Source: an uncultured Verrucomicrobiae bacterium
GTDB taxonomy: Bacteria; Chlamydiota; Chlamydiia; Chlamydiales; JAFEGQ01
DNA: 64,000 nucleotides
Assembly (NCBI GenBank): GCA_963739345.1
Contig: CAVUAA010000002.1
Location: 397,378-461,377, forward strand
Direction of reading: 5' to 3'
Shown: piece after piece, positions 1 to 64,000 of the stretch
How positions within the stretch are numbered: the first letter of the stretch is position 1
How the letters are laid out: each line of letters opens with the position of its first letter
The notes under the pieces: generated by a model
Database searches by the model: none
Told to the model about the DNA's origin: nothing
What the model saw: the letters and a program-made list of their open reading frames with translations, nothing else
Translations under genes and position numbers: made by a program

Positions 1-520
1 CCCCAGTCAGGTCGGCCTGGGTGCAAAAATCGTCAGTGAGCTTTTGGATCTCTTTTTCGTTGCGGTGCATGGCGTCTTCGGCGATCTCACCAGAAGTCTT
101 CATCTCACGCGACTGCTCATTGAACTTACGCCTAGTGTTGCGAATGGATACTTTGGCCTCTTCGCACCGCTTTTTGGCCTGCTTGACCATCTCCTTGCGG
201 ACCGACTCGTCCATCGGTGGTTGGAGGACCCGGACGACGTTTCCTTCGGTGATTATCTGTACACCCAGGTTGGCCTTCTCGAGAGATTTGCCGATTGTAT
301 TTGAGTTGTTGGCGTCAAAGGGAGTGATAAGGAGCTGTTGCGCCTCGGGGGAGGTGATGCTCGCCAGATCGGATAGGCGCATGTTGGTGCCATACACTTC
401 TATCTGCACCCCTTCGACCATTCCCGGGTTGGCCCGTCCTGTCCGGATGTTGCGGAGTTCGTTTTTGAGGTGCTCGATCGCACTCTGCATCTCTTTACGC
501 GTTTCATTGATCAGAGTCAT
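1..520 (-). CDS. frr: Ribosome recycling factor (3' end outside window)
   Basis: Manual translation MTLINETRKEMQSAIEHLKNELRNIRTGRANPG; ATGA overlap with pyrH stop; rpsB-tsf-pyrH-frr order. Confidence 0.95.
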   Translation of the reverse strand, partial: MTLINETRKEMQSAIEHLKNELRNIRTGRANPGMVEGVQIEVYGTNMRLSDLASITSPEAQQLLITPFDANNSNTIGKSLEKANLGVQIITEGNVVRVLQPPMDESVRKEMVKQAKKRCEEAKVSIRNTRRKFNEQSREMKTSGEIAEDAMHRNEKEIQKLTDDFCTQADLTG

Positions 521-1209
521 GATACTAATGTCCCGTGGTTTTCATTCATCACCCCCTCCCAGAGAGAGTCGAGAGAGAACACTTTAATTGGAATTTGGTT
601 TTCCTGACACATTGAAATGGCAGTCGCGTCCATCACCTTCAGACCCAGTTCAAGTGCCTTGAGGTATCCAAGCTTGTCGAAACGGACTGCATCCTTGTAC
701 TTCATCGGGTCCTTGTCGTAGACGCCGTCCACCTTCGTCCCTTTCAGAAGGACATCTGCTTCAATTTGCGCGGCGCGCAGAGCAGCGTTAGTGTCGGTGG
801 TGAAGAATGGATTTCCTGTTCCCCCTGCAAAGACAACGATCACTCCCTGGTCGAGCAGTCGCAAGCTCCGCTTCCAGTCGAAAGCCTCGACCACCTCGGT
901 CGGGCCAAGAGCGCTCATGATTCGGGCGGGCGCACCCATCTGGTCGAGTGTCTGCTGGAGAGAAATTCCATTGATCACGGTGGCGAGCATGCCGATGTGG
1001 TCGGCTGGCACGCGGGCCATCCCTAGCTCCACCCCTTGGGCGCCGCGGAAGATGTTGCCGCCGCCGATTACCACACCGATCTGCACTCCAGCCTCTTGCA
1101 GCTTCTTCAGCTGTCCGGCGAGCGCCTTGCACTTCTCGGGGTCGACCGTGTACTTGCCATCCCCTGAAAGTGCTTCGCCGGAGAGCTTAAGCAGAACGCG
1201 CCGATACAA
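517..1209 (-). CDS. pyrH: UMP kinase
   Basis: RVLLKLSGEAL, GGGNIFRG, GNPFFTTD motifs. Confidence 0.97.
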   Translation of the reverse strand: MYRRVLLKLSGEALSGDGKYTVDPEKCKALAGQLKKLQEAGVQIGVVIGGGNIFRGAQGVELGMARVPADHIGMLATVINGISLQQTLDQMGAPARIMSALGPTEVVEAFDWKRSLRLLDQGVIVVFAGGTGNPFFTTDTNAALRAAQIEADVLLKGTKVDGVYDKDPMKYKDAVRFDKLGYLKALELGLKVMDATAISMCQENQIPIKVFSLDSLWEGVMNENHGTLVS

Positions 1210-1210
1210 G

Positions 1211-2065
1211 TTACGCGCCCACTTGCCAGCGGATGAACGACTTCACCGCTAGTGGTTTGCCCTTATCCTTACCTGCTTTCTCGACCAGCTTGCCGATCGT
1301 GGTATCCGGATTTTTGATGAACTTCTGGTGGAGAAGGCACACCTGGTCGTACCAAGAGCGCAGTTTCCCCTCGATAATTTTGTCCATGATGTTCGCAGGC
1401 TTACCCTTCACCTGCTCGCGGGCGATCTCCTCTTCGCGCTGGCGAGATTCCTCAGGAATCTCGTCGGACGAAAGGAATTCAGGTGATTCAGCAGCGATGT
1501 GCATCGCGATATCACGGGCCAACTCTTCCTCTCCGCGGCTGCCAACCAGCTCCACCACACAGAGAATTTTTCCACCCATGTGAGAGTAGACGCCGATGGA
1601 GGTGTCTGGACCTTTGGCATAAGTTTTCAGTCGGCTGATCTGAATGTTCTCGCCCAAACTTTGAACCGTCTCGGCCCGCATCTGGTCGATGGTCACCGCT
1701 GTGTCTTGTGAGTAGGACTGTGCTAAAAAGGCGTCTACCGATTCGGGTCTGGACTTGGCAGCCTCGCTGGCCACCGTGGCAGCAAACTTTTGGAAGCCGT
1801 CATTCTTCACAACGAAGTCGGTCTCGGCATTCACTTCGACCACAGCAACTGTCTCGCCCTCTTCAGCAGAGACGACGATTCCCTCGCTCGTCTCTCGACC
1901 GGCTTTTTTCACAGCCGAAGCCATTCCAGTTTTGCGGAGGTGATCGATTGCCGCTTCAATATCGCCGTTAGCTTCTGTCAGCGCCTCTTTGCACTTCCCG
2001 ATCCCAATTCCGGTTCGAGCGCGAAGCTCTTTGACCATTTCTGATGTGATTTCAACTGCCATCAC
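1211..2065 (-). CDS. tsf: Elongation factor Ts
   Basis: VKELRARTG, EVNAETDFV, IAMHIAA motifs. Confidence 0.97.
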   Translation of the reverse strand: MMAVEITSEMVKELRARTGIGIGKCKEALTEANGDIEAAIDHLRKTGMASAVKKAGRETSEGIVVSAEEGETVAVVEVNAETDFVVKNDGFQKFAATVASEAAKSRPESVDAFLAQSYSQDTAVTIDQMRAETVQSLGENIQISRLKTYAKGPDTSIGVYSHMGGKILCVVELVGSRGEEELARDIAMHIAAESPEFLSSDEIPEESRQREEEIAREQVKGKPANIMDKIIEGKLRSWYDQVCLLHQKFIKNPDTTIGKLVEKAGKDKGKPLAVKSFIRWQVGA

Positions 2066-2820
2066 TCTGCTGCCTCCCCTTTCGCTTCCGCCTCTTTCTC
2101 CACGTTGCGACGCTTCTGCTTCACTTCGATGATTGCTTCTGCCAGCTCTTGAACAATGAGTTTGATGCTCTTGAGTGCATCGTCGTTGCAGGCGATCACA
2201 TAGTCGATCGGGTCAGGGTCGCAGTTGGTGTCGGTGAGGGCCATCACTGGAATGCCCAGCTTATTGGCTTCTGCAACTGCAATGTGCTCCCGCTCGGGAT
2301 CGACCACCACCACTAGCCCAGGAGGCTTGCGCATGGCGCGGATGCCTGAAAGGTTCCGGTCTAGCTTGATTTGCAATTTCGTTGCCAGCACCAGCTCTTT
2401 TTTCGTTGCAGCTTCAGAACCTGCAATTTGCTTCTCAATACGGTCGAGCTTTTTGATCGAGTTACGAATAGTGGGTAGGTTGGTCAGCATGCCGCCGAGC
2501 CACCGTTCTGCAACGTAGAACTCGTCGCAATGTTCGGCCGCTTCGCGGATCACATCTTTCGCCTGCTTCTTCGTCCCAACGAACAGAATAGATTTGTTAT
2601 TTGCCGTCGTTTGACGGACCACATCAACAGCCTCTCTTAGCTGCTGCATCGTCTTCGCGAGATCGATAATATAGAGTCCGTTGCGCGCCTCAAAGATGAA
2701 TCGTTTCATCTTCGGATTCCAACGGTCAGTTTTGTGCCCAAAGTGTGCTGCTGCGTCGAGCAGGTCCTTTAGAGTTACCTTCAATGGGGTAGTTTTTTCT
2801 TCTGTTGCCAAGCCTTGCAC
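2062..2820 (-). CDS. rpsB: 30S ribosomal protein S2
   Basis: AHFGHKTDRWNPKM, RWLGGMLTN, DTNCDPD motifs. Confidence 0.97.
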   Translation of the reverse strand: MQGLATEEKTTPLKVTLKDLLDAAAHFGHKTDRWNPKMKRFIFEARNGLYIIDLAKTMQQLREAVDVVRQTTANNKSILFVGTKKQAKDVIREAAEHCDEFYVAERWLGGMLTNLPTIRNSIKKLDRIEKQIAGSEAATKKELVLATKLQIKLDRNLSGIRAMRKPPGLVVVVDPEREHIAVAEANKLGIPVMALTDTNCDPDPIDYVIACNDDALKSIKLIVQELAEAIIEVKQKRRNVEKEAEAKGEAAE

Positions 2821-2942
2821 CTCCTTAAAATTACGGCATCTCAGCTCTGAATGTCTGAGATTTCGGTCTTGGATCCCATTGCTGGGTAGCGGTGGTGTTG
2901 CGTAAATCCGAGAGACGAATTGTGCCGGGCTTTGGCTCTGGG

Positions 2943-2999
2943 GTGGAAGCAGACATGCGTCGCTTACTCATGCGAGTAGGGGTGCATGTCTGCTTCCAC
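2943..2999. repeat. Long hairpin between tRNA-Gly and rpsB
   Basis: 16-bp perfect inverted repeat GTGGAAGCAGACATGC...GCATGTCTGCTTCCAC with inner TACTC/GAGTA stem. Confidence 0.7.
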
Positions 3000-3057
3000 A
3001 ACCAGGGCCAAATGCCGGCGCAAGGCGTCCTCGGTATTTATGCAATACCGCCGCTAA

Positions 3058-3128
3058 AGCGCCTGGTCGGAATCGAACCGACACCAGTAGCTTGGAAGGC
3101 TACGGTTCTACCGTTGAACTACAGGCGC
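3058..3128 (-). tRNA. tRNA-Gly(TCC), CCA not encoded
   Basis: Acceptor stem GCGCCTG/CAGGCGC, anticodon loop CTTCCAA, GGTTCGATTCC T-arm. Confidence 0.95.
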
Positions 3129-3156
3129 GCAAGAAGAGGAGTATGTCTTGCGAGCT

Positions 3157-3230
3157 CTTTTTTGGCAATCTACTTCGCCTCACTCTCAAAAGCAGGCGTC
3201 ATAGGGGGAGAGAGGGTAGTAATCTTGGGC
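3157..3230. mobile_element. Truncated/rearranged copy of the MITE-like repeat
   Basis: Contains TTTGGCAATCTACTTCGCCTC plus reverse complement of the element's left arm (CAAAAGCAGGCGTCATAGGGGGAGAGAGGGTAGTAATCTTGGGC). Confidence 0.7.
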
Positions 3231-3287
3231 AAAGAAAAAAAATATAACGGGTAAAAAAATGCTTTCGCCTACCGCGCGGGCTCGTCT

Positions 3288-3977
3288 ATGATCACGGAGA
3301 CCAACAAACTGCTCATGATTCGATCTTTTGTTCTCCAACTCCTCTCGCTTCTCTTTTGCGCTCAGCTGTTCGCTGTCGATTTCAACCGTGACGGCGACTT
3401 CCAAATCTGGCTCTACACCGCGCTAAACAAGAAAATTTCTGAAAATGCGAAGATCACTTTCGAGCCTGAAGTTCGATTCGCTGACAACGCCTCCACCCTT
3501 TACCTCTACTACTTTCAGTCCCGTCTTCACATTAATATCAATCCATGGCTCGACGTTGCAGGCGGTTATCGGCAGCAGTTTGTCCGTAGGTCGAGCGAGG
3601 AAAAGTGGCGGAATATCTCGATTCCGATGGCTGATGTTTTTTTGAAACGGACCTTTTGTAAAGTTGCTTTTGACTTGCGTAACCGGATTCAGTATGCGAT
3701 TCTCAGCAGCCGCGCCCCCCTATGGGTCTACCGGCAGAGGTACCGCTTCACCACCCCTATCGACATGGGACGTTTCACCCTCAAGCCGGTCATCTGGGAC
3801 GAGATTTTCTTCGCCCAAAGACGGGGCTTCTTTGAAAACCGCATCTCCGTTGGAGTCAGCGTTCTCCCTGGAAACGGCTTGACCTTGACAGCCCTCTACA
3901 CGTTCCGTGATATCAAAATTGCTCAGGAGTGGAGGCACAACGATGTTATCTATCTTTGGATTACCTATGATTTTTAG
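3288..3977 (+). CDS. Putative outer-membrane beta-barrel protein (DUF2490-like); start may be 3315
   Basis: Signal peptide, amphipathic beta strands, RQRYRF / DEIFF / ENRISVG motifs, C-terminal Phe. Confidence 0.75.
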   Translation: MITETNKLLMIRSFVLQLLSLLFCAQLFAVDFNRDGDFQIWLYTALNKKISENAKITFEPEVRFADNASTLYLYYFQSRLHININPWLDVAGGYRQQFVRRSSEEKWRNISIPMADVFLKRTFCKVAFDLRNRIQYAILSSRAPLWVYRQRYRFTTPIDMGRFTLKPVIWDEIFFAQRRGFFENRISVGVSVLPGNGLTLTALYTFRDIKIAQEWRHNDVIYLWITYDF

Positions 3978-3985
3978 AGACTGAA

Positions 3986-5149
3986 ATGGCGCAACTTTTG
4001 TTTTTACTTGGGATACTCGTTGCCCTCTTCCTGGGGCTCAAGGCACTCCTCAAGGTTGTCCGCCTCCCGCCCATCGCCGGCTATCTGGTTCTTGGATGGC
4101 TTCTCCGCTATGTCGGACAGGAGCTCGATTTGATCACTCCGCAGCTGGAAGGGACGCTCCTTGTTCTCTCCAACATCGGCATTAGCTTCCTCCTCTTCCA
4201 CGTTGGCCTCGAGACCCACATCAGGCGGCTCGCCCGCTATCTTGGGCGGGCCGGCATCGTCGCTGCTTCTGAAATTTTCACAAGTGGCCTACTCGGGTTT
4301 CTTACTGCCTATTTCTTCGGTCTTTCTCTTACCGCCAGCCTCTTCATCGGTGTTGCTCTAACCGCCACTAGTATCGCGGTCTCAACCGCTGCCTGGTCCG
4401 ATACCGATCTCTCAAAGACTAGAGCGGGAACCATTCTCCTTGATCTGGCGATCATCGATGACATTGTCGCCATTCTTCTCATGGCTATTCTTTTCAGCTT
4501 CATCCCCTTTGATCAGCTCGATGGCCTGCTCATCTGGAAGGATATCAGCTTCTTTGTTCTCAAGTTCGCCACTCTGATTCTTCTTTGCTACCTCTTCGCC
4601 CGCTTTGTTGAGCCTACCCTCGTCAAAGAGGTCGTCAAGTATGAGCGGATGCCTGACTCCATGCTTACCGTCCTCGGCCTCGGCCTCATCATCGCCGCCA
4701 TCGCCGCCCTTCTTGGCTTCTCCTTCGCCATTGGCGCCTTCTTCGCCGGCATTGCCTTCAGCCGCGACCCCCAAGCGGTTCGGATGGACGCCTCGATGCA
4801 GACCGTCCGCGACCTCTTTGTCCCCTTCTTTTTCTTCTGGATTGGATTTCAAGTCTCTTTCGCCGCGCTGGAGGGTGTGTGGTTGTTTGCTCTCGTCCTC
4901 GTCATCGCAGCCATCGCCGGCAAGTTCATTGGCACCTGGATCCCCACTCGCCTCGTCGGCCTAGCTGCCCGCCCTGCCACCCTCGTTGCTCTTGCCACCA
5001 TCCCCCGCGCCAGCATTGCCCTAGTCATCATTGAGAGGGGACTTGAGATGGGCGTTGTTCCGGAGGCCGCCTACACCGCCCTTGTCCTTATTAGCCTAGT
5101 CACTTGTATTGGGACGCCTCTGATTCTACGACGCGCTAGGCTGGCGTAA
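3986..5149 (+). CDS. Cation:proton antiporter (CPA2 family)
   Basis: ~12 TM segments; LLFHVGLE, ATSIAV, AIIDD motifs. Confidence 0.88.
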   Translation: MAQLLFLLGILVALFLGLKALLKVVRLPPIAGYLVLGWLLRYVGQELDLITPQLEGTLLVLSNIGISFLLFHVGLETHIRRLARYLGRAGIVAASEIFTSGLLGFLTAYFFGLSLTASLFIGVALTATSIAVSTAAWSDTDLSKTRAGTILLDLAIIDDIVAILLMAILFSFIPFDQLDGLLIWKDISFFVLKFATLILLCYLFARFVEPTLVKEVVKYERMPDSMLTVLGLGLIIAAIAALLGFSFAIGAFFAGIAFSRDPQAVRMDASMQTVRDLFVPFFFFWIGFQVSFAALEGVWLFALVLVIAAIAGKFIGTWIPTRLVGLAARPATLVALATIPRASIALVIIERGLEMGVVPEAAYTALVLISLVTCIGTPLILRRARLA

Positions 5150-5671
5150 TTTCCAATAGACTTGTCCCGTCCCAATGCCCCCTTCCATCAACCGAGTGGC
5201 TGCGATGAGCATTGGCGAAAAACCGACCCCCTCCAGCCCCCCGCTCACCAGGGTGAGCGCCCGCCGCAGACAGGTAGCGCCCTGATCGAGGCGATGCTTT
5301 TCGTCAGGACTTGCTGCCCGGCGCCCCGCCTGCAGACCCATCAAGAAGATGGCCGCCCCCCCTTGTGCGTTGGCCACCCCGTTGAAGAGAGCTCCCAGCT
5401 CCACTCCGCTGATTTTTTGAAACACCTTCCCCGACATCAGCATCCCGCCCGAAAGGCGCATCATACTCGTGAACGGTCTCTTCCCCCACCCCTCGCCACC
5501 TTTCTGGAAGAGGGAGGGAATGAGGAGAGGGAGCTTGAGATGGCCGCACGCCCAGCTGATCTCCTCGAAGCCGGCGAGCTTCGCTCCCGCGCCGATGAAG
5601 CTAGCTAGGGTCGACATATCGGCCATCACCCCACAAATCTCACCATTTGATCCATTTTTCATGCCCAACAT
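5126..5671 (-). CDS. Hypothetical membrane protein
   Basis: 181-aa ORF with several moderately hydrophobic segments; no recognised motif. Confidence 0.5.
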   Translation of the reverse strand: MLGMKNGSNGEICGVMADMSTLASFIGAGAKLAGFEEISWACGHLKLPLLIPSLFQKGGEGWGKRPFTSMMRLSGGMLMSGKVFQKISGVELGALFNGVANAQGGAAIFLMGLQAGRRAASPDEKHRLDQGATCLRRALTLVSGGLEGVGFSPMLIAATRLMEGGIGTGQVYWKLRQPSAS

Positions 5672-5733
5672 TATGCCTATTTACCCCTTAAATTGACAGA
5701 AGAACAAACTTATGACACGATGAAGACAAACAG

Positions 5734-6531
5734 ATGACAAATAATTCTATCCTACTGAAAATTAGCGAGATAGAGAGGGCGTGCGGTCGCCTCGAGGGGC
5801 TCAAGCTTCCAAGCGCCCTCCGGCCCATCCTCGAGCGACCAATCCCCACGCCCCCCCTGTCAGAGACCTGGTTCCTCGAAGCCCACCGCCACTTCATCCC
5901 TACCGGCGGCTCCTACCGCACCGATCAGGTCTACCTCTCCGACCCTGATACCGGCCTCATCCACTACATCCCCCCCGCCCCCGAGCAGATCGCCCCCCTC
6001 ATGCAAGAGCTTCTCAGCTGGCTCTCAGACTCCAGCGATCACCCCCTCCTCTTTGCCGCCACCGCCCACTTCCGCCTCGTCCAGATCCATCCCTTCCTCA
6101 ATGGCAACGGCCGCCTTGCTCGTCACCTCACCACCCACATTCTCACCCACGCAGGCTACCCCTACCTTCACCTCGCCACCCTTGCCCGCGACCGCCCGGG
6201 CTACTATCAGGCGCTCCAAGCCGTCCGCGACCAAGAGCTCAACCTCGCCCCTTGGCACCACTACTTCCTCTCCCACCTCCACACCCAGCTCACCCACCTC
6301 CACACTCGCCTTCTCACCACCCTTGCCCCCAACCTCGATCCGCGGGCACAGCAAGTCCTTGGCTACGCCCTCCACGCCACTCAGTTCACTCTCTCTGATC
6401 TTGAAGCTGAATTCCCCACCCATCACTGCCGTACCTGGCAGCGCGCCCTCCGCACTCTCCTCGATCGCCAACTACTCCAGGCAAGCGGCGCTACAAACCG
6501 CCGGACCTACTCTCTATCTTCCCGAGTGTGA
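5734..6531 (+). CDS. Fic-domain protein with C-terminal winged HTH
   Basis: Canonical HPFLNGNGRLAR Fic motif; C-terminal RTWQRALRTLLDRQLLQASGATNRRTY. Confidence 0.9.
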   Translation: MTNNSILLKISEIERACGRLEGLKLPSALRPILERPIPTPPLSETWFLEAHRHFIPTGGSYRTDQVYLSDPDTGLIHYIPPAPEQIAPLMQELLSWLSDSSDHPLLFAATAHFRLVQIHPFLNGNGRLARHLTTHILTHAGYPYLHLATLARDRPGYYQALQAVRDQELNLAPWHHYFLSHLHTQLTHLHTRLLTTLAPNLDPRAQQVLGYALHATQFTLSDLEAEFPTHHCRTWQRALRTLLDRQLLQASGATNRRTYSLSSRV

Positions 6532-6626
6532 TTCTTTGGATGTATGCGCCTGGAGACGTCTAGATAATAACCCCGGCGGCAGGCCCTTGGCCTTTCGGCT
6601 CTTTTCGGGTGCAAATGGGGATTTCA

Positions 6627-6694
6627 AGTAGAGGGTCAGGCCTGACATTTGGACATTAGGAGTAGAGGGTCAGGCCTGACATTTGGACATTAGG
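6627..6694. repeat. Exact 34-bp tandem duplication with internal palindrome GTCAGGCCTGAC
   Basis: AGTAGAGGGTCAGGCCTGACATTTGGACATTAGG at 6627-6660 and 6661-6694. Confidence 0.95.
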
Positions 6695-6710
6695 CGGTGC
6701 GGAAGAGGGC

Positions 6711-6770
6711 CGCGCTCTTATTGATCGGCAACTCATCACGACAAGCGGCGAAACTAATCGTCGCTGTTAC
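6711..6770 (+). pseudogene. 3' remnant of a second Fic-wHTH paralogue
   Basis: Translates RALIDRQLITTSGETNRRCY versus Fic C-terminus RTLLDRQLLQASGATNRRTY. Confidence 0.7.
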
Positions 6771-7114
6771 GCGATGAGGCGTTGCTCTTTTTCGGTGAGG
6801 TAGACGTTTAGCGCTTCTTGAATGTATCGATTGAGGCTAACGCCGTGCGCCTTGGCGGCTTTTGTGAGTTGTGCGTGGAGGGCGGGATCGATTCTCAGGT
6901 TGAATCGTCCTGAAAAGGGCTTTTCAGGCTCTTTGTTTCGTTCCTTGCACCACTCCAGGTAGTCGTCGATGGACTCTTGAAAAGCAGACTCGATTTCATC
7001 CACAGAGGTGCCTTGAAAGGTGATCACCGCTCGAACGCCGATCACTTCCCCATGAAACAGCTTAGCCTCGTCATCATAGATGACATGTCCTACATATCCT
7101 TTGTACTTCAACAT
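6767..7114 (-). CDS. hicB: HicB family antitoxin
   Basis: LKYKGY, FHGEVIG, ITFQG, PEKPFSGRFNLRI, SLN motifs. Confidence 0.92.
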   Translation of the reverse strand: MLKYKGYVGHVIYDDEAKLFHGEVIGVRAVITFQGTSVDEIESAFQESIDDYLEWCKERNKEPEKPFSGRFNLRIDPALHAQLTKAAKAHGVSLNRYIQEALNVYLTEKEQRLIA

Positions 7115-7365
7115 GGCTTCACTCCTGTGTTTTCCAAAAAGCGCCTCATCGACACCACCGCCCCTTTATCCGTCTCTTTTTGAGGGTGTGGTCTATGAAA
7201 CACTGCTTCCTCCCCATTCAAGAGAATACGCACTCTCGATCCCCTTCCCTCGCTAATCTCGGCTCCTACCGCTTGTAACATCGTTTCGATGTCTTTCCAA
7301 ACAATGGAGGCTGAGACCGGACTTGCGAAAATCGCTTGGAGGGTCCGTTGATGCTTCCTCTTCAT
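7108..7365 (-). CDS. hicA: HicA family toxin
   Basis: EGRGSRV...FHRPHP motif; upstream of and overlapping hicB. Confidence 0.92.
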   Translation of the reverse strand: MKRKHQRTLQAIFASPVSASIVWKDIETMLQAVGAEISEGRGSRVRILLNGEEAVFHRPHPQKETDKGAVVSMRRFLENTGVKPC

Positions 7366-7432
7366 ACCCCTATGGTGTCATATCTGGTACTATTTCGCAA
7401 GGGTTAGGCCTTGGAATGTCTCAAGTCATTGA

Positions 7433-9001
7433 TTAGGAGGTGCGGAAGAGGGTCTGGATTTTGGCGCGGTGCGCCCAGAGCTGGTGGCTGCCGACTAGGA
7501 TGAGAGCGCTGGCGAGGAGGAGGTAGAGGGGGAGGTTACTTGGCGGTTTGAGACGAGCGGCGATCTCATGGTGCCCTTTTGCGATTGCGACGGTGTAGGC
7601 AGTGCTGCCGCTGTCGGAGCGAATGTTGATATCGGCTCCGGCTTCAAGGAGGAGATCGATGGATTGATTGCATCCGCGGAAGATAGCGTGCATCAGCGCG
7701 GTCTCACCATATTCGTTGGTTTCGTCGACATCGGACTGTTTATGTTGGAGGAGATAGGTCGCCAGACGGATGTGGCCCTTAATCGCGGCCGTAACCAGCT
7801 CCCCTTCATTGTTGAGAGCTTTGTTGCCGCCGAGAATCTCTGCCGTGAGCGGGTGTTTGTTTAGTTGGGCGATACGTAGCGCTCTCTCTTTATCCTCGGC
7901 CCCGAGCTCGAGGAGAGTCAATACGGCTTCCGTATGTCCGAGAGAGGCCGCGTGAGTCAGCGCTGTCGACTGCTGTGGCTTGCCGTTAACGTTGACACCT
8001 CGATTGACTAGCAGCTCAATTGCATCCGATTGATTGTTTTTGGCTGCCTCGAGGAGACCGCGGAGGGCTAGGGGGTGATTGGCGACTTGGCCGCCGTCGC
8101 AGACCTGGGACAAGATTGCGCCGAGGACACTCACTGCACCAGCCCCTGCCATGGCTAGCCAGCGCTCCTTCAATTCGCCTTTTTTTATCTTCTTTGCAAG
8201 AAACGGTAGCACGCCGATCTGGCCTCCCGTTGCTGCTGCGTTGAAAGCGGCCAGCAGAACCTCGGGACAGAATTTGTTCTGCAGGAGATGTTTGCACGCT
8301 TCAAGGTGACCGTAGTGGGCTGCCATCAGTAGAGCTGGAGTGGCGTTGAACTCTTCGGCATGGTGTTGCTGCACGGCCTTGATGATTTCGCAAAAGCTTC
8401 CCCCGCCGTCGAACTTGAACTTGTCGGCACCAATCTCAAAGAGCCATTTCATTGACTCTTGGTTGCCATGGCCTGCCGCACCGACCAGTGCATTAACCAA
8501 ATCGTAGTCTAGCTTTTTCTTATTCCAGAGATATTGGGCGACGTGGAGATGGGGTCCGGTGCACGCGCGGATGAAGGTCCGCCCGATGCTCTCGTCGTCG
8601 GCACCCAGCTTGATTAGCTGTTTGGCCCTTTCGAGTTCTCCACGCTGCGCGCCAAAGATTTCTAAGAGGGAGGAGCCCTGGGAATCTCTCGCATTGACCC
8701 ACATCCCCTCTGTGCCAAACTCTTGCTTGCTGGCTAAGATCTTGTTCACCAGCTTCATGGTGTCGTACTCGCGGCTTGCCAGTCCGTTTAGAACGAACGC
8801 GGGGAGATAGTTGGTGACAGTGGACTTGCCTTTGACCGCCTTACACCTCGCTTGCGCGTTGTGACCCGCCTCTTGGTAGATCTCAAATGCCGCTTGAATC
8901 GCTCCCAACTTCTCTTCGGCGAAGTCGAGTCGCTCGACGAGTTCGGCCGGCCACCAACGTTTGAGGTCCCTGGAGATTGTTATGGCGCTGCTCTCTTCCA
9001 T
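7433..9001 (-). CDS. Ankyrin-repeat protein with C-terminal TM segment (putative effector); start reassigned to MEESS
   Basis: TALTHAA, GETALMHA ankyrin motifs; hydrophobic tail; ATG at 9001 abuts upstream stop. Confidence 0.85.
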   Translation of the reverse strand: MEESSAITISRDLKRWWPAELVERLDFAEEKLGAIQAAFEIYQEAGHNAQARCKAVKGKSTVTNYLPAFVLNGLASREYDTMKLVNKILASKQEFGTEGMWVNARDSQGSSLLEIFGAQRGELERAKQLIKLGADDESIGRTFIRACTGPHLHVAQYLWNKKKLDYDLVNALVGAAGHGNQESMKWLFEIGADKFKFDGGGSFCEIIKAVQQHHAEEFNATPALLMAAHYGHLEACKHLLQNKFCPEVLLAAFNAAATGGQIGVLPFLAKKIKKGELKERWLAMAGAGAVSVLGAILSQVCDGGQVANHPLALRGLLEAAKNNQSDAIELLVNRGVNVNGKPQQSTALTHAASLGHTEAVLTLLELGAEDKERALRIAQLNKHPLTAEILGGNKALNNEGELVTAAIKGHIRLATYLLQHKQSDVDETNEYGETALMHAIFRGCNQSIDLLLEAGADINIRSDSGSTAYTVAIAKGHHEIAARLKPPSNLPLYLLLASALILVGSHQLWAHRAKIQTLFRTS

Positions 9002-9002
9002 C

Positions 9003-10400
9003 CTAAGAGGTTCTGACGAGCAGTTGCTGGATTTTGGCGCGGTGCGCCCAGAGTTGGTAGGTGCCCATCCCGATAACTGCGGAGAGAAGAAAATGAGGCT
9101 GTTGGCAGTCACTCCTGGCGGCAAGTAGAAAACTCCACTCTTGTGTCAGCATCGTGGTGATGACTTGGGAATCTGGCCCGCTAGAATAGTCGAAAGCTGA
9201 GCGGAGAAAACGATCTCTTGCATAGAGGTTTGCGCCTTTTTCAAGGAGGATTGTTACGGTTTCGCTGTGTTGAGCGCTTACAGCACACATGAGTGCTGTT
9301 CTGCCGGTTTTATCGGAGGCGTTTATGTCGGCGTTGTGTTGCAGCAGGACAATGACTGTCTCGGTATGCCCCTTCCATGCTGCCACCATGAGTGCGGTTG
9401 TGCCGGTTTTCTCGGAGGCGTTGACGTTAGCCCCGTGGTCGAGGAGGAGTTTTGCGATCTCGACATACCCTTTCGATACTGCATGCGCGAGTGGAGTGTA
9501 GTCGTTTTTGTCGGTGGCGTTGACGTTAGCCTTGTAATCGAGGAGGAGTTGTGCGATCTCGACATACCCTTTCGATACTGCATACACGAGTGGAGTGTAG
9601 TCGTCTTTGTTGGCGGCGTTGACGTCAGCCTTGTAATCGAGAAGGAGTTGCGCTGTCTTGACATGCCCGTCCGATACTGCATACGTGAGTGGAGTGCAGC
9701 CGTTTTTGTCGGTGGCGTTGACGTCAGTCTCGTGGTCGATGAGGAGTTGTGCTGTCTTGACATGCCCGTTCCTTGCTGCCAACATGAGTGCTGTTGTGCC
9801 GAAACTGTTGAAGGCACTGATGTCTGCGTTGTTTTGTAGCAGGACCTTGACGGTCTCGGTGTGTCCCTCGGATGCTGCGCCTAAGAGTGCTATCCATCCG
9901 TCACTTCTGGTGGCATTGACCCAGATGCCGTCTTTTTTGAGTTCTTCAAGTATTAGATCTGCTCGACCGTTCAGGGAGGCATCAACGAGCGCTAGGGCCC
10001 TTTCCTCATACCCAGCAAAAGTGTCCAGGGGAAAGAGTTCTAGGAGTCTTTTGTCATCCTTGATTGCTTCATTGCGCGATGCAGAGTTCCAGCCGCTGCA
10101 CAGGTACTTGTGCACCGCTCTGGCTGTTTCGACTAATCTGGTTCCGTATTCAAGATTTTCGGGATTCGGATAGTCTTTCAGATCGAAGGGGAGGAGTATC
10201 AGCTTTCGTTTAGCGAGTCGCTCTCTAACAAAAGCACGAATTTGTGCATTCTCATATGTCCGCTCGCCTTCCGACTGTTTCTTGCCTGTGCAAACTATTT
10301 GCCAGATGTTGCGAAGATCACGGTTTGGAAGGAACGAGAAGATCCGCTCGTAGACTTCGCTGGGGAGATCAGAGAATTCTATGTTTAGTTTGTTTTCCAT
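9003..10400 (-). CDS. F-box plus ankyrin-repeat protein (putative effector)
   Basis: N-terminal FSDLPSEVYERIFSFL F-box; ~7 33-aa ankyrin repeats. Confidence 0.9.
   Translation of the reverse strand: MENKLNIEFSDLPSEVYERIFSFLPNRDLRNIWQIVCTGKKQSEGERTYENAQIRAFVRERLAKRKLILLPFDLKDYPNPENLEYGTRLVETARAVHKYLCSGWNSASRNEAIKDDKRLLELFPLDTFAGYEERALALVDASLNGRADLILEELKKDGIWVNATRSDGWIALLGAASEGHTETVKVLLQNNADISAFNSFGTTALMLAARNGHVKTAQLLIDHETDVNATDKNGCTPLTYAVSDGHVKTAQLLLDYKADVNAANKDDYTPLVYAVSKGYVEIAQLLLDYKANVNATDKNDYTPLAHAVSKGYVEIAKLLLDHGANVNASEKTGTTALMVAAWKGHTETVIVLLQHNADINASDKTGRTALMCAVSAQHSETVTILLEKGANLYARDRFLRSAFDYSSGPDSQVITTMLTQEWSFLLAARSDCQQPHFLLSAVIGMGTYQLWAHRAKIQQLLVRTS
9410..9800. repeat. Near-identical 99-bp tandem repeats encoding ankyrin units
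   Basis: Recurrent GGCGTTGACGT and GAGGAGTTGTGC blocks at 99-bp spacing. Confidence 0.85.
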
Positions 10401-10512
10401 GGGAAAAGTATATTTCAGAGTAAGGTTAATGTCAATGCCGGAGCGTGAGTGCTACTCCGTTGCTTTAGAGGGGGATATGATGTAGTTTGTAGGTCATGAT
10501 GAGTGTGCCAAA

Positions 10513-13500
10513 ATGAATGTACCGGAACGGGCTAACCGAGTATTAAATATTATTTTGTTTGCGATGGTGCTCATTCTGTTGCGGGTTTGGCACGTGTCGG
10601 TTGTGCAGCATGACGAGAAGGTGGAGGAGGCGCGGCGGCCGCAGAGGCGGGTGCGGATCGAGAGGCCGGAGAGGGGGACGATTCGGGATCGATTCAATGT
10701 TCCACTGGCGGTCAATCGGGTCCAATATAATGCGGCGGTTAGTTACGCGCAGGTGCGAGAGGTGCCGAGGCGTGAGCGGAAAGAGTATGTGGAGCGGTTG
10801 AGTGGGTTGCTGGCGGGGGAGCTGGGGATGGAGGGGGATCGGATTGAGGATTTGATTTATTCGCGGGCGGCTCTGTTTCCCAATGTCCCTTATGTGGTGA
10901 AGGCGGACGTCGGTGAGGAAACGTATTATCGGCTTCGAATGTTGGAGAAGGATTGGTTGGGTGTGTGCGCAGAGAGGGTGCCTAAGAGGGTTTATCCGCA
11001 GGGGCGAGTGGGGGCGGACATTGTGGGATACATGGGGCCGATCTCGAGGGAGGAGTATCGAAGTGTAGGGGATGAGCTGGCGGCTCTGAAGGAGTATGTG
11101 GCGGCGTGCGAGGGGGGGAGGCCAACGGCGCCGCCAAAAGGATGTGGGTCGTTTGATGAGGCGTGCAAGCGGTTGGCGGAGTTGCAGGAGCGGTCGTATT
11201 CGATTCACGATCAGGTGGGGAAGGCGGGTGTAGAGGCGCTCTTTGATGAGAAGTTGAGAGGGTTTTGCGGGCGGCGGGTGTTTCAGCAGGATCCGTTGGG
11301 GACCTATGTACGGGAGCTGCCCGGGGGGAGGGAGCCGCTGGCGGGAGAGCGAGTGATGTTGACGCTGTCAGCGGAGATGCAGGCGCATGCGGAGAAGCTT
11401 TTGATTGAGAATGAGCGGGTGCGCGATGGGCGGAGCCATTATTTTGATCGGGATCGGGGGGTCTATGTGCCGCTGAAGCAGCCGTGGATCAAGGGGGGAG
11501 CGATTGTGGCGATGGATCCGAACACGGGGGAGGTGGTGGCGATGGCTTCCTATCCGCGGACCGATCCGAATAGCTTCATCGGGACGGGTGATCCGGTGCG
11601 GGAGCGGGAGCGGCAGAAGGAGATTGTCCGGTGGTTTGAGACGATCGGCTATGTGGGGCAGGTGTGGGATGGGGAGCGTTCGTTGGAGCGGGAGGTGCCG
11701 GGGGGTGAGGAGCTGTGCGATTTGGGGTGGGAGCAGTATTTGAAGTTTGTGCTGGCAGAGGAGGGGAGTGTGCCGGCGCTGCTGCCGAAGACGGTGGCGG
11801 GGGCTGTTGAGATGCAAGGGAGGGAGGAGGAGGAATATGATCGGATGTTGGCGGTTGATCTCTGTCGAGTGGCAGTTGATGGACGGAGATTTGGCGTGGA
11901 GCTGTTGGAGGTGGTGGGTGAGCAGAGTTTGGGAGAATATCGGGCAGCAAATCGTGCGGCCAATCAGATTGAGCGGGTGGTGCGGGAGCTGGCGCGGGAG
12001 CAGTTTCACGAGGTGGCGTTTGTCCCGTGGCGGGCGGAGGAGGGGAAGGGGTTTCTAAAGGGGAAGAGGCGTTCAGAGCGTGAACGGGGGACCTACGAGC
12101 GGCCCTATTTAGATTACTTGGATGCTGAGGAGAAGCGGCAGTTTGGGGAGTTTTGGGCGGAGGCGGGGGGATCGCTTAAGATGCTGTTTGTAACGGGGAG
12201 GTGTTTGCAGTGTGGGGTCGATTTGGAGCCCTATCTGCCCCTCTTTGGGCAGTGGGCGGATGAGCTGAGAGCGGGGGCGCACGGTGGTGAGCCGTGGCAT
12301 CAGGCTTATCGGGAATTGGCGCGAGCACTCGGGAGGCTGTCGCCCCGTCTGGGGGTTGAGTATTTGGGGACGATGCGCCGCTTCAATGAGCTCGATCGGC
12401 CGCTATCGGGCTCCTACAGGTATTTGCGGGGGAAGCGGGGGGAGCAGACGGAACAGGATCTTGCGGCGGCATTTTATCCGAGATATGGTTTTGGCTACGG
12501 CCGCTCCTACGCCTACCGGCAGGCGGCGCCTCAAGGGTCGGTCTTCAAGGTGTTGACGAGTTACGCGGTGCTGATGAATCGGCATGAGAAGGGGGCGAAT
12601 CTCAATCCGTTGACCATGGTCGATGATGTGCACAAGAGCCGTACAAAGAAGAGCCAGTGGAATGTGGGTTTTCGGTCGGATGGGACGCCGATTCCGCAAA
12701 ACTACAAGGGGGGTAGGCTTCTTCGCACGCATAGACGGAATGCGGGAGAGATCGATCTTAAGGGTGCGCTCGAGGTGTCGAGCAACTCCTACTTTGGGAT
12801 TGTGGCGACCGATGTGCTCGACGATCCGGAGGAGCTGATTGGAGCGGCAGCGGCCCTTGGCTACGGCTCGCGGACGGGGATTGAGCTGGCGGGGGAGTAT
12901 TCGGGACGGTTGCCCAACGACGTGGGATTCAACAAGACGGGCCTCTATTGCATGGCATGTGGGCAGCATGAGATGTCGGTGACGCCGCTGCAGACGGCGG
13001 TGATGCTTTCGACATTGGCTAATGGGGGAACGGTCTTTGAGCCGCAGGTGGTGGGGCTGCTCGCCGGCGTTGAGCCGGTGCGAGAGGGGAGAGATCTTTT
13101 CGCCGGTCGCCACTATCCTTTCGAAGAGAGCCTTTCGCTCATTGGTGTCGATTTTCCTCTGTTCACGGCGGGGGTAGCGAGCAAGAAGGGGCATATGGAG
13201 CGGCTCGAGCCGCGCATTCGGCGGCACGTAAAAATGCCGCACGAGGTGCGTCAAACGATCTTTTCGGGGATGCAATTGGTGACTAGCGGTGATCGGGGGG
13301 GCGCGCGTCCTTCGAGAATGCGCGCCTACAGCGACTATCCGGGCATCACTGCTGACTACCGAGCATTACACAAACAGATGATCGGTAAAACAGGGACGGG
13401 TGAGGCGGTGGAAAACATCGATCTCGATGCTGTTCATGGCACCAATACCTACAACCACATTTGGTTTGGGGCGGTCTCTTTCGAAGAGGATGAGATTGGA

Positions 13501-13641
13501 CCGGGCACCTTTGGGAGGCCAGAGCTAGTGGTGGTAGTCTACCTCCGCTATGGCGATTACGGGCCGCAGGCGGCGCCGCTAGCAGCTCAGATGGTCAAGA
13601 AGTGGCGCGAGCTAAAGCAGAGAAGTGGATCAGCGAGTTGA
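10513..13641 (+). CDS. mrdA: Penicillin-binding protein 2, chlamydial long form
   Basis: N-terminal TM, RGTIRDR, GSVFK (SxxK), SSN, KTG motifs. Confidence 0.9.
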   Translation: MNVPERANRVLNIILFAMVLILLRVWHVSVVQHDEKVEEARRPQRRVRIERPERGTIRDRFNVPLAVNRVQYNAAVSYAQVREVPRRERKEYVERLSGLLAGELGMEGDRIEDLIYSRAALFPNVPYVVKADVGEETYYRLRMLEKDWLGVCAERVPKRVYPQGRVGADIVGYMGPISREEYRSVGDELAALKEYVAACEGGRPTAPPKGCGSFDEACKRLAELQERSYSIHDQVGKAGVEALFDEKLRGFCGRRVFQQDPLGTYVRELPGGREPLAGERVMLTLSAEMQAHAEKLLIENERVRDGRSHYFDRDRGVYVPLKQPWIKGGAIVAMDPNTGEVVAMASYPRTDPNSFIGTGDPVRERERQKEIVRWFETIGYVGQVWDGERSLEREVPGGEELCDLGWEQYLKFVLAEEGSVPALLPKTVAGAVEMQGREEEEYDRMLAVDLCRVAVDGRRFGVELLEVVGEQSLGEYRAANRAANQIERVVRELAREQFHEVAFVPWRAEEGKGFLKGKRRSERERGTYERPYLDYLDAEEKRQFGEFWAEAGGSLKMLFVTGRCLQCGVDLEPYLPLFGQWADELRAGAHGGEPWHQAYRELARALGRLSPRLGVEYLGTMRRFNELDRPLSGSYRYLRGKRGEQTEQDLAAAFYPRYGFGYGRSYAYRQAAPQGSVFKVLTSYAVLMNRHEKGANLNPLTMVDDVHKSRTKKSQWNVGFRSDGTPIPQNYKGGRLLRTHRRNAGEIDLKGALEVSSNSYFGIVATDVLDDPEELIGAAAALGYGSRTGIELAGEYSGRLPNDVGFNKTGLYCMACGQHEMSVTPLQTAVMLSTLANGGTVFEPQVVGLLAGVEPVREGRDLFAGRHYPFEESLSLIGVDFPLFTAGVASKKGHMERLEPRIRRHVKMPHEVRQTIFSGMQLVTSGDRGGARPSRMRAYSDYPGITADYRALHKQMIGKTGTGEAVENIDLDAVHGTNTYNHIWFGAVSFEEDEIGPGTFGRPELVVVVYLRYGDYGPQAAPLAAQMVKKWRELKQRSGSAS

Positions 13642-14296
13642 CGAAGTGCGCGAGGATCTCTTTTCCCAGCTCGTGTGCTCGGGCTGCGGGAAGCTGTCGG
13701 TAGTGGCCTAGATCTACAAATTTCCATGTGCCGCCGGATGTCATCATCACATTGGCCGAATGGAGGTCGGCGGGAACGATGTTTCGCTCGAACATGTGGC
13801 CAAGAGCGTCGACTGCCTGTTTCATCATCTCAATCGGTTTGGCGTGCCAGGGCTTGTTGCTGTGCCAAAATTTTTGAAGGGTGGAGCCGTCGATGTACTC
13901 CATGATTAGGTAGTGTCGAACGCCCACCTCGTCCACCTTGGTCACGTAGTTATGGATCTTGACGATGTTAGGGTGGTCGAGAGCGAGCCCCATCTTAAAC
14001 TCATTCACCGACGACTCGACCATCTCTTTGATGGCGAACTGGTTCCCTGCTTGATCAGTCCACAGGCCAACCTGCCCAAAGCACCCTTGACCTAGATCTT
14101 TGACCCGAGTGAAGTGGTCGGTGAGCGGGCGGAGTGGATTGGCGAAGTTTTTCATGGCGGAGAGCGGTACGATGTTGCGCCCCACGAGGGCAGCTGCCAT
14201 CAGAATCGTCTGATTGGCCGTCTGGATCTGCACGATCTCTTCTGAGCTTTTTGCGAACTGAACAACGCCGCTCGCCAACTTACCTGTAACTATCAT
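13595..14296 (-). CDS. Short eukaryotic-like Ser/Thr kinase domain protein
   Basis: LGQGCFGQV, AIKE, HPNIVK, LIMEYIDG, DLHSANV, DLG; C-lobe short. Confidence 0.8.
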   Translation of the reverse strand: MIVTGKLASGVVQFAKSSEEIVQIQTANQTILMAAALVGRNIVPLSAMKNFANPLRPLTDHFTRVKDLGQGCFGQVGLWTDQAGNQFAIKEMVESSVNEFKMGLALDHPNIVKIHNYVTKVDEVGVRHYLIMEYIDGSTLQKFWHSNKPWHAKPIEMMKQAVDALGHMFERNIVPADLHSANVMMTSGGTWKFVDLGHYRQLPAARAHELGKEILAHFVNSLIHFSALARATS

Positions 14297-14399
14297 GGAA
14301 AGAATAATAATTGTTGTGGGTGGAAAATGCAATAACAAAGATCCGTTGACACTGGGGGATGGCTCGTTTATCCTTTGCTCACAATATTGAGGAAAAATA

Positions 14400-15845
14400 G
14401 TGTCTCAACAGACAGTCGAAGAACAGTTTGGTGCCGAGGAATATAAGTATGGTTTCGTCACCGATGTGGAGACGGAGCGGCTTCCTAAGGGGCTGAACGA
14501 AGGGACGATACGTAGCATCAGCGCTCTGAAAGAGGAGCCTGAATTCCTGCTCAACTTTAGATTGCGCGCTTTTGAGAAGTGGCTGGCGATGAAGGAGCCC
14601 CACTGGGGCCACTTTGGTTACGACCCGATCGACTATCAAAATATTACTTATTTTTCGGCCCCTAAGAAGCGACCTAAGCTCGATAGTTTGGATGAGGTAG
14701 ATCCAGAGATTTTGCGGACGTTTGAGAAGTTGGGGATTCCATTGGATGAGCAGAAGAGGCTCACGAATGTGGCGGTCGATGTGGTCTTCGACTCAGTCTC
14801 GATTGGGACGACGTTTCATAAGAAGTTGGAAGAGGCTGGCGTGGTCCTCTGCTCGATCTCAGAAGCAGTGAAAAAATATCCGAAGCTGATCGAGGAGTAT
14901 TTGGGGACGGTGGTGCCAATTGGGGACAATTTCTTCGCAGCTCTTAATTCGGCCGTGTTTACAGATGGGTCGTTCGTCTACATCCCTAAAGGGGTGGAGT
15001 CTCCGGTCGAGCTGTCGACCTACTTCCGGATCAACGATCAGGAGTCGGGTCAGTTCGAGCGGACGCTGATTATTGCGGAGCCGGGCTCGAAGGTGAGCTA
15101 TCTGGAAGGCTGCACGGCGCCCGCCTTCGACACCAACCAGCTCCATGCAGCGGTGGTTGAATTGGTGGCCAAAGATGATGCCGAGATCAAATATTCCACA
15201 GTGCAAAACTGGTATGCCGGCGATCCGAAGACAGGGAAGGGTGGCATTTATAATTTTGTCACCAAGCGGGGCAAGTGTGCGGGTGCGCGGTCGAAGATCT
15301 GCTGGACTCAAGTTGAGGCGGGAGCGGCGATCACGTGGAAATATCCAAGCTGCATTCTTCATGGGGACGATTCGGTGGGGGAGTTCTACTCAGTTGCTCT
15401 GACCAACGGTTTCATGAGGGCCGATACGGGGACCAAGATGATCCACGTGGGAAAAAATACCCGCTCGACGATTATTTCGAAGGGAATCTCGGCTGATCAG
15501 TCTCACAATACTTATCGGGGAAAGGTGCTGTTTCACCGGAAGGCGACGGGTGCGAGAAACTATACGCAGTGTGATTCGATGTTGGTGGGGAACAACTGTT
15601 CGGCCAATACGTTCCCGGTGATTGATGCGGCTAATAGCACCTCGAGCGTTGAGCACGAGGCGTCGACGTCGAAGATGAACGAGGAGCAACTTTTTTATCT
15701 GCAGTCGCGGGGGATCTCGCGCGAAGATGCGATCAACACGGTGGTGAACGGATTTTGCAAGGACGTGCTTAAGGAGCTGCCGCTCGAGTTTGCTGCCGAG
15801 GCGCAGCAGCTCCTCACACTCAAACTGGAGAGTTCAGTAGGATGA
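14400..15845 (+). CDS. sufB: Fe-S cluster assembly protein SufB
   Basis: [28 protein letters not shown] motifs. Confidence 0.97.
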
Positions 15846-16564
15846 CGCTATTAAAGATTGAGAATTTATCGGCTGAGGTGGAAGGGAAAGAAATTCTTCG
15901 CGGTCTCAATCTCACCGTGAACAAGGGCGAGGTGCACGCCATCATGGGTCCCAACGGGGCGGGAAAGTCGACGCTGGCCAAAGTGCTTGGCGGCCATCCC
16001 GACTATGAGGTGACCGGCGGAACTGTCCTCTTTGAAGGGGAAGATATTCTCGAGCTCGATCCAGAAGATCGGGCGACCAAGGGGCTCTTCATGAGCTTTC
16101 AGTATCCGGTTGAGATCTCCGGCGTCACCAATCTCCAATTTCTACATGCGGCCTATTCCGCCTGTCACGGCAAGATGTCGTTAGAAGATTTCGAGCCCCT
16201 TCTCGATCAGCGGATGCAGGAGATCCAGGTGAAGCCTGAATTCAAGCACCGCAATCTCAACGAGGGGTTCTCAGGCGGCGAGAAAAAGCGGAATGAGATC
16301 TTGCAGATGGCTGTCCTCGATCCCACCTTTGCCATCCTCGACGAGACCGACTCAGGGCTCGACATTGACGCCCTGAAAGTGGTCGCTGAGGGGATCAATC
16401 AGCTGATGAATCCTGAGCGGGGCCTCATCCTTATCACCCACTACCAGCGCCTCCTCGATCACATCCGGCCTGACTACGTTCACGTGATGGTGGACGGGAA
16501 GATCACCGAATCAGGCGGGCCTGAGCTCGCAATCAAACTTGAAGCTGAGGGTTACGCTTGCTAG
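15842..16564 (+). CDS. sufC: Fe-S cluster assembly ATPase SufC
   Basis: [28 protein letters not shown] motifs. Confidence 0.97.
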
Positions 16565-16724
16565 GCCCAAGTTCTACCTCTTCCTTTGCTGATGGCGCGC
16601 GCTTTTGGCGATCCACTTTGCCTCGCTCCTCAGACGTGGCTGGTGGCCACGCCGTTCGTCGCGATGCCCGTGTCTCGCACAAAATCACACACCCTAAGAC
16701 AAAGGAATAGGTAGCACATGGGCC
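16564..16724. mobile_element. MITE-like element (~161 bp) between sufC and sufD
   Basis: Degenerate TIRs GGCCCAAGTTCTACCT...AGGTAGCACATGGGCC; core GCCTCGCTCCTCAGACGTGGCTGGTGGCCACGCC shared with other copies. Confidence 0.8.
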
Positions 16725-17749
16725 TTGACGAATTATTTGCTACACGCTCTGATCTTCCTAAGCTCCGCGCGCAGGCGTGGGAGCGTGCGCAGGCGCTCGG
16801 ACTTCCCAAGGGAATCCGGGGCACCTACGCAGCCGCAGCCGCTCCGGCACTGCCGGCAGGTGTTGAGGCGATTCCTCTTGCCCAGGCGGCGCTCACGTTT
16901 GGCGCCTTCCTCAACACCCGCTGGTCACGGTCGCTGAAAGAGGAGACCTCCCCTCACGCCGCCCTCAACGGTGCGGTTCACGGTGAGGGGCTCTTCCTCT
17001 CCATCCCCCCAAATACCAAAGTTGAAGCGCCGATCCACCTCAACCACCACCTTGCCGCCGATACCCTTACCCTTCCTCGCGTCCACATCTTTGTAGGTGC
17101 GGGTGCGGAAGTGGAATTGATTGAGACGATCAGGGGCGATGGCCAGTGCAACGGCCTGTTTGATATCGCACTAGAAGAGGGGGCTCGCGCCACTCTCACT
17201 CTCCGTCATGATGGGGCGGTCCACTCCTCCATCCGCGCCACTCTCAAAAGAGATGCCCGCCTCAAAACCGTCGTCTATACCGAGAGCGGCGCAGTGAGTC
17301 ACGACTACCGCGTTGCCCTCGCTGGCGAGAATGGTGAAGTCGATCTGATCGGCGGCTGGCAGCTTGCTGATGATTCTCGCGTAGCAATCAACATCCACGT
17401 GGAACACATCGCCCCTCACTGCCGCTCTTCCCAACTCTTTAAAGGAGTGCTCCGCGACACCTCTCGCTCCAGTTTCATTGGCAAGATCTACGTCCACCGC
17501 GAGGCGCAGAAGACCGACGCCTTCCAGCTCAACAACAACCTCATTCTCAGCGACCGCGCCTCGGCCCACTCCGAGCCCAACCTTGAGATCTTCGCTGACG
17601 ACGTCAAAGCCTCCCACGGCTCCACCACCGGCCAGTTTGACCCCACCGAACTCTTCTACCTCCGCTCTCGCGGTCTCTCTGACGCGGCCGCCCGCGCTCT
17701 ACTAGTTGACGCTTTCCTTAAGCCAATCACAGACCAGCTCGGTGATTGA
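16718..17749 (+). CDS. sufD: Fe-S cluster assembly protein SufD
   Basis: SSQLFKGVL, PNLEIFADDVKASHG, FYLRSRG motifs. Confidence 0.93.
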   Translation: MGLDELFATRSDLPKLRAQAWERAQALGLPKGIRGTYAAAAAPALPAGVEAIPLAQAALTFGAFLNTRWSRSLKEETSPHAALNGAVHGEGLFLSIPPNTKVEAPIHLNHHLAADTLTLPRVHIFVGAGAEVELIETIRGDGQCNGLFDIALEEGARATLTLRHDGAVHSSIRATLKRDARLKTVVYTESGAVSHDYRVALAGENGEVDLIGGWQLADDSRVAINIHVEHIAPHCRSSQLFKGVLRDTSRSSFIGKIYVHREAQKTDAFQLNNNLILSDRASAHSEPNLEIFADDVKASHGSTTGQFDPTELFYLRSRGLSDAAARALLVDAFLKPITDQLGD

Positions 17750-17780
17750 TGGCCTCTCAACACTCTCGTCGCCGCCATTT

Positions 17781-18500
17781 TTAGGTTGGGCGGTACCAGA
17801 TGCGTAGCCATTTCTGGCGAGCCTTTTGTAACATCGACGTCTGTCCGTCAGCTTTTCGTTCAGTGGGAATGGGCTCCATGATCCTGACCCTTCCGTTTTC
17901 AAGGTCTGCGAGCGGTTTCTCAAGACCTAGAAGAAATTTAGTCGAGCCCGGGAGGTCGTAGGCAATATCCAGGTGGAGCGTCCCGCTCTCATTATCTTGC
18001 CATACGACTAGTACCCCATCCAGAAAGTTCTGACAAGTTGAGCGCGGGCTGACCTCCCAGATGCTTCGTTGCGCTGCTTCGGCGATGAACACATCGCCTC
18101 CATCGCGCGCCTCGCCTCTGGGGGTCGCGCCTTCTCAACTTCCCAGAACTTTCTGGATGGAGTACTAGTGTGGATCCCGGAATCCGAGGACTTCTGTAGG
18201 CAGTCAAAAATGCCATTTCGATTTAAGTCTTTAACTACGTAAATGGGGTTGGAGGGAAGATAAGTCTGGAGCGCCTGCAAGCGGTTGGGGAGGTTAATAC
18301 AGAGCAGGCGGACCTGCTTACGCCGCTCCGTCAGTTCCCACCCCGTGTAGCTCTTCATGGACCAAATGATAGAGTGCCTTATCAACTTGGGCCAGCCTCA
18401 TCGCACTCGTTGTGTCTGCCCAGAGTAAGATCTCTACTCATATGTTCTTATTGGGGAGTGCTTGTTTTGAAGATATCGCATTGTTTTCCATTTTCACCAT
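17781..18500 (-). pseudogene. Degraded F-box-like effector gene
   Basis: From ATG 18500: ...ALPNKNI*VEILLWADTTSAMRLAQVDKALYHLV (F-box-like), then fragmented ORFs in other frames. Confidence 0.45.
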
Positions 18501-18809
18501 CCTAGATAAGGATGTTTTGATCTATTATATCTAGAGTATATAGATGCTTCATAAAGAGCGCTTATTTTTTATCGCATTAACTAGTTAATTGTGAGTTAGA
18601 TGCGACTTGCTGTAAGGGCGCCCGATCCAGTTAATTGTAAGCTGCCAAATTGCGCGGTTCCGGTCAACCTTAGAGAGTGACCTAAACAGATAAAGGCGAG
18701 TTGGTTATATAGAAATAGCTCAAAGTAGAACTGGGCTGACATTTTGACGGCGGGGCGGGGTGCCCTAGCGAAAGATTGACAATTGTCGCCCGTTCCCTCG
18801 TTAAACCTA

Positions 18810-20237
18810 TCACCCAAGCAGTTGTCCAAAGTCGATGACTTGGGAGAAGAAGCCTGATTCGGCGACCTCGTCTGTGACGCCGTTGACGTGTATGAGGACA
18901 GGTCGGATGGAGTAGTTCCTAGGAGCCTTTAGCCTCTTGATCTTCTCCTTGATTTCGTCGACCACTGACCATCCCACTTCATCCTTGTTGAACTTGACTT
19001 CGCAAAGATAGAGCGTATTGAAACGAGTCTGAATCAGAAGATCGATTTGGCACCCTTTTTGTTTCAGCGTAGCGGTCTGAAAGTAGGGGCCACCAAATTG
19101 GAAGTCAGCGAGATCGATATGAAGTATTTCGTAAATTTTAGGGCGGTTGTTAAGCACCAAGTTTTCGAATTGCAGACCCATGATGCTGTGCCATTGGGGC
19201 ATTTCGGCTCGACCGTTTTGCAAAACCGTTTCTCTTCTCGGTTCGATATAGCGCAGGTAAAACCGAAGATAGTTGTCGCATAGGCGATAGCGGTTTAGCT
19301 TGCTCCGTTGGGTTGTGCCGGGTTCCCATCTGTACTCGCGAGCTAGGTATCCTGTTTTCACAAGATCATCAAGATAAGTGGATGTGACGCCTCCAGACTG
19401 TTCGCCCATTCCCTGTAGGATAGCTTCTTTAGCGAACGACCCCCTAACGGTTTGCTCGATCAGTTGCTTGTACTTCGCGCTCCGTTGTGAGAATAGATCG
19501 GAGAAGATTCGATCAAATTCGTTAAACAAAATCCCGTCTGGTCTGAAACAGAGTCGCTGGATATTTTCCTCAGCCGATATTTCAGGTCGAATGAGCTCTA
19601 GATAGCGAGGTACACCGCCCGTTACCGAAAGTAGCTTGAATTTTTCATATGGAGAGACAAGCTGAGCCTGTGCATTCCAGAAGTAGGAACATTGTTCTAT
19701 GGGGAGCTCTTTAAGCGTCATATCAAGCGTAACCCGTCCGAAAAAACCCGTTGAGCCGAGAATATTTTTCTCGATCCAGCCCGACATGGATCCGCTAAGA
19801 ATCAGAATGAGTTTTGGGTTTTTGCTCAGTTTTGCATCCCACGCAGTCTTTAGTTTCGGTAAAAACGTCGGGTCCTTGGAACCCATCCAATTGATTTCGT
19901 CCAGTACGATCACCACACGCCCGGTTGAGGTGAGTGCTGCTAGCTGAAGCAAGAGGTAATCCCAATTATCCTTGCGTATGCCAGTTTCGCCAAACTGATC
20001 CGCGAGTTGTGCCGCAAAGTGATCTCTTTGGTGTTGAGCAGAGGTCCCCTCTTCGGGCGCTAGGCCGAGAAAGCTAACGGTACGTAGGGGCTTGCAAAAT
20101 TCTTCGATGAGGCGCGACTTCCCAATGCGACGTCTCCCTTTGATGACGACTAAATTCGCAATTCGGAGCGTTAGTAGTTCGTGGAGAGCTTCGAGCTCAC
20201 GCTCTCGCCCGATAAATTTTTGTTCGTCGTTATTCAC
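18810..20237 (-). CDS. ATPase (archaeal ATPase_2-like) with wHTH and C-terminal PD-(D/E)XK nuclease, paralogue A
   Basis: FIGRERE, GRRRIGKS Walker A, IVLDEI Walker B, GGVPRYL, QIDLL...CEVK; GTG start with AAAGGAG RBS. Confidence 0.88.
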   Translation of the reverse strand: MNNDEQKFIGRERELEALHELLTLRIANLVVIKGRRRIGKSRLIEEFCKPLRTVSFLGLAPEEGTSAQHQRDHFAAQLADQFGETGIRKDNWDYLLLQLAALTSTGRVVIVLDEINWMGSKDPTFLPKLKTAWDAKLSKNPKLILILSGSMSGWIEKNILGSTGFFGRVTLDMTLKELPIEQCSYFWNAQAQLVSPYEKFKLLSVTGGVPRYLELIRPEISAEENIQRLCFRPDGILFNEFDRIFSDLFSQRSAKYKQLIEQTVRGSFAKEAILQGMGEQSGGVTSTYLDDLVKTGYLAREYRWEPGTTQRSKLNRYRLCDNYLRFYLRYIEPRRETVLQNGRAEMPQWHSIMGLQFENLVLNNRPKIYEILHIDLADFQFGGPYFQTATLKQKGCQIDLLIQTRFNTLYLCEVKFNKDEVGWSVVDEIKEKIKRLKAPRNYSIRPVLIHVNGVTDEVAESGFFSQVIDFGQLLG

Positions 20238-20255
20238 TTGGGGCTCCTTTTCGTT

Positions 20256-20403
20256 GCTATCCGCAAATCGCCATTTTAGTGATTTGTGGCTAGATATGTG
20301 CCCGTAATTTTCTATCCACAAATTCGCGTTTCGGCGATTTGCGGATAGATCAATTGGGGCTCAAGTCTATCCGCAAATCGCGTTTTATGCAATTTGCGGA
20401 TGA
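20256..20403. repeat. Three imperfect ~38-bp palindromes at 55-bp period upstream of ATPase A
   Basis: TCTATCCGCAAATCGC..GCGATTTGCGGATAGA-type units starting 20256, 20311, 20366. Confidence 0.88.
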
Positions 20404-20553
20404 ATTTGTCAGTCTATATTTTGTAAGTCGTTAATAATAAGAGGTTAATAAAATTCTAGTAGAGGCTCTAGACAGATGAAATAGGTCCTTTTGAATAGAC
20501 GAGGTGGGGGCGAGAATTGACCATCGGAGGTAAAAAGCGTAGCATGGGCAGCC

Positions 20554-21749
20554 ATGAGAGATGATGTGCGTGATGATTTTCCGATGTTGAGGGGGAGCTG
20601 TGTTATTTGGACACGGCAGCGACGGCGTTGAAGCCGCAGGTGGTGATCGATGCGGTGCAGAGATACTACGCGGAGGAGTGCGGGACGGTTCATCGGGGGG
20701 TGTATGGGCTGGCGGTGAGGAATACTGAGAAACAGCATGAGGTGAGGGGGCAGGTGGCGCGGTTTTTGAATGCGCCATCTGTTGATGAGGTGATTTTCAC
20801 GAAGGGGACGACGGAGGCGTTGAACCTGGTCGCCTACTGTTTGGGCGAGGCGTATGTGGACATGGGCGATGAGGTGGTGATCACTGAGGTGGAGCACCAT
20901 GCCAATATCGTGCCGTGGCAGCTGATGTGCGAGGCGCGGGGGGCGAGTCTCAAGGTGTTGCCGGTGGGTGATGACGGTGAGCTGATCTTGGAGGCGTTTG
21001 AGAATGTGCTGACCCACAAGACGAAGATTGTGGCGCTGGGTCATATTTCGAATGCGATTGGGACGGTACATCCGGTGAAACAGGTGGCGCTGTTGGCCAA
21101 AGAGGTTGGCGCCATGGTGGTGGTCGACGGGGCGCAGGCAGCACCGCATATGAAGATCGATGTGCAGGATCTGGGGGTCGATTTCTACGCGTTTTCGGCC
21201 CACAAGGCGTATGGCCCGACGGGGATTGGGGTGTTGTGGGGGAGGAAGGAGATTTTGGATACGCTCCCTCCTTATCAGGGGGGAGGGGACATGATTGAGG
21301 AGGTCACCTTCGAGGAGACCACCTACAATACGGTGCCGTTCCGGTTTGAGGCGGGGACGCCCCACATTGCGGGGATTCATGGATTGGGTGCGGCGATTGA
21401 GTATATTGAGAGTGTGGGTTTGGAGGCGATAGGTGCGCATGAGCAGCAGTTGCTAGCACATGCAACGAAGAGGATTGAGGAGGTTCCTGGGGTGCGGATC
21501 ATCGGAGAGGCGGAGCACAAGGCGGCGATCTTGAGCTTTGTGATTGAGGGGTGTCATCCGCTTGATGTGGGGACGCTGCTCGATCAGGAGGGGATTGCGG
21601 TGCGGACCGGTCACCACTGCGCCCAGCCGGCGATGAACCGCTTTGGGGTAAAGCACACAATTCGGGCCTCTTTTGCCCTTTACAACACTCTAAGTGATGT
21701 CGATCGGTTGATCGATGCGCTCAAGAAAATCCAGGCTAAACTTAAGTAA
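20554..21749 (+). CDS. sufS: Cysteine desulfurase SufS, with apparent 1-nt deletion in G-run at 20591-20595
   Basis: MRDDVRDDFPML then YLDTAAT in another frame; FSAHKAYGP, RTGHHCA motifs. Confidence 0.93.
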
Positions 21750-22566
21750 CGCCGAAGTAGCCGACGTCTTCTTCGATGCCGATGAGCCACGAGATGGTCT
21801 GGTGTTCGAGCTGCTGTAAGATGAAATGCCATGATATCCAGAGAATTGCCATGCCGACGAGCGACTTGAGCGCCCAGCCGAGGAAGGCCATGGGGACTTG
21901 GGGGGCCATCCGGTTGGAGATACCGAGAAAGAGGTCGGACATGAGGATGGCGACGAGGGCGGGGGCTGCGAGCTGAGCGGCGATCGACATGACGATGTTA
22001 CCAGCGTCGATCAGCTTTTGGGCGAGGGGGGTCTCGAGGTCAAGGAAGAAGGCGGGGTGGAGATATTCGTTTGGCGGGATGACGGTGAAAGAGAGGGAGA
22101 CGGAGTCTAGGAAGTAGAAGAGTCCGCCGATAGCCAAGAACATGTAGATGAGGACGAAGTTGTAGAGCTGGCCGATGGGGGAGTTTTGGGTCTGGAGGGT
22201 GGGGTCGGTCATCATCATGCTCGATGAGCCCCGCTGGTTGTCGATCAGGATGCCGGAGGTGTTGGCGATCCAGAAGGGCATGGAGACGAGGAAGCCGAGG
22301 ATGAAGCCGATTACCAGTTCTTTGAAGACGAGGCCAATGAAGTTGACGTCAAAGATGATGGGCTCGGGGGTGAGGTTCATCAGGAGGGGGAGAAAGATGA
22401 CGGAGAGACTGAGCAGGAGGCCCATCTTCACAGGGCCTGGGAGGAGGCGGGCGCCAAAGAAGGGAGCCATGACGATGATGGGGGCGAGCCGCATCATGCA
22501 GAGGACCAGGAGGAGGAAGAGCGACATGGGATGGGGGTTGTCTAGGACGAGGGAGAAGTAGTCCAC
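21742..22566 (-). CDS. sctT: T3SS export apparatus SctT
   Basis: Multi-TM; IDNQRG, ISNRMAPQ motifs; operon position. Confidence 0.93.
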   Translation of the reverse strand: MDYFSLVLDNPHPMSLFLLLVLCMMRLAPIIVMAPFFGARLLPGPVKMGLLLSLSVIFLPLLMNLTPEPIIFDVNFIGLVFKELVIGFILGFLVSMPFWIANTSGILIDNQRGSSSMMMTDPTLQTQNSPIGQLYNFVLIYMFLAIGGLFYFLDSVSLSFTVIPPNEYLHPAFFLDLETPLAQKLIDAGNIVMSIAAQLAAPALVAILMSDLFLGISNRMAPQVPMAFLGWALKSLVGMAILWISWHFILQQLEHQTISWLIGIEEDVGYFGVT

Positions 22567-22836
22567 TTAGGTTTGCCAGCGGGGGAAGTTGACGAAGATG
22601 TTGGAGGCGAACTGGAGGATCTGGGCGCCGAGATAGCCGCCCATGAGGACGATAGTGAGGATGGCTGCGACGAGTTTTACGGTAAAGGAGAGGGTCTGCT
22701 CTTGAATTTGTGTAGCCGCCTGGAAGATGGCGACGGTGAGGCCGGCGAGCATGGAGATGAGGATGGGGGGGGCGGAGAGAATGAGGATCATGAAGAGCGC
22801 TTCGTAGGTCAGCTGATAGATCTCATCTTGAAACAT
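22567..22836 (-). CDS. sctS: T3SS export apparatus SctS
   Basis: FQAATQIQEQTLSFTVKL motif. Confidence 0.95.
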   Translation of the reverse strand: MFQDEIYQLTYEALFMILILSAPPILISMLAGLTVAIFQAATQIQEQTLSFTVKLVAAILTIVLMGGYLGAQILQFASNIFVNFPRWQT

Positions 22837-22843
22837 GGCTATC

Positions 22844-23545
22844 TCACGGGTTGAATGAAAGGACCAGCCCTTGCACAAGGATCGCCCAGCCGTCGAGCAT
22901 CACGAGGAGGAGCAGCTTGAGCGGGATCGCAATGGTGATGGGGGAGAGCATCATCATTCCCATCGCAAGGAGGATGTTGGAGGTGACCAGGTCGATGACG
23001 AAGAAGGGGAGGTAGATGAGGACCCCTATCTGGAAGGCATCCTCGACCTGTGATGTGATATAGGCGGGGATGAGGATGATGAAGTCGTGAACATTCATTG
23101 AGCTCCGCACCTGAGGAGGAAAAAACTTGTAGGCGATCCGGTAGAACGCCCGCTGGTGTTTGGAACGGGAGTTTTTGATCAGGAACTCACGGAGTGGCTC
23201 ACGCGCCTCTTTGATCACTTCGATGTAGAAGACGGAGGATTCGGCCGAGATCAGCTCGGTTGGTGCATTCTCGAACATTGGTTCCACCCGCTCATACATC
23301 GCCATTCCGGTGGGGAACATGACGTAGAGGACGAGGATGAGGGCGATACCGTTGATCACCTGGTTGGGGGGTGCTTGTTGGACGCCCATTGCGCTTCGGA
23401 GCAGAGAGAGGACAATCACAACTTTGGTGAAGCTTGTGAGGAGGAGGACGAGGAAGGGGAGGAGGCTGAGGCCCACAAGGACCAACATCTGGGCGATGAG
23501 GGGAGGGGTCTGAATTTGGGCATCCGCCGCTTGTGCCCAAGCCAT
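22844..23545 (-). CDS. sctR: T3SS export apparatus SctR; true start may be 23590 with indels in the N-terminus
   Basis: TSFTK, QQAPPNQV, LLAMGMMMLSP, LDGW motifs. Confidence 0.95.
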   Translation of the reverse strand: MAWAQAADAQIQTPPLIAQMLVLVGLSLLPFLVLLLTSFTKVVIVLSLLRSAMGVQQAPPNQVINGIALILVLYVMFPTGMAMYERVEPMFENAPTELISAESSVFYIEVIKEAREPLREFLIKNSRSKHQRAFYRIAYKFFPPQVRSSMNVHDFIILIPAYITSQVEDAFQIGVLIYLPFFVIDLVTSNILLAMGMMMLSPITIAIPLKLLLLVMLDGWAILVQGLVLSFNP

Positions 23546-23586
23546 GCTCGGAAGGAGGAAGCGCTATGAGCAAAAGCCAGCGTTTT

Positions 23587-24216
23587 TCATCCGTGATCCT
23601 TTAAGATCCGCTCGAACGCCCGCTGCAGAGAGTTCACTTGCGTCTCCCACTGAGCGTTGATGATGCCAGCCTCGGTCTCGATGATGCAGCCACCCTGTTG
23701 GACATCGCCACGTTCTTGAACGACTAGGTTCTCAAGCCGCTCAAACATCTGCTTCATCTCATCTTTTCGTCGCTGGAGATTCTCATAATCATCTTTGTGA
23801 CAGTAGACGGTGATCCGCTTGTGGTCGGCGACCGATTTGAGATTCTTCATCACGATGTCGCCAATGGTGTCGGGGTTGAGCGAAAGCTCACGCCCGACCA
23901 GCGCTTCAGCTGCTTTGAGGGCGACCGGGAGCACCTTTGCGTGCACTTCGTCGTACACTTTGGCAATTTCCTGCTCGATGAGGGCGATCTGGTCGGCCCA
24001 AGCCGCCTCACCCTTTTCGAAGCCCCGCTTTTCGGCCTCTTCTTTTAGACGCTCAGCTTCTTCGAACGCCTCCTTGCGGAACTGCTCATCTTCCTCTCGG
24101 ATCTTGGCGAGTAGATCTTTCGCTTCGATGAGGCTTGAGAACTGATCGGCTTTGAGCACCTTGCCCCCCGGAGCCTGTGCAAGCTTATCGCCATAGAGGA
24201 GGGAAAAATAGCTCAT
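23587..24216 (-). CDS. sctL: T3SS stator SctL
   Basis: GGCIIETEAGIINA motif; operon position. Confidence 0.92.
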   Translation of the reverse strand: MSYFSLLYGDKLAQAPGGKVLKADQFSSLIEAKDLLAKIREEDEQFRKEAFEEAERLKEEAEKRGFEKGEAAWADQIALIEQEIAKVYDEVHAKVLPVALKAAEALVGRELSLNPDTIGDIVMKNLKSVADHKRITVYCHKDDYENLQRRKDEMKQMFERLENLVVQERGDVQQGGCIIETEAGIINAQWETQVNSLQRAFERILKDHG

Positions 24217-25028
24217 GCCAACGCTCCTAGCTGGAGAAATTCAATCGTCGCTTCCACCTGTCCGGTTAGCTTCTCTCCCATTTTCGGTGCGATGGTCTCC
24301 TGCGCGTGACGCATGATCCAACGGCCGCGGCCGCTGTCGATGCGGTGGGCGAGGTGCCAGACAAATGATCTGTCGTGATGGGAGAGGGCGCGGCCGAGGC
24401 GGATCAGCCCGCTCTGTTGACTTTTCGTTTGGAAGTCAGCAATCCAAGCGGAGAGGCCGTGGCGGGGGCCCGGCATCGGATCGCTCACCTGCATCCACCG
24501 CTTCAAGAACTTGCGCTGCCCATCGGTGATGAGGGCATCCACTTCTCGAAGGAGGCGGCTCTCAATCGTCTTTTTCATCTCGTCGGCCAGATCGATCATT
24601 CCCAGATAGCCGATGAGGCGAGCAAGCACTCGTCCGTCAAGGTCGATGAGCGCTTGGAGGGGGGGGGGGCTAAGGCAGGCGAGAGGAACTACTGACGGTG
24701 CACCGAGAAGGTTGAGAAGATTGCCGAGGAGAAAAGCGGTTGGTGCGGGGGGCAATTTCCCGTCGATCGCCGACTGGTAGAGGGGGCGTCGTTCTGAGGG
24801 CTCTTTGGTGAGTGCCTGTTCAATCCAAGAGGGGTGGTAGGCGGCGATGGCCACCTGTCCCGAGGCACGCAGCGGCTCTATCTGCAATGGGCCTACGTTG
24901 ACCTCTCGCATTGCAGCTTGCTCGCGGTTACTGAAGTGTTCGAGGAGAGTCTGACTCTCTTGCGGGTGGAACCGCTCAACGAGCGACAGAAGCACTGCTG
25001 CCCGCTTACGAATCGTAAGCGTCGTCAT
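24213..25028 (-). CDS. T3SS-associated protein (CT560/SctK-like)
   Basis: Between sctJ and sctL as in Chlamydia; HPSWI and YLGMIDLA motifs. Confidence 0.7.
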   Translation of the reverse strand: MTTLTIRKRAAVLLSLVERFHPQESQTLLEHFSNREQAAMREVNVGPLQIEPLRASGQVAIAAYHPSWIEQALTKEPSERRPLYQSAIDGKLPPAPTAFLLGNLLNLLGAPSVVPLACLSPPPLQALIDLDGRVLARLIGYLGMIDLADEMKKTIESRLLREVDALITDGQRKFLKRWMQVSDPMPGPRHGLSAWIADFQTKSQQSGLIRLGRALSHHDRSFVWHLAHRIDSGRGRWIMRHAQETIAPKMGEKLTGQVEATIEFLQLGALA

Positions 25029-26020
25029 TCGTCTTCCTCTTCTTCATCCTCATCGGAGGGGAAGTCGAAGTCCTCCTCATCTTCCTCCTCACCCTGCTTC
25101 TTTTTCTTCTTCCGTTCGGGAAGTCCCTCAAAGTGGAGAGGGCGGGTGTGGGTGAAGAGCCCTTGCGCTCCCCCAGACTCCTGGATCGCCGGGAACGTTT
25201 TCCAGAGGAGCCAGGCGATAAAGCCAGCGAGGATGAGAATGATGAGACAGAGGACTAGCGCAACAATGCGGAAGCGGGTGGCCGACTCTTTGGCCACCAC
25301 CAACGTCCAAACGCGTGTGTAGTCCCGGTCCCCATCGGACATCATGTCCGCCTCCTGTTCGAGCACCACATCGGTGAAGCGGGAGCGGTCGGTCACCACC
25401 GTCACGTTGTTGAAGTCGAGCCCCACAACACTTGAAGAGACCAGCCGCTTGATCTTCGTCACCAGCTGACTGTTCGGATCGTCTAACACCCCCTGGTGCT
25501 TTACATAGACCGACGCCGTTACATGCTCCTCGTCTTTCTCTTGGCCCGGAAGGGAGGCTTGTTCTTGCGGAAATGAGATTTGCACCGCAGCATCTAAGAC
25601 TCCATCGATTTGCCTGATGGTGCCGGCGAGCTGTGCGGAGAGCCCCTCCTGATAGCGAATTTGCTCCTCTTGCGCAGAAGAGACCAGTCCGCTTTTTGCA
25701 AAGAGGGTGAGGAGGTTGGCTCCCTTACGTCTGGGGAGGCCGTTTCGATTGAGAATGGCCAACGCTTCGGTCTGCTGACTTGCCGGAACCATCACAGAAA
25801 ACATCTGCTGCTGGCCCGCACCGGCCGCCGCACCCGTCACAGCTTTTGCCTCTTTTTCAGCCGCGATCCCCCGCGCTGCCAAAAAGACCAAAATTTCATT
25901 GGCTTGCTTTTCGTCAATGTCGCTCACCAGCTCTCTTTTTCCCTCACAAGAAAAAAGTGCGGCGGCCATCAGTACGAGTAGTAGTGGACGAAAGACGAAC
26001 CTCATAAACGAATCACTCAC
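25025..26020 (-). CDS. sctJ: T3SS inner-membrane ring lipoprotein SctJ
   Basis: Lipobox LFSC, ANEILVFL, IDGVLDA, TASVYVKH, C-terminal TM. Confidence 0.95.
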   Translation of the reverse strand: MSDSFMRFVFRPLLLVLMAAALFSCEGKRELVSDIDEKQANEILVFLAARGIAAEKEAKAVTGAAAGAGQQQMFSVMVPASQQTEALAILNRNGLPRRKGANLLTLFAKSGLVSSAQEEQIRYQEGLSAQLAGTIRQIDGVLDAAVQISFPQEQASLPGQEKDEEHVTASVYVKHQGVLDDPNSQLVTKIKRLVSSSVVGLDFNNVTVVTDRSRFTDVVLEQEADMMSDGDRDYTRVWTLVVAKESATRFRIVALVLCLIILILAGFIAWLLWKTFPAIQESGGAQGLFTHTRPLHFEGLPERKKKKKQGEEEDEEDFDFPSDEDEEEEDE

Positions 26021-26117
26021 TGTGTCTTTGTTACAGCGGATCCTAGCACACCCCCTACTTTACACCTTAGGCGAAATAATCCTGTACAGAGGTTTATGTT
26101 TCCTTCATACTGTTTTC

Positions 26118-27527
26118 ATGTCATTAACGAAGTATCCAGAAGGCTCTGTCCGCGAGCTCATGTGGGTGGCATTCCCCCTCATGCTCTCCTCCCTTTCCAC
26201 TCTGGCGATGGTTTTTGTCGACCGTCTCTTCCTCGCACACTACTCTCCTGCAGCACTCAGCGCTGCGGTCACCGCCGGTACCATGTGGTGGGCGATCACC
26301 GGAGCTCTCCTTATTCTGGCAGCCATGTCAGAGGTGTTTGTCGCGCAGTATAACGGTGCCGGACTCCATGAGAGAATTGGGCGACCTGTTTGGCAGATGA
26401 TCTGGTTTTCCTTCGGCACAATACTTATTTGCATCCCCCTCGGCCTCTACGGCGGCCGCCTCATCTTTCACGACAGCGTCAACTTTCAGCTCGAAACCAG
26501 CTACTTCGGTTGGCTTAACTTCTTTGGCCCCACTTGGCCTCTCTCTGCTGCCCTCTCCGCCTTTTGGGTTGGAAGGGGGAAGGTGCGGATGGTCACCATG
26601 CTCGCCCTTCTCGCTAACGGCCTTAACATCCTACTCGACTGGATCCTCATCTTTGGTATCGAAGGGTACGTTCCCTCCATGGGCGTTGTGGGCGCTGCCG
26701 TTGCCACCAGTTTCGGTAACGTCGTTCAGGTGGCGATTCTTTTAGGCCTATTCTTACGCAAACCGAATCGGGACAAGTTTGGCACCGGCCGCTTCAAGCT
26801 TCACTTTGCAGAATTTCGCCGTTGCCTAAAAGTGGGTGGCCCGCAGGCCACACTCTTCTTTTTCGAAGCAGTTGGGTGGGGGATATTTTACATCTTCCTT
26901 CGAAAGACCAGCGCCCTCAACATCTACACCGCTGGTATCGCGCAATCGGTCCTCATCCTCTTCTTCTTCATTGCAGAGGGAGTGGGACGTGGCGCCTCTG
27001 CCATCACCGGCAACATGATTGGCAGCGGCCGTCATGGAGAGGCGTTCAAAGTCTTTTGGGCTGGCATCAAGCTCCACCTCATCTTCTTCTGCCTCGTTGC
27101 AGTCGTTTTCATTGGTTTTCCCGATATGATCATCGATCTCTTCGTCAACGACACTACCGGCGTCCTTACCGAAGGGGGGACCCAACTCTCTGCAGCCCTA
27201 GAACTGCTAGAGGAGGGAGAGCTCGTTCACACCCTTCGCCTCACCTTCCGCGTCCTCACCCTCTACCTCCTCTTTGAAGGGGTTCGCTGGCTCATCTCCG
27301 GCATCCTCACCTCTGCAGGTGACACCCTCTTCCTTCTCATCGCCGGCACCGTCACCGTCCCCCTCCTCCTCCTCCTTCCCACCTGGTACTTCGTCGGCTA
27401 CCTCCACATTGGCGTCGTCGGCGCCTACATCCTCTCCGTCGCCTACGTCGCCGTTGTTGCCGGCATCTTCTACTGGCGCTTTGTCGCCCGCAAATGGCAA
27501 AACATCCAGCTCATCTCCCCGACCTAA
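26118..27527 (+). CDS. MATE family efflux transporter
   Basis: 12 TM pattern; FVDRLFL, VAQYNGA, NILLDWILIFG, GVVGAAVAT. Confidence 0.9.
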   Translation: MSLTKYPEGSVRELMWVAFPLMLSSLSTLAMVFVDRLFLAHYSPAALSAAVTAGTMWWAITGALLILAAMSEVFVAQYNGAGLHERIGRPVWQMIWFSFGTILICIPLGLYGGRLIFHDSVNFQLETSYFGWLNFFGPTWPLSAALSAFWVGRGKVRMVTMLALLANGLNILLDWILIFGIEGYVPSMGVVGAAVATSFGNVVQVAILLGLFLRKPNRDKFGTGRFKLHFAEFRRCLKVGGPQATLFFFEAVGWGIFYIFLRKTSALNIYTAGIAQSVLILFFFIAEGVGRGASAITGNMIGSGRHGEAFKVFWAGIKLHLIFFCLVAVVFIGFPDMIIDLFVNDTTGVLTEGGTQLSAALELLEEGELVHTLRLTFRVLTLYLLFEGVRWLISGILTSAGDTLFLLIAGTVTVPLLLLLPTWYFVGYLHIGVVGAYILSVAYVAVVAGIFYWRFVARKWQNIQLISPT

Positions 27528-27627
27528 GACCCCAATTGCCACCCTACCGTCCCCCTATCCCGCCTGTTTTTGGCAATCTACTTTGCCTCGCTCCTCAGAC
27601 GTGGCTGGTGGCCACGCCGTTCGTCGG
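27528..27627. mobile_element. MITE-like element, left half
   Basis: GACCCCAATTGCCACCCT left TIR right after MATE stop, plus conserved core; right end diverged. Confidence 0.78.
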
Positions 27628-27791
27628 ATTTCCCGGTCCTCGCGGCGCTCGCGACGGTCTAAAACCATCTTTAGCGTGAGGTTCAGGTCGCCAACCTAGC
27701 GGCTCAGCGTAGTGGCAGAATTAATCACATGATTTGGTAGTCACGTGCGCCTAACTCATTGACAATCAGATTTTTGGCCGCGACTAAAAAT

Positions 27792-27889
27792 ACGTCGATG
27801 TTAGAATGGTCGCGACAATTCTAACATCGACGTTATTTCTGCCGCGCTAACGTCCACTTCGGTGCCTGGCACCAAAGTGGACGTTAGCG
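27792..27889. repeat. Two adjacent REP-like palindromes (42 and 45 bp)
   Basis: ACGTCGATGTTAGAAT..ATTCTAACATCGACGT and CGCTAACGTCCACTT..AAGTGGACGTTAGCG. Confidence 0.85.
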
Positions 27890-28077
27890 ATCAGGCGAGG
27901 CGGTTCATGACTCGCTCGTAGTTGTGGTAGAGCAGCTTTATTGCGATCTCGAGATGAGCTCTGTGAAGCTCAGAGGCGGCTTGCCAAATTCACAGCCTGC
28001 TGCCATCCGGAATCGGCATCTCGCAGTCAGTTTTCCGCCGTTTGAGGTTCTGGTCGTCCACTTTGCTTGCGGTGCCT

Positions 28078-28818
28078 CTAAGATTCTGTGCAGAGAGTGA
28101 GGTAGGTGGCGAGGGGGTCGGGAGGGTTTTGCTTGAGGAGGGAGGTGGCGACGGCGGCAATTTCGCTGTCATTAGGGAACTGGGAGAGGATGTAGGCAGC
28201 CTGTTCAGTGTCGGGGCTGATCTCGGTATGAAGAAGAATGCGAAGGCAGAAGTCGCGGGCAGGGGTGCCGATGCGCAGAAGGGCTGCTGTCGCCTCCTCA
28301 TCAATGAAAGTGTCTTCATGACCGACGGTCTCGAAGAGGGCAGGAATCGCTTCAAGCGAGTTGAGGCAGCGGCAGGCCAGGCCGATGGCAAAGCCGTAGC
28401 CGGGGAAGAGGGGGTCGAGGAGGTTGGGGGTGTGGAGCAGCTTAAGGAGGGCAGGTGGTGGCTTTTTCGCCCACCTTGATCAGAGCGGCTACTGCTTCTT
28501 CCTCGTCCTCGTTTTCCGAAAGGATCAGATCGGAGATGAGACGGGGAATGGGATTCTTCTCATCCTCCACCTCGTAGATGGCGCGTAGGTTGTGGTACAT
28601 GGCAAGAGATTCATCTACGCGAGCCTGATCAGCTTCGGAAAGTGTGTAGGCCTCAGGGTATAGCCGCAATGCGCCTGCACACGCTCGATTTCGAGCACAG
28701 CTCCTTTGCCCCCTTTCTCATAGTAGTCGAGCATGATGCCAAAGCTCCCCCCAAAGTGAGCGTGCCGGTGCATCAGCACCTCAATGTCATCAGAGTCGTA
28801 AAGGGGTAGTCCTTCCAT
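28078..28818 (-). pseudogene. HEAT-repeat-like hypothetical protein split by two frameshifts (~28670, ~28455)
   Basis: Three consecutive frames join into one plausible helical protein ending LTLCTES*; may be assembly error. Confidence 0.6.
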
Positions 28819-28823
28819 CTTCG

Positions 28824-29612
28824 CTATTCCTCTTGCTTAGGAAGTCGGTTACGCAGAGTCTGAACGGCACCCTTGTCCAGTTTGGCTAGTGCAGCTAAGA
28901 AGCACTCTACAGGAGCGTCATCTTCTTGGGTAATCGCGTAGCGCGTTTTTGCATACTCGCTATCCAGAATACTTAGGTCAGAGGAGTCTTTCTTGAGTTT
29001 AAAATAGACGGCCCAGGTGAAGGCTTCTTCGACCCCAGCGTGAATCTGGCAGCTGCAATTAAGATCGGCAGCCTCAGAATCACCCCCAGCCTCCGCAAGC
29101 TCGATGAGAATGTCATCGATGCAGGGAAGTTTGAGGCTGGTCAGTTCACTAGGTGGTGCCAATTTAAGGCAGTGGACGAGCGCCTCTTTCTTCCCTTCGA
29201 GGTAACTGATGACCTGTGGGAGATTTACAAGCGCGTGCTCGCTATACGTGGATAAGATGTTGAGCTTCTTAATAGCGTTTGTGTCCTTGAGTTGGTCTTG
29301 AATATCCTTAACTAGCTGGATGAATCGGTTGGGGACTTTAGCTGCAATGGCTTTGATGTCCCTGTCCCTGTCCCTGTCCCTGTCGGATGTCGCTTTTAGG
29401 GAGCCTTCCGACTGTAGGGCGGGACTTGAGGTGTGGGCTAGGGCGAGGCCCAGTAGTGCAGTGGAGATGCTGGCGGTGGCCGGCCAGCGCCAGGAGAGGG
29501 TGTCGGGGCGAGTCGATTTGAGGGCGACGAGGGCTAGGGTGGTCAGTGCAGAAACTGTGTAGATGTATTTTAGGTAAGTGTGATTTTTAATACTGATGAT
29601 AGTCACTGACAT
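28824..29612 (-). CDS. Hypothetical protein with N-terminal bilobed hydrophobic domain (Inc-like)
   Basis: Two adjacent hydrophobic segments at aa ~15-62; RD repeat from (TGTCCC)n. Confidence 0.65.
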   Translation of the reverse strand: MSVTIISIKNHTYLKYIYTVSALTTLALVALKSTRPDTLSWRWPATASISTALLGLALAHTSSPALQSEGSLKATSDRDRDRDRDIKAIAAKVPNRFIQLVKDIQDQLKDTNAIKKLNILSTYSEHALVNLPQVISYLEGKKEALVHCLKLAPPSELTSLKLPCIDDILIELAEAGGDSEAADLNCSCQIHAGVEEAFTWAVYFKLKKDSSDLSILDSEYAKTRYAITQEDDAPVECFLAALAKLDKGAVQTLRNRLPKQEE

Positions 29613-29664
29613 TCTAAACTCTCCAATTTTGTGGCGCGTAGTTTAGGAGAGCGGGTAGTAGAAG

Positions 29665-30558
29665 TCAATTGGGGGATTTGATCAGGAGGTCGGCGTTGTA
29701 GCTGGAGCGGACGAAGGGGCCGCAGTACATGTTGGGGATGCCAATGGAATGGCCGTAGGCTTCGTAGGACTTGAACTGGTCGGGAGTGACGAAGGTCTTG
29801 ACGAGGAGTTTTTTCTGATTTGGCTGAAGGTATTGGCCCATGGTGACAATATTGACACCAACATTTTTGAGGTCGCGGAGCGATTCTTGTACTTGTTCCT
29901 CGGTTTCGCCGAGGCCCACCATGAGGCCCGATTTGAGGAAGGGGGTTTTGCCAGCAGCATGTTTGAGGAGGGCGAGGGAGCGGTCGTAGGTGGCCTTGTG
30001 GCGGACGCGGGGAGTGAGGGCGCGGACGGTCTCGAGGTTGTGGTTGAAGACGGTGGGGTTTTCGGCGAGGACGGTGTCGAGGGCGGCGGTGTCACCGTTG
30101 AAGTCGAAGGTGAGCAGTTCGATGGTGGTGCCGGGGCAGTCAGCTTTGATCTGACGCTGGATGGCGGCGAGGTGGGCAGCTCCGCCGTCAGGCTGGTCGT
30201 CGCGGGCGACCATGGTGATGACGACGTGTTTGAGGCCCAGTTTTTTGACCGAGTCGGCGACACGGCGGGGTTCGTCGAGCTCGAGCGGTTTGGGGGCTTT
30301 TGAGAAGTCGATGTCGCAGAAGCCGCAGGCGCGGGTGCACTCCTTGCCCATGACGAGGAAGGTGGCGGTGCCGCGCGACCAGCAGTCGGTGAGGTTGGGG
30401 CAGCGGGCCTCTTCGCAGACGGTGTGGAGGCGGTTCTCTTTGACGGCGTCGCGGGTCTTCCAGAGGTCGCCCCCTTTGGGAAGCGGGCGGTGGAGCCACA
30501 TGGGGAAACGCCCTTTGGCTTCTTTATCGGGGTTCTCGGGGAGTTTGTTGGGCTTCAT
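29665..30558 (-). CDS. lipA: Lipoyl synthase
   Basis: CEEARCPNLTDC, CTRACGFC, RSSY motifs. Confidence 0.97.
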   Translation of the reverse strand: MKPNKLPENPDKEAKGRFPMWLHRPLPKGGDLWKTRDAVKENRLHTVCEEARCPNLTDCWSRGTATFLVMGKECTRACGFCDIDFSKAPKPLELDEPRRVADSVKKLGLKHVVITMVARDDQPDGGAAHLAAIQRQIKADCPGTTIELLTFDFNGDTAALDTVLAENPTVFNHNLETVRALTPRVRHKATYDRSLALLKHAAGKTPFLKSGLMVGLGETEEQVQESLRDLKNVGVNIVTMGQYLQPNQKKLLVKTFVTPDQFKSYEAYGHSIGIPNMYCGPFVRSSYNADLLIKSPN

Positions 30559-31961
30559 TTCTTTGCTTTTGGGAAGGGGAGGTGGATGGGACGGCCGGCG
30601 GCCATGAGAGTGGCTTCCAACCACGCTTCGGATGAAGTTGGGTGGGCGTGGATGGTCTCTGCAATGCACTCGACGGTGAGCTCGTTGGCGACAGCTTCTG
30701 TCATCTGCGCAATTAGAGAGCCTGCTTCGTGTGCGACTGCTTGCGCGCCGAGGATGGCACCGGTTTTTTTGTCGATCACCACCTGCGCAAATCCTTCGGT
30801 CTCGTTCTCAGCAAGGTTGCGGCCGAGGACGGAGAAGGGGAAGCGGCCGACGCTGGCGTCGTAGCCGGCCTCTTGTGCTTGGGCGAGCGTGAGGCCGACG
30901 TTGCCCGACTCGGGGTGGGTGTAGACGATGGAGGGGACGGCGTTGTAGTGCATCTCTGCAGATCCGCCAAGCGCGTTGTCTGCGGCGACGAGCCCCTGAT
31001 GGGAGGCGACGTGGGCGAGTAGGTACTTGCCGGTGATGTCGCCAATGGCGTAGATGCCGGGGACGGAGGTCTGCATCTTGTCGTTCACAGCGATGTAGCC
31101 CATCCGGTCGACCCCAATGCCCACCTTGTCGAGGCCAAGGTCAGAGGTGTTCATGGTGCGGCCAATGGCAACGAGTGCTGTGTCGGCGACGATCGGTTCC
31201 CGATCCTTGACGCGGACAGTGACGCCGTTGCCGCTCTTGTCGATTCCTTCAACCATCACACCAGTGAGAATCTCGATCCCTTGAGATTTGAGTGATTGGG
31301 TGAGTGCTTTAGCGTTGTCGGGTGGCTCGGTTGAGAGGATGGTGGGCAACATCTCTAGAATGGTCACTCTCACACCCAGTTCTGCATAGAGACAGGCCGA
31401 TTCGCACCCAATTACCCCGCCGCCAATCACCGCGAGCGATTTGGGAAGTTCACGCAACTCCAGAATAGAGGTCGACGAATGGACGTGAGGTGGATCGAAG
31501 GGGAAAGCACTTACGTTTTTCGGCTCAGAGCCGGTTGCTAAGATGATTTTTTCCGCGCGGAGGATGGCTGGCTTATCGCCGAGCACCTTCACTTCATTGG
31601 GGCCATTGAGTTTGCCCCAGCCGCGCACAATTGTAATTCCGTCAGCCTTGATCAAGCCTTCGAGGCTGTTCCGGATGCCGGTCACCACCCCGTCTTTGCG
31701 GTCGGTCATTTTGGAGAAGTCGATCTCCATCTGGCCCACTTTTACGCCAAACTCTTCGGCATGGCGGATCTTTTTCACCACCGCCGCACCGGCCAACAGC
31801 GTTTTGGTTGGAATACAGCCAAAGTTGAGGCACGACCCTCCCATCAGCTTCGCTTCGACCAGCGCTACATTGGCGCCCTGTTGTGCTGCGCGGATGGCCG
31901 CGACATAGCCGCCCGGACCGCCACCGATAACAATGAGATCAAACTGTTGATAGTCGGTCAT
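30555..31961 (-). CDS. lpdA: Dihydrolipoyl dehydrogenase
   Basis: GGGPGGY, CLNFGCIPTK, HAHPTSSE motifs. Confidence 0.96.
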   Translation of the reverse strand: MTDYQQFDLIVIGGGPGGYVAAIRAAQQGANVALVEAKLMGGSCLNFGCIPTKTLLAGAAVVKKIRHAEEFGVKVGQMEIDFSKMTDRKDGVVTGIRNSLEGLIKADGITIVRGWGKLNGPNEVKVLGDKPAILRAEKIILATGSEPKNVSAFPFDPPHVHSSTSILELRELPKSLAVIGGGVIGCESACLYAELGVRVTILEMLPTILSTEPPDNAKALTQSLKSQGIEILTGVMVEGIDKSGNGVTVRVKDREPIVADTALVAIGRTMNTSDLGLDKVGIGVDRMGYIAVNDKMQTSVPGIYAIGDITGKYLLAHVASHQGLVAADNALGGSAEMHYNAVPSIVYTHPESGNVGLTLAQAQEAGYDASVGRFPFSVLGRNLAENETEGFAQVVIDKKTGAILGAQAVAHEAGSLIAQMTEAVANELTVECIAETIHAHPTSSEAWLEATLMAAGRPIHLPFPKAKK

Positions 31962-32083
31962 AACAATCACCTTGGTTCGAACGCCATTGATAGCACCGAT
32001 GTGCTTAAATTGGAAGACGTTCGCTTGCATGCAAATGCCATCTCACGCATAACTACGGAGGAACCAATTGTTTGGGGGCTCCA

Positions 32084-32587
32084 ATGACTAATGCAAAGAA
32101 CCGGAAATTATGTTGGAACTGTGACGGAAGCGTCCACATTCATGCCACCAAGTGTCCTTATTGCGGCACTGAGCTAGTGGCTGAAGAGACGCCGCCCACC
32201 TACAACACCACCTACCAACAACCCGAGCCTCCTCCCCAACCGCAGCAAGTTTCGCAAGAGCCCCCTCCACCCCCTTATGTGCAGCGGGTCCAGCCTCAAA
32301 ACTACTCCCTTCCTCAACAATCCTCATGGCAGGAGCAACTGCCGCAAGAAGAGCCCAAACAGGAACAAACGGCTTCCCGCACCTCAGGTGGCGGTGCCGG
32401 CCCTCTCCTTATGCTTCTCCCTGGAGCCTTCTTCTTTCTCTTTGCGATGCTCCTCCTCCTCTTTTCAGATGACGGCCTCCTCACCCTCTCGTGGAAGGCC
32501 AAGCACTGGTATGTCTACCTTCTTGTCGCCTGCCCCATGCTATACATCGGCTGGCGTTCACTCAACCGCGTCACCGAGACGGCCTGA
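32084..32587 (+). CDS. Zinc-ribbon membrane protein (CT556-like)
   Basis: CWNC..CPYC, Pro/Gln linker, two C-terminal TMs; divergent from lpdA. Confidence 0.75.
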   Translation: MTNAKNRKLCWNCDGSVHIHATKCPYCGTELVAEETPPTYNTTYQQPEPPPQPQQVSQEPPPPPYVQRVQPQNYSLPQQSSWQEQLPQEEPKQEQTASRTSGGGAGPLLMLLPGAFFFLFAMLLLLFSDDGLLTLSWKAKHWYVYLLVACPMLYIGWRSLNRVTETA

Positions 32588-32649
32588 TCTTTTGGCGCAG
32601 GACTAAGCGCTCGGCTAACGGCAGCCATTTCGGCTAGCCGCCCGCCCCG

Positions 32650-32812
32650 GACCCAGATTGCCGCCTCTCGTCCCCCTATGACATCTGCTTTTGGCCTACG
32701 GTCGCCTCGCTCCTCAGACATGGCCAAAATGGTGGCCACGCCATTCGTTGCGATGCTTTATATCGCACAAAATCAGACGCCATAGTGGAACGATTAGGTA
32801 GCAAACCGGGTC
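32650..32812. mobile_element. MITE-like element (163 bp)
   Basis: GACCCAGATTGCCGCCT...AGGTAGCAAACCGGGTC ends; colinear with the 57793 copy. Confidence 0.85.
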
Positions 32813-32875
32813 TCCGCGCTACGCCCTGCGATGCAAACATCTCTAGGTCCTATTCCGCGATTTGGCTGCTTTCGG

Positions 32876-32916
32876 AAATTGTCACAATTCGGGACTGTCC
32901 CAGAATGTGACAATTT
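32876..32916. repeat. Palindrome with GGGACTGTCCC core
   Basis: AAATTGTCACAATTC-GGGACTGTCCC-AGAATGTGACAATTT. Confidence 0.75.
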
Positions 32917-32924
32917 AGCGGAAG

Positions 32925-32957
32925 AAGAGCCGCTCGGGATAAGCCGAGCGGCTCTTT
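32925..32957. terminator. GC-rich hairpin, probable terminator
   Basis: AAGAGCCGCTCGG-GATAAG-CCGAGCGGCTCTTT. Confidence 0.6.
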
Positions 32958-33961
32958 GTCTTGACGATAGGCGGTTGCTCTTAAGCTTTGATTGAACCTT
33001 GGAGGAGCTGCGAATTAGCCGCTCAGCGTAGAGGTTGACTGCTCTGAGCTTGGCCGTGTATTGCCTAGCACGTAGAAGCGTCTGGTTCTCTTCAGAGTTC
33101 CAGTCGGCAGCGTAGCCAGCTTCCATTTCTACAATACCGGGCTGTAGGCTGCGTCGCAAGCGAATGAGTAGACCAAGTGCCGTCAGACTTCAAAGGCTCA
33201 CGAGCCTCTTTGTCGAGTCCCTCAATGAACGTCACGCACCTCATGCAGGAGTGCGGAGGACAACGGCTTTGCGTCGTCAGTAGACGTACTCCTTTAGCGA
33301 GATGTCAGCGCGGATAAGCTTATTTTCGCGCATTGCGATTGTCATTGCGCTTTCTAGGCCTCTGGAAGACCCTTACAGTAGTTTTCTTTATGAGCTTTTT
33401 CTGGTGTCATGAGACTGTATGAGACCATTTACCATCTTTCGAACCAGCCGTTCTCATACTGCATTGTAGCGGCGAGGTCTTCTAGTTGATGCTTGTGATG
33501 ACTGTCTTTCAAGTTTGTCTGCATCTAGTCGCTCCTTCTCATTGGTTGATGAAGGCGGTGCGCGCTTGCAGCATTTGATTCGCGATTCGTCTAGCTTGTA
33601 GCTTCGTGAGGACGAGTGACTTGAAGAACAAGGTGACAGGGGCACTCGGGATCGAAAAGCTGTGCGGGACGGCATGGCGTTAGCTGTAACGTGGCGCGCT
33701 GCGCACGATAGAGGGGGAACGGGAAGAGGGCGCCGCTGTGCCGAATAAGCAGCTGAGAGCCGCAGGGAACAAAGTCGGTGCGGTTTTGGGTGTGAAACAC
33801 ATTGTTAGCGTCGCATCCGGCCCATGAGCGGAGTCGGTTAAATACTGGTGAAGCTTTAGGAGAAGGAAACCATGGGATTCTCCTGCTTGGTTGTGCGGTC
33901 GTCCGCTTAATGGGATGACAACATGATCCTCTAAGGATCTTTATTTTACAACGAAATTTTT

Positions 33962-36796
33962 TTAAGGGTGAGTGGCAGGATTGCCGCAGCAATGCTTGAA
34001 CTTCTTGCCGCTACCACAGGGGCACGGCTCGTTGCGGCCGGTGGTGGGAGGGAGAGAAATGGGGGGAGAGGGTTTGGTGTCTAGCGCCTTTTGGACGCGG
34101 GACGATTGGACGCGAGAGGATTGGTCTTCGGGGGAGAGGGAGCGCTCGGTCTCCATCTGCATGCGGCCAAGGAGCGCCTGGAGGTAGCCGGAGGTGGGGG
34201 AGACGATCTGGAAACGGAAGAGGTCAGAGGCGATTTTTTCGCGGAGGGTGTCGCCAAGGGCGGAGAAGAGTTTGAACGCTTCGCTCTTGAACTCCTGGAG
34301 AGGATCTTTCTGGCCGACGGTTTGCATGCTGACGTCGGAGCGGAGGTGGTCCATGGAGAGGAGGTGCTGCTGCCAGAGGGTGTCGATGGAGCGGGTCATG
34401 AGAGAGCGGACAGCTTCGGCGGCGATTTCGGGGGTTTCGGCCTCGGTGGCGATTTTCTGGTCAAAGGCTTTGAGGACGCTCTCTTCGTCGGCTTCGGTGG
34501 AGGTGTGAGCGATGATCTCGCGGGCGATCTCGAGGACGTCGTCGGCGCGGAGGATCTCGTTGCGGAAGGAGTAGACTTCCTTGCGCTGCGTATTCATCAC
34601 ATCATCGTATTCAAGGGTGTGCTTGCGGATGGTGTAGTTGCGTCCCTCAACGCGTTTTTGGGCGGTTTCGATGGAGCGGTTGAGGATGCCGGCGGAGATG
34701 GGCTCGCCTTCGGGCGGCCGTAGGCGCTTGAGGAGAGCATTGAGACGGGGGGAGGCGAAAAGGCGCATGAGCTGATCTTCAAAGGAGATGAAGAAGAGGG
34801 AGGAGCCGGGGTCGCCTTGGCGGGCGCAGCGGCCGCGCAGCTGACGGTCGATACGGCGGGATTGGTGGCGGGAGGCGCCGATGACGGCGAGGCCTCCTTG
34901 GTCGGCAAGGCCGGCGCCTAGCTTAATATCGGTGCCGCGGCCAGCCATGTTGGTGGCGATGGTGATCGCTCCCTTTTGGCCGGCTTGAGCGATGATCTCA
35001 GCTTCGCTGTCGTGGTGCTTGGCGTTGAGGACGGTGTGAGGGAGGCGGGCGCCGCGGAGGATGCGGGAGAGTTTTTCGGAAACTTCGACCGATTCGGTGC
35101 CGAGGAGGATGGGGCGCCCTTCGTTGTGAATCTTGGACACTTCTGTGAGTAGAGCGTTGTATTTCTCCCGCTCGGTCATGTAGACGAGGTCGTTGTGGTC
35201 TTTGCGGACGCAGGGACGGTGAGTGGGGATCTCGAGGACGTCGAGCTTGTAGATCTCCTTGAACTCGTGCGCCTCGGTCATGGCAGTTCCGGTCATCCCT
35301 GAGAGCTTGTCGTACATGCGGAAGTAGTTCTGGAGGGTGACGGTGGCGTAGGTTTGGGTCTCCTGCTGGATGTCGGCTCCCTCCTTGGCTTCGATCGCCT
35401 GGTGGAGGCCGTCGGCAAAGCGGCGGCCCGCTTGGGCGCGGCCGGTGTTCTCGTCGATGATAACGATCTTGTTGTCGACGACGATGTAGTCGACATCCTT
35501 TTCCATGAGTAGGTGGGCGCGGAGGAGCTGGCGGAGGTTGTGGGAGCGCTCTTTGCGGGTGGCATCCTCTTCACGGATGGCCACTTTCTTCTCGATCTTC
35601 TCCTCTTCGGAGAGGGAGGGATCGGTTTCGACCTCGTGGTAGGCGTGGCCGAGGTCGAGCATGATGAAGTCGTCGGGTGAGCCGCCGGCGTAGTCGACCC
35701 AGGCGCTGATGCCTCGGTCGGTCAGCTCGTGCATGCTCCCTTTCTCATCGACGATGACAAGGAGTTCGGAGAGCTCTTGCGCTTTCTCTTTTTTGTTGGA
35801 GTCGCCGTGAAAAAAGGTGTCGACGTTGTCGAGCTGTGCGCGAAGGACGGGATTCTCGCGGACCCGCTTGAGCACTTTGTTGCGGGGCATCCCCTTAGAG
35901 ACGCGCCACAGCTTGCGAAGGGCGAGCTGTTGATCTTTGTCGAGCTTTTCACCCGCCCCTTCAAGAGTCTTGCGCACTTCTGTGGCCCAGCGGGTGCAGA
36001 GGTCTCGCTGTCTGCGGACGAGGGTGTCAACGCCCCCTTTCAACTCTTTGTACATCTGACGGCTGTCTGGGACGGGGCCGGAGATGATGAGAGGAGTACG
36101 CGCTTCGTCGACGAGGATGGAGTCGATCTCATCGACGATGGAAAAGTAGTGTCCGCGCTGCACTTGGCTGTCGGCGCGGGAGGCGACCGAGTTGTCGCGG
36201 AGGTAGTCGAAGCCAAACTCGGAGGCGGTGCCGTAGACGACGTCCGCGTTGTAGATCTCTTTTCGCTCGGTAGGTGGCGTACCGTTGATAAGAGCGCCGG
36301 TGGTGAGGCCGAGCCAGCGGAGGACGCTTCCCACCCACTGGCAGTCGCGGGTGGCGAGGTAGTCGTTGACGGTGACGAGATGAACGGGCTTGCCGGTGAG
36401 GGCATTTAGGTAGAGGGGGAGGGTGGCGGTGAGGGTCTTTCCCTCGCCAGTCATCATCTCAGCAATGTTCCCCTGGTGCATGGCGATGCCGCCCAAAATC
36501 TGCACGTCGTAGGGGATCATGTCCCACTGCTGGTCGTAGCCGGAGACGTGGACGGCGGTGCCACACATCCGACGGCACACCTGCTTGACCACTCCATAGG
36601 CTTCTGGAAGGAGGGCGTCTAGGCTCTCTCCTTCAGAAAAACGTTTCTTGAATTCAGCCGTCTTGCCACGCAGCTCATCATCGGAGAGCGATTGAAATTT
36701 TTCATCCCACCCATTGACCTGAGCGACGATCGACCGAAACCGCTTCACCTGACGCTCTTGCGCAGTGCCAAAGATTTTTTTCAGAAAACCTAACAT
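33962..36796 (-). CDS. secA: Preprotein translocase SecA
   Basis: MMTGEGKT, IVDEIDS, NMAGRGTD, C-terminal GRNEPCPCGSGKKFKHCC. Confidence 0.98.
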   Translation of the reverse strand: MLGFLKKIFGTAQERQVKRFRSIVAQVNGWDEKFQSLSDDELRGKTAEFKKRFSEGESLDALLPEAYGVVKQVCRRMCGTAVHVSGYDQQWDMIPYDVQILGGIAMHQGNIAEMMTGEGKTLTATLPLYLNALTGKPVHLVTVNDYLATRDCQWVGSVLRWLGLTTGALINGTPPTERKEIYNADVVYGTASEFGFDYLRDNSVASRADSQVQRGHYFSIVDEIDSILVDEARTPLIISGPVPDSRQMYKELKGGVDTLVRRQRDLCTRWATEVRKTLEGAGEKLDKDQQLALRKLWRVSKGMPRNKVLKRVRENPVLRAQLDNVDTFFHGDSNKKEKAQELSELLVIVDEKGSMHELTDRGISAWVDYAGGSPDDFIMLDLGHAYHEVETDPSLSEEEKIEKKVAIREEDATRKERSHNLRQLLRAHLLMEKDVDYIVVDNKIVIIDENTGRAQAGRRFADGLHQAIEAKEGADIQQETQTYATVTLQNYFRMYDKLSGMTGTAMTEAHEFKEIYKLDVLEIPTHRPCVRKDHNDLVYMTEREKYNALLTEVSKIHNEGRPILLGTESVEVSEKLSRILRGARLPHTVLNAKHHDSEAEIIAQAGQKGAITIATNMAGRGTDIKLGAGLADQGGLAVIGASRHQSRRIDRQLRGRCARQGDPGSSLFFISFEDQLMRLFASPRLNALLKRLRPPEGEPISAGILNRSIETAQKRVEGRNYTIRKHTLEYDDVMNTQRKEVYSFRNEILRADDVLEIAREIIAHTSTEADEESVLKAFDQKIATEAETPEIAAEAVRSLMTRSIDTLWQQHLLSMDHLRSDVSMQTVGQKDPLQEFKSEAFKLFSALGDTLREKIASDLFRFQIVSPTSGYLQALLGRMQMETERSLSPEDQSSRVQSSRVQKALDTKPSPPISLPPTTGRNEPCPCGSGKKFKHCCGNPATHP

Positions 36797-36824
36797 CGCT
36801 TAAGTATAGAGGAGATGCGATCTT

Positions 36825-38135
36825 CTACGCAACAAGGGCTCTTGCAACAAGATTTTCATCAAGCGGAACGCCTTTCCTGAGGGCTCGCATCGCCCGCTGG
36901 CGGCGGAGCTGCGCGTCGCGGCTCTGCTCCTGGCGGGAGAGCCCCTCTTGGATGTCGTGCGCCTCAGTGAAGTTGCCAGCACGGGCCTGGCAGGCAGAGA
37001 GCACTTCCCAAGCGGAGAGATCAGACAAAATTTCGAGGCTTTTTTGAGCGACTTGCAAGCCGATGGCCGGATTGAGATTGACGGTGAGGCCGACGCCAAA
37101 GAGCCATGCCAGTCCGCGGTAGCCGGCGACATGTTTGGGGTAGCGTTTGGTGAGGCGCATATAGATCGCCTGCGCCTCTTCCCACTTTGCCTGCCGCTCC
37201 AGCGAGTAGGCCAAGAAGGCGAGCACCTGCTCCGACGTTCCTCCCCGAGAAATGGTCTCGCGCAAGTAGAGCTCGGCAAAATCAAATCGCTCGGTGTGGA
37301 CGGCGCAGAAGCCTGCTTGGCGGAAGAGGCGGACGTCGCCCATCTCCCACGCCTCGCCCCGCTGATAGACCATCAACGCCTTTGCAAACTGGCCGCGCGC
37401 TTCCAAACAGGCGCCAAGGGAGAGGGTGATGGAGACGTTGCGCGAATCCTTGCGCAAGATTTCGGTGAAGCAGCGTTCGGCTTCGGTAAAACGGTGGAGG
37501 CGGCGGAGACAGTGGCCCCGTCTGGCGAGCACCTGCGTGTTGTTGTGTTCGGCCCGGCCGGCCTCTTCATAGAGACGGAGAGCCTCGTCAAACTGTCCGC
37601 GGGAGAAGCGGCAGTCGCCGGCAAGTGCAAGTAGCTGCCCGTTGCGCGAGTCGTGGACGTGGGGGAGGAGCACTTCCCACGCCTCTGCAATCTTTCCCGT
37701 TCTATAAAAGGCGGTGGCGAGATCGTAGAAATCTTCCTCGTCGCGTAAAATCGGTCGGCACTTTTGGAAGGTGACGAGCGCCTCTTCGGGGCGATCGATG
37801 GCGAGGAGGATCTTGGCCCGCTCACGCAATAGCAAAAGTGATGCTCTGTCGCGGCGGGTTGCCCCGTCGATTGCAGTCATCGCCTCTTGCCAACGTTTGG
37901 TCTGGCGGAGCAATTGAACGTAGAGAGTGGCGATCGCTTCGTCGCTAGGCTCTCGCTTGTACATCTTCTTTAGAAGCTTCTCAGCGGCGCTCCATTGACC
38001 CAGAGAGAGGTGTTCGGAGGCTCTTCTGGTTAGTCGCCGCTTCATGTCTCCTGAGAGTGTGCGACTCTTACGCCACTCCACTAAAGTGAGCAGGGCAAGA
38101 AGGAGGAGAACAGCGGCAAGGCTAAGGTAGAGCAT
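36825..38135 (-). CDS. TPR-repeat protein with N-terminal membrane anchor
   Basis: N-terminal TM followed by repeated TPR-like helices. Confidence 0.8.
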   Translation of the reverse strand: MLYLSLAAVLLLLALLTLVEWRKSRTLSGDMKRRLTRRASEHLSLGQWSAAEKLLKKMYKREPSDEAIATLYVQLLRQTKRWQEAMTAIDGATRRDRASLLLLRERAKILLAIDRPEEALVTFQKCRPILRDEEDFYDLATAFYRTGKIAEAWEVLLPHVHDSRNGQLLALAGDCRFSRGQFDEALRLYEEAGRAEHNNTQVLARRGHCLRRLHRFTEAERCFTEILRKDSRNVSITLSLGACLEARGQFAKALMVYQRGEAWEMGDVRLFRQAGFCAVHTERFDFAELYLRETISRGGTSEQVLAFLAYSLERQAKWEEAQAIYMRLTKRYPKHVAGYRGLAWLFGVGLTVNLNPAIGLQVAQKSLEILSDLSAWEVLSACQARAGNFTEAHDIQEGLSRQEQSRDAQLRRQRAMRALRKGVPLDENLVARALVA

Positions 38136-38163
38136 GCCTTAGTTCATAACACAAAAGAGTTTT

Positions 38164-39018
38164 CTAGTGGGAAGATAAATTTTGTCCCATAGAACAAAAA
38201 ACTTCTAGACCGTTTCGTGAGAGGGCGACCAGATCATCAGCGAACACAATTTTTCCTGCTTCAAACAGAAGAAGGATCGCAGAACCGCCGAACTCAAAGT
38301 AGCCCTTTTCATCACCTTTTTTAACCGATCCGCCGCCCGTTTGAATGATGCTTCCGACGTTGGTGGCGCCCACCTCAATCATGGTCACTTGTCCCACATT
38401 TTCAGTTTCGATCACCGTGATCATCTGCTTGTTTTTTCCAAGCACGTGAATGTCGTGATCGAGCGCCACCGGATTGACGGAGGCGAGTGTTCCATCGACC
38501 AGTGTCGCGCCGCCCGCCACCCCATCGACGGGGAAGTGGAAGCGGTGGTAGTCGGTGGGGCAGAGGCGGGCGAGCATCATCGCCCCTCCGTCGTATTTTT
38601 CAGCGAGAAAGAACTTCTCCCCTTTGACCAAGAAGGTGTCGGATGCGTCGATCTTGGGCCAGAAGCGGTAGCGGCCATCTGCTGGGCAGACGGCGGCCGC
38701 TTCCCCAATTGGGCGGGTTTTAGTTTTTAACTTTCGAATAAAAAAATCGTTGAATGATTTGAACTGGGCGGGAGCGAACTCACTGGCGTCGACGCCAAAG
38801 GTCTCAATAAAAGGTTGCACCTTTTTGGCGCTCGATGGCCTTTTCTGCAGCCAGCCGTAGAGGCGGGAGAGCCATCGCCACCTGGAGAAGATCCAGCGGA
38901 GCGGCCGGCCAAAGGGGGAAGTATACATGAGAGCGAGCCCCCACTCACCGTAGATCTCTTCTTGGCGGGTCTCACCGCTCTCGCGATCAATGAAATGAAC
39001 AGGGGGCAGTTTGAACAT
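38164..39018 (-). CDS. psd: Phosphatidylserine decarboxylase
   Basis: FNDFFIRKL, RLCPTDYHRFH, FGGS motifs. Confidence 0.93.
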   Translation of the reverse strand: MFKLPPVHFIDRESGETRQEEIYGEWGLALMYTSPFGRPLRWIFSRWRWLSRLYGWLQKRPSSAKKVQPFIETFGVDASEFAPAQFKSFNDFFIRKLKTKTRPIGEAAAVCPADGRYRFWPKIDASDTFLVKGEKFFLAEKYDGGAMMLARLCPTDYHRFHFPVDGVAGGATLVDGTLASVNPVALDHDIHVLGKNKQMITVIETENVGQVTMIEVGATNVGSIIQTGGGSVKKGDEKGYFEFGGSAILLLFEAGKIVFADDLVALSRNGLEVFCSMGQNLSSH

Positions 39019-39053
39019 TGAAAACAAGATAGCTGAAGCTTAGAATTCTTCGC

Positions 39054-40373
39054 ATGTACAACCGAAAAGAGACCATCGCTGCGATCTGCACGCCGCCAGG
39101 AGACGGGGGCGTTGCCATCATCCGCCTCTCAGGGCCGGCGGCGACTCAAATTGCTAATAAAATCTTTTCTGGAGATGTCGCCTCCTACAAGAGTCACACG
39201 GTCACCTACGGCCGGATGGTGGTGGGGGAGGAGACGATCGATGATGGCCTCTGTCTTGTGATGCGGGATGAGCGCTCCTACACGGGAGAAGAGGTAATCG
39301 AGCTGCAGTGTCACGGCGGCGGGCTGGTGAGCCGGCGAGTGCTGGAGGCTGCGCTGGCAGCCGGCGCACGCGCAGCGCTACCGGGCGAGTTTACCTTCCG
39401 CGCTTTCATGAATGGGAAGCTTGACTTAGCGCAAGCGGAGGCGGTGCAGGAGGTGATTGGGGCGACGAGCGAGCGGGCGGTCGATGCAGCAGCTGATCAA
39501 TTGCAAGGAAGACTCTCGCGTAAGATCAGCGCGTTTCAGAAGGAGCTTACTGAAGTTGCCGCGATTCTCGAGGCGTGGGTTGACTTCCCCGAAGAGGGAA
39601 TTGAGTTTGCGACGCTCGAAGAGCTGCTCACCCGACTAAGTGGCGCGCGGGAAAGGATGCAGAAGCTCCTAGACACCTTCCACGATGGGCGGGTGTTGAG
39701 TGAGGGAATTGCCCTCTGTCTCGTCGGCGCGCCGAACGTGGGCAAGTCTTCTCTGATGAACGCGCTGCTCGAAAAAGAGCGGGCGATTGTCACTCACATT
39801 GCGGGGACGACGCGCGACCTGCTCGAAGATCGGATGCGGCTTAACGGGTTGCCGGTCCGGCTGATTGATACGGCGGGGATCCGGGAGACGACCGAGGTGA
39901 TTGAGCAGGAGGGGATTCGCCGCTCCCGTCAGGCGATGGAGGAGGCCGACCTCGTCTTGCATGTCCGCGACGCCACCCGCCCCGATGAGGACACCGAGAT
40001 TGTCGTAAGTAACACCCTTGTCATCTGGAACAAGATCGATTTGGTCGACGAGGTGCCAGAGGGGATCGCGGTCTCTGCAAAGAATCGAACGGGACTTGAT
40101 GCCTTGCGAGAAAAAATCGACGCGGTGATTTGGGAAAATGGTCCCCCCGCCCGAGATCAGGTGTTGATCACAAGTGTCCGCCACAAAGAGGCGCTAGCCG
40201 CTGCCATCGCTGCCTGCGACAAGACAATCGAGGGCTTAAGGAGTGAGATCTCCCCTGAGTTTCTTTGTCTTGATCTGCGCGAGGCGCTGCAACAACTGGG
40301 AAAAATCATCGGAGCTGATGTGACAGAGGACATTCTCTCCGCCATCTTCTCTAAATTTTGTATTGGAAAATGA
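39054..40373 (+). CDS. mnmE: tRNA modification GTPase MnmE
   Basis: GAPNVGKSS, GTTRD, DTAG, NKID, FCIGK. Confidence 0.97.
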   Translation: MYNRKETIAAICTPPGDGGVAIIRLSGPAATQIANKIFSGDVASYKSHTVTYGRMVVGEETIDDGLCLVMRDERSYTGEEVIELQCHGGGLVSRRVLEAALAAGARAALPGEFTFRAFMNGKLDLAQAEAVQEVIGATSERAVDAAADQLQGRLSRKISAFQKELTEVAAILEAWVDFPEEGIEFATLEELLTRLSGARERMQKLLDTFHDGRVLSEGIALCLVGAPNVGKSSLMNALLEKERAIVTHIAGTTRDLLEDRMRLNGLPVRLIDTAGIRETTEVIEQEGIRRSRQAMEEADLVLHVRDATRPDEDTEIVVSNTLVIWNKIDLVDEVPEGIAVSAKNRTGLDALREKIDAVIWENGPPARDQVLITSVRHKEALAAAIAACDKTIEGLRSEISPEFLCLDLREALQQLGKIIGADVTEDILSAIFSKFCIGK

Positions 40374-40972
40374 AGCCAGAAGAGATCCAAAAAATCCTCG
40401 ATGAGCTCTATCCCGATCCACCCATTCCGCTCCAGCACGATGATGAGTACACCTTGTTAATTGCCGTCCTCCTCTCGGCGCAGTGCACGGATGCGCGGGT
40501 GAATCTGGTCACGCCCGCTCTTTTCGCCCGTGCACGGACGCCTGAAGAGATGATCAAACTCGATCCGAAAGAGATCGAGGAGATCATCCGCACCTGCGGT
40601 CTCGCCCCCTCGAAGAGTCGCGCGATTCACGAGCTCTCCCGCCTCATCCTTGAGCGGCACGGTGGCCATGTTCCCGATTCTTTTGCCGCCCTCGAAGCAC
40701 TCCCCGGTGTAGGCCATAAGACAGCTTCGGTCGTCATGTCACAAGCGTTTGGCCAGCCCGCCTTTCCGGTCGACACTCATATTCATCGATGTGCCAAGCG
40801 GTGGGGTTTGTCCTCTGGAAAAAATGTGGTGCAGACCGAGCGCGACCTGAAGCGGGCTTTTCCCAAAGCCTCGTGGAACAAGCTTCATCTCCAAATCATC
40901 TATTTCGCTAGGGAATATTGTCCTGCACGCGCCCATGACCTAAGTCACTGTCCTATATGCGCTTGCACATGA
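40370..40972 (+). CDS. nth: Endonuclease III
   Basis: LLSAQCTD, LPGVGHKTA HhH, VDTH, C-terminal Cys cluster. Confidence 0.96.
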   Translation: MKPEEIQKILDELYPDPPIPLQHDDEYTLLIAVLLSAQCTDARVNLVTPALFARARTPEEMIKLDPKEIEEIIRTCGLAPSKSRAIHELSRLILERHGGHVPDSFAALEALPGVGHKTASVVMSQAFGQPAFPVDTHIHRCAKRWGLSSGKNVVQTERDLKRAFPKASWNKLHLQIIYFAREYCPARAHDLSHCPICACT

Positions 40973-41035
40973 CCATTATTCACGCCATGGCAAAATGGTC
41001 TTGACCATTTTGCCATGGCGTGAATAATGGTCATG
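40968..41035. repeat. Perfect 33-bp inverted repeat with 2-nt loop upstream of ATPase D
   Basis: CATGACCATTATTCACGCCATGGCAAAATGGTC-TT-exact reverse complement. Confidence 0.95.
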
Positions 41036-41045
41036 GGAGGGCGAG

Positions 41046-42257
41046 ATGAAAAGATTCTATTTAAAGGTGATCAAAGAGCATTTTCAGGAAAATCGGCAGA
41101 TGCTGTTTCTGATGGGCCCGAGACAGGTGGGAAAGACAACCCTGGCCGAGCTGCTGATCGAAGGGGATGGGCCCTCCTTCTATTTCAACTACGATCGCGA
41201 AATCGATCGGATGCTCATCTTGGAAGGATCCAATGCGATCGCTGAGCGAGCGGGGTTGCTCGGAGCCGTTGAGATTCCTCCTCTCGTTGTGTTCGATGAG
41301 CTACACAAGCGTCGCCTGTGGACTATATTCCTCAAAGGGCTGTTCGATTCCTACCCAAACAAGCTCCACATTCTTGTGATGGGGAGCGCCCGTCTCAATG
41401 TCTATCAGCGGGGCGGAGATAGCATGATGGGGCGCTACTTCTACTATAGAATTCATCCTCTATCGGTGGGGGAGTTGGTCGATTCAGAAACGATTCCGGA
41501 GTCCTATCGACCAATGCCAACCCAAATTGATGAGGCGCAGTGGGAGGCGCTGTGGCGCTTTGGGGGTTTCCCTGATCCTTTTCTAAAGGCTGATTCTCGT
41601 TTCTATAACCGTTGGAAGCGGATGCGAGCGCAGCAGATCTTCCAAGAAGATCTGCGAGACATTAGTCGAGTTGAGCACATCAGCCAGATTGAGCACTTGG
41701 CTGAGCTTATACGGCAGCAAGTGGGACAGGGGACCAGCTATACCAGCCTGTCGCGACAAATTTTGGCAGCGATCGGAAGTGTGAGGCGGTGGCTCAACCT
41801 CCTCACCTCAATCTACTATTGCTTTCCAGTCCGTCCGTGGTCAAAAAATCTGGCCCGATCTCTTAGGAAGGAGCCCAAGTACTACTTGTGGGACTGGTCG
41901 CTCTGTGATGACGAAGGGGCGCGAGCCGAAAACATGGTTGCCTCTCATCTCTATAAAACCGTTCACTTTTGGACTGACCACGGAATGGGCCAGTTCGAGC
42001 TCTACTACCTTCGCGACAAGGAAAAGCGTGAGGTCGACTTCTTAGTTGCTAAGGACGGCGAACCATGGATGTTGGTTGAGGTGAAGCGGAGCAATAGCCG
42101 CAGCATATCGCCAGCGCTCAAGTATTATGCTGAGCGACTTCCCGCGAAACATGTCTTTCAGGTGGTCTTCGACCTGCCATACGTCGACGTCGATTGTTTC
42201 AGTTATGATCATCCGATCATCGTTCCGGCGCGGACGTTTTTGTCGCAGTTGGTGTGA
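41046..42257 (+). CDS. AAA_14/DUF4143-type ATPase with C-terminal PD-(D/E)XK-like nuclease, gene D
   Basis: GPRQVGKT, VVFDEL, GGFP, PKYYLWD, EVDF...VEVK. Confidence 0.88.
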   Translation: MKRFYLKVIKEHFQENRQMLFLMGPRQVGKTTLAELLIEGDGPSFYFNYDREIDRMLILEGSNAIAERAGLLGAVEIPPLVVFDELHKRRLWTIFLKGLFDSYPNKLHILVMGSARLNVYQRGGDSMMGRYFYYRIHPLSVGELVDSETIPESYRPMPTQIDEAQWEALWRFGGFPDPFLKADSRFYNRWKRMRAQQIFQEDLRDISRVEHISQIEHLAELIRQQVGQGTSYTSLSRQILAAIGSVRRWLNLLTSIYYCFPVRPWSKNLARSLRKEPKYYLWDWSLCDDEGARAENMVASHLYKTVHFWTDHGMGQFELYYLRDKEKREVDFLVAKDGEPWMLVEVKRSNSRSISPALKYYAERLPAKHVFQVVFDLPYVDVDCFSYDHPIIVPARTFLSQLV

Positions 42258-42304
42258 CCATTCTGACACGGGGTGAAATATAGTCATATGCAAGTGATTG
42301 AGGG

Positions 42305-42811
42305 TTAGTCTTTGAGACCGGTCACTTGGCCTTGCACTTCGGCGCGATCAGTTTTTTTCAGGATGCCGTTGCCGGAGAGAAATTTGACGTTGCCCTTGAT
42401 GAGGGCGGCGCCGGAGAGGAGGAGGGTTTGCTCCTCTTTGGGGTTGGAGGTGGGTTGGATGATGAGGTCTCCTTTGATGACGCCGCCGTCGAGTTCAACG
42501 TAGTTGGAGGTGACGGTGACGTTCCGCTCGAAGGTGGAGTGAGCGGCGAGGAGGGATCCGGTGAGAGTGGAGTTGCGGAGGATGCGGCAGGTCGCCAGGT
42601 GGGTGGCGCCGGTCCACTTGATGGAGCCGAAGGTGCATTCGCTGGCAGAGAGAGAGCCGCTGCCGGTCAGGTTGCCTGGGATGTTGACGCTCTTGAGGGT
42701 GAGTATTCCTGAGTGCTCGAGGGAGTCGACGGTGGTGTTGGTGAGGGTTTTCATCCCCGTGGAGGCGCTGAGGGAGATGGTGAAGAGCAATAGGAAGAGA
42801 ATTTTTTTCAT
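42305..42811 (-). CDS. Secreted beta-helix/bactofilin-like hypothetical protein
   Basis: Signal peptide; repeated short beta motifs (IKGDL, IKGNV, VQGQV). Confidence 0.6.
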   Translation of the reverse strand: MKKILFLLLFTISLSASTGMKTLTNTTVDSLEHSGILTLKSVNIPGNLTGSGSLSASECTFGSIKWTGATHLATCRILRNSTLTGSLLAAHSTFERNVTVTSNYVELDGGVIKGDLIIQPTSNPKEEQTLLLSGAALIKGNVKFLSGNGILKKTDRAEVQGQVTGLKD

Positions 42812-43380
42812 AGGACTTTGAGTGCCTTTGTGATGAGGGTAGAGAGGTCGAGGTCGTTGGTTTCCTTGAGCACTTTTTGGACAGCGGTTTGCGCTTTGAC
42901 TTGGGAGTAGCCGAGGTTGAGGAGGGCGCCCATGGCGTCGCGGACGGTGGGAGCGAGGTCGGAAGGACGTTCGGTGAGGGTGGGGAGCTTGTCGCGCAGT
43001 TCGATGATGAGCCGCTCGGCGGTTTTTTTCCCGATGCCGGGCGCCTTGGTAATGAGGGCGGGGTTGTTGTGAGCGACAGCCTCTTGGAGGGCGCGGGGGG
43101 AGAGATGGCCGAGGAGGCCGAGGGCGGTCTTTGGACCAACGCCGGAGACGGCGCAGAGGGTTTCAAAGAGGTCGCGATCGGAGGTGGTGAGAAAGCCGTA
43201 GAGCGATTGCTCGGTCTCCCGGACAATGAGGGTGGTGTGGAGGAGGACCTCTTCGCCAGGAGGGGGGAGTTGGGAGGAGGCGCTAAGGGGGATGTTGAGT
43301 TTGTATCCCACGCCGCCGGCGTCGATGATGGCGTGGAGGGGGCCGGAGGAGGCGAGAGTGCCGCGGATAAATGCGTACAT
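42808..43380 (-). CDS. ruvA: Holliday junction branch migration protein RuvA
   Basis: GVGY, LYGF, VSGVGPKTA, PGIGKKTAER motifs. Confidence 0.97.
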   Translation of the reverse strand: MYAFIRGTLASSGPLHAIIDAGGVGYKLNIPLSASSQLPPPGEEVLLHTTLIVRETEQSLYGFLTTSDRDLFETLCAVSGVGPKTALGLLGHLSPRALQEAVAHNNPALITKAPGIGKKTAERLIIELRDKLPTLTERPSDLAPTVRDAMGALLNLGYSQVKAQTAVQKVLKETNDLDLSTLITKALKVL

Positions 43381-43874
43381 TAGACTTGGGTTCCTAAGGT
43401 AAGTTTGGAGGTGGCGGCATGAATATGACAGAGAGCTAGCGCTAGAGCGTCGGCCGCATCTTCTGCGGGAAGTTTGGGGAGGGCGAGAAGTGTTTTGGTC
43501 ATCTGCATCACCTGTTCCTTGCTCGCCCGTCCTGTCCCGGTGACGGCCAGCTTTGCTTTCGAAGGAGCATACTCAAAGACAGGGATATCGTGCAGCGAGC
43601 CGGCCAAAACAGCGCACCCTTGTGTGCGGCCGAGGGTGAGGGCGGTGGAGACGTTGTTCCGGACGTACTGTGTTTCAATCGAGATCGCATCGGGGGAGAA
43701 GCGCTTGATCAGTTCGCAGAGCGATTCGAAGATGAGGCGGCGGCGCTGAGAGGTGAGCGCTTTTCTGGGGGGGCGGATGCAGCCGTAATCGAGAGCGACA
43801 TGTCGCCGTCCATCGAGTTTGATGATGCCGTAGCCGGTAACAGCGGTGCCAGGATCAATGCCGAGAACGATCAT
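43380..43874 (-). CDS. ruvC: Holliday junction resolvase RuvC
   Basis: VLGIDPG, TGYG, ASKEQV, DAADALA motifs. Confidence 0.97.
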   Translation of the reverse strand: MIVLGIDPGTAVTGYGIIKLDGRRHVALDYGCIRPPRKALTSQRRRLIFESLCELIKRFSPDAISIETQYVRNNVSTALTLGRTQGCAVLAGSLHDIPVFEYAPSKAKLAVTGTGRASKEQVMQMTKTLLALPKLPAEDAADALALALCHIHAATSKLTLGTQV

Positions 43875-44635
43875 ATGTCCCCAATCGAACGGAGACGTTT
43901 CACGAGGTCGGCCATCTCTTCATATTGCTGCTGTAAGTCGCGGTAGTGGGAGGCTTGACTCTCGAGCCCGGTGAGGCGGGTTTGAAGATCGCTCAGCTTC
44001 TCTTCGGCCCACTTGCACCGTTTAGCTAGAGCGTCCCGATCCGCAGCAACCGCTTGTACCTCTTCAAGAGCGGCGCGGAGCATGGTCGTCTGCTTCATCT
44101 GAGAGCCTAGTTCGACCTGCGCCTGTTCGAGCCGCTGCTCAGCGCGGGCGTTCGCTTCGCGTAAGTCTTCTGCGTGGTCGAGGAGGTGGCGAAGGGAGAA
44201 GGCGTGCTTTTCTAGCGTGCGAACTCGGGAAAGGGTGCGGAGGTAGCGGAGCTCTGCCGCGCCGCCAGCCGCCTCTTGCGTTTTGTCGCGAGCGGCCAGT
44301 TTTTGCTGCATCTCCGCCCCATAGGAGCGCGCTTGCTGAAGTTTTTCTTTGCTCTCGCGGATTTCTATTCGGAGTGAGGCGTGGATCTCTTGTCCCTTGA
44401 AGAGCGCCTCGCGGACCGATTCGAAATCGGCCAGACGCTTCTCAGCCTGTGAGACTTGAGTCTGCATGGCGTCCACTTCAGGGAGGCGCGACTTCATTTC
44501 CGCGATCAGATTGCGGAGGCGGCGGGGAGTCGCCTTTTGTCTGCCCTCTTGAACTTTTTTGGTCAGCTCCTTTACTCTCTTTCTCTCAAGAGCGAGGAGG
44601 CGGAGCAGCTTCTCGGTGGCGACGTCAACTTTCAT
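43871..44635 (-). CDS. Coiled-coil hypothetical protein
   Basis: Heptad-rich; overlaps ruvC start; start reassigned to MKVDV. Confidence 0.7.
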   Translation of the reverse strand: MKVDVATEKLLRLLALERKRVKELTKKVQEGRQKATPRRLRNLIAEMKSRLPEVDAMQTQVSQAEKRLADFESVREALFKGQEIHASLRIEIRESKEKLQQARSYGAEMQQKLAARDKTQEAAGGAAELRYLRTLSRVRTLEKHAFSLRHLLDHAEDLREANARAEQRLEQAQVELGSQMKQTTMLRAALEEVQAVAADRDALAKRCKWAEEKLSDLQTRLTGLESQASHYRDLQQQYEEMADLVKRLRSIGDI

Positions 44636-44653
44636 CAACCCTAAGAGATACCT

Positions 44654-45703
44654 TTGAGAGGAGTAAAGCTCAAGCAGGAGCCTAAGCGGATCATTATTCG
44701 GATGCCCAACTGGATTGGGGATCTCGTGATGGCGACGCCGGTATTGACTGATTTGCGCAGGCGTTTTCCGCATGCGGAGATCACGGCGATGTGCACGGCG
44801 TCGCTGGCGCCGCTTCTCGAACACGACCCCGATATCGATCAACTCTTTGCCTTCACGAGGCCGAGCGGTTGGTTGGTGCGTGATGAGCGGCGCGACCTGA
44901 TCGAGAAGATCCGTGCTGGGGATTACGATTTAGGGGTCCTCCTCACCAATAGTTTTTCGTCCGCGTGGTGGTTTTGGCGTGGGCAGGTCAGCCGACGGAT
45001 AGGATTTCGATACGACAACCGGCGCGCTCTCCTCAGCCGGGCGATGCCATTTCCAGAAAATGTCCAGTCGCAGCATCTCGTCCGCACCTATAAGCAGCTG
45101 CTCGAGCCGCTGGGCATTGCGGTCTCCAAAACGACGCCCCGGTTGCACCTCCTTCCTGAAGAGCTAGAGGCGGCCGAGCATCAGCTTCGCAAGATGGGCG
45201 TGCCCAAAGGGCGGAAGCTGATCGGCGTCAATCCGGGAGCAGCCTACGGCTCGGCCAAGTGTTGGCTCCCCGAGTCGTTCCATGAGGTGACCGAGAAGCT
45301 CCTCGAAGACCCCGACGTCTACGTGGTCTACTTTGGCGATCTGAATGGCACTCCGCTGGTGAAGCAGATCTGCAGCGGGTTGCCTGAGCGGGTGATCAAT
45401 CTGGCCGGCGCCACCTCTCTTCGTGAGCTGGTCGCCCACATTCAGCTCTGCGATGTCTTTCTCACCAATGACAGCGGGCCGATGCATGTCGCTGCCGCTG
45501 TGAAGACGCCATTAGTCGCCCTCTTTGGTTCAACCAGCGACATCAAAACTGGCCCCTACGGCTCTGGCACCGTCATCCACAAGCATGTCGAGTGCTCCCC
45601 CTGCTATCTGCGGGAGTGTCCCATCGATTTCAAGTGCATGACGCAGATCACTCCCGATGAGGTCTATCGGGAGTTAACAAGTCTATTGAGTAAGTCGGCG
45701 TAG
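44654..45703 (+). CDS. waaF: LPS heptosyltransferase II (GT9)
   Basis: PNWIGDLVM, NPGAAYGSAKCW, NDSGPMHVAAA, CSPC motifs. Confidence 0.88.
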   Translation: MRGVKLKQEPKRIIIRMPNWIGDLVMATPVLTDLRRRFPHAEITAMCTASLAPLLEHDPDIDQLFAFTRPSGWLVRDERRDLIEKIRAGDYDLGVLLTNSFSSAWWFWRGQVSRRIGFRYDNRRALLSRAMPFPENVQSQHLVRTYKQLLEPLGIAVSKTTPRLHLLPEELEAAEHQLRKMGVPKGRKLIGVNPGAAYGSAKCWLPESFHEVTEKLLEDPDVYVVYFGDLNGTPLVKQICSGLPERVINLAGATSLRELVAHIQLCDVFLTNDSGPMHVAAAVKTPLVALFGSTSDIKTGPYGSGTVIHKHVECSPCYLRECPIDFKCMTQITPDEVYRELTSLLSKSA

Positions 45704-46738
45704 GCTTTCCCCCGTTTCTCCCACGAGAATGGAGCGTCCCGTCGTCCCTTCTGGGAGCGGCGCTTGCAATGCCTTTGCAAGCGATGTGGCGCTGCCTAGC
45801 TCGTAGGGGATGACGTGGTCCAGTGAACCCAGGTGAGCCGCTACCACGGGTGAATCGGGCGCAGCGATTGGCCGGCCGAAGTTGGTGTATTCGAGCAGCT
45901 TGGTGTGCGCGACGTCTGGTTTGTGTTCGATGTTGCGCGACGGCATCACAAAGAGGTCAACGCCGGCAAGAAGTTTGGGCAGCTCACTTGGCGGCATAAA
46001 GCCGTGAAAGACCACCCGATTGGCCACGCCCGCCTTAACAGCGCGCTGTCTCACCCGCTCGACATCTTGTTCATTTCCCCCGACGATTTCGAGTCGCACA
46101 TTTTTGGCATGTGCCAGTGCATCGATGATCAGCTCCACTCCCTGCTTGTGGTAGAGCTGTCCCACGTAGGCAGCCACCCGCTCTCCACTCTCAGCCTTGA
46201 CTGGGAGTGGCTTCGCACTCACCGCCAGCGGCACCACCTCAATCGGCACCTCTAGGTTGTAGGGGGGGCGACGCAAAATTTCGGCTAAAGCAGCCGTCGT
46301 CGTCACCACCAGATCAGCCGCGGCTAGCATCTTCCGCTCGGCCGGCACTTCGTGCGGTTTTCCCAGCTCGTGCAGCTCGAACACGTACTTGATTCCCATG
46401 ATCTTCCGACCAAAGTGATAGATGCCCTGCTTGCGCACGCTGGTGATCACCACCTCGGGCCGCTCACGAGCAATGAGTCGCTGGCAGGCGCCAAAGAAGA
46501 CAAAGTTCCACGACAGATTGAGTGTATTATTGCGCCTTAAAATGGGCAGCTGAGCCATTTCGGGCAGCTTCGCTACCGGATAGTGTTCGAGCATTTCCTC
46601 CTCATCGAGGCTCCCCATCCCCACCGCCAGCTCGACGTCGAGCCCAGCTTCTGCGAGGGCGGCGCAGTTCGACACCACGTAGACATCGTGTGCTCTGCCG
46701 GTGGGCAAGATCTCATTGTAGGGGTAGAAAACACGCAT
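45683..46738 (-). CDS. Glycosyltransferase family 4; C-terminus probably frameshifted
   Basis: YVGQL..KQG, LFVMPS, KLLEY; FSWEKR appears in another frame near the end. Confidence 0.8.
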   Translation of the reverse strand: MRVFYPYNEILPTGRAHDVYVVSNCAALAEAGLDVELAVGMGSLDEEEMLEHYPVAKLPEMAQLPILRRNNTLNLSWNFVFFGACQRLIARERPEVVITSVRKQGIYHFGRKIMGIKYVFELHELGKPHEVPAERKMLAAADLVVTTTAALAEILRRPPYNLEVPIEVVPLAVSAKPLPVKAESGERVAAYVGQLYHKQGVELIIDALAHAKNVRLEIVGGNEQDVERVRQRAVKAGVANRVVFHGFMPPSELPKLLAGVDLFVMPSRNIEHKPDVAHTKLLEYTNFGRPIAAPDSPVVAAHLGSLDHVIPYELGSATSLAKALQAPLPEGTTGRSILVGETGESLRRLTQ

Positions 46739-46756
46739 GCAAAAAGTCTACCATCC

Positions 46757-47440
46757 CTACTCGGGTTTGGGAAGATGGAAGAGAGGATAAACCCACTCAG
46801 GGATCATTCCTATGTAGTATCTGTTATCTAGGGTTATCGATCCGCCGCTGTATACATTTCCCTTCGCCACTAAGGAGTCGCTGTGTAGAAAACTGATCGT
46901 GGCGTTGCACCTCAGATCAATGCGCGTGAGGATGTTCTCGGCTTCAAGACTGAATGTTGCTTTCTTGCTTGTAGACGTAGACTTCCCAATGATCACATTG
47001 CAACCGGGTAGCTTGGCGCTCATTGGTTCGGAGATGGTTGTTAGGAAGGCAAGTCGGGCGACACTGTGGTAGTCCTCTTGGATTGGCGGAGGGGCCTTTA
47101 TTTCCTCGCCCCGGCCGAGCTTCTCTAGTACTTCCTGCTTGGATTTTTCACCGTGTTTCCAGATCGAGACCCCGGCAAATGCAGAGATATCAAAGTGGTC
47201 TTTGTCCAGCTCACAAGGAGTCGAGACAAAGCCGGAAGATTTGAGGCGTAGCACCCCCTTAATCACGGGAGTCCCGAGGAACGTAACGTTGGCCGCTTCG
47301 ATCGTGATCTCGCACTTCTCGTTCATGGAACGGAGTGAGTCTAGAAATAGGCTTTGGCCTGGGAAGCTGAGTGAACAGTTTTTTTCTGAAGTTGTATCAA
47401 TTGTGAAGTAGACTTTCGATACTGGGTTGATTTCTTCCAC
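46757..47440 (-). CDS. Hypothetical protein, paralogue of the neighbouring gene
   Basis: Colinear similarity with 47509-48196 (MEE..SKVYFTIDTT / MEE.GSQVSFELDTT). Confidence 0.7.
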   Translation of the reverse strand: MEEINPVSKVYFTIDTTSEKNCSLSFPGQSLFLDSLRSMNEKCEITIEAANVTFLGTPVIKGVLRLKSSGFVSTPCELDKDHFDISAFAGVSIWKHGEKSKQEVLEKLGRGEEIKAPPPIQEDYHSVARLAFLTTISEPMSAKLPGCNVIIGKSTSTSKKATFSLEAENILTRIDLRCNATISFLHSDSLVAKGNVYSGGSITLDNRYYIGMIPEWVYPLFHLPKPE

Positions 47441-47508
47441 TTTTCTTCCTCCGTGTCGGTAATCTATTCTAACATGGGTGCTCGTTAACTACAAGACGAG
47501 TAAAAAAT

Positions 47509-48196
47509 TTACTTCCAATTGGAAAAGTGGAAGAGCTGGATTACGCCACTTGGAAGAGGGTGGTACAAGGAGTCGGTTGTCGTCGACGGCCAAACGTGGT
47601 TAGAACTTTCCAGTTTCAGACCCTTTTGTAGTTGTACTCCGCTGTTTACCGTCCACGAGTTGGTGGCTGAAAAGGAGCCGTGTTACGTTCTGATTCTCCA
47701 TGATCCAGATGTTTTCTGCATTGAGAGTGAAGGTTGCGTTTTCGTGTGAGGCGGCAGTTTCAGCGACAACCACGTTACATTTGGGGAGTGTAAGGGAGAT
47801 GGGGTTGTCGTAGTCAGTGATGAGGCTCACTAGAGCGAGGCTGTGCTGTTTAGCCTCGATTTTCTTGCGAATAGTGTAGTGATCAAGAGCATTAAGATCG
47901 AAATATGTGTCGTCCTTTTTCCATATCTTTTTGCCGCCGGTGGCCTCGATTTGGATGTTGAGAGATGACTTTTCTTTCGGCAGGTAGACCATGCCGGTAG
48001 CCAAAATCTTCAGTTGTCCGGTCACCTTGGGGAATTTGCGAAAACGGATGTTCCCTCCCTTGATGATAATCGTGGCCTTTTTGTTGCTCGAGCGCAGTGC
48101 GTGGATGATCACGTTCTGACCGGAGAAGTCGATGGTGTGCTCTCCGCGCATGGTCGTGTCGAGTTCGAACGAGACTTGTGAACCTACTTCTTCCAT
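47509..48196 (-). CDS. Hypothetical protein, paralogue; probable frameshift near 47680
   Basis: LPKCNVVV..ATFTLNAENI matches neighbour; alternate frame ends LPSGVIQLFHFSNWK*, similar to neighbour's end. Confidence 0.6.
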
Positions 48197-48247
48197 TGTT
48201 CCCTCCAAATGATTCGGGTAGTCTAAAGACGACAACGATAGGGATCA

Positions 48248-49207
48248 ATGGCGAACTTCGTTCCAAAAAAAGCTTCTATTTTTTCGGGCTCGCAAGAGCG
48301 TGTGCAGCGGGGTCGTGAGCTGGTGCAGAAGGACAAAGTGGGCTGTCTGTTGCTCGCCGGTGGACAGGGGACGCGGCTCAGATTTGATGGGCCAAAGGGT
48401 TTGTTTCCCATTGGACTGAATGGGGAGACGCTCTTTCAATTGTTTCAGGAAAAAAGAGCGGTGGCGGGAGAGGATCTTCCGTTTGCGATTTTGGTCTCGC
48501 CCGAAAATGAAGGTGCAACGCGGGAGGCGGTGCCAGAAGCTGACATTTGCGTGCAGGGGGTGTTGCCGCTTCTCAATGAGGCGGGTGAGGAGTTTCTAAA
48601 GGGGCCCGGAGAGACGGCGGTGGGGCCTGATGGAAATGGATTGGCGCTCCGCCGCTTTGTCGAGTCGGGCATTTGGGAGAGGTGGCGAGAACAGGGTGTG
48701 GAGTATCTCAATATTGCTCTGGTCGATAATCCGCTGGGTGATCCCTACGACGCCGAGCTGGTAGCGTTTTGTGAGGGGTTGGACATTGCGGTGAAAGCGA
48801 CGAAGCGGCGCCATGCACAGGAGAGAGTGGGGGTGATTGTTGAGGATGGGAGCAAGCTGCGGGTGATTGAGTATTCGGAGTTGGAGGATGGGGGTGATTA
48901 CGAGCTGGCCAACTTAAGCCTCTTCTGCATGACGATGGAGTTTGCGAAGCGGGCGGCCGCGGAGGAGCTGCCGCTTCACCGTGCACACAAGGCAGTGCCG
49001 ATGTGGGATGGGGAGAAGACTGTTTGGCCGAAGGCACCCAACGCTTGGAAGTCGGAGTACTTCATCTTCGATATCCTTCCCTTGGCCGAGCGGGCTGATG
49101 TGATCTGCTATCCGCGGGAGGAGTGCTTCGCTCCTCTTAAGAATGCGGAGGGTGAGGAGAGCCCCGAGACCGTCCGTGCTGCTTTGGCCGCTAGAATAGA
49201 GTGGTGA
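48248..49207 (+). CDS. Eukaryote-type UDP-GlcNAc/UDP-glucose pyrophosphorylase (UDPGP family)
   Basis: LLAGGQGTRL..PKG, PDGNG, VDNPL, EYSE, FAPLKN motifs. Confidence 0.9.
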   Translation: MANFVPKKASIFSGSQERVQRGRELVQKDKVGCLLLAGGQGTRLRFDGPKGLFPIGLNGETLFQLFQEKRAVAGEDLPFAILVSPENEGATREAVPEADICVQGVLPLLNEAGEEFLKGPGETAVGPDGNGLALRRFVESGIWERWREQGVEYLNIALVDNPLGDPYDAELVAFCEGLDIAVKATKRRHAQERVGVIVEDGSKLRVIEYSELEDGGDYELANLSLFCMTMEFAKRAAAEELPLHRAHKAVPMWDGEKTVWPKAPNAWKSEYFIFDILPLAERADVICYPREECFAPLKNAEGEESPETVRAALAARIEW

Positions 49208-50618
49208 AGTCGACGATATGGTCGAGCTCCTGGCTCTCACGGACGCCTTGTGTGATCCCATTGACGTGGATGAGGACTTGGCGTGTTGACCAATGTCTTG
49301 GAATTTGGAGGCGGACTCGCTTCTCTTTCATTTGGTGGACGACATCTAGGCCGACCGAGTCGTTGCTGAATTTGATCTCGCAGAGAAAAAGGGTGCGGTG
49401 GCGGGTCTGAATGGCGAGATCGACTTGGCTTCCTTTTTGTCGCTGTGTAGGACGTTGGAAGTAGGGGCCGTACATTTCAACGTCACCGGTTGATAGGTTG
49501 AGATGGTCGAAGAGGGTGGGGGCGTTTTGAATGACGAGGTTTTCGAATTGCAGGCCCATTGTCGACTCCCATCCAGGGAGCGATGCGAGGGAGGGAGGGG
49601 CGTACCGGGCTCGCTCGATTTTGTCGCGGTTGGGAAGAAGATAGCGGAGATAGAAGCGGAGGTAGTTGTCGGCCAGCCGAAATTTTTTTAGACGGGAGGT
49701 TTTGCCTGTTTTGAACGACCAGGTCGGATCATCGGCGACAAAGCCCGCTTGGATCAGATCGTTTAGTAGGGCTGAGAGCCATCCGCTTTTGTCGAGATTG
49801 AGCGCATGCTGAAGAGCTGCTAAATCGCTTGGACCATTGGCTAGGCGGTGCACGACATCCATGTAAAGAGGCGCCCGTTTAGAGAAGAGGTCAGAGAAGA
49901 TCCGTTCGAACTCAGCAAAAAGGAGGCCTGCTTTATTGAAGCAGAGGCGGTGGATGTTTTCTTCGGCCGATAGGTGGGGCAACACCTCCTCGAGATAGCG
50001 TGGCACGCTGCCGGTCACCGAAAGAACCTTTAATATTTCATGAGGGCTGACGCGGTCACGGCGGCCGTCCCAGAACTCTGCAGCATCCTTCAGAGGAAGG
50101 GGGTCGAGCTTCAGATCGCAAGAGATCCTCCCCAAGAATCCGGTCGAGCTTAGAATATTTTTTTGGATCCAACTAGACACCGAACCGCAGACGATGAGAA
50201 TCAGTTTCGGGTTCTTAGAGAAGTGAAGATCCCAAGCGTTTTTGAGTTGGCCCAGAAAGTGGGGATCCTTGGATCCAATCCACGAAATTTCATCGAGGGA
50301 CAAAATCACCCGTCCCTTTTTTGTCAGCTGTCCGAGTTGCCAGAAGAGGTCTCCCCAACTTTCTGCTCGAGGCTTGGGGATTCCAAAGAGCTGGGCCATT
50401 CTTTCGCCAAACTGTTCAAGCTGTGTTTGGTGGCTCGTGGCATGGCTAGGTGGTATGCCCGAGAAGGTGTAGCAAGGCATGTCGCTCCCAAACTCCTGAA
50501 TCAATCGGCTCTTGCCGATTCGTCTCCTTCCGCGGATGACCACGAAGGAGGCCGATCTTTTCTTCAGGTAGGAGCGGAGCAGTTCGAGCTCCTGTGATCG
50601 TCCAATAAAGCGTGTCAT
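49191..50618 (-). CDS. ATPase-wHTH-PD-(D/E)XK nuclease, paralogue B
   Basis: FIGRSQE, GRRRIGKS, LSLDEI, GSVPRYL, QVDLA...CEIK. Confidence 0.88.
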   Translation of the reverse strand: MTRFIGRSQELELLRSYLKKRSASFVVIRGRRRIGKSRLIQEFGSDMPCYTFSGIPPSHATSHQTQLEQFGERMAQLFGIPKPRAESWGDLFWQLGQLTKKGRVILSLDEISWIGSKDPHFLGQLKNAWDLHFSKNPKLILIVCGSVSSWIQKNILSSTGFLGRISCDLKLDPLPLKDAAEFWDGRRDRVSPHEILKVLSVTGSVPRYLEEVLPHLSAEENIHRLCFNKAGLLFAEFERIFSDLFSKRAPLYMDVVHRLANGPSDLAALQHALNLDKSGWLSALLNDLIQAGFVADDPTWSFKTGKTSRLKKFRLADNYLRFYLRYLLPNRDKIERARYAPPSLASLPGWESTMGLQFENLVIQNAPTLFDHLNLSTGDVEMYGPYFQRPTQRQKGSQVDLAIQTRHRTLFLCEIKFSNDSVGLDVVHQMKEKRVRLQIPRHWSTRQVLIHVNGITQGVRESQELDHIVDFTTLF

Positions 50619-50632
50619 AGGTGCCATTAATT

Positions 50633-50711
50633 GTATCACAAGAATGACATATGTCAATCATGGGATATGGGGCTGTTCCGTCAAGCCGTATCACAAGAAT
50701 GACATATGTCA
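50633..50711. repeat. Two identical 24-bp repeats at 55-bp period upstream of ATPase B
   Basis: GTATCACAAGAATGACATATGTCA at 50633 and 50688; palindromic core TGACATATGTCA. Confidence 0.9.
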
Positions 50712-50848
50712 CTTTCGCACATGGAGGCACAGCCATTTATACATTGATAATCAATGAGATATGAAATTGTAAGGAGAGGTGCTGTTTTGAGTCCTTGTTC
50801 AATTCAGAAGGAACCATTACCCTGGATGAAAGTTTTAGGAGAGTTGTG

Positions 50849-51847
50849 ATGAAGATTGGATATTTGGGTGCTGGGACGTGGGGATTTGCTTTGGAGACGC
50901 TGCTGGCGTTGAAGGGGTATGAGGTGGTGGTGTGGACGGTGGACCCGGGGTTGGCCGAGCGGATGAATGGGGGCGGCGACCATCCGAAGCTGCCGGGCCA
51001 TCATGCGCATGCAAATATGCACTACACAGAGGATCTGGCGGAGGCGCTCGATGGGATCGACATGCTGGTCGAGGGGGTGACAAGTGCGGGCTTAAGGCCG
51101 GTCTTTGAAGCGGTGAAGAAGGTGGGCGTGCCGGGCTGCCCGATTGTTCTGACGTCGAAGGGGATTGAACAGAACACAGGGCTGTTGCTGAGCGAGTTGG
51201 CGGTGGCGGTATTGGGTGAGGAGCATCGGGGGCAGATTGGCTGTTTGAGTGGGCCAAGTCACGCAGAAGAGGTGGTGCGGGGGTTGCCGACGACGGTGGT
51301 CAGCTCGGCCTATGAGCCGGCTGTGATGATGCAGATCCAAGAGGCGTTCACCTCAGATCGGTTCCGGGTCTATCCAAATGCGGATATCGATGGGGTGGAG
51401 TTTTGCGGAGCGCTGAAGAATGTGGTGGCCATTGCGTGTGGGATTTCTGATGGGTTGGGATTTGGAGATAATACGAAGGCGGCGTTGATGACGCGTGGAC
51501 TGCACGAGATCCGGAAGCTGGGCGTTGTGATGGGATGTGAAGTGGAGACGATCAACGGGTTGGCCGGGATGGGCGATCTTTGTGTCACTTGCATGTCCAA
51601 CTTCAGTCGGAACTACCGTTTTGGACGGTTGTTGGCGGACGGACATAGTGCTGAGGAGGCGAAGACGTCGATCGGCATGGTGGTTGAAGGGGAGTATTCG
51701 GTTGTCTCGGCGGTTCAGCTGGGAAAAAAATATGACGTTCCCCTCCCGATTGCCCAAACGGTATATGGTATTCTCTATGAGGGGTTGGAGGCGCAAAAAG
51801 CGGTTCACCAACTACTTACCCGCGCAATCAAAGAGGAACACCTGTGA
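50849..51847 (+). CDS. gpsA: NAD(P)H-dependent glycerol-3-phosphate dehydrogenase
   Basis: GAGTWG, SKGIE, SGPSHAEE, GALKNV, SRN motifs. Confidence 0.96.
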   Translation: MKIGYLGAGTWGFALETLLALKGYEVVVWTVDPGLAERMNGGGDHPKLPGHHAHANMHYTEDLAEALDGIDMLVEGVTSAGLRPVFEAVKKVGVPGCPIVLTSKGIEQNTGLLLSELAVAVLGEEHRGQIGCLSGPSHAEEVVRGLPTTVVSSAYEPAVMMQIQEAFTSDRFRVYPNADIDGVEFCGALKNVVAIACGISDGLGFGDNTKAALMTRGLHEIRKLGVVMGCEVETINGLAGMGDLCVTCMSNFSRNYRFGRLLADGHSAEEAKTSIGMVVEGEYSVVSAVQLGKKYDVPLPIAQTVYGILYEGLEAQKAVHQLLTRAIKEEHL

Positions 51848-53349
51848 AGATTATCCCCGCTTCTGAAATGGCTCGTGTGGAGAAGTTGGCCTACGAGAAG
51901 GGGGCTTCTGATGAGGTGTTCATGGAGGCGGCGGGGCGTGGGCTGGCCGAGGTGGTCGAGGGGGTGGTGCAGAGCCAAGACCTCGAGTGGCAGGCGGCGA
52001 TGCTGTGTGGCAAGGGGAACAACGGGGGCGATGCCTATGTCGCAGGGTGCTACCTGTTAGAACAGGGCTTTGCGGTACGCGCTTTGCAGTTGACGCCGAT
52101 TGAGGAGGCTAGTGCCCTCTGCAAGAAGAATCACGATCGGTTTTTAGAGGCTGGCGGCGAAGTGGTCTCGGTTGAAGAAGAGGAGGATCTCAGTTTCTTT
52201 GACGATGGGGTGATCCTCGATGGTGTGTTTGGGACGGGGTTTAGGGGAGAGGTTGAGGGGATTTTTGCGGCGGCATTTCAGCGGGCAAATGTGTCGGGAT
52301 TGCCACTGATTGCCATCGACATCCCATCTGGGATCAACGGCAACACAGGGGAGATGGGCTCGGTGGCGATTGAAGCGCACACGACGGTCTATCTGGGATT
52401 GCCGAAGAGCGGTTTTTTCTTGGGCGAGGGGTGGAATCATGTGGGTGATCTTCACCTGGTTGAGTTTGGGTTGGCGCAGGAGTTCATCGACGAGGCGCAG
52501 CCCGACTTCATCATGCTGACCAAACATGTAGCGGCGCAGCTGTTGCCGCCGATCGTGAGAAATCGACACAAGTATGAGGCGGGTTACGTAGTCGGAGTGG
52601 CGGGCTCAAAGGCGATGCCGGGAGCTGCGCTCTTGTCCAGTTTTGCTGCCCTTAGGGCAGGTGCGGGAATGATGCGCCTCCTCCACGCTCCCAACATGGA
52701 GCCGCACGCGTTGGGACTTCATCCAGAAGTATTGGCGGAGTCACTTGAGTCGGGAATGCATTGGTTGGAAAAGGCGTCGGCGGTTTTTGTGGGGCCCGGC
52801 CTTGGGACCGATGAGAAAACGGGCAAGTTGCTCTGCGATATTTTGGCCCAAATCAAGTGCCCGTGCGTTCTCGACGCCGATGCGCTGACGCTGATAGCAA
52901 AAGATGATCTGAAGTTCCCCGAGCAGACGGTGATCACTCCCCACAGGGGGGAGATGCGTCGGCTGTTAGGCCGCCCCGATCTCGACGGTCCTGAACTGCT
53001 CAAGGCGTGCCAGGAGTATGTGAACGAGAAGAACATCGTATTGGTGCTAAAAGGGGGGCCAAGCTTTGTCTTTCTCCCCAAACCACTCAACATGCCGTGG
53101 GTGGTGACGCGGGGTGATGCGGGGATGGCGACGGCTGGCTCTGGCGATGTGCTGACCGGCGTGATCGCCGCTCTCCTCGCGCAAGGGCTCCGACCAGGCC
53201 ATGCAGCGCTGGTGGGCACCTACCTCCACGGCTTGGCCGGCGAGTGCGCCGCCGTTGAGCTCACCTCCTACTCGATGGTCGCATCAGATGTCACTGAGCA
53301 TCTTCCGGATGCGTTTAGTGAGCTGCTGGCCGCAAAGTGGCCAAATTAA
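51844..53349 (+). CDS. nnr: Bifunctional NAD(P)H-hydrate epimerase/dehydratase
   Basis: CGKGNNGGD, DIPSG, TPHRGE, ATAGSGDVL motifs. Confidence 0.93.
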   Translation: MKIIPASEMARVEKLAYEKGASDEVFMEAAGRGLAEVVEGVVQSQDLEWQAAMLCGKGNNGGDAYVAGCYLLEQGFAVRALQLTPIEEASALCKKNHDRFLEAGGEVVSVEEEEDLSFFDDGVILDGVFGTGFRGEVEGIFAAAFQRANVSGLPLIAIDIPSGINGNTGEMGSVAIEAHTTVYLGLPKSGFFLGEGWNHVGDLHLVEFGLAQEFIDEAQPDFIMLTKHVAAQLLPPIVRNRHKYEAGYVVGVAGSKAMPGAALLSSFAALRAGAGMMRLLHAPNMEPHALGLHPEVLAESLESGMHWLEKASAVFVGPGLGTDEKTGKLLCDILAQIKCPCVLDADALTLIAKDDLKFPEQTVITPHRGEMRRLLGRPDLDGPELLKACQEYVNEKNIVLVLKGGPSFVFLPKPLNMPWVVTRGDAGMATAGSGDVLTGVIAALLAQGLRPGHAALVGTYLHGLAGECAAVELTSYSMVASDVTEHLPDAFSELLAAKWPN

Positions 53350-53356
53350 CCCCCCA

Positions 53357-53381
53357 ATTTTAGCCACTTTGTGGCTAAAAT
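53357..53381. terminator. Hairpin between convergent genes
   Basis: ATTTTAGCCAC-TTT-GTGGCTAAAAT. Confidence 0.5.
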
Positions 53382-53465
53382 ACAGGTTTTGTGTGGTTGC
53401 CGCCGTTTGCGGTATTGAAATTTGTGCGACCGCAGGATGCGGTCGCTCATATTGAATTGGATGGC

Positions 53466-54422
53466 TCAGGCTGGGGTTGCCGACGCGTTCGTGCTGGTTA
53501 GCCACTGAGTGAATTTGGCGAGGCCGTCCGCAAGGGTGGTGGTTGGGGCGTAGTTCAGGTCGCGTTGGCTTGAGGTGATGTCGGCGAAGGTGGTGAGCAC
53601 TTCGCCGGTCTGCATGGGGAAGTGTTCGATTTTAGCTTTTTTGTTGAGGAGGGTCTCGAGGGTGGAGACGAGGGTGGTGACGGGGAGGGGAGTGTTGTTG
53701 CCTAGATTGTAGACATGGTTGCCAGGGGGGGTATCGAGAGCGGCGATGGTGCCGGCGACGATGTCGTCAATGTAGGTGAAGTCGCGCTCCATCTTCCCTT
53801 CGTGAAAGAGGGGGATGGGGCGGTCGTTGATGATGGCGTCAGCAAATTTGTAGTAGGCCATGTCGGGACGGCCCCAAGGACCGTAGACGGTGAAAAAGCG
53901 GAGGCCGGTGGTGGGAATGTTGAAGCAGTGGTGGTAGCTGTGGGCCATGAGCTCGTTGGCTTTTTTTGTGGCGCCGTAGAGGTTGGTGGGGGTGTCGGTG
54001 GGGTCTAGGGGGGAGAAGGGGAGCTTGGTGTTGGTGCCGTAGACTGAGGAGGAAGAGGCGTAGACGAGGGGAAGTGAGTGGTGGCGGCACGCTTCGAGGA
54101 TGTTGAGGAAGCCGTCGATGTTGGAGCGGGTGTAGGCTCTGGGGTTTTCGAGGCAGTAGCGGACGCCAGCCTGGGCGGCGAGGTGGATGATGTGGGTGGG
54201 TTTAAAGGTATCAATGGTGGCGCTAAGAAACTCTTTGTCGGCGACGTCACCTTCAATGACTTTGTGGCCGAAGTGAGCGACGCGCGCCCGCTTGAGAGAG
54301 GGGTCATAATAGGGATTGAAATTGTCGTAGCCCAGGACGGTATTTCCTCGAGCGATGAGGGCGTTTGCGAGGTGGGATCCGATGAATCCGGCTCCGCCTG
54401 TGAGGAAAACTCTACGTGTCAT
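53466..54422 (-). CDS. NAD-dependent epimerase (UDP-glucuronate 4-epimerase-like)
   Basis: TGGAGFIG, HLAAQAGVR, YGATK, YGPWGRPDMA. Confidence 0.92.
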   Translation of the reverse strand: MTRRVFLTGGAGFIGSHLANALIARGNTVLGYDNFNPYYDPSLKRARVAHFGHKVIEGDVADKEFLSATIDTFKPTHIIHLAAQAGVRYCLENPRAYTRSNIDGFLNILEACRHHSLPLVYASSSSVYGTNTKLPFSPLDPTDTPTNLYGATKKANELMAHSYHHCFNIPTTGLRFFTVYGPWGRPDMAYYKFADAIINDRPIPLFHEGKMERDFTYIDDIVAGTIAALDTPPGNHVYNLGNNTPLPVTTLVSTLETLLNKKAKIEHFPMQTGEVLTTFADITSSQRDLNYAPTTTLADGLAKFTQWLTSTNASATPA

Positions 54423-54501
54423 GGTGGTAGGATTATAACGGAATAGCGGGGAAAGACAAGGGCTGATAGAATCGCCCGATCAGGTTACGTATGAGGAAGC
54501 T

Positions 54502-55611
54502 GTGCAGTTCGTAGATCTCCAGAGGCAATATCGCCTTCATAAAAAAGAAATTGACGAGGCGATTCATCAGGTGCTCGACAGTTCTCGCTTCATTTTGGGG
54601 CCAGAAGTGTCTGAGCTTGAAGGGGTGTTGGCCGAGTTTGTGGGAACGTCGCACTGCGTGACGGTGGGGAGTGGGACCGAAGCGTTGCAGGTGGCGATGA
54701 TGGCTTTTGAGATCGGCCCGGGCGACGAGGTGATCACCGTTCCTTTTACCTGGATCAGCACGGCGGAGGCAATTCGACTGGTGGGGGCGACGCCGGTCTT
54801 TGTCGACATCTGCCCCGACACCTATAACATCGACATTGATCAGATTGAAGGGGCGATCACGGAGAGGACGCGGGCGATCATGCCGGTCAGCCTGTTTGGT
54901 CAGATGCCCGATATGGATCGAATCAACGCAATTGCTGAACGGCACAATCTTCGGGTGATCGAAGATGGGGCGCAAAGCTTTGGGGCTGAGCAAAATGGGC
55001 GGAAGAGTTGCGGGGTGAGCGACATCGGAACCACCAGTTTCTTCCCGGCCAAACCGTTCGGTTGTTATGGCGACGGGGGGGCGGTTTTTACCAATGATGA
55101 TGAAATAGCAGCGCGCATGCGGGCGATTCGGACGCATGGAGGCGAGCGGCGGCATCACCATCCCTATTTGGGGATGAACAGTCGGTTTGATACGTTGCAA
55201 GCTGCGATTTTGTTGGTCAAATGGCCCCACTTTGCGGGTGAGATTGTTCGGCGGGGTGAGCTGGCGGACCGCTATACGGCGGCTTTGAACGGGTGCTGTG
55301 TGACGCCTGTGACGATGGACGGAAACTTGCACGCCTATGCGCAATACACGATTCGATTGGAGAATCGGGATGCGGTGGCTGAGCAGCTGAAAGAGCATGG
55401 CATCCCTTCGATGGTCTACTATCCTCGATGCTTGCATCAGCAGCCTGTCTTTGCTGATCTAGGTCACGAAGATGGGGCCTTTCCTGTGGCTGAGAAAGCG
55501 GCTGGCGATGTTCTTAGCTTGCCTCTTCATCCGTGGATGACCGATGAGGAGCAGGCGCAAGTGATCGAGGTGGTGCTCAAGGTGGCCAAGTCTTTGGCTA
55601 CTGCATGTTAG
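54502..55611 (+). CDS. DegT/DnrJ/EryC1/StrS aminotransferase (WbpE-like)
   Basis: EDGAQSFGA, SFFPAKPFGCYGDGG, LSLPLHP. Confidence 0.92.
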   Translation: MQFVDLQRQYRLHKKEIDEAIHQVLDSSRFILGPEVSELEGVLAEFVGTSHCVTVGSGTEALQVAMMAFEIGPGDEVITVPFTWISTAEAIRLVGATPVFVDICPDTYNIDIDQIEGAITERTRAIMPVSLFGQMPDMDRINAIAERHNLRVIEDGAQSFGAEQNGRKSCGVSDIGTTSFFPAKPFGCYGDGGAVFTNDDEIAARMRAIRTHGGERRHHHPYLGMNSRFDTLQAAILLVKWPHFAGEIVRRGELADRYTAALNGCCVTPVTMDGNLHAYAQYTIRLENRDAVAEQLKEHGIPSMVYYPRCLHQQPVFADLGHEDGAFPVAEKAAGDVLSLPLHPWMTDEEQAQVIEVVLKVAKSLATAC

Positions 55612-56591
55612 GAGTCGTTGGAGCGGGCTATTGGGGAAAAAACCTCGTTCGCAACTTTGCGGAACTCGGCGTGCTCCGCACGGTTTGCGATCACGACGCT
55701 CAGATTCATGACCGCTACCCCGATGTGCACACCACTCTTGATTTTGATGAGCTACTCGCCGATGAGGCGATCACCGCGATTGTCATTGCGACGCCCGGCC
55801 ACACCCACTTCGAATTGGCGGTGCAGGCGCTAGAAGCTGGCAAAGATCTCTTTGTCGAGAAGCCGCTCTGTTTGAGCGTGGCAGAAGGGGAGCAGCTAGT
55901 GGCTCTTGCGGCTGAGCGGAAGCTAGTGCTGATGGTGGGTCACATTTTGAACTACCACCCATGTGTAACTTGGCTGCAGGAGATGGTTACGGCGGGTGAG
56001 CTGGGTGATCTCCACTACATCTCGGCTCACCGATTGAACCTTGGGAAGCTCTGCTTTCACGAGAATGCCCTTTGGGCGTTGGCTCCCCACGACGTCTCGG
56101 TGATCCTCTCCCTTACTGCCGCCGCGCCAACTGCGATTCACTGCTCGGGGGGCGCCTACGTGAGTGAGGGGATTGCCGATCAAACGTGCACCACGCTCCA
56201 ATTTGCAACTGGTGTGCGCGGTCACATTCTCTCGAGTTGGCTCCACCCGTTCAAAGAGCAGAAGCTAACGGTAGTTGGGTCTGAGGGGATGGTCGTGTTT
56301 GACGACACTCGAGGCTGGGGGGAGAAGCTGGCCTTCTACCGGCAGCCAGTAACTTTTTGTGAGGGAGTGCCGGCGGCGGCGGCGGTGGAGCCCGAATTTG
56401 TGGAGGTTGGGGAGGGGGAGCCGTTGCGGGCCGAGTGCGCACACTTCCTTGAGTGCTGTGCGACGCGGAGCCAGCCTAAGACCGACGGTGAGGAGGGAGT
56501 GCGGGTGTTGCGGGTGCTCGAGGCGGCGCAAAGTTATCTCGAACCAGCTATCCGCTCAACCTATCTTGTTTCAAACGCTCTCAACGTATAG
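55605..56591 (+). CDS. Gfo/Idh/MocA oxidoreductase (WbpB-like)
   Basis: GAGYWG, VEKP, MVGH, PHD motifs. Confidence 0.9.
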   Translation: MLGVVGAGYWGKNLVRNFAELGVLRTVCDHDAQIHDRYPDVHTTLDFDELLADEAITAIVIATPGHTHFELAVQALEAGKDLFVEKPLCLSVAEGEQLVALAAERKLVLMVGHILNYHPCVTWLQEMVTAGELGDLHYISAHRLNLGKLCFHENALWALAPHDVSVILSLTAAAPTAIHCSGGAYVSEGIADQTCTTLQFATGVRGHILSSWLHPFKEQKLTVVGSEGMVVFDDTRGWGEKLAFYRQPVTFCEGVPAAAAVEPEFVEVGEGEPLRAECAHFLECCATRSQPKTDGEEGVRVLRVLEAAQSYLEPAIRSTYLVSNALNV

Positions 56592-56603
56592 GATCATTTC
56601 TCT

Positions 56604-57401
56604 ATGAAACGGATAGGTTTTCTCCTAATTCTTACCTGCTTACTGGTGACTGGCATCTTTGCCGGCCTCTATTTTTTCTGGCATCGGCAAGAGATGCGTG
56701 CGGGAAAAGTGGCGACGCTTGAGCAGCTCTACGGCGCTGACGAGTGGACCGCTGATTTTCTAGCAGCTGAGCCCAAAAAGCGGATCGCCGAGGTGCGCAA
56801 GGAGCTTCAATCTCAGCTTGCGATGGCGAAGACGACGCTTGAGAAGATGGAGCGGCTCGTTAGCCACATTCTTAACGAGGTGCAAACCTATGCCGGAATT
56901 CCGGCGGCCGGTCTGGGTAAATTGACCGGGCTCGAAATCTACCGTGATATGGTTGAGGGGAGAGCTTCGGTCAACAGTGATCATCTCACTCGCGCCTACG
57001 TCGGTGTGGCCAATGCGGTGGGCATTCCGACACGTCTGGTCCAGGCAGGTGAGCAAAGTTTTGCTGAGAGCTGGGTGGCTGAGTGGGACAAATGGGCCTT
57101 TGTCGACATTAGCTCCCGCAAAGCGTACGTGGTCGATGGGACCGGCATCCCGCTTGATGCAGTTGAGTTGCTCGTCGCCCTGAGAGAGGGAATCGACGAA
57201 TGGATGGAAGTGGCCCTGTTTCAAGGGGGAGAGATCACCCGCGCGCCGTGTGAAGCCGAACAGCTTCACCTCTCTACTACTGCCGTTCTCTGTTACCCCC
57301 GCGCACAACACCTTTACGGCTCTGCGATCCGGAGAAAAGGGTACGAGCTCTTCTCTCCCAAACTTCTCTATGCGTTTGATCACTCTGTTACAGTTGGATA
57401 A
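56604..57401 (+). CDS. Membrane-anchored transglutaminase-like domain protein, probably inactive
   Basis: N-terminal TM; ANAVGIPTRLV and ESW..KWAFVD pattern. Confidence 0.55.
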   Translation: MKRIGFLLILTCLLVTGIFAGLYFFWHRQEMRAGKVATLEQLYGADEWTADFLAAEPKKRIAEVRKELQSQLAMAKTTLEKMERLVSHILNEVQTYAGIPAAGLGKLTGLEIYRDMVEGRASVNSDHLTRAYVGVANAVGIPTRLVQAGEQSFAESWVAEWDKWAFVDISSRKAYVVDGTGIPLDAVELLVALREGIDEWMEVALFQGGEITRAPCEAEQLHLSTTAVLCYPRAQHLYGSAIRRKGYELFSPKLLYAFDHSVTVG

Positions 57402-58178
57402 CGGTGCTGTTTCGTTCTGCCGTCTTATCTCGCCGATAGGAAAACCAGTCGTCTGGGTTTTCATGAGTGCAGATTTCTGCAATCTCGATGTGGTGAGGGA
57501 GAAGTCCCACCTCCTCTAGCTGCCACCGGCTGATCTTCCAAAAATCGAAATAGTTGGGGCGTATCTGGTATTCCCAGAACGACCTGGGCAGTTCGGTGCG
57601 GAAGTTGACGAACTCTCCGTTTTCTGGTCCGAGACTTGGCGAAATCCCCACCAGCAGATTCTCCGGACGGCAGTGATGAACCGTTTGCAGATGTTCCACC
57701 ACCACTCGATAGATATTCTGAACACTCCCTTTCCATCCGCAGTGGACGGCGGCGGCCAGTCTCTCTACCGGATCATAAATAAGTGCAGCTTGGACCCAGA
57801 TTGCTACCCTCTCTTCCCCCTATGACGCTCAGCTTTTGGTAATCTACTTCGCCTCGCTCCTCACCCATGACTACCGCCATGGGACTCATCGCGATGCTCG
57901 TATCTCACTCAAAATCAGACGCCCTAGTGGAACGATAGGGTAGCAATCTGGGTCTTGGCAATCGGTATGCTTAATCATCGCCGCCTGCCCCGGCTGTGAG
58001 ATCACCAGCGCATCGGCCTCCCCCACCAATCCCACCTGCCCTGGCTGCACCTCAATGATGCCTACTCCATGCACCTGGTGGGCATAGGCCAGATTTGGCG
58101 TCACCCAATCCACCCAGCTGTTTCGGGGAAAGCAGCCGTGCTCCACCTCCCTCAGAATCTCAAATTTTTCACGTTCAT
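57388..58178 (-). pseudogene. pgeF: PgeF/YfiH laccase-domain protein interrupted by a MITE
   Basis: HQVHG, ADAL, HTDCQ|AALIYDP..HCGWKG, ICT..FSYRR; insertion brings in stops. Confidence 0.88.
57793..57954. mobile_element. Intact 162-bp MITE-like element with perfect 18-bp TIRs and target duplication
   Basis: GACCCAGATTGCTACCCT...AGGGTAGCAATCTGGGTC flanked by TTG/TTG (or CTTGG with 17-bp TIRs); removal restores pgeF. Confidence 0.93.
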
Positions 58179-58216
58179 ATGTGCATCCTACTGATTATCA
58201 GTGACTGTTGTCAAGA

Positions 58217-58259
58217 CAGGCATCACCAAAATCGATTTTTCTTGTTTTGGTGATGCCTG
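58217..58259. repeat. 15-bp perfect inverted repeat upstream of ATPase C
   Basis: CAGGCATCACCAAAA-N13-TTTTGGTGATGCCTG. Confidence 0.88.
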
Positions 58260-58280
58260 CAGGGTAGAATGGGGGGGGAA

Positions 58281-59717
58281 ATGGGAACACGATTTTACGG
58301 ACGAGAGCGGGAATTGGAGATATTGAGCGAGCTGCTTGAGAAGCAGGTCGCCAGCTTGGTTGTGCTTAAAGGACGACGGCGAATTGGCAAGAGCCGATTG
58401 ATGGAGGAGTTTGGGCAACAGCTCAAAACTCTAACGTTTGAGGGGATCCCCCCCAAAGATGACAAGGTGACCGCCCAGGATCAGCGCAATCACATGGCTA
58501 ACGAGATGAATCGTGAACTGGGTTTACGGGGGATCAAAGCGGACGATTGGGACGATCTCCTTTGGCATCTGGCACAGCAGACTCAAGAGGGGCGTGTGCT
58601 TATCATCTTTGATGAGATTAACTGGATGGGATCGGCTGATCCTACGTTTTTGGGCAAACTCAAGACGGCTTGGGACAAGTACCTTAAGAAGAACCCGAAG
58701 CTGATCATGATTCTCAGTGGCTCCATGTCAGGTTGGATTGAGCGGAATATTCTTAGTAGTACAGGATTTCTCGGACGGGTGTCGATTGATATGACGTTGG
58801 AGGAGCTCCCCCTCCATCAGTGCGACCAGTTTTGGGGGAGAGCGAGAGAGACGACGTCGGCAATAGAAAAATTTAAGATCCTTTCGGTGACCGGAGGCGT
58901 GCCCCGCTATCTCGAAGAGATCGATCCTAAGCGGACGGCAGAGGAGAACATCTTTAGGCTCTGCTTCAGAAAAGAAGCGCTCCTCTTCAACGAGTTTGCG
59001 CGGATCTTCTCCGATCTTTTTTCTCAGCGGGCTAAGACCTATCAGAAAATTGTGACCCGGCTGGCGATGGGGAGTGCGACCGTCGAAGAGGTATGTGATT
59101 TTGTGGGTGTGAAGAAGGGAGGGCTAATTAGCGGATACCTGCTCGACCTAGAAGAGACGCAGTACGTTGCGCGGGACTACAGCTGGAGTATTAAGTCAGG
59201 CAGACGGGTCAACATCAGTCGGCACCGACTCAAAGACAATTATCTCCGCTTTTATCTGCGCTACATCCTGCCCAATGTTGAAGCGATAAAAAAGCAGCGT
59301 ATGAAAAAACCGCCGGCGTGGGATGCAATCATGGGCCTGCAGTTTGAGAACCTCGTCGCGAATAACTTCCGTAGTCTCTACAGCACGCTCGGCATTCCAC
59401 CCGAATCGGTGGTGCACGACGGACCCTATTTTCAGCGGAAGACAAAAGTGCATCCGGGGTGTCAAATCGACTACCTGATCCAGACTGAGTACAACAATCT
59501 CTACCTATGCGAGATGAAATTTTCGGCAAAGCCGATCGGTCCGAAAGTGATTTCACAGGTGCAAGATGCAATTGAGCGTCTCCACCTTCCAGGCGGCCGT
59601 TTTTCCTACCGCCCAGTGTTGATCCACGCCAACGGCGTGAGCGATGCCGTTCGGAACAGTGACTTTTTCACTCACATTGTTGATTTCGGTGACTTGTTGA
59701 AAGGGGAAGGATCATGA
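58281..59717 (+). CDS. ATPase-wHTH-PD-(D/E)XK nuclease, paralogue C (alternative start 58269)
   Basis: FYGRERE, GRRRIGKS, IIFDEI, GGVPRYL, QIDYL...CEMK. Confidence 0.88.
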   Translation: MGTRFYGRERELEILSELLEKQVASLVVLKGRRRIGKSRLMEEFGQQLKTLTFEGIPPKDDKVTAQDQRNHMANEMNRELGLRGIKADDWDDLLWHLAQQTQEGRVLIIFDEINWMGSADPTFLGKLKTAWDKYLKKNPKLIMILSGSMSGWIERNILSSTGFLGRVSIDMTLEELPLHQCDQFWGRARETTSAIEKFKILSVTGGVPRYLEEIDPKRTAEENIFRLCFRKEALLFNEFARIFSDLFSQRAKTYQKIVTRLAMGSATVEEVCDFVGVKKGGLISGYLLDLEETQYVARDYSWSIKSGRRVNISRHRLKDNYLRFYLRYILPNVEAIKKQRMKKPPAWDAIMGLQFENLVANNFRSLYSTLGIPPESVVHDGPYFQRKTKVHPGCQIDYLIQTEYNNLYLCEMKFSAKPIGPKVISQVQDAIERLHLPGGRFSYRPVLIHANGVSDAVRNSDFFTHIVDFGDLLKGEGS

Positions 59718-59989
59718 CGTTGTTGTGTTGGAAATGTGATGCAGAGTTGGATTTGCCTGGAACAGTGCCGTTTCGAGCGGTGTGTGAGCGTTGCGGGTCT
59801 TATCTGCATGTGTGCGTGGCATGCGTTAACTATCAGCCGGGGCTTCGCAATGATTGCCGAATCCCTGAGACCGATCCAATTACCGATCGGGACGGATTTA
59901 ACTTTTGCGAGTGGTTTAAGCCAGGAGGAGAGAAGAAAAAGTCGGAGTCAGCAGAGGATGTGGCTAAGCGACTATTTGGCGAGGAGTGA
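59714..59989 (+). CDS. Small Cys-rich putative metal-binding protein
   Basis: CWKC, CERC, HVCVAC, C, NFCEWF; ATGA overlap with ATPase C. Confidence 0.75.
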   Translation: MTLLCWKCDAELDLPGTVPFRAVCERCGSYLHVCVACVNYQPGLRNDCRIPETDPITDRDGFNFCEWFKPGGEKKKSESAEDVAKRLFGEE

Positions 59990-60454
59990 GCGGATCCGCT
60001 CCTCTAAAACAGCCGGGACAAAAAGCTCTAAGTTTTGATTGCAGGCGCCAATCTCCCGAATGAGGGTGGAGCTGATGTGGGCGGTTTCTGGACTGGCCGG
60101 AAGGAGGAGGGTCTCGATCCCACTCAGCTTTCGGTTGGCGGCGGCCATCTGGTGCTCATAGGTAAGATCGGCGGAAGAGCGGACACCACGGATAAGAAAC
60201 TCGGCCTCTTTTTCTTTAGCCAGGTCGACAGCGAGCCCTTTGAATGGGACCACCTCGACATTGCTTAGGTGGGCAGTTGCTTCCTTAAGAAAAGCAACCC
60301 GTTGGCTTAGAGAGAGGAGGGAGGTGAGTTTGTGGTTGATCCGAGCTACTCCCACCGTCAGGTAGGCTGAGAAGGCTGCGGCTCGTTCGATCAGCTCAAG
60401 GTGGCCGAGTGAGGGGGGGTCAAAGGTGCCGGTGAAGAGGGTTCTTTTTGTCAT
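59972..60454 (-). CDS. coaD: Phosphopantetheine adenylyltransferase
   Basis: GTFDPPSLGH, IRGVR, ISSTLIRE motifs. Confidence 0.94.
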   Translation of the reverse strand: MTKRTLFTGTFDPPSLGHLELIERAAAFSAYLTVGVARINHKLTSLLSLSQRVAFLKEATAHLSNVEVVPFKGLAVDLAKEKEAEFLIRGVRSSADLTYEHQMAAANRKLSGIETLLLPASPETAHISSTLIREIGACNQNLELFVPAVLEERIRSLLAK

Positions 60455-60980
60455 ATTGGTAGAGGAGGGAGTCTCCGTATTGACGCCTGGCACGGAGCGT
60501 CAGTGTTTGAGCTTCTAGTGGGTCTGCTTTGCCTCCCTCTTCGATAAAGAGGTGGCCATTAGAATTCAAGAGAGAAGAGTTGTCGATTAGGTCGAGAGCA
60601 TGCTGACCTAGGAGTTTGCCATAGGGAGGGTCGGCGAAGATGAGATCGTAGGAGTGGCCGTCGCTGGCGAGTGCTTTGAGGGCGTCCTGGCACTTTAGCG
60701 TAGTTCTATTGTGAGCGCTGAGGAGGGCGATGTTTTCGCGCAGGACTTTGAGGGCGGCGCGTGACTGCTCGACGAAGGTGACGTGTGCAGCGCCCCGGCT
60801 GAGCGCTTCGAGACCGACGGCGCCGGTGCCGGCGAACAGGTCGAGGACGGTAAAATCTGTGATGTCACCGAGGATGTTAAAGAGCGCCTCGCGGAGCTGT
60901 CCGGAGGTTGGCCGTGTGACGCTGGCGGGTGTCTTGAGCCGCCGCCCTTTGAATTCGCCGCCAATAATTTTCATTCCCAT
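60420..60980 (-). CDS. rsmD: 16S rRNA m2G966 methyltransferase
   Basis: IIGGEFKGR, TRPT, LDLFAGTG, EALSRGA, DPPY. Confidence 0.95.
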   Translation of the reverse strand: MGMKIIGGEFKGRRLKTPASVTRPTSGQLREALFNILGDITDFTVLDLFAGTGAVGLEALSRGAAHVTFVEQSRAALKVLRENIALLSAHNRTTLKCQDALKALASDGHSYDLIFADPPYGKLLGQHALDLIDNSSLLNSNGHLFIEEGGKADPLEAQTLTLRARRQYGDSLLYQYDKKNPLHRHL

Positions 60981-61011
60981 GTTCGGAGGATTGTACTAGA
61001 ATCTCCCGCAT

Positions 61012-61941
61012 ATGGCGATCATCATGATGCTGATAGCCGCCGGACTCGCTTCGACGGCCAACTTCTTCATGCGCCGCAGCATTGATGCTGGCGGTTCGAC
61101 CCGGGCCTATTTGGTGGTCCAGCTTTTCATTTCATTTCTAGTTGCGATCTGCCTGGGTCCGGTGCGGACGGGTGAATATGGTGCAACGATGAGCTCGATT
61201 CTGTTGGGGCTCGGAGCGGGAGTCTTGTTGGGAAGCATGATGTGGTCGCTCGGTCGCTCATTAGAGAAGGGGCCAGCCGGCTTGACGTTTGCCTTTCTCA
61301 ACTCGGCGACGGTGATGCCGGCGATTGTGCTGGCCATCTTGTTTGGGACGGCGTTTGGCCATCTCTACAATGTGTGGAATGGGCTTGGCTCTGCGCTGGT
61401 TGTTGGCGGTCTTTTTTGGGCCGGCTGGCAGACGAAGACGGAGGGAAGTAAGTCGCAGTGGGCAGTGGTTGTTGTGTTGGCTTTCCTTTTCCACGCTGCA
61501 CTTTTAGTCATGTTGCAATGGCGAGCGCTTCTGTTGCAGCCCGATCTTCAGCATCCGTTGTTGCCGTTTCATCTCGACCCTTCGAGGGCGCAGTGGTCGT
61601 TGCCGATGATTTTCTTTGCAGCGGTGGCGATTCAGTTGGTGAGCTATCTGCACATGGAGAAGCGGTGGCCCAATGCGAGCGAGGTGCTCTATGGTGTGAT
61701 GGGGGGGCTGGTGCAGGCGGGCGCGACCTTCTTCCTGCTGACCGCACCGGAGGTGGCGACGCCGGTCGAAAATGCGATGATTTTCCCCATCTTTGCGGTG
61801 ACGGTTATTTTCTTGACCAATCTTTGGTCACAGGCGCTCTACAAAGAGAAGATCAACTGGCTAGCCAATTCTCTTTGTCTTGCGGGTATTGCGGTCGGCA
61901 CGATTAATTGGTCGTCTATCGTTCAAACGCTAGGGCGGTAG
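61012..61941 (+). CDS. DMT/EamA-like membrane transporter
   Basis: ~10 TM segments in two similar halves. Confidence 0.7.
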   Translation: MAIIMMLIAAGLASTANFFMRRSIDAGGSTRAYLVVQLFISFLVAICLGPVRTGEYGATMSSILLGLGAGVLLGSMMWSLGRSLEKGPAGLTFAFLNSATVMPAIVLAILFGTAFGHLYNVWNGLGSALVVGGLFWAGWQTKTEGSKSQWAVVVVLAFLFHAALLVMLQWRALLLQPDLQHPLLPFHLDPSRAQWSLPMIFFAAVAIQLVSYLHMEKRWPNASEVLYGVMGGLVQAGATFFLLTAPEVATPVENAMIFPIFAVTVIFLTNLWSQALYKEKINWLANSLCLAGIAVGTINWSSIVQTLGR

Positions 61942-62911
61942 GAAGGGTGGCTCCGTAGAAGGCCATTAGGTCGTCGGCCTTGGGATAGCGCTGGCTCTTG
62001 AGTGCCTCGTAGATTTCTAGCCCTTTGGCGTTTAAACCTTGTTGGAAGTAGCGGATGCCTAGCTTGAACTGAGTCTTGGTGTTGCCCGGTTGGAGGCGGA
62101 GGATCTCTTCGTATTCTCTGATCTCTTGGGCGGGCATTTGTAGATCATGGTAGGAGTAGGCGAGCTGTTGGTGGACCCACGGATTGTTGGGGGCAAACGA
62201 CTTGAGGATGTTGAGCTCTTCGACGGCTCGCTCAGCGGTGGCGCGAAATCTCTCTTGCAACTCTTCTGAGTTTCTTCCAGGTGGCATCCACTCCTCTTGT
62301 CGATTGTCGACGTAGAGGCAGGAGAGCATGACGTAGGCGTTGGCGAGGGCGGCGTGAATTTCGAGTGTAGTGGGTTGGCACTTGACCAGCTTGAGATATT
62401 CGTCGACGGCAAAGAGAAGGAGGAGCTCCCGCATCATGAGGACATCCCGCCAGTGGAGGAGGGTACTTAATTTAGTTAGGCTGGGTCTAAAGAGAGTCCG
62501 CTCCTCATCTTGGAGAGAGGAGGAGAGGCGGCAGGCGGCGTTGGCGAGGGCGAGGTGGTGGTCGGCGATTCCCTCTTGATAGTTGAGTAGCGACTGGCAC
62601 GATTGAATGTAGAGGTCGCGAAGGGTACTCAGCTGCTCTGGCTTTTTCGCCTGTATATAGAGGCGGAGGGCGAAGTAGGAGAAGGCGGTAAGAAAGAGGG
62701 TGGCGAGGAGGAGGGCGAGGGCTGAGGACTCGGCGAAGTTGAACAGCATGACGAGCAGGAGGGCCACCTCGCCGGCTGCTAAGAAAAAAAAGAGAGTATG
62801 AAAGAGAGCGTAGCGGCGGAGCGTCCGACGGAACCGTCCGAGCACGGTGTCGCACAGCTTTCCGGTCTTTTCTTTGTACGCTTGTGGGTTGACCGCGGCA
62901 AATGTCGTCAT
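61916..62911 (-). CDS. Membrane-anchored TPR protein
   Basis: Two N-terminal TMs, C-terminal TPR-like helices. Confidence 0.7.
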   Translation of the reverse strand: MTTFAAVNPQAYKEKTGKLCDTVLGRFRRTLRRYALFHTLFFFLAAGEVALLLVMLFNFAESSALALLLATLFLTAFSYFALRLYIQAKKPEQLSTLRDLYIQSCQSLLNYQEGIADHHLALANAACRLSSSLQDEERTLFRPSLTKLSTLLHWRDVLMMRELLLLFAVDEYLKLVKCQPTTLEIHAALANAYVMLSCLYVDNRQEEWMPPGRNSEELQERFRATAERAVEELNILKSFAPNNPWVHQQLAYSYHDLQMPAQEIREYEEILRLQPGNTKTQFKLGIRYFQQGLNAKGLEIYEALKSQRYPKADDLMAFYGATLPTALAFER

Positions 62912-62926
62912 GCCTGCAGTATAGAT

Positions 62927-63931
62927 CTATTCCGCTTTCTTGAGGATACGCTCGAGAGCGGCCTCCTCTTTATCCTGTCGGTGTTCCTCGGCATTCTTGA
63001 TTAAGGCGACGCCACCGGCGGCTATGCCGGTTGCTGCGGTGAGGACCGCGGCAAAGCTTAGGAAGTCTGTTTTGATTGCTGTGCCAAAAACCCTACGGAA
63101 GGAGGCGCTGTCAAAGCCCCACAGCTGCATGGCAAATAGCATGATACCTGCAGCAATGGCGAGTGTGCCGACGGCCTTTTTGACCATGGCTTTCTGCTCA
63201 TACTCGGGCTCTTTGAGTTTAAGCTTTTTCACCTTTTTGCGAAGGGTCTCGATTCGTTCATCCTGCGCTGCAATGTCCTCTTCGTCGCGACCCAATCCAA
63301 TTGCTAACGCGCCACTGCCAGAGACGACGACGCCCGAGAGGCCCAGTGTCGCAATGTTCGATAGGGAGAGGGGTGTGTAGCCGTTGCCAATAGAGATCCC
63401 TTTGACCCCAAAGCCGTAGCGGGCGATCAAGGCTGCGAGAGCGGTGAGGACGATAAGGCCACCGCCGACGATCGTTACCTTAGTAAACCTGTCAGGGGCG
63501 AGGCGGCCCCGTCGCTTCTTGAGTGTGCGGGGTTCTTCACCCTGCTCTAGTTTTTTAGGAATGGGCGTCTTACCGTTTCGTTTTCGGTCGCTGAGGAACT
63601 GATTAACGAGAGCGGCGGAGTGGGAGAGGATACCAACGGCTGGGACGAGGGAGACGGCGCGCATGCTCAGCGCGGTTGAGCCGCCTCCGTTGAAGAAGCG
63701 TGCCATTTGGTAGCCGAAGAGTGCGATCATGGCCACTCCGCCTATTAGGGCGACCGCCTTCCAAGCTTGTTCGTGCTTTGAATCGGTCAGAGGCTTGATC
63801 ACCGGCTCGGCTTTTTTGGCTCCGGTGGAATTGCTAGGAGCTTTCTGTTCTTGTTGCCGGATGAGGGTGGCCTCTTCGCGGAACTGTAGCCCTTTGAGGA
63901 CGGCGAGGGAAGAGAATGAGGCGAGCATCAC
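62927..63931 (-). CDS. Hypothetical protein with repeated hydrophobic hairpins (Inc-like); start uncertain
   Basis: Three paired-TM blocks separated by charged/coiled linkers. Confidence 0.6.
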   Translation of the reverse strand: MMLASFSSLAVLKGLQFREEATLIRQQEQKAPSNSTGAKKAEPVIKPLTDSKHEQAWKAVALIGGVAMIALFGYQMARFFNGGGSTALSMRAVSLVPAVGILSHSAALVNQFLSDRKRNGKTPIPKKLEQGEEPRTLKKRRGRLAPDRFTKVTIVGGGLIVLTALAALIARYGFGVKGISIGNGYTPLSLSNIATLGLSGVVVSGSGALAIGLGRDEEDIAAQDERIETLRKKVKKLKLKEPEYEQKAMVKKAVGTLAIAAGIMLFAMQLWGFDSASFRRVFGTAIKTDFLSFAAVLTAATGIAAGGVALIKNAEEHRQDKEEAALERILKKAE

Positions 63932-64000
63932 CGGATAGGTGATGGGGATCTTTATCCCCAGAATTTGCCCTGTGGTAAAATGGAGAATCAGGGCGGTGGC

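What the first reader, a model, noticed from the sequence alone, without database searches (positions are those of the whole stretch)
18810..59717. Dispersed ATPase-nuclease genes, each paired with its own upstream palindrome element
Seen: four genes (18810-20237, 41046-42257, 49191-50618, 58281-59717) combine a P-loop ATPase, a wHTH-like region and a C-terminal D..ExK nuclease motif. Each has, about 10-21 bp before its start, a long palindromic element unrelated in sequence to the others. A and B split gene pairs normally adjacent in Chlamydia (sufD/sufS; UDP-sugar pyrophosphorylase/gpsA). Known: these ATPase families (ATPase_2/DUF234, AAA_14/DUF4143) are widespread but functionally little characterised. 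Inference: a diversified one-gene module in which each protein recognises its cognate site, either as an autoregulatory operator, a self-recognition mark for a defence nuclease, or a mobility site. This is the best candidate for an undescribed system here.
Basis: partly seen in the sequence, partly recalled or inferred. Interest (0 to 1): 0.85.

Follow-up and report, generated by a model that had tools for sequence, protein, structure and literature searches.

The report
Self-regulated ATPase-nuclease gene cassettes
Four stand-alone genes for ATP-driven DNA-cutting proteins of two common but untested "candidate phage-defence" families each carry a private set of palindromic DNA sites on their own promoter, most likely the sites through which each protein controls its own gene.

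Summary
The window has three ATPase_2/DUF234-type genes (A, C, D; PADLOC PDC-S27) and one AAA_14/DUF4143 gene (B; PDC-S01). Each has Walker A/B motifs, a winged helix and an intact D...ExK nuclease motif, and each has repeats ending 10-21 nt before its start.

The whole 1.72-Mb chlamydia-like genome holds 8 + 7 such genes. Thirteen of the 15 carry a locus-specific inverted repeat upstream.

The layout is family-wide, from Chlamydiota to Gammaproteobacteria, Bdellovibrionota, Kiritimatiellae, Planctomycetota and Bacteroidales. Private arms flank an A/T-rich centre that resembles a -35 box. Units often come in 2-3 tandem copies, about 54-55 bp apart. Within a locus, tandem copies agree best in the arms, which points to sequence-specific reading.

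A and C are lineage-specific insertions between genes that are adjacent in relatives.

Best reading (about 0.55): cognate auto-regulatory operator arrays bound by each cassette's own protein. Binding, nuclease activity and defence are all untested, and protein-DNA covariation was equivocal.

The gene families are known candidates. I found nothing in print on the operator layout. Earlier notes of this scan reached the same reading on other genomes.

The parts
18810..20237 (-). Gene A: ATPase_2-type NTPase + winged helix + PD-(D/E)xK nuclease (PADLOC PDC-S27). It is inserted between sufD and sufS.
   Evidence: PDC-S27, E 2.5e-81. sufD and sufS lie 51-161 nt apart in 28 of the 29 relatives' loci that hold both; only this genome has the ATPase between them.
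20257..20409 (-). Operator-like array of gene A: three units (20257-20299, 20312-20354, 20367-20409) of ATCCGCAAAT-N13-ATTTGCGGAT type, spaced exactly 55 bp. Each is followed by a TAGnnn hexamer that resembles a -10 box.
   Evidence: Exact arms occur only here. No promoter reaches the tool's threshold on this strand; the weaker -35/-10 matches are my own reading.
41046..42257 (+). Gene B: AAA_14 + DUF4143 ATPase-nuclease (PADLOC PDC-S01).
   Evidence: (PDC-S01, E 3.2e-45).
40968..41035 (+). Perfect 68-bp palindrome of gene B: two inverted ~30-bp units of GACC-N22-GGTC type. Their junction GGTC-TT-GACC supplies a -35 box (TTGACC-16-AATAAT at 41001-41028).
   Evidence: A GTC-NN-GAC junction lies 38-78 nt upstream in 11 of 12 B-like loci, against 32 of 600 random windows.
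49191..50618 (-). Gene C: PDC-S27-type ATPase-nuclease, inserted between the UDPGP-family gene and gpsA.
   Evidence: E 4.3e-84. UDPGP and gpsA lie less than 300 nt apart in 18 of 29 relatives' loci, and none of the 29 has an ATPase there.
50633..50711 (-). Two identical 24-nt repeats of gene C (50633-50656, 50688-50711), 55 bp apart, each with the 12-bp palindrome TGACATATGTCA. The proximal copy carries TTGACA-16-TACAAT (11 of 12 matches, with TG).
58281..59717 (+). Gene D: PDC-S27-type ATPase-nuclease. The model shows an NTPase at 1-235, a winged helix at about 238-317 and an alpha-beta-beta-beta-alpha-beta nuclease at 348-478.
   Evidence: (pLDDT 93).
58217..58259 (+). Inverted repeat of gene D: CAGGCATCACCAAAA-N13-TTTTGGTGATGCCTG, followed by TAGAAT at 58265-58270.
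   Evidence: No + strand promoter reaches the tool's threshold.
27792..27833 (+). Orphan S01-type operator: 16-nt arms around a GGTCGCGAC centre, preceded by GACTAAAAAT. No S01 or S27 coding sequence lies nearby.
   Evidence: tblastn of 27400-29000 with all paralogues: nothing below E 0.1.

Best explanation
Each gene is a self-contained one-gene cassette. It encodes an Orc/STAND-like P-loop NTPase, an ArsR-like winged helix and a PD-(D/E)xK nuclease, all behind its own sigma-70-type promoter. That promoter is overlaid by 1-3 symmetric, locus-specific binding units.

The most likely mechanism is auto-regulation. The cassette's own protein binds as a symmetric dimer or higher oligomer, through the winged helix, to the private half-sites that flank the -35 box. 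Tandem units about 54-55 bp apart (about five helical turns) would allow cooperative, in-phase binding, which would keep a potentially self-harming ATP-dependent nuclease at a low, buffered level. Divergent half-sites would let many paralogues (15 here) coexist without cross-repression.

Shown: the anatomy, its privacy to each locus, its conservation across phyla, the constraint on the arms, and the insertion of A and C. Inferred: who binds, the direction of regulation, nuclease activity and any defence role.
For: 1. Prevalence. In this genome 13 of 15 paralogues carry a private upstream inverted repeat of score >=10. An inverted repeat scoring >=12 within 200 nt upstream occurs in 17 of 27 S27 loci of the same order, 42 of 78 S27 loci from other taxa and 10 of 21 S01 loci, against 11 of 116 flanking control genes.

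2. Privacy. Exact arms are found only at their own locus. They do not belong to the genome's REP or MITE families.

3. Constraint on sequence. In 24 tandem-unit pairs from 20 loci, identity between copies peaks in the arms: 0.79 at 11-16 nt from the centre (up to 0.96 at single positions), against 0.55 at the centre and 0.49 in the linkers.

4. Phasing. Of 37 adjacent centre-to-centre distances, 24 fall at 50-57 bp (mode 54-55) and 3 fall at 107-108 bp.

5. Promoter overlap. B has TTGACC-16-AATAAT centred on its palindrome, and C has TTGACA-16-TACAAT inside its proximal repeat.

6. The element moves with the gene. The same layout is seen in Gammaproteobacteria, Vibrio, Bdellovibrionota, Kiritimatiellae, Lentisphaerae, Planctomycetota and Bacteroidales. 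The only gene always linked to it is the ATPase; the C cassette is just the gene plus 177 bp.

7. The protein could bind DNA. The winged helix of the C-terminal half superposes on dimeric ArsR/SmtB and MarR repressors (TM 0.6-0.7 on the target, rmsd 3.3-4.5 A over about 100 residues). The whole protein superposes on DNA-bound Orc1/Cdc6.

8. Covariation. A partial Mantel test gives half-site distance against winged-helix distance, given ATPase distance, r = 0.125 and p = 0.001. The reverse test gives r = 0.006 and p = 0.45.

9. Possible action in trans. S27-type units also precede an isochorismatase-domain gene, and one of them shares the arms of paralogue P4.
Against: - No binding, expression or activity data exist.
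- Among 54 closely related protein pairs, half-site divergence tracks the ATPase domain (r = 0.63) at least as well as the winged helix (r = 0.49). The covariation signal is therefore weak and could reflect shared descent.
- The NTPase-helical-winged-helix fold also matches the NOD module of STAND proteins (NLRs, Apaf-1), where the winged helix does not bind DNA.
- Perfect arms of 20-33 nt (B, P5 and several relatives) are longer than a winged helix needs.
- A and D have no promoter that reaches the consensus threshold on the coding strand.
- Some loci have tandem units with different arms (P4, P5, L036).
- Two of 15 paralogues (P8, Q7) lack a clear repeat.
- Fold-search E-values for the C-terminal half are weak (1e-2 to 3e-4).
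Confidence: 0.55

Rival explanations
1. The palindromes act as DNA structures (cruciforms or replication-fork hairpins), not as read sequences. Extrusion would switch the embedded promoter, or would give the junction-type substrate that a PD-(D/E)xK nuclease and ATPase senses or cuts. The arms could then drift freely as long as they stay complementary.
For: Many arms are long and perfect, well beyond a usual operator: 33 nt in B, 24 in P5 and 24-26 in relatives. Arm sequence turns over fast while symmetry is kept: half-site mismatch is already 0.49 at 20-35% protein divergence. The -35 box sits at the apex. Fold neighbours of the nuclease domain include McrC, MspJI and NucS-type enzymes.
Against: Tandem copies within a locus keep the same arm sequence while their centres and linkers diverge; a structure-only model does not predict this. 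C has direct repeats with almost no flank symmetry. Typical units have 10-15-nt arms around a 13-nt A/T-rich centre, which is a poor cruciform. Only 32 of 123 units have perfect arms.
Confidence: 0.12
2. The sites are self-marks or assembly platforms for the nuclease and not primarily operators. The protein would be parked or assembled on its own array, as Orc1/Cdc6 is on ORB elements, and released or activated by a trigger. Alternatively the array would protect or address the cassette, in the manner of an addiction or incompatibility function.
For: The fold resembles Orc1/Cdc6 bound to origin DNA. The arrays are strictly phased at 54-55 bp. ATPase and nuclease residues are invariant. Cassettes are many, patchily distributed and recently inserted: 15 of 41 genomes of the order have S27, with up to 8 copies, and A and C are insertions.
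Against: Nothing separates this from simple auto-repression, and the elements overlap promoters in B and C. Orphan operators occur without a gene and in front of other genes. There is no evidence of cleavage or of any trigger.
Confidence: 0.12
3. The elements are mobility or replication sites of the cassette: recombination or integration sites, or an origin for an excised circle.
For: A and C sit between genes that are adjacent in relatives. The gene and its element spread across phyla at about 50% identity. The protein has an Orc-like fold.
Against: No recombinase, transposase or relaxase is linked. The element lies on one side only. I found no terminal repeats, target duplications or duplicated neighbour-gene ends; only unrelated MITEs turned up. 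The element's position relative to the start codon and the promoter hexamers is what is conserved.
Confidence: 0.07
4. A host transcription factor, or RNA polymerase alone, reads the conserved centre, and the flanking symmetry is a by-product of palindrome-templated mutation.
For: The centre (A)AATCGACAWWTGTCGATT(T) recurs at several S27 loci, and also before an IS200-like gene and an isochorismatase gene. It contains a hexamer close to TTGACA.
Against: The centre is the least conserved part between tandem copies and is missing in many relatives, whereas the arms persist. The layout crosses phyla, so a lineage-specific host factor is unlikely. Templated mutation does not explain identical arms in separate tandem units.
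Confidence: 0.06

Closest known systems
PADLOC phage-defence candidates PDC-S27 (ATPase_2/PF01637 + DUF234) and PDC-S01 (AAA_14 + DUF4143; COG1373)
   Same: These are full-length HMM matches. A, C and D match PDC-S27 at E 2.5e-81, 4.3e-84 and 1.5e-71; B matches PDC-S01 at E 3.2e-45. All are single genes fusing an ATPase to a PD-(D/E)xK nuclease. [quoted passage not shown] Passages of bioRxiv 10.1101/2024.01.29.577857 define PDCs by embedding in BREX, DISARM and type I RM loci.
   Different: Here the genes are not embedded in defence loci. They lie singly among housekeeping genes, 15 copies in 1.72 Mb. The private, phased operator-like arrays are not mentioned in the passages I read.
Controller (C) proteins and C-box operators of restriction-modification systems (recalled, not read here)
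   Same: A nuclease-encoding, horizontally moving module is kept in check through paired palindromic operators on its own promoter. Operator specificities differ between systems.
   Different: The C protein is a small separate HTH protein. Here the putative DNA-binding domain is fused to the ATPase-nuclease itself, the units are 30-45 bp long, and the arrays repeat every 54-55 bp (S27) or about 32 bp (B-like S01).
Archaeal Orc1/Cdc6 initiators encoded next to origins with paralogue-specific ORB inverted repeats (biology recalled; fold match: 2v1u, 2qby, 1fnn)
   Same: A P-loop NTPase with a winged helix is encoded directly beside repeated, symmetric DNA elements specific to its paralogue.
   Different: No TIGR02928 membership (18.7 bits against a cut-off of 181.3). 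There is an extra C-terminal nuclease. The elements overlie promoter hexamers. The hosts are bacteria. No unwinding element or replication evidence was found.
Archaeal ATPase_2 proteins SSO1545 (PDB 2FNA) and PABY2304 (2QEN)
   Same: They are the best fold matches (E 1.7e-10 and 3.4e-10, TM 0.63-0.64 on the target). 2QEN is also the only significant PDB sequence match (E 3.3e-5).
   Different: They are about 350 residues long and lack the C-terminal PD-(D/E)xK domain. Their function is also unknown.
REP/TIR palindromes and IS982-derived MITEs of the same genome
   Same: These are also palindromic and intergenic. An IS200/Y1-type gene is present.
   Different: They are multi-copy families, mostly at gene ends. 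The ATPase-linked arms are single-locus and lie upstream of the start.

Membership tests
PADLOC PDC-S27 | Full-length match to the PDC-S27 HMM (PDLC04984) | tested here: met
   A: E 2.5e-81, profile positions 3-471 of 474. C: E 4.3e-84. D: E 1.5e-71.
PADLOC PDC-S27 | ATPase_2 (PF01637) domain above Pfam's gathering score | tested here: met
   50.0, 46.0 and 53.0 bits against a cut-off of 33.2.
PADLOC PDC-S27 | DUF234 (PF03008) PD-(D/E)xK domain | tested here: inconclusive
   Only C hits, at 20.4 bits, below the 22.5 cut-off. However, D397, E411 and K413 are invariant in 32 homologues, the model has the alpha-beta-beta-beta-alpha-beta topology, and the fold matches MspJI, McrC, NucS, AF1548 and Can2/Card1 nucleases at E 3e-4 to 1e-2.
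PADLOC PDC-S27 / PDC-S01 | Anti-phage activity | not testable with these tools
   [quoted passage not shown] Nothing here bears on it.
PADLOC PDC-S01 | AAA_14 + DUF4143 above Pfam cut-offs, and a PDC-S01 HMM match | tested here: met
   B: AAA_14 75.8 bits (cut-off 27), DUF4143 93.8 bits (cut-off 28.1); PDLC04790 at E 3.2e-45.
Orc1/Cdc6 replication initiators (TIGR02928) | Score above the family cut-off | tested here: not met
   18.7 and 18.6 bits against a cut-off of 181.3. There is fold-level likeness only.
STAND NTPases (NLR/Apaf-1/Avs type) | NTPase-helical-winged-helix NOD module plus a repeat or sensor domain | tested here: inconclusive
   The NOD-like fold matches NRC3, Sr35, Apaf-1 and CED-4, and nSTAND6 hits only at E 0.01. 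No repeat or sensor domain is present: the protein ends with the nuclease at residue 478.
Auto-regulated operator-promoter (C-protein-like logic) | Symmetric sites overlapping the gene's own -35/-10 | tested here: inconclusive
   Met for B and C by the consensus scan. Not met at the tool's threshold for A and D.
Auto-regulated operator-promoter (C-protein-like logic) | The encoded protein binds these sites and changes transcription | not testable with these tools
   Only indirect evidence: private arms, arm constraint between tandem copies, an ArsR-like winged helix and equivocal covariation.
REP / MITE repeat families | Many near-identical copies dispersed in the genome | tested here: not met
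   The arms of A, B, C and D occur only at their own loci.

The most novel reading that the evidence does not exclude
The private, phased site arrays are more than operators. Each cassette is a one-gene 'addressed nuclease'. Its Orc/STAND-like ATPase assembles on its own array, and the array serves as a self-mark and holding platform that gates the nuclease. Co-resident cassettes are forced to diversify their addresses (incompatibility groups). This would explain how reduced genomes of intracellular bacteria tolerate and keep exchanging a dozen or more active ATP-dependent nucleases.
Probability: 0.12. Interest if true: 0.8.

Novelty: new variant of a known kind. Interest (0 to 1): 0.55.

Why it matters
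[quoted passage not shown] If each protein reads the private sites in front of its own gene, every homologue comes with a predicted DNA ligand. Binding, ATP dependence, oligomerisation on phased sites and nuclease control then become directly testable.

This would also give a natural series of matched protein-site pairs for working out how this winged helix reads DNA.

Finally, it would explain how many paralogous nuclease cassettes coexist and move between intracellular bacteria (Chlamydiota, Legionellales-like and Bdellovibrio-like lineages). If the sites are only ordinary auto-repressor operators, the result is a useful annotation rule, not a new principle.

Tried and rejected
- Homodimer prediction of protein D (complex prediction): no support. 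This is not evidence either way.
- RNA evidence: no RNA holder was listed (three DNA runs of one study), and read laying was not used. There is therefore no mapping of transcription starts.
- RNA hairpin idea: arm mismatches show no strand-specific wobble bias (G:T 37, A:C 30, other 73), and the promoter hexamers lie inside the units. Dropped.
- Terminator idea: no terminator-like sites in the four upstream regions.
- REP/MITE idea: rejected for the ATPase-linked arms.
- A degraded second gene in 17750-18810, and ORFs near B, D and the orphan operator: no Pfam hits.
- My first two attempts to separate unique from repeated arms failed. In one search, 10-mers recur by chance. In one search, the shared centre made paralogue arms look 'repeated'. 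I replaced them with direct arm searches.
- The automated arm/spacer partition of tandem pairs was noisy (arms 0.75, spacer 0.62). I replaced it with a position profile.
- Sequence-profile search of the C-terminal half against PDB: only ArsR at E 0.65, not significant.
- Literature searches: DUF4143 (4 papers); DUF234 (84 papers by word start, almost all other DUF234x families; 2 by whole word); PDC-S27/PDC-S01 (8 papers); ATPase_2/PF01637 and COG1373/COG1672/AAA_14, both swamped by unrelated hits. None of the listings or passages I read mentions upstream palindromes or auto-regulation of these families.

Full report
**1. What is there.**
The four ORFs exist as described.
- A (18810-20237, -), C (49191-50618, -) and D (58281-59717, +) are paralogues, 50-56% identical. 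They carry Pfam ATPase_2 above its cut-off. DUF234 is only a sub-threshold hit, and only in C.
- B (41046-42257, +) is AAA_14 + DUF4143.
- PADLOC models place A, C and D in PDC-S27 (E 1e-71 to 1e-84, nearly full length) and B in PDC-S01 (E 3e-45).
- In an alignment of 32 S27 homologues the Walker A motif GRRRxGK, the Walker B motif DE and the nuclease residues D397, E411 and K413 are invariant.
- In 27 S01 homologues GxRxxGKxT, DE, E329 and D331 are invariant.

A high-confidence model of D (pLDDT 93) shows three parts: an NTPase (residues 1-235), a winged helix (about 238-317) and an alpha-beta-beta-beta-alpha-beta nuclease domain (348-478).
- The whole protein resembles the uncharacterised archaeal ATPases 2FNA and 2QEN, the NOD modules of STAND proteins, and Orc1/Cdc6, including DNA-bound forms.
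- The C-terminal half resembles ArsR/SmtB- and MarR-type dimeric repressors in its winged helix. Its last domain resembles MspJI, McrC, NucS, AF1548 and Can2/Card1-type nucleases. These E-values are weak, 3e-4 to 1e-2.

**2. The upstream elements.**
- A has three ~43-nt units spaced exactly 55 bp.
- B has a perfect 68-bp palindrome.
- C has two identical 24-nt direct repeats 55 bp apart, each holding a 12-bp palindrome.
- D has 15-nt arms around a 13-nt spacer.

All four end 10-21 nt before the start codon. For C, 'long palindrome' overstates what is there.

The genome is rich in palindromes: 255 perfect inverted repeats with arms of at least 10 nt, against 23-27 in shuffles. Most of these belong to multi-copy REP-like families and MITEs at gene ends, and an IS200/Y1-type gene is present. 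The ATPase-linked arms are different, because exact copies occur only at their own locus.

**3. It is a property of the gene families.**
The 1.72-Mb genome holds 8 S27-type and 7 S01-type genes. Thirteen of the 15 have a locus-specific inverted repeat of score >=10 upstream; P8 and Q7 do not.

With a crude gene call, 12 of 15 paralogues have an upstream repeat scoring >=12, against 92 of 1530 other genes. Two of the 12 score through a neighbouring REP element.

| Set of loci | Upstream repeat of score >=12 |
|---|---|
| S27, relatives of the same order | 17 of 27 |
| S27, other taxa | 42 of 78 |
| S01, relatives | 10 of 21 |
| Flanking control genes in the same loci | 11 of 116 |

 The control is conservative, since divergent neighbours share the ATPase's upstream region. 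Record titles of the related loci show Chlamydiota. They also show Legionellales, Thiotrichales and other Gammaproteobacteria, Alphaproteobacteria, Bdellovibrionota, Myxococcota, Kiritimatiellae, Lentisphaerae, Verrucomicrobia, Planctomycetota and Bacteroidales.

**4. Architecture.**
*S27 units.* A unit is a private arm (8-15 nt, often ending CAAAT), an A/T-rich centre of about 13 nt, and the arm's reverse complement. In many loci the centre reads (A)AATCGACAWWTGTCGATT(T). I found 123 units in 86 of 115 loci. Of 37 adjacent centre-to-centre distances, 24 are 50-57 bp (mode 54-55) and 3 are 107-108 bp.

*B-like S01 loci.* These have two ~30-bp units of GACY-N22-24-RGTC type with a private inner palindrome. 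The junction GTC-NN-GAC lies 38-78 nt upstream in 11 of 12 loci, against 32 of 600 random windows.

*Promoter.* The centre or junction coincides with a -35-like hexamer, and a -10-like hexamer follows the right arm. This passes the consensus scan for B (TTGACC-16-AATAAT) and C (TTGACA-16-TACAAT). For A and D I see only weaker matches, which the tool does not call.

**5. Are the arms read as sequence?**
In 24 tandem pairs from 20 loci, identity between the two copies varies with distance from the centre:

| Distance from the unit's centre | Identity between tandem copies |
|---|---|
| 0-5 nt | 0.55 |
| 6-10 nt | 0.69 |
| 11-16 nt | 0.79 |
| 17-20 nt | 0.67 |
| 21-27 nt | 0.49 |

Neutral homogenisation would treat the whole repeat alike, and a structure-only model does not need different units to share arms. 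This is therefore the strongest argument for a sequence-specific, symmetric reader.

The arms are private, and the element moves with the gene across phyla. The only candidate encoded at every locus is the ATPase-nuclease itself; the C cassette is just the gene plus 177 bp.

Covariation is equivocal. A partial Mantel test favours the winged helix over the ATPase domain (r = 0.125, p = 0.001, against r = 0.006, p = 0.45). Among 54 close pairs, however, half-site divergence follows the ATPase domain (r = 0.63) at least as well as the winged helix (r = 0.49). Arm similarity is almost lost at 20-35% protein divergence (mismatch 0.49).

**6. Insertion.**
sufD and sufS are 51-161 nt apart in 28 of the 29 relatives' loci that hold both. 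Only this genome has gene A, on the opposite strand, between them.

The UDPGP-family gene and gpsA are less than 300 nt apart in 18 of 29 relatives' loci. None of the 29 has an ATPase there, whereas here gene C sits between them.

S27 was found in 15 of the 41 genomes of the order that I searched, with up to 8 copies. S01 was found in 19 of 41, with up to 13. No recombinase, terminal repeat or duplicated neighbour end was found, only unrelated MITEs at window 18008-18169 and 57793-57955.

**7. Reading.**
The best-supported reading is that these are auto-regulatory operator arrays, as set out under the best explanation. The rivals, with their weights, are listed in their own section. Binding, direction of regulation, nuclease activity and defence are all inferred.

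**8. Known or new.**
The gene families are known candidates. DUF234 and DUF4143 are listed as PD-(D/E)xK families of unknown function (PMC3424549, passages). PDCs are defined by 'guilt by embedding' (bioRxiv 10.1101/2024.01.29.577857, passages). [quoted passage not shown]

None of my searches showed a description of the upstream arrays. Supplements were closed.

Earlier AI notes of this scan describe the same layout and the same reading in other genomes. They are not independent evidence. One of them claims covariation with the reading helix, which I could only partly reproduce.

Noticed in passing
window 27792-27833 (with its left extension from about 27775): An orphan S01-type operator: ACGTCGATGTTAGAAT-GGTCGCGACA-ATTCTAACATCGACGT, preceded by GACTAAAAAT. 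No S01 or S27 coding sequence lies within 27400-29000, and a REP-family palindrome sits directly after it. It could be a remnant of a lost cassette, or a site acting on another gene.
   Followed up: partly
G000:C1:1082806-1082884 (locus L043), upstream of an isochorismatase-domain gene (L043:701-1288, -): Two S27-type units, centres 55.0 bp apart, with different arms. One (GCGGAACAGGAA-tgacatttgtcg-ATCCTGTTCCGC) shares the arm core and centre of paralogue P4's operator. An ATPase-type operator may therefore control a non-ATPase gene.
   Followed up: partly
G000:C2:104126-104165 (locus L044), between an IS200/Y1_Tnp-like gene (L044:253-1254, -) and a 450-aa ORF that I did not identify (L044:1453-2805, +): An S27-type centre (AAATcgacaaatgtcgAATTT) with imperfect palindromic flanks lies upstream of the only Y1-transposase-like gene I saw. 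That gene probably drives the genome's REP-like palindrome families.
   Followed up: no
window 18008-18169 and 57793-57955: Two different ~162-nt hairpin MITEs lie in the non-coding flanks of cassettes A and D. The first has 5 copies in the genome. The second has about 40 hits of 73-92% identity.
   Followed up: partly
window 18777-18788: A further S27-type centre (TGACAATTGTCG) without symmetric flanks lies about 20 nt beyond the stop of gene A. It sits inside about 640 nt of apparently non-coding, lower-GC DNA that came in with the insertion.
   Followed up: no
whole genome G000: The genome has about ten times more perfect inverted repeats than shuffled sequence (255 against 23-27). There are at least six REP-like families, mostly at gene ends and some inside ORFs.
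   Followed up: partly
loci L004, L005, L036 and L039 (relatives and own paralogues P4 and P5): Some loci have tandem units at the usual 54-57 bp spacing but with different arms. This could mean cross-regulation between paralogues, or operator turnover.
   Followed up: no

Follow-up and report, generated by a model that had tools for sequence, protein, structure and literature searches.

A periodic palindrome array as a conserved cis-element of a mobile ATPase gene cassette

Introduction

Three palindromes succeed one another at a constant distance directly before the gene for a large ATPase, which we call ATPase A, and the question that this locus raises is what such an array might be for and which partner would recognize it. 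On the basis of its sequence ATPase A belongs to the PADLOC candidate PDC-S27/COG1672. PMC12988326 treats PDC-S27 as an untested defence candidate in which an ATPase is fused to a PD-(D/E)xK domain, and reports that PDC-S27/COG1672 proteins number in the thousands, in archaea and bacteria alike; and DUF234/COG1672 is counted among the PD-(D/E)xK families in PMC3424549. All positions given below refer to the window, by which we mean the whole 64-kb stretch of DNA that was analyzed.

The array and its gene

The gene and the elements of the array are arranged as follows:

18810..20237, minus strand: ATPase A, 475 aa, with a GTG start codon at 20237-20235 and the ribosome-binding site (RBS) AAGGAG at 20249-20244
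20256..20294, no strand assigned: palindromic unit 1, the closest to the gene and the most degenerate, with 3 mismatches to the consensus in one arm
20295..20310, no strand assigned: spacer 1, 16 nt, without similarity to spacer 2 and unique in the genome
20311..20349, no strand assigned: palindromic unit 2, with a 1-nt insertion in one arm, followed by GATAGAAAAT in the sense of the gene
20350..20365, no strand assigned: spacer 2, 16 nt, with a 13-nt near-copy of the RBS/start-codon segment 20234-20246 inside
20366..20404, no strand assigned: palindromic unit 3, the most distant from the gene

The preliminary description of this DNA had reported three palindromes of ~38 bp at an exact period of 55 bp upstream of ATPase A, and both its coordinates and its wording were confirmed by a repeat search and by the sequence itself, the gene occupying positions 18810-20237 of the minus strand and unit 1 beginning 19 nt before the start codon; the two 16-bp spacers that it had listed likewise match the sequence exactly at 20295-20310 and 20350-20365, and are mutually unrelated. 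The repeat search returned one direct-repeat family, whose 3 copies start at 20257, 20312, and 20367 (start-to-start distances of 55 and 55), together with inverted-repeat pairs that make every copy palindromic: an arm of 15-16 nt, CTATCCGCAAATCGC, a centre of 6-7 nt, and the complementary arm. With up to 3 mismatches allowed, a search of the 64-kb window for the arm 15-mer gave three exact matches and two with 3 mismatches, all inside 20257-20403, and a single further match at 283-297. This total of 6 compares with 2.28 expected, yet chance accounts neither for the clustering nor for the three exact copies. At up to 1 mismatch the arm 14-mer occurs at these three places only in the 1.72-Mb genome.

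The 475 residues of ATPase A are apportioned among an AAA+ ATPase_2 domain (~1-235), a winged helix (~240-320), and a PD-(D/E)xK nuclease domain (~345-475). The N-terminus matched the Pfam model ATPase_2 (PF01637) over residues 9-216 with an E-value of 3.9e-13 (50.2 bits vs a cut-off of 33.2), and the full length matched the PADLOC PDC-S27 model PDLC04984 (E 2.1e-81), with residues 8-473 falling on profile positions 3-471 of 474. In an alignment of 29 homologues both Walker A (GRRRIGKS) and Walker B (DEINW) were conserved and the nuclease motif E...D...ExK (E358, D399, E413, K415) was invariant in 29 of 29 sequences, the middle region being variable. DUF234 (PF03008), whose cut-off was passed by the paralogues D, E, F, G, and H, gave no match with ATPase A at E ≤ 0.01.

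The AlphaFold2 model of the protein (pLDDT 91.9) comprises the AAA+ domain, the winged helix, and a C-terminal alpha/beta domain. With the first 350 residues as the query, Foldseek gave the archaeal ATPase_2 structures 2qen and 2fna as the best matches, followed by STAND NB-ARC and by ORC/Cdc6 proteins, which last matches include Orc1 on origin DNA (2qby, 2v1u). The C-terminal domain, modelled alone with a pLDDT of 90.4, weakly resembles the PD-(D/E)xK nucleases NucS/EndoMS (2vld), McrC, and Shedu SduA, with a best E-value of 7.7e-4. As modelled, ATPase A has the fold of the DNA-binding AAA+ initiators; the likeness is one of fold only and does not extend to membership in the Orc1/Cdc6 family, whose model TIGR02928 scored 18.3 bits against a cut-off of 181.3.

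An insertion between sufD and sufS

The array sits in a divergent intergenic region, with a SufS-like class-V aminotransferase gene on the plus strand from 20607, and the SufBD gene ends at 17749. Between the two lies the following segment:

17750..20606, no strand assigned: inserted segment of ~2.85 kb with the ATPase cassette, between sufD (16718-17749) and sufS (20607-21749)

All four related genomes that were examined have sufD next to sufS, for which reason we take this 2.85-kb segment to be an insertion that brought in the ATPase gene together with the array. The G+C content of the segment is ~43-50%, vs 56% for the genome, and a dispersed element of 162 bp (a MITE) lies within it; a duplication of the neighbouring gene ends flanking the insertion was not found at this locus, where only that MITE was encountered. 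The array itself does not reach the end of the insertion; a further 100-150 bp of the cassette lie in between.

Palindromes upstream of the paralogues

Eight homologues were found in the genome; besides ATPase A, the window contains the paralogues C and F:

58281-59717, plus strand: paralogue C, with a single private palindrome upstream at 58220..58256, then TAGAAT
49191-50618, minus strand: paralogue F, with two private units at 50632..50721 and a 55-bp period

Read in the sense of the gene, the nearest unit of paralogue F contains TTGACA-N16-TACAAT. Palindromes are present upstream of 7 of the 7 close paralogues, 1-4 in each instance and within ~170 nt of the start codon; paralogue G has one clear palindrome, ~220-250 nt upstream. 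Among the close paralogues the outer arms differ around a common core close to AAATCGACAAATGTCGATTT, which core includes TTGACA or TCGACA in both orientations. The upstream neighbours vary from one paralogue to another, so that the ATPase gene is the sole constant partner of the palindromes. No arm was common to any pair of co-resident paralogues (26 pairs, with a maximum of 6/9 matches), but this privacy lacks significance, given that a match of at least 7/9 is met in just 3% of all pairs.

A census of the genome yielded 124 long palindromes, most of them belonging to dispersed REP-like families that accompany 7 Y1-transposase genes, these genes being flanked by palindrome families of their own. 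In the same census the ATPase-type core was met almost exclusively upstream of the ATPase paralogues; a solo core-type unit with no ATPase gene lies at contig 2:104127-104164, by a Y1-transposase gene and serS.

Conservation of the array among homologues

To the 50 loci from this genome and its relatives within the order we added 80 loci, these being the best of at least 583 relatives among genome contigs, for a collection of 130. About half of those 80 are labelled chlamydial; the other labels are Legionellales, Thiotrichales, other Gammaproteobacteria, Alphaproteobacteria (including Caedibacter and Finniella), Verrucomicrobiota, Bdellovibrionota, Dependentiae, and others. Of the 130 loci, 127 allowed a start codon to be assigned, and 122 of these had at least 200 nt upstream.

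The best palindrome within those 200 nt scored 11 or more in 66 of the 122 loci, whereas the same score was reached by 0 of 610 shuffles, 2 of 488 intragenic windows, and 13 of 116 downstream windows; the strong downstream palindromes that were checked in this genome are of the dispersed REP-like type. In 43 of the 122 loci no upstream palindrome scored as much as 10. Units defined by the motif were detected at 79 of 110 close-clade loci, in comparison with 4 of 110 shuffled and 0 of 110 intragenic sequences, and an upstream direct repeat exceeded the 99th percentile of the shuffles at 74 of 121 loci, with 4 of 121 downstream and 0 of 127 intragenic controls. The units number 1-4 per locus, and in some loci the arms contain 15-26 perfectly paired bases. 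The arm positions make use of all four bases, yet—in a sample of units preselected for at least 7/9 complementary positions—86% of them are complementary, vs 31% with the partners shuffled.

The periods of the 74 significant loci are 51 bp (6 loci), 53 (10), 54 (34), 55 (21), 56 (2), and 85 (1), so that 73 of the 74 lie between 51 and 56 bp, the 51-bp loci all belonging to a distant clade; and a period of 53-56 bp is seen in sequences labelled as Chlamydiota, Legionellales, Thiotrichales, Alphaproteobacteria, Verrucomicrobiota, and Bdellovibrionota. The preliminary description had made its proposal dependent on the repeats and their period being conserved upstream of orthologues, and on this point the proposal held, with palindromes in the 66 of 122 loci against none of the 610 shuffles and with the narrow range of periods just given. 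Its estimate of about 5 helical turns between the sites was also borne out, 53-55 bp corresponding to 5.0-5.2 turns of B-DNA.

Measured from centre to centre, successive units are 53-56 bp apart in 33 of 37 pairs. In 30 pairs of neighbouring units the arms—the positions 8-16 nt from the centre—are identical to a fraction of 0.9-1.0 and the core to one of 0.5-0.8; for the same pairs the identity of the spacers is ~0.3-0.4 (mean 0.34, vs 0.83 for the units). The best-conserved parts lie ~24 bp apart within a unit and ~31 bp apart between units. That the length of the spacer has been kept while its sequence has decayed indicates selection on geometry rather than a recent duplication; the symmetry and the spacing of the units are under selection, and the sequence of the spacers is not.

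Homologues with ~50% identity were found across phyla. The members of the distant clade (25-30% identity, paralogue H included) have palindromes of another sequence. At 8 plasmids of cultured organisms that carry distant members of the family, a palindrome scoring at least 12 was present just upstream in 4 of the 8 (those of Butyrivibrio, Segatella, Rhodothermus, and M. jannaschii), and a significant period of 51-56 bp at none of these plasmid loci, so that the identity of those palindromes with the feature described here is suggestive only. Each paralogue has sites of its own, which accompany the gene from phylum to phylum; the array belongs to a mobile one-gene cassette as a conserved cis-element.

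A probable operator array and its likely binder

Relatives in several phyla carry palindromes of their own at the same spacing, from which we conclude that these palindromes are most likely protein-binding sites through which the gene controls itself. The specific form of this reading—phased operators to which the protein encoded just behind them binds cooperatively, so that the gene regulates itself—is one that we hold with moderate confidence. According to this operator reading, the three palindromes would be dyad-symmetric operators belonging to the ATPase cassette, each unit consisting of two inverted half-sites ~24 bp apart in which the variable arms lie next to an A-tract, with successive units placed at 53-56 bp and thus at about 5 helical turns. 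The most likely binder would be the adjacent ORC/STAND-like AAA+ ATPase, with its winged helix and its PD-(D/E)xK nuclease domain; the winged helix would read the arms, dimers of the ATPase might touch one another cooperatively along one face of the DNA, and the ATPase so bound would cover its own promoter and start region. The consequence would be an autorepression by which a potentially toxic candidate defence nuclease might be kept at a low level and limit its own expression.

The conservation of the palindromes, their period, the decay of the spacers, the predicted AAA+/winged-helix fold, and the tracking of the arms by the protein would all fit cooperative binding by the adjacent ATPase. 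As to the tracking, the similarity of the arms correlated with the identity of the winged helix, when the other two domains were controlled for, with a partial rho of 0.132, a value reached by 0 of 500 permutations; the corresponding values were 0.087 for the ATPase domain (5 of 500) and -0.001 for the nuclease domain (267 of 500). The effect at the winged helix is small, and partial Mantel tests are liberal when, as here, the sequences are related. Column-wise mutual information did not clearly favour the winged helix (mean maximum 0.32, vs 0.29 and 0.30 in the other domains), which scan is uninformative because the register of the half-sites is uncertain by 1 nt. In STAND NTPases the winged helix is structural and does not bind DNA, and the fold of ATPase A matches STAND as well as ORC.

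Certain observations run against the operator reading in their own right: arms of 15-26 paired bases exceed what an ordinary dimeric operator would need; a palindrome scoring at least 10 is missing from 43 of 122 loci, and a core-type unit was met with no ATPase gene near it; and the assignment of a promoter to ATPase A is weak. With respect to this last point, a consensus scan found no sigma-70-like site inside the ATPase A array, and the GATAGAAAAT that follows unit 2 is a possible -10 element of the gene, to judge from its sequence. At the homologous loci the centres of the units peak 20-140 nt upstream of the start codon, and in several of these loci a -10-like box (TAGAAT, TACAAT, TATAAT, or TAAAAT) stands right after a unit, and the unit itself has a TTGACA-like -35 in its centre or right half; good -10-like hexamers are somewhat more frequent on the gene side (32 vs 19 of 116 units, p = 0.03).

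There is also a more elaborate version of self-binding, to which we would give little credence: the array as a "parking site" whose 2n half-sites, alternating at ~24 and ~31 bp, would template an ordered oligomer of the ATPase-nuclease. That oligomer would repress the gene and hold the nuclease latent, each paralogue having a private address without cross-talk across 7-8 systems, until a phage trigger or competing DNA released or activated it.

Alternative explanations

The preliminary description had put forward, as an alternative to protein binding, a leader transcribed into repeated hairpins; the 1-4 hairpins would then control translation or mRNA stability, for instance through sequestration of the RBS or through RNase III. 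In favour of that proposal, 20 of 79 loci have a nearest unit that ends no more than 18 nt before the start codon and must therefore either enter the transcript, at least in part, or overlap the start site; in a gammaproteobacterial locus (L120) TATAAT is found in the spacer before the nearest unit, whose right arm has GAGGA just before the ATG; and the array of ATPase A, folded as single-stranded DNA, folds far better than its shuffles (z = -7.1). The strand test and Rfam gave it no positive support. Although the arm mismatches of 91 palindromes, read in the sense of the gene, lean slightly toward G-T (31, vs 20 A-C and 54 other), this wobble-strand bias falls short of significance (p = 0.16), and 54 of the 105 mismatches form wobble pairs on neither strand. 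Rfam gave no match in 20200-20620, and the sole hit in 18200-20700 was at chance level (E 0.097, below the gathering score). A strict period of 53-56 bp with decayed spacers would, in addition, be of no obvious use to hairpins acting independently, and where a -10-like box follows the only or the last unit, as it does in several loci, that unit would stay untranscribed. We consider control through the RNA unlikely. Slightly more unlikely is a cis site for some DNA transaction of the ATPase-nuclease, whether an ORB-like loading site or origin, or a site of recombination or cleavage—possibly as a cruciform—in the movement or copying of the cassette. The mobility of the cassette, as manifested in the 2.85-kb insertion between sufD and sufS and in homologues of ~50% identity in different phyla, would suit this explanation, as would the ORC/Cdc6-like fold, the invariance of the nuclease motif in all 29 sequences, and the predicted likeness of the nuclease domain to NucS/EndoMS, McrC, and Shedu; but the units are confined to the 5' side, with a strong palindrome in just 13 of 116 downstream regions, the array is separated from the edge of the insertion by 100-150 bp, no flanking duplication was found at this locus, the Orc1/Cdc6 model remained at 18.3 bits where 181.3 are called for, and the loci differ in how many units they have, from 1 to 4.

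The units might instead be bound by another factor, or be duplicated promoter modules whose core holds a TTGACA-like -35, in which event the ATPase would be no binder of them. That the paralogues have a core in common, with TTGACA/TCGACA in both orientations, and that a solo core-type unit occurs in the intergenic region of a Y1 transposase and serS, where there is no ATPase gene, are in favour of such a factor; within a locus, however, the best-conserved positions are those of the arms (0.9-1.0) and not those of the core (0.5-0.8), the private arms follow the gene across phyla and thus through differing host backgrounds, and the similarity of the arms tracks the middle region of the protein, so that we judge this explanation improbable. 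As for a degenerate CRISPR-like mini-array, or a dispersed REP/MITE palindrome that happened to land here, we regard the probability as negligible. The constant period of the palindromic repeats and the dissimilarity of their spacers do recall a CRISPR array, and REP-like palindromes abound in the genome, alongside 7 Y1-transposase genes. CRISPR spacers, however, are unique, ~21-72 bp long, and derived from foreign DNA, whereas those found here have 16 nt, and the arrays, of 1-4 units, are tied to one gene family. The preliminary description had envisaged a comparison of the spacers with genome and phage sequences, and no CRISPR-like signal came of it: the exact matches in IMG/VR, 6 for spacer 1 and 5 for spacer 2, are within a rough chance estimate for a 16-mer, and the host genome contains no other exact match for either spacer, only spacer 2 having further sites, two at chance level, once up to 2 mismatches are allowed. 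We therefore rejected a CRISPR array on the grounds of spacer length, chance-level IMG/VR matches, number of units, and restriction to a single gene family; and a dispersed REP/MITE repeat because the arm is unique to this locus—the REP families of the genome differing from it in sequence—and because the core type is almost confined to the DNA upstream of the ATPase paralogues.

Comparison with known systems

In its domains and in its full-length model ATPase A corresponds to PDC-S27/COG1672 (ATPase_2 PF01637 plus DUF234 PF03008), which is known as a protein family and as an untested defence candidate, and to which the present locus adds an upstream array of palindromes. The passages of PMC12988326 and PMC3424549 on PDC-S27/COG1672 contain no mention of upstream palindromes, and the main text of the PADLOC preprint (10.1101/2024.01.29.577857) has 0 mentions of S27. 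Our literature searches on this family found no published description of upstream palindromes.

The archaeal Orc1/Cdc6 proteins with their ORBs offer a likeness in the combination of AAA+ and winged helix and in the repeated dyad-symmetric elements beside the protein's own gene. ORBs adjoin cdc6 genes, and ORC/Cdc6 initiators bind the repeated dyad elements there. In contrast to Orc1/Cdc6, ATPase A is bacterial, is present in 7-8 copies per genome, and has an additional nuclease domain; and whereas ORBs are inverted around an AT-rich unwinding element, the units described here are in tandem at 53-56 bp directly before the start codon. A second likeness, one of concept, is with the restriction-modification C proteins and their paired C-boxes and with regulators of the BrxR/CapW type, which are small dedicated regulators acting on palindromic operators: there, as is proposed here, a potentially toxic nuclease or defence gene lies behind dyad operators of fixed spacing, whose cooperative binding makes its expression self-limiting. 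The units of the present arrays differ in being ~38 bp long, with half-sites ~24 bp apart and up to 4 units; and, as no separate regulator gene is conserved here, the large ATPase-nuclease would itself have to do the binding. The REP sequences and their Y1 transposases (RAYT/TIRYT) are comparable in that the paralogues of a DNA-processing protein have, next to their genes, palindromes cognate to each, but REP sequences flank both sides and exist in many dispersed copies, whereas the ATPase palindromes are upstream only, of fixed period, and undispersed.

Significance

PDC-S27/COG1672 is among the commonest uncharacterised candidate defence genes, and to our knowledge neither its recognition target nor its control has been described. 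The array constitutes a concrete and cheap experimental handle on this family, since it predicts a bound DNA sequence, a geometry of ~5 turns, and a self-regulatory circuit. If the array did serve as a "parking site," the private arms would, moreover, report the DNA-recognition code of a very abundant family of defence candidates. Private arrays are likewise a possible explanation of how many paralogues may coexist in a genome of 1.7 Mb; and the unit that moves among protist-associated bacteria of differing phyla is the array plus the gene, and not the gene alone.

The insertion and its margins

The segment of about 2.85 kb inserted between sufD and sufS, in addition to the ATPase A cassette, contains an element that we regard as MITE-like, because near-identical copies of it (at least four, at 97–99% identity) are present elsewhere in the host genome:

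18008–18169: 162-bp element whose ends are inverted repeats of 25 nt

At the margin of the insertion, the N-terminal conserved stretch of the SufS-like gene (..DDFPML..) appeared to be out of frame with the remainder (..YLDTAAT..) within positions 20546–20610, this apparent break lying close to a run of G residues (20590–20597); the open frame comprises 380 amino acids here versus 394–422 in relatives. Either a genuine frameshift adjoining the insertion or an assembly error at the homopolymer would account for the break.

Short repeats near the ATPase arrays

The segment of ATPase A carrying the ribosome-binding site and start codon (20234–20246) recurs in the second spacer of the array (20350–20362) as a direct repeat of 13 nt, 12 of them identical, with an offset of 116 nt, which distance is not twice the 55-bp period; the repeat may be the vestige of a former start region. 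Two paralogues in the window, C and F, each possess an extra short palindrome around TGATTATCA, some 20–40 nt upstream of the units, and paralogue E has CTGAAAATCAG at a comparable upstream position:

58190–58202: extra palindrome of paralogue C
50742–50756: extra palindrome of paralogue F

Palindromes beyond the arrays

Among distant ATPase_2/DUF234 genes located on plasmids of cultured hosts (22–27% identity), four of the eight examined are preceded by a strong palindrome no more than 200 nt away, a period of 51–56 bp being undetectable upstream of the genes at these four loci:

L146: Butyrivibrio fibrisolvens
L150: Segatella hominis
L151: Rhodothermus marinus
L152: Methanocaldococcus jannaschii

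In the host genome, where long palindromes total 124, seven genes on contigs 1 and 2, all outside the window, encode a Y1 (IS200-like) transposase to which a MarR-like winged helix is joined; three of them are listed below as examples. Long REP-like palindromes lie on the flanks of several of the Y1-transposase genes, each of these having a palindrome family of its own. Paralogue B, for its part, has a 53-bp REP-type palindrome on either side, the two copies being nearly identical:

Contig 1, 403790–404728: Y1-transposase gene
Contig 1, 659394–660320: Y1-transposase gene
Contig 2, 186494–187351: Y1-transposase gene
Contig 1, 159172–159224 and 161124–161176: palindrome pair around paralogue B

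A solitary palindrome with the ATPase-type core, the central sequence common to palindromes upstream of close ATPase paralogues, is flanked by a Y1-transposase gene on one side and serS on the other. No ATPase gene is close to this palindrome, which may represent an orphaned cassette promoter:

Contig 2, 104127–104164 (L136, 2128–2165): solitary palindrome, core AAATCGACAAATGTCGA

Follow-up and report, generated by a model that had tools for sequence, protein, structure and literature searches.

In type II restriction-modification systems, the C-boxes of the controller (C) proteins are autoregulatory operators that overlap the promoter. In archaea, the Orc1/Cdc6 gene adjoins the origin. In integrons, cassettes mostly have no promoter of their own and carry attC at the 3' end, and this site requires the integron integrase. 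A fourth system for comparison is PDC-S01, an ATPase fused to a PD-(D/E)XK domain. The survey passages that deal with it place it fourth in frequency among defence candidates across prokaryotes and describe validation as pending for most candidates of this kind (PMC12988326). In the relevant passage of another study, DUF4143 is placed in the PD-(D/E)XK superfamily, with its function unknown (PMC3424549). The passages on PDC-S01 in two surveys give neither a mechanism nor a target (PMC12988326, PMC13356809), and in the main texts of the literature on PDC-S01, DUF4143, COG1373 and AAA_14, no description of an operator was found in the passages on these families.

The locus described here, part of a window of 64,000 nucleotides (the whole stretch of DNA analysed), shares features with each of these systems. 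It is like PDC-S01 in that the profile and both Pfam domains match and that it is a single gene without partners; it is unlike the published accounts, whose passages on the family mention no cis element, DNA target or autoregulation, in that two conserved 30-bp units are embedded in the predicted promoter and vary together with the winged helix of the protein. The likeness to C-proteins and C-boxes lies in dyad sites over the -35 and -10 of the protein's own gene, in the joint change of the site and the helix that reads it, and in a block that moves with the gene. However, the C-protein is a small, separate helix-turn-helix protein, whereas the putative regulator here is a domain of a 403-aa ATPase-nuclease, and the units, unlike C-boxes, are 30 bp long, repeat with a period of 32 bp, and have GAC and GTC as their invariant ends. 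With archaeal Orc1/Cdc6 (PDB 2qby; chain 2qby_A was Foldseek rank 5, E 1.2e-06, TM 0.34/0.36) it shares the succession of AAA+ module, lid and winged helix, as well as repeated inverted recognition boxes beside the protein's own gene, but there is no AT-rich unwinding region between the units, a nuclease is found at the C-terminus, the family is multi-copy, and at 14% sequence identity this is a resemblance and not membership. Lastly, as in integron cassettes, a single gene is bracketed by imperfect palindromic repeats; in contrast to attC, the conserved palindrome here is 5' and serves as the predicted promoter, the 3' copy is absent from 30 other loci, and no integrase family recurs near the 41 loci that were compared.

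The palindrome, its downstream copy and the gene between them

The ATPase-nuclease gene (41046..42257, + strand) follows nth, the gene of endonuclease III (40358..40972, + strand; an open reading frame with Pfam HhH-GPD at 1.3e-24 and HHH at 1.5e-06), and is preceded by a Shine-Dalgarno-like GGGAGG at about 41036-41041. Its right boundary is a convergent open reading frame (42305..42811, - strand) for a hypothetical protein of 168 aa with a signal-peptide-like N-terminus, for which no Pfam family was found, and for which only weak matches were obtained, in one of five relatives. An earlier note on this DNA had described a perfect 33-bp inverted repeat upstream of the ATPase, and this was confirmed: the two arms (40968-41000 and 41003-41035), of 33 nt each and with 2 nt between them, are complementary at 33/33 positions. 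The palindrome totals 68 bp and consists of two 30-bp GAC-N24-GTC units placed 2 nt apart, namely unit 1 (U1; 40971..41000, + strand) and its exact reverse complement, the promoter-bearing unit 2 (U2; 41003..41032, + strand). The arms had also been called quasi-palindromic in themselves, which held at their ends (GACCATT...AATGGTC) but not overall, as each 30-nt unit at this locus is self-complementary at just 18/30 positions and is a poor palindrome, unlike those of most orthologs. The degenerate direct copy of the arm was likewise found where the note had it, at 42255-42287, and is identical at 26/33 positions to 41002-41034, i.e., to the right arm shifted by one base. It contains unit 3 (U3; 42256..42285, + strand), a diverged direct copy of U2 in which the GAC-N24-GTC frame is retained. 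Both stop codons also proved to be embedded as claimed: the TGA of nth (40970-40972) falls within the left arm and overlaps the start of U1, and the TGA of the ATPase (42255-42257) forms the first three bases of the downstream copy, U3 overlapping this stop codon and occupying most of the 47-nt gap to the convergent gene.

When both strands of both contigs (1,721,679 bases) were searched, only the two arms and the downstream copy came within 10 mismatches of the arm; thus, the further genomic copies that the note had proposed to look for were not found at this threshold. The next best match in the 1.72-Mb genome was 22/33 (11 mismatches), one on each strand of one contig, and the downstream copy is therefore not a product of chance. 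The two-unit pattern as a whole was found once in the genome, at contig position 438348, which is window position 40971, and a wider regulon was accordingly rejected.

The 403-aa product, annotated by its open reading frame, Pfam, PADLOC and AlphaFold2, matched Pfam PF13173 (AAA_14) at 4e-21, with 75.8 bits against a cut-off of 27, and PF13635 (DUF4143) at 1.2e-26, with 93.8 bits against a cut-off of 28.1. Seven PDC-S01 models of PADLOC matched the protein, four of them at E values from 3.2e-45 to 5.4e-23, the best being PDLC04790 (E 3.2e-45, residues 2-375 on profile positions 13-396 of 422). Judged by both the profile and the two domains, the protein belongs to PDC-S01 (AAA_14 plus DUF4143, COG1373). 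The AlphaFold2 model (pLDDT 90.3, pTM 0.91) predicts an AAA+ domain at about residues 1-160, a helical lid, a winged helix at about 232-281 with a helix-turn-helix and a beta-wing, and a PD-(D/E)XK domain at about 290-403, in which residues 290-374 form an alpha-beta-beta-beta-alpha-beta core. Seven residues are invariant in 40 sequences, comprising K30 of Walker A, D84 and E85 of Walker B, and E295, D331, E345 and K347; going by the motif, the latter four would be the PD-(D/E)XK catalytic residues, which appear intact. Fold matches by Foldseek included Orc1/Cdc6 bound to origin DNA, STAND NTPases and SSO1545, and a sequence search of solved structures returned a marginal AAA+ match alone (5ubv, E 0.58).

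Conservation and covariation of the two-unit block

For comparison, 300 genomes of the order were drawn on for 41 full-length orthologous AAA_14/DUF4143 genes with 45-58% identity. The two-unit block, counted where no fewer than 11 of the 12 anchor bases were present, was found directly before the start codon in 31 of the 41, and the exact 30-2-30 geometry was kept in 29 of these 31. The orthologs retain 17-28 of the 30 positions of U1:U2 symmetry, as against the 33/33 arm symmetry of this locus. Pairing was observed in 82.2% of cells between U1 and U2 and in 81.0% within units, compared with 31-41% in slid controls, and the covariation score of the element was reached by none of 500 shuffles; by these sequence measures, the dyad symmetry of the units appears to be under selection. 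The flanks of the 41 loci, about 1.5 kb on each side, had no gene family that recurred between independent loci (two pairs of loci, overlapping or closely related and thus non-independent, were set aside), no common flanking DNA was found among the 41, and no partner gene of the ATPase recurred across them. The gene itself is patchy, being detected in 95 of 300 genomes at E <= 1e-60, and it is multi-copy. A search for related loci with the protein gave only loci of 46-47% identity, three of them in genome contigs and two in metagenome contigs, and thus no near relative. The promoters of distant paralogs in this genome, as well as of a group at 35-44% identity, carry dyads of their own that differ from those described here, and three tandem upstream units stand at one locus of the wider set; on the sequence evidence, the rule of a dyad at the promoter seems to reach beyond this subfamily.

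The best sigma-70-like match of the region, TTGACC-16 nt-AATAAT at 41001..41028 (+ strand, 10/12), is a predicted promoter whose -35 hexamer consists of the TT spacer and the GAC(C) of U2, and whose -10 hexamer is inside U2, i.e., the dyad-symmetric site overlaps both predicted hexamers of the ATPase's own gene. A start of transcription is predicted beyond U2, at about 41035-41037. Among the 29 aligned loci, a promoter-like register was found for U2 in 17 versus 7 for U1, and the remaining 12 failed the promoter criteria in the U2 register. In eight loci the ATG is 5-8 nt past the -10 hexamer, as leaderless mRNAs would have it.

The element was then compared with the separate parts of the protein by Mantel tests. 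These were run on related sequences, and the winged helix may be no more than the region in which the protein varies most. The distance between elements correlated with that between winged helices (rho 0.459, p 0.001), whereas no correlation was seen for the AAA+ part (rho 0.078) or the nuclease part (0.137). The correlation persisted once the remainder of the protein was controlled for (partial Mantel rho 0.414, p 0.001), while the reverse gave 0.033. In a sliding window, the element-protein correlation peaked at residues 241-265 (rho 0.51), and the residues of highest mutual information were 248, 244, 242 and 243. As read from the table of residue 244 against the unit interior, D244 occurs with ACGAT, P244 with AACAT, and K244 with CGGAG or CGAAC. 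The residues expected to read the DNA, which belong to a DNA-binding domain predicted from the model, thus co-vary with the site, as would be expected of an operator.

A candidate self-operator and the alternative readings

We consider it probable that the palindrome is a self-operator of the ATPase-nuclease gene, embedded in its promoter and moving between genomes along with the gene family, and the suggestion of the earlier note that the repeats act as operators is, at the level of sequence, supported as to their operator-like character. According to this explanation, the 68-bp palindrome would be the cis-regulatory block of the downstream gene, U2 itself acting as the promoter, and the ATPase product would bind the units by means of the recognition helix (about residues 243-255) in its winged-helix domain. 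A protein seated on both the -35 and the -10 hexamers would most likely repress its own transcription, and block and gene would be inherited and relocated jointly as a unit of about 1.29 kb. As for the perfect symmetry at this locus (33/33), one unit was probably corrected recently with the other as template. If the self-operator explanation holds, the PDC-S01 family gains a concrete candidate DNA ligand, namely a conserved site that is embedded in the promoter and varies in step with residues 242-248, together with a suggested control logic of likely nuclease self-repression and a simple specificity code; in annotation, perfect palindromes before these genes would then be treated as regulatory blocks, and not as transposon ends or assembly errors.

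Assembly errors in fact deserve mention here, as a fold-back read artefact had been named in the note as a potential refutation of the repeat. Positions 40996-41082 are uncovered by the contigs of four out of five public read runs, none of the five being recorded as RNA, and the palindrome is therefore without independent read support from them; nevertheless, it sits within its contig between unique flanks, the two-unit architecture is the norm in this ATPase-nuclease family (31 of 41 orthologous genes), and the genome has dozens of other long perfect palindromes, several in repeated families, which together make an artefact scarcely credible. The abundance of these palindromes raises another reading, in which the sequence acts as a nucleic-acid hairpin, either as a terminator or 3' stabiliser of nth or as one of the REP- or MITE-like elements of this genome, its place before the ATPase being secondary. 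A total of 77 distinct perfect palindromes (arms of at least 14 nt, loops of at most 8 nt) were counted in the genome and none in a 300-kb shuffle; 21 are in convergent, 12 in divergent and 39 in co-directional gaps, 5 are inside open reading frames, and most abut gene 3' ends, just as the ATPase palindrome starts within the nth stop codon. Moreover, G:T mismatches exceed A:C in the element interiors (32 vs 15 for U1:U2, 20 vs 7 within units), a skew that fits a single-stranded hairpin of the (+) strand and would not be predicted by a purely double-stranded protein site. However, other palindromes are repeated in families with up to about a dozen members, whereas this one matches its own locus only; its architecture accompanies the ATPase gene through unrelated contexts in 31 of 41 cases, a direct alignment of the two interiors gives a better match than an inverted one in 6 of 29 loci, the element co-varies with a protein helix, and there is no T-run after the palindrome, which was also absent from the terminator scan. 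We thus regard the hairpin reading as very unlikely.

The main proposal of the earlier note, a single-gene mobile cassette with attachment-like sites, stood in one part and fell in the other. The behaviour of gene and palindrome as a self-contained one-gene unit is supported: the gene is absent from the trmE-nth-ruvA interval in all three same-family genomes and its orthologs are in unrelated contexts. The attachment sites did not hold, since any 3' copy occurs in just 1 of 31 loci and the upstream pair, a predicted promoter/operator, is conserved in 31 of 41 orthologs. Spelled out in full, the cassette reading would have an element of about 1.3 kb that excises and integrates, delimited by U3 and by U1 (inverted) and/or U2 (direct) as its ends or attachment sites, and the ATPase-nuclease could be its own mobility enzyme. 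This would agree with a patchy, multi-copy gene that is always in new contexts, with the arrangement of U1/U3 as inverted and U2/U3 as direct repeats around the gene, with the invariance of the presumably catalytic D331, E345 and K347, and with an insertion that is base-exact at two stop codons. Against it, direct repeats flanking the gene were not above the null except at one locus, where an 81-nt fragment from the 5' part of the gene comes after a locally repeated 34-mer, pointing to a tandem partial duplication; comparison of flank gene families gave no integrase or transposase family common to the 41 loci; and with a GC3 of 0.62 the gene does not stand out from its neighbours (0.61-0.80, the convergent gene having 0.80), indicating that it is not a recent arrival. 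Foreign composition was accordingly rejected for the gene. The empty site with one copy after nth, by which the note would have recognised an insertion, was sought in five relatives (56-73% identical in Nth) by local alignment of U1, U2 and U3, on both strands, to about 100 nt around the nth stop, and in none of the five was there anything above chance. A unit-like resemblance at the C-terminal nth codons of one relative (U1 on the - strand, U2 on the + strand) had a p of about 0.02 in 30 tests, which is the level of chance. Nor was the predicted circle of about 1.25 kb seen: the contigs of the four runs, at a depth of 2-5 and leaving the palindrome uncovered, contained pieces of nth, of the ATPase gene (including 42132-42278 in one run) and of the downstream gene at 85-99% likeness, and their four joints, all inside nth with short sides of 22-32 nt, included none that spans the ATPase gene and no circle junction. 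The absence of an empty single-copy site, a circle junction and a recombinase from these searches, along with the single 3' copy among 31 loci, leaves the attachment-site reading unsupported, and we judge the cassette very improbable. A bolder variant, to which we likewise give little credence, would regard PDC-S01 as a selfish one-gene element, not, or not only, a defence system, whose ATPase-nuclease recognises GAC-N24-GTC marks of its own DNA and works in the manner of a TnsC/TnsA-type fusion of ATPase and nuclease, or of a homing enzyme, to relocate or duplicate the gene that encodes it; U1 and U3 would here be imperfect inverted ends (26/33), the right end having been lost in the 30 other loci. 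If true, this would account for the patchy, multi-copy and context-free distribution of the family.

The downstream unit

Under the self-operator explanation, U3 would be a later direct copy of U2 that arose in this lineage only, and might be either the eroding remnant of a local duplication or an accessory binding site, but not a second attachment site. It was found that U3 matches the unit at 23 of 30 positions, against a null maximum of 20, whereas none of the 30 other loci tested had a 3' unit above the null; it is thus not part of the family design. A possible 3' unit in one other ortholog locus was rejected, its 15 matches being below the null maximum of 17. No similarity to the 5' region of the gene, as a remnant of a second copy might have left, was detected in 42288-42420 (p 0.40-0.62).

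Alternatively, U3 may work as a distal operator, whereby the protein bridges the 1.25 kb from U1-U2 to U3 by looping, which was the second suggestion of the earlier note, or blocks polymerases moving to or from the convergent gene, so that the ATPase gene is under tighter control. The AAA+ proteins that share this class of fold form oligomers, which would suit bridging, and the number of units varies in the family, with the locus of three upstream units as an example. On the other hand, apart from the 30 orthologous loci without such a unit, most of the seven changes in U3 fall in the interior, which is the part that co-varies with the recognition helix. On balance, we hold a distal operator to be a possibility that is real but rather doubtful. 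It is to be noted that this role for U3 is compatible with the self-operator explanation of U1-U2. U3 retains all six anchor bases in the exact GAC-N24-GTC frame, with T before GAC and A after GTC (TGAC and GTCA flanks), no other such site being present in the genome, and these retained anchors and flanks make a function for U3 conceivable.

The palindrome and its gene in the window

A repeat search recovered the perfect 33-bp inverted repeat that the earlier note had described upstream of the ATPase gene; its arms (40968-41000 and 41003-41035, 33 nt each) are 100% complementary and 2 nt apart. They contain two 30-bp units of the form GAC-N24-GTC, unit 1 (40971-41000) and unit 2 (41003-41032). 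The degenerate downstream copy of the arm (42255-42287), identical to 41002-41034 at 26/33 positions, is likewise real, since the next best site in the source assembly has 11 mismatches to the arm. The genome-wide search for further arm copies, which covered both strands of both contigs (1,721,679 bases), with the window at C2:397378-461377, returned only the two arms and this copy at up to 10 mismatches, and the two-unit pattern occurs once in the assembly. The reading of the stop codons was also borne out, the nth and ATPase frames ending at 40972 and 42257, each with a TGA inside the TGAC that begins a unit.

The ATPase-nuclease gene (41046-42257) is preceded by trmE and nth and followed, on the opposite strand, by a gene for a 168-aa hypothetical protein, ruvA and ruvC; its base composition is of the resident-gene type. 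The 403-aa product carries AAA_14 (PF13173, 4e-21) and DUF4143 (PF13635, 1.2e-26), matches the PADLOC candidate PDC-S01 at 3.2e-45, and is by sequence a member of PDC-S01. In the relevant passages of the literature, PDC-S01 is a very abundant, unvalidated single-gene candidate with an ATPase fused to PD-(D/E)XK (PMC12988326, PMC13356809), DUF4143 is of unknown function (PMC3424549), and no cis element is described in those matching DUF4143, COG1373 or PDC-S01. AlphaFold2, run with 40 orthologs, predicted (pLDDT 90.3, pTM 0.91) an AAA+ module and a helical lid, then a helix-turn-helix carrying a beta wing (residues ~232-281), of which the third predicted helix spans residues 243-255, and an alpha/beta domain (~290-403), in which E295, D331, E345 and K347, invariant among the 40 orthologs, make up the PD-(D/E)XK pattern. 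A sequence search of solved structures gave nothing useful; by Foldseek, the N-terminal three quarters resembled STAND NTPases, Orc1/Cdc6 on origin DNA (2qby_A), RuvB, clamp loaders and SSO1545. The likeness to Orc1/Cdc6 and its recognition boxes is one of fold only. A terminator-like hairpin with a T-run inside the last 12 ATPase codons (42221-42246) is probably due to chance, as shuffles predict 2.9 such sites for the region and 2 are present.

The best sigma-70-like site between 40300 and 42900 (TTGACC-16-AATAAT, 41001-41028, 10/12) falls on the palindrome itself: the TT spacer and the GAC(C) of unit 2 form the -35 hexamer, and unit 2 also contains the -10 hexamer.

Conservation of the element and its covariation with the winged helix

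In three genomes of the same family the order is trmE, nth, 0.6-1.1 kb of unrelated small genes and ruvA, without the ATPase gene, and orthologs at 45-58% identity are located elsewhere. Of 300 genomes from the order, 95 had matches at E of 1e-60 or below, often several per genome. Among 41 full-length orthologous loci, 31 had two GAC-N24-GTC units, 2 nt apart, directly before the start codon, as defined by at least 11 of 12 anchor bases; of these, the 29 with an exact 30-2-30 spacing went into an alignment, and several of the remaining 10 had one unit or a variant by eye, unscored. The flanks of the 41 loci shared no gene family and no DNA, barring two overlapping or closely related locus pairs. 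On visual inspection, related dyad pairs stood at the same place in most of another 26 loci (20 relatives at 35-44% identity plus 6 others), some with other anchor bases and one with three tandem units, and 4 of 6 distant paralogs in the source assembly had their own, different palindromes near a promoter-like site. The palindrome goes with the ATPase gene rather than with the site it occupies. The promoter-like register, by the same criteria, fell on unit 2 in 17 of the 29 aligned loci versus unit 1 in 7; in 8 loci the ATG came 5-8 nt past the -10 hexamer, a spacing of leaderless genes, and in the window locus unit 2 is set off from the ATG by a 13-nt gap and a GGGAGG run.

In the 29-locus alignment the invariant columns were the GAC and GTC ends, while the interiors varied between lineages yet stayed symmetric: pairing held in 82.2% of cells between units 1 and 2 and in 81.0% within units, against 31-41% in slid controls, and the covariation score was reached in 0 of 500 shuffles. 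Interiors matched better inverted in 11 loci, direct in 6 and equally in 12; therefore, a long hairpin between the units is not universally required. Inversion is most extreme at the window locus, where 30/30 positions match as inverted copies against 18/30 as direct copies, and 18/30 within a unit. Interior mismatches were G:T more often than A:C (32 to 15 and 20 to 7), a weak hint at single-strand pairing that could not be explained away.

In pairwise tests on related sequences, which are not proof, element distance correlated with winged-helix distance (rho 0.459, Mantel p 0.001); for the AAA+ region (0.078, p 0.21) and the nuclease domain (0.137, p 0.10) there was no such correlation. With the rest of the protein controlled, the partial rho was 0.414 (p 0.001), versus 0.033 for the reverse partial. 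A 25-residue sliding window peaked at residues 241-265 (rho 0.51), and the summed mutual information was highest at residues 248, 244, 242 and 243. By eye, ACGAT interiors occur with the motif S-x-D-T-I-R-R-W, and position 244 is proline with AACAT interiors and lysine with CGGAG or CGAAC interiors. The covariation points to the gene's own predicted recognition helix as the reader of the element. Because of this covariation and the private site, we conclude that the ATPase protein would bind its own promoter; as the units overlie both the -35 and -10 hexamers, the putative outcome is likely repression. The element would then work like a promoter-overlapping autogenous operator, and may be likened to the C-box autogenous operators.

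Several small genomes of the order show a large paralog expansion of the ATPase family: genomes of 1.7-1.9 Mb (e.g., G002, G014, G088, G126) have 21-24 first-look candidates each, with 17 matches in G002 at E of 0.001 or below. In genome G029, the start codon of a truncated family member (locus L036, contig C6) is preceded by 30-bp units at a 32-bp period, three of them in tandem rather than two, so the number of units is variable in the family. In the same genome the full nth gene is followed, about 2.1 kb downstream, by a partial second copy (L018/L020; C2:136505-137092, 139217-139531), covering residues 97-201 at 56% identity to the query, the same as the full nth; a 448-codon open frame without a recognised match lies between them.

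The third unit and the cassette question

The earlier note had read the palindrome arms and the downstream copy either as attachment-like sites of a single-gene cassette or as operators at both ends allowing looping. The downstream unit 3 (42256-42285) keeps the GAC-N24-GTC frame and 23/30 positions of unit 2. Across the 31 good-unit loci, a 3' match exceeded the null, built from units of other loci, in the window locus only (23 versus a null maximum of 20), the other 30 scoring 14-19 against null maxima of 16-20; bracketing is therefore a peculiarity of that locus. No flanking direct repeats rose above the null except at L011 (G009:C112), and the empty site with one copy after nth, looked for in relatives, was not seen, there being no unit after nth. 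Public contigs included a related strain with the ATPase gene and most of unit 3; they left the palindrome uncovered and gave no joints across the gene. The attachment-site or cassette reading finds no support here, and that unit 3 is a true element end is very improbable. The operator reading is supported for the upstream pair; that unit 3 serves as a working auxiliary site is unlikely. Tentatively, it could well be the decaying product of a local duplication; these three judgements concern origin together with role and need not sum with the confidences of rival explanations. No remnant of the gene's 5' end was found after unit 3 in the window. At L011 an exact 34-nt repeat lies upstream of the units (~1317-1350, oriented) and 42-75 nt past the gene's stop, with a third, inverted copy 1 kb upstream; after the downstream 34-mer come a decayed unit and 81 nt that copy the gene's 5' end at 91% identity, and the repeat is, judged from this arrangement, a partial tandem duplication of the entire block.

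Other palindromes of the genome

Perfect palindromes are numerous in the source assembly, 77 distinct ones having arms of at least 14 nt (14-42) and loops of at most 8 nt (0-8), against 0 in a shuffled 300-kb control; examples are C1:293318-293401, C1:424303-424384, C1:1031811-1031885 and C1:781539-781610. Several fall into repeated families, e.g., those whose arms end in ...GTACCGATTGGGGCC, ...ACGTCCAGTTTGGTGCC and GAGTTGTCATGTTTTCATGTCTGACACG. The majority adjoin the 3' end of a gene; convergent gaps hold 21, divergent gaps 12 and co-directional gaps 39, with 5 inside ORFs. The only member in the window, 40968-41035, was considered as one of these repeated elements and set apart, because its sequence is unique and it accompanies the ATPase family. 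Starting, as it does, within the stop codon of nth, it may also serve to terminate the transcripts of that gene. Palindromes centred on GGGGCC or GGTGCC lie within about 200 nt of 3 of the 6 distant AAA_14/DUF4143 paralogs, two upstream and one at the 3' end (C1:376208-376248, C1:1128350-1128386, C2:94913-94953), which looks like more than chance, given some 40 copies in 1.7 Mb.
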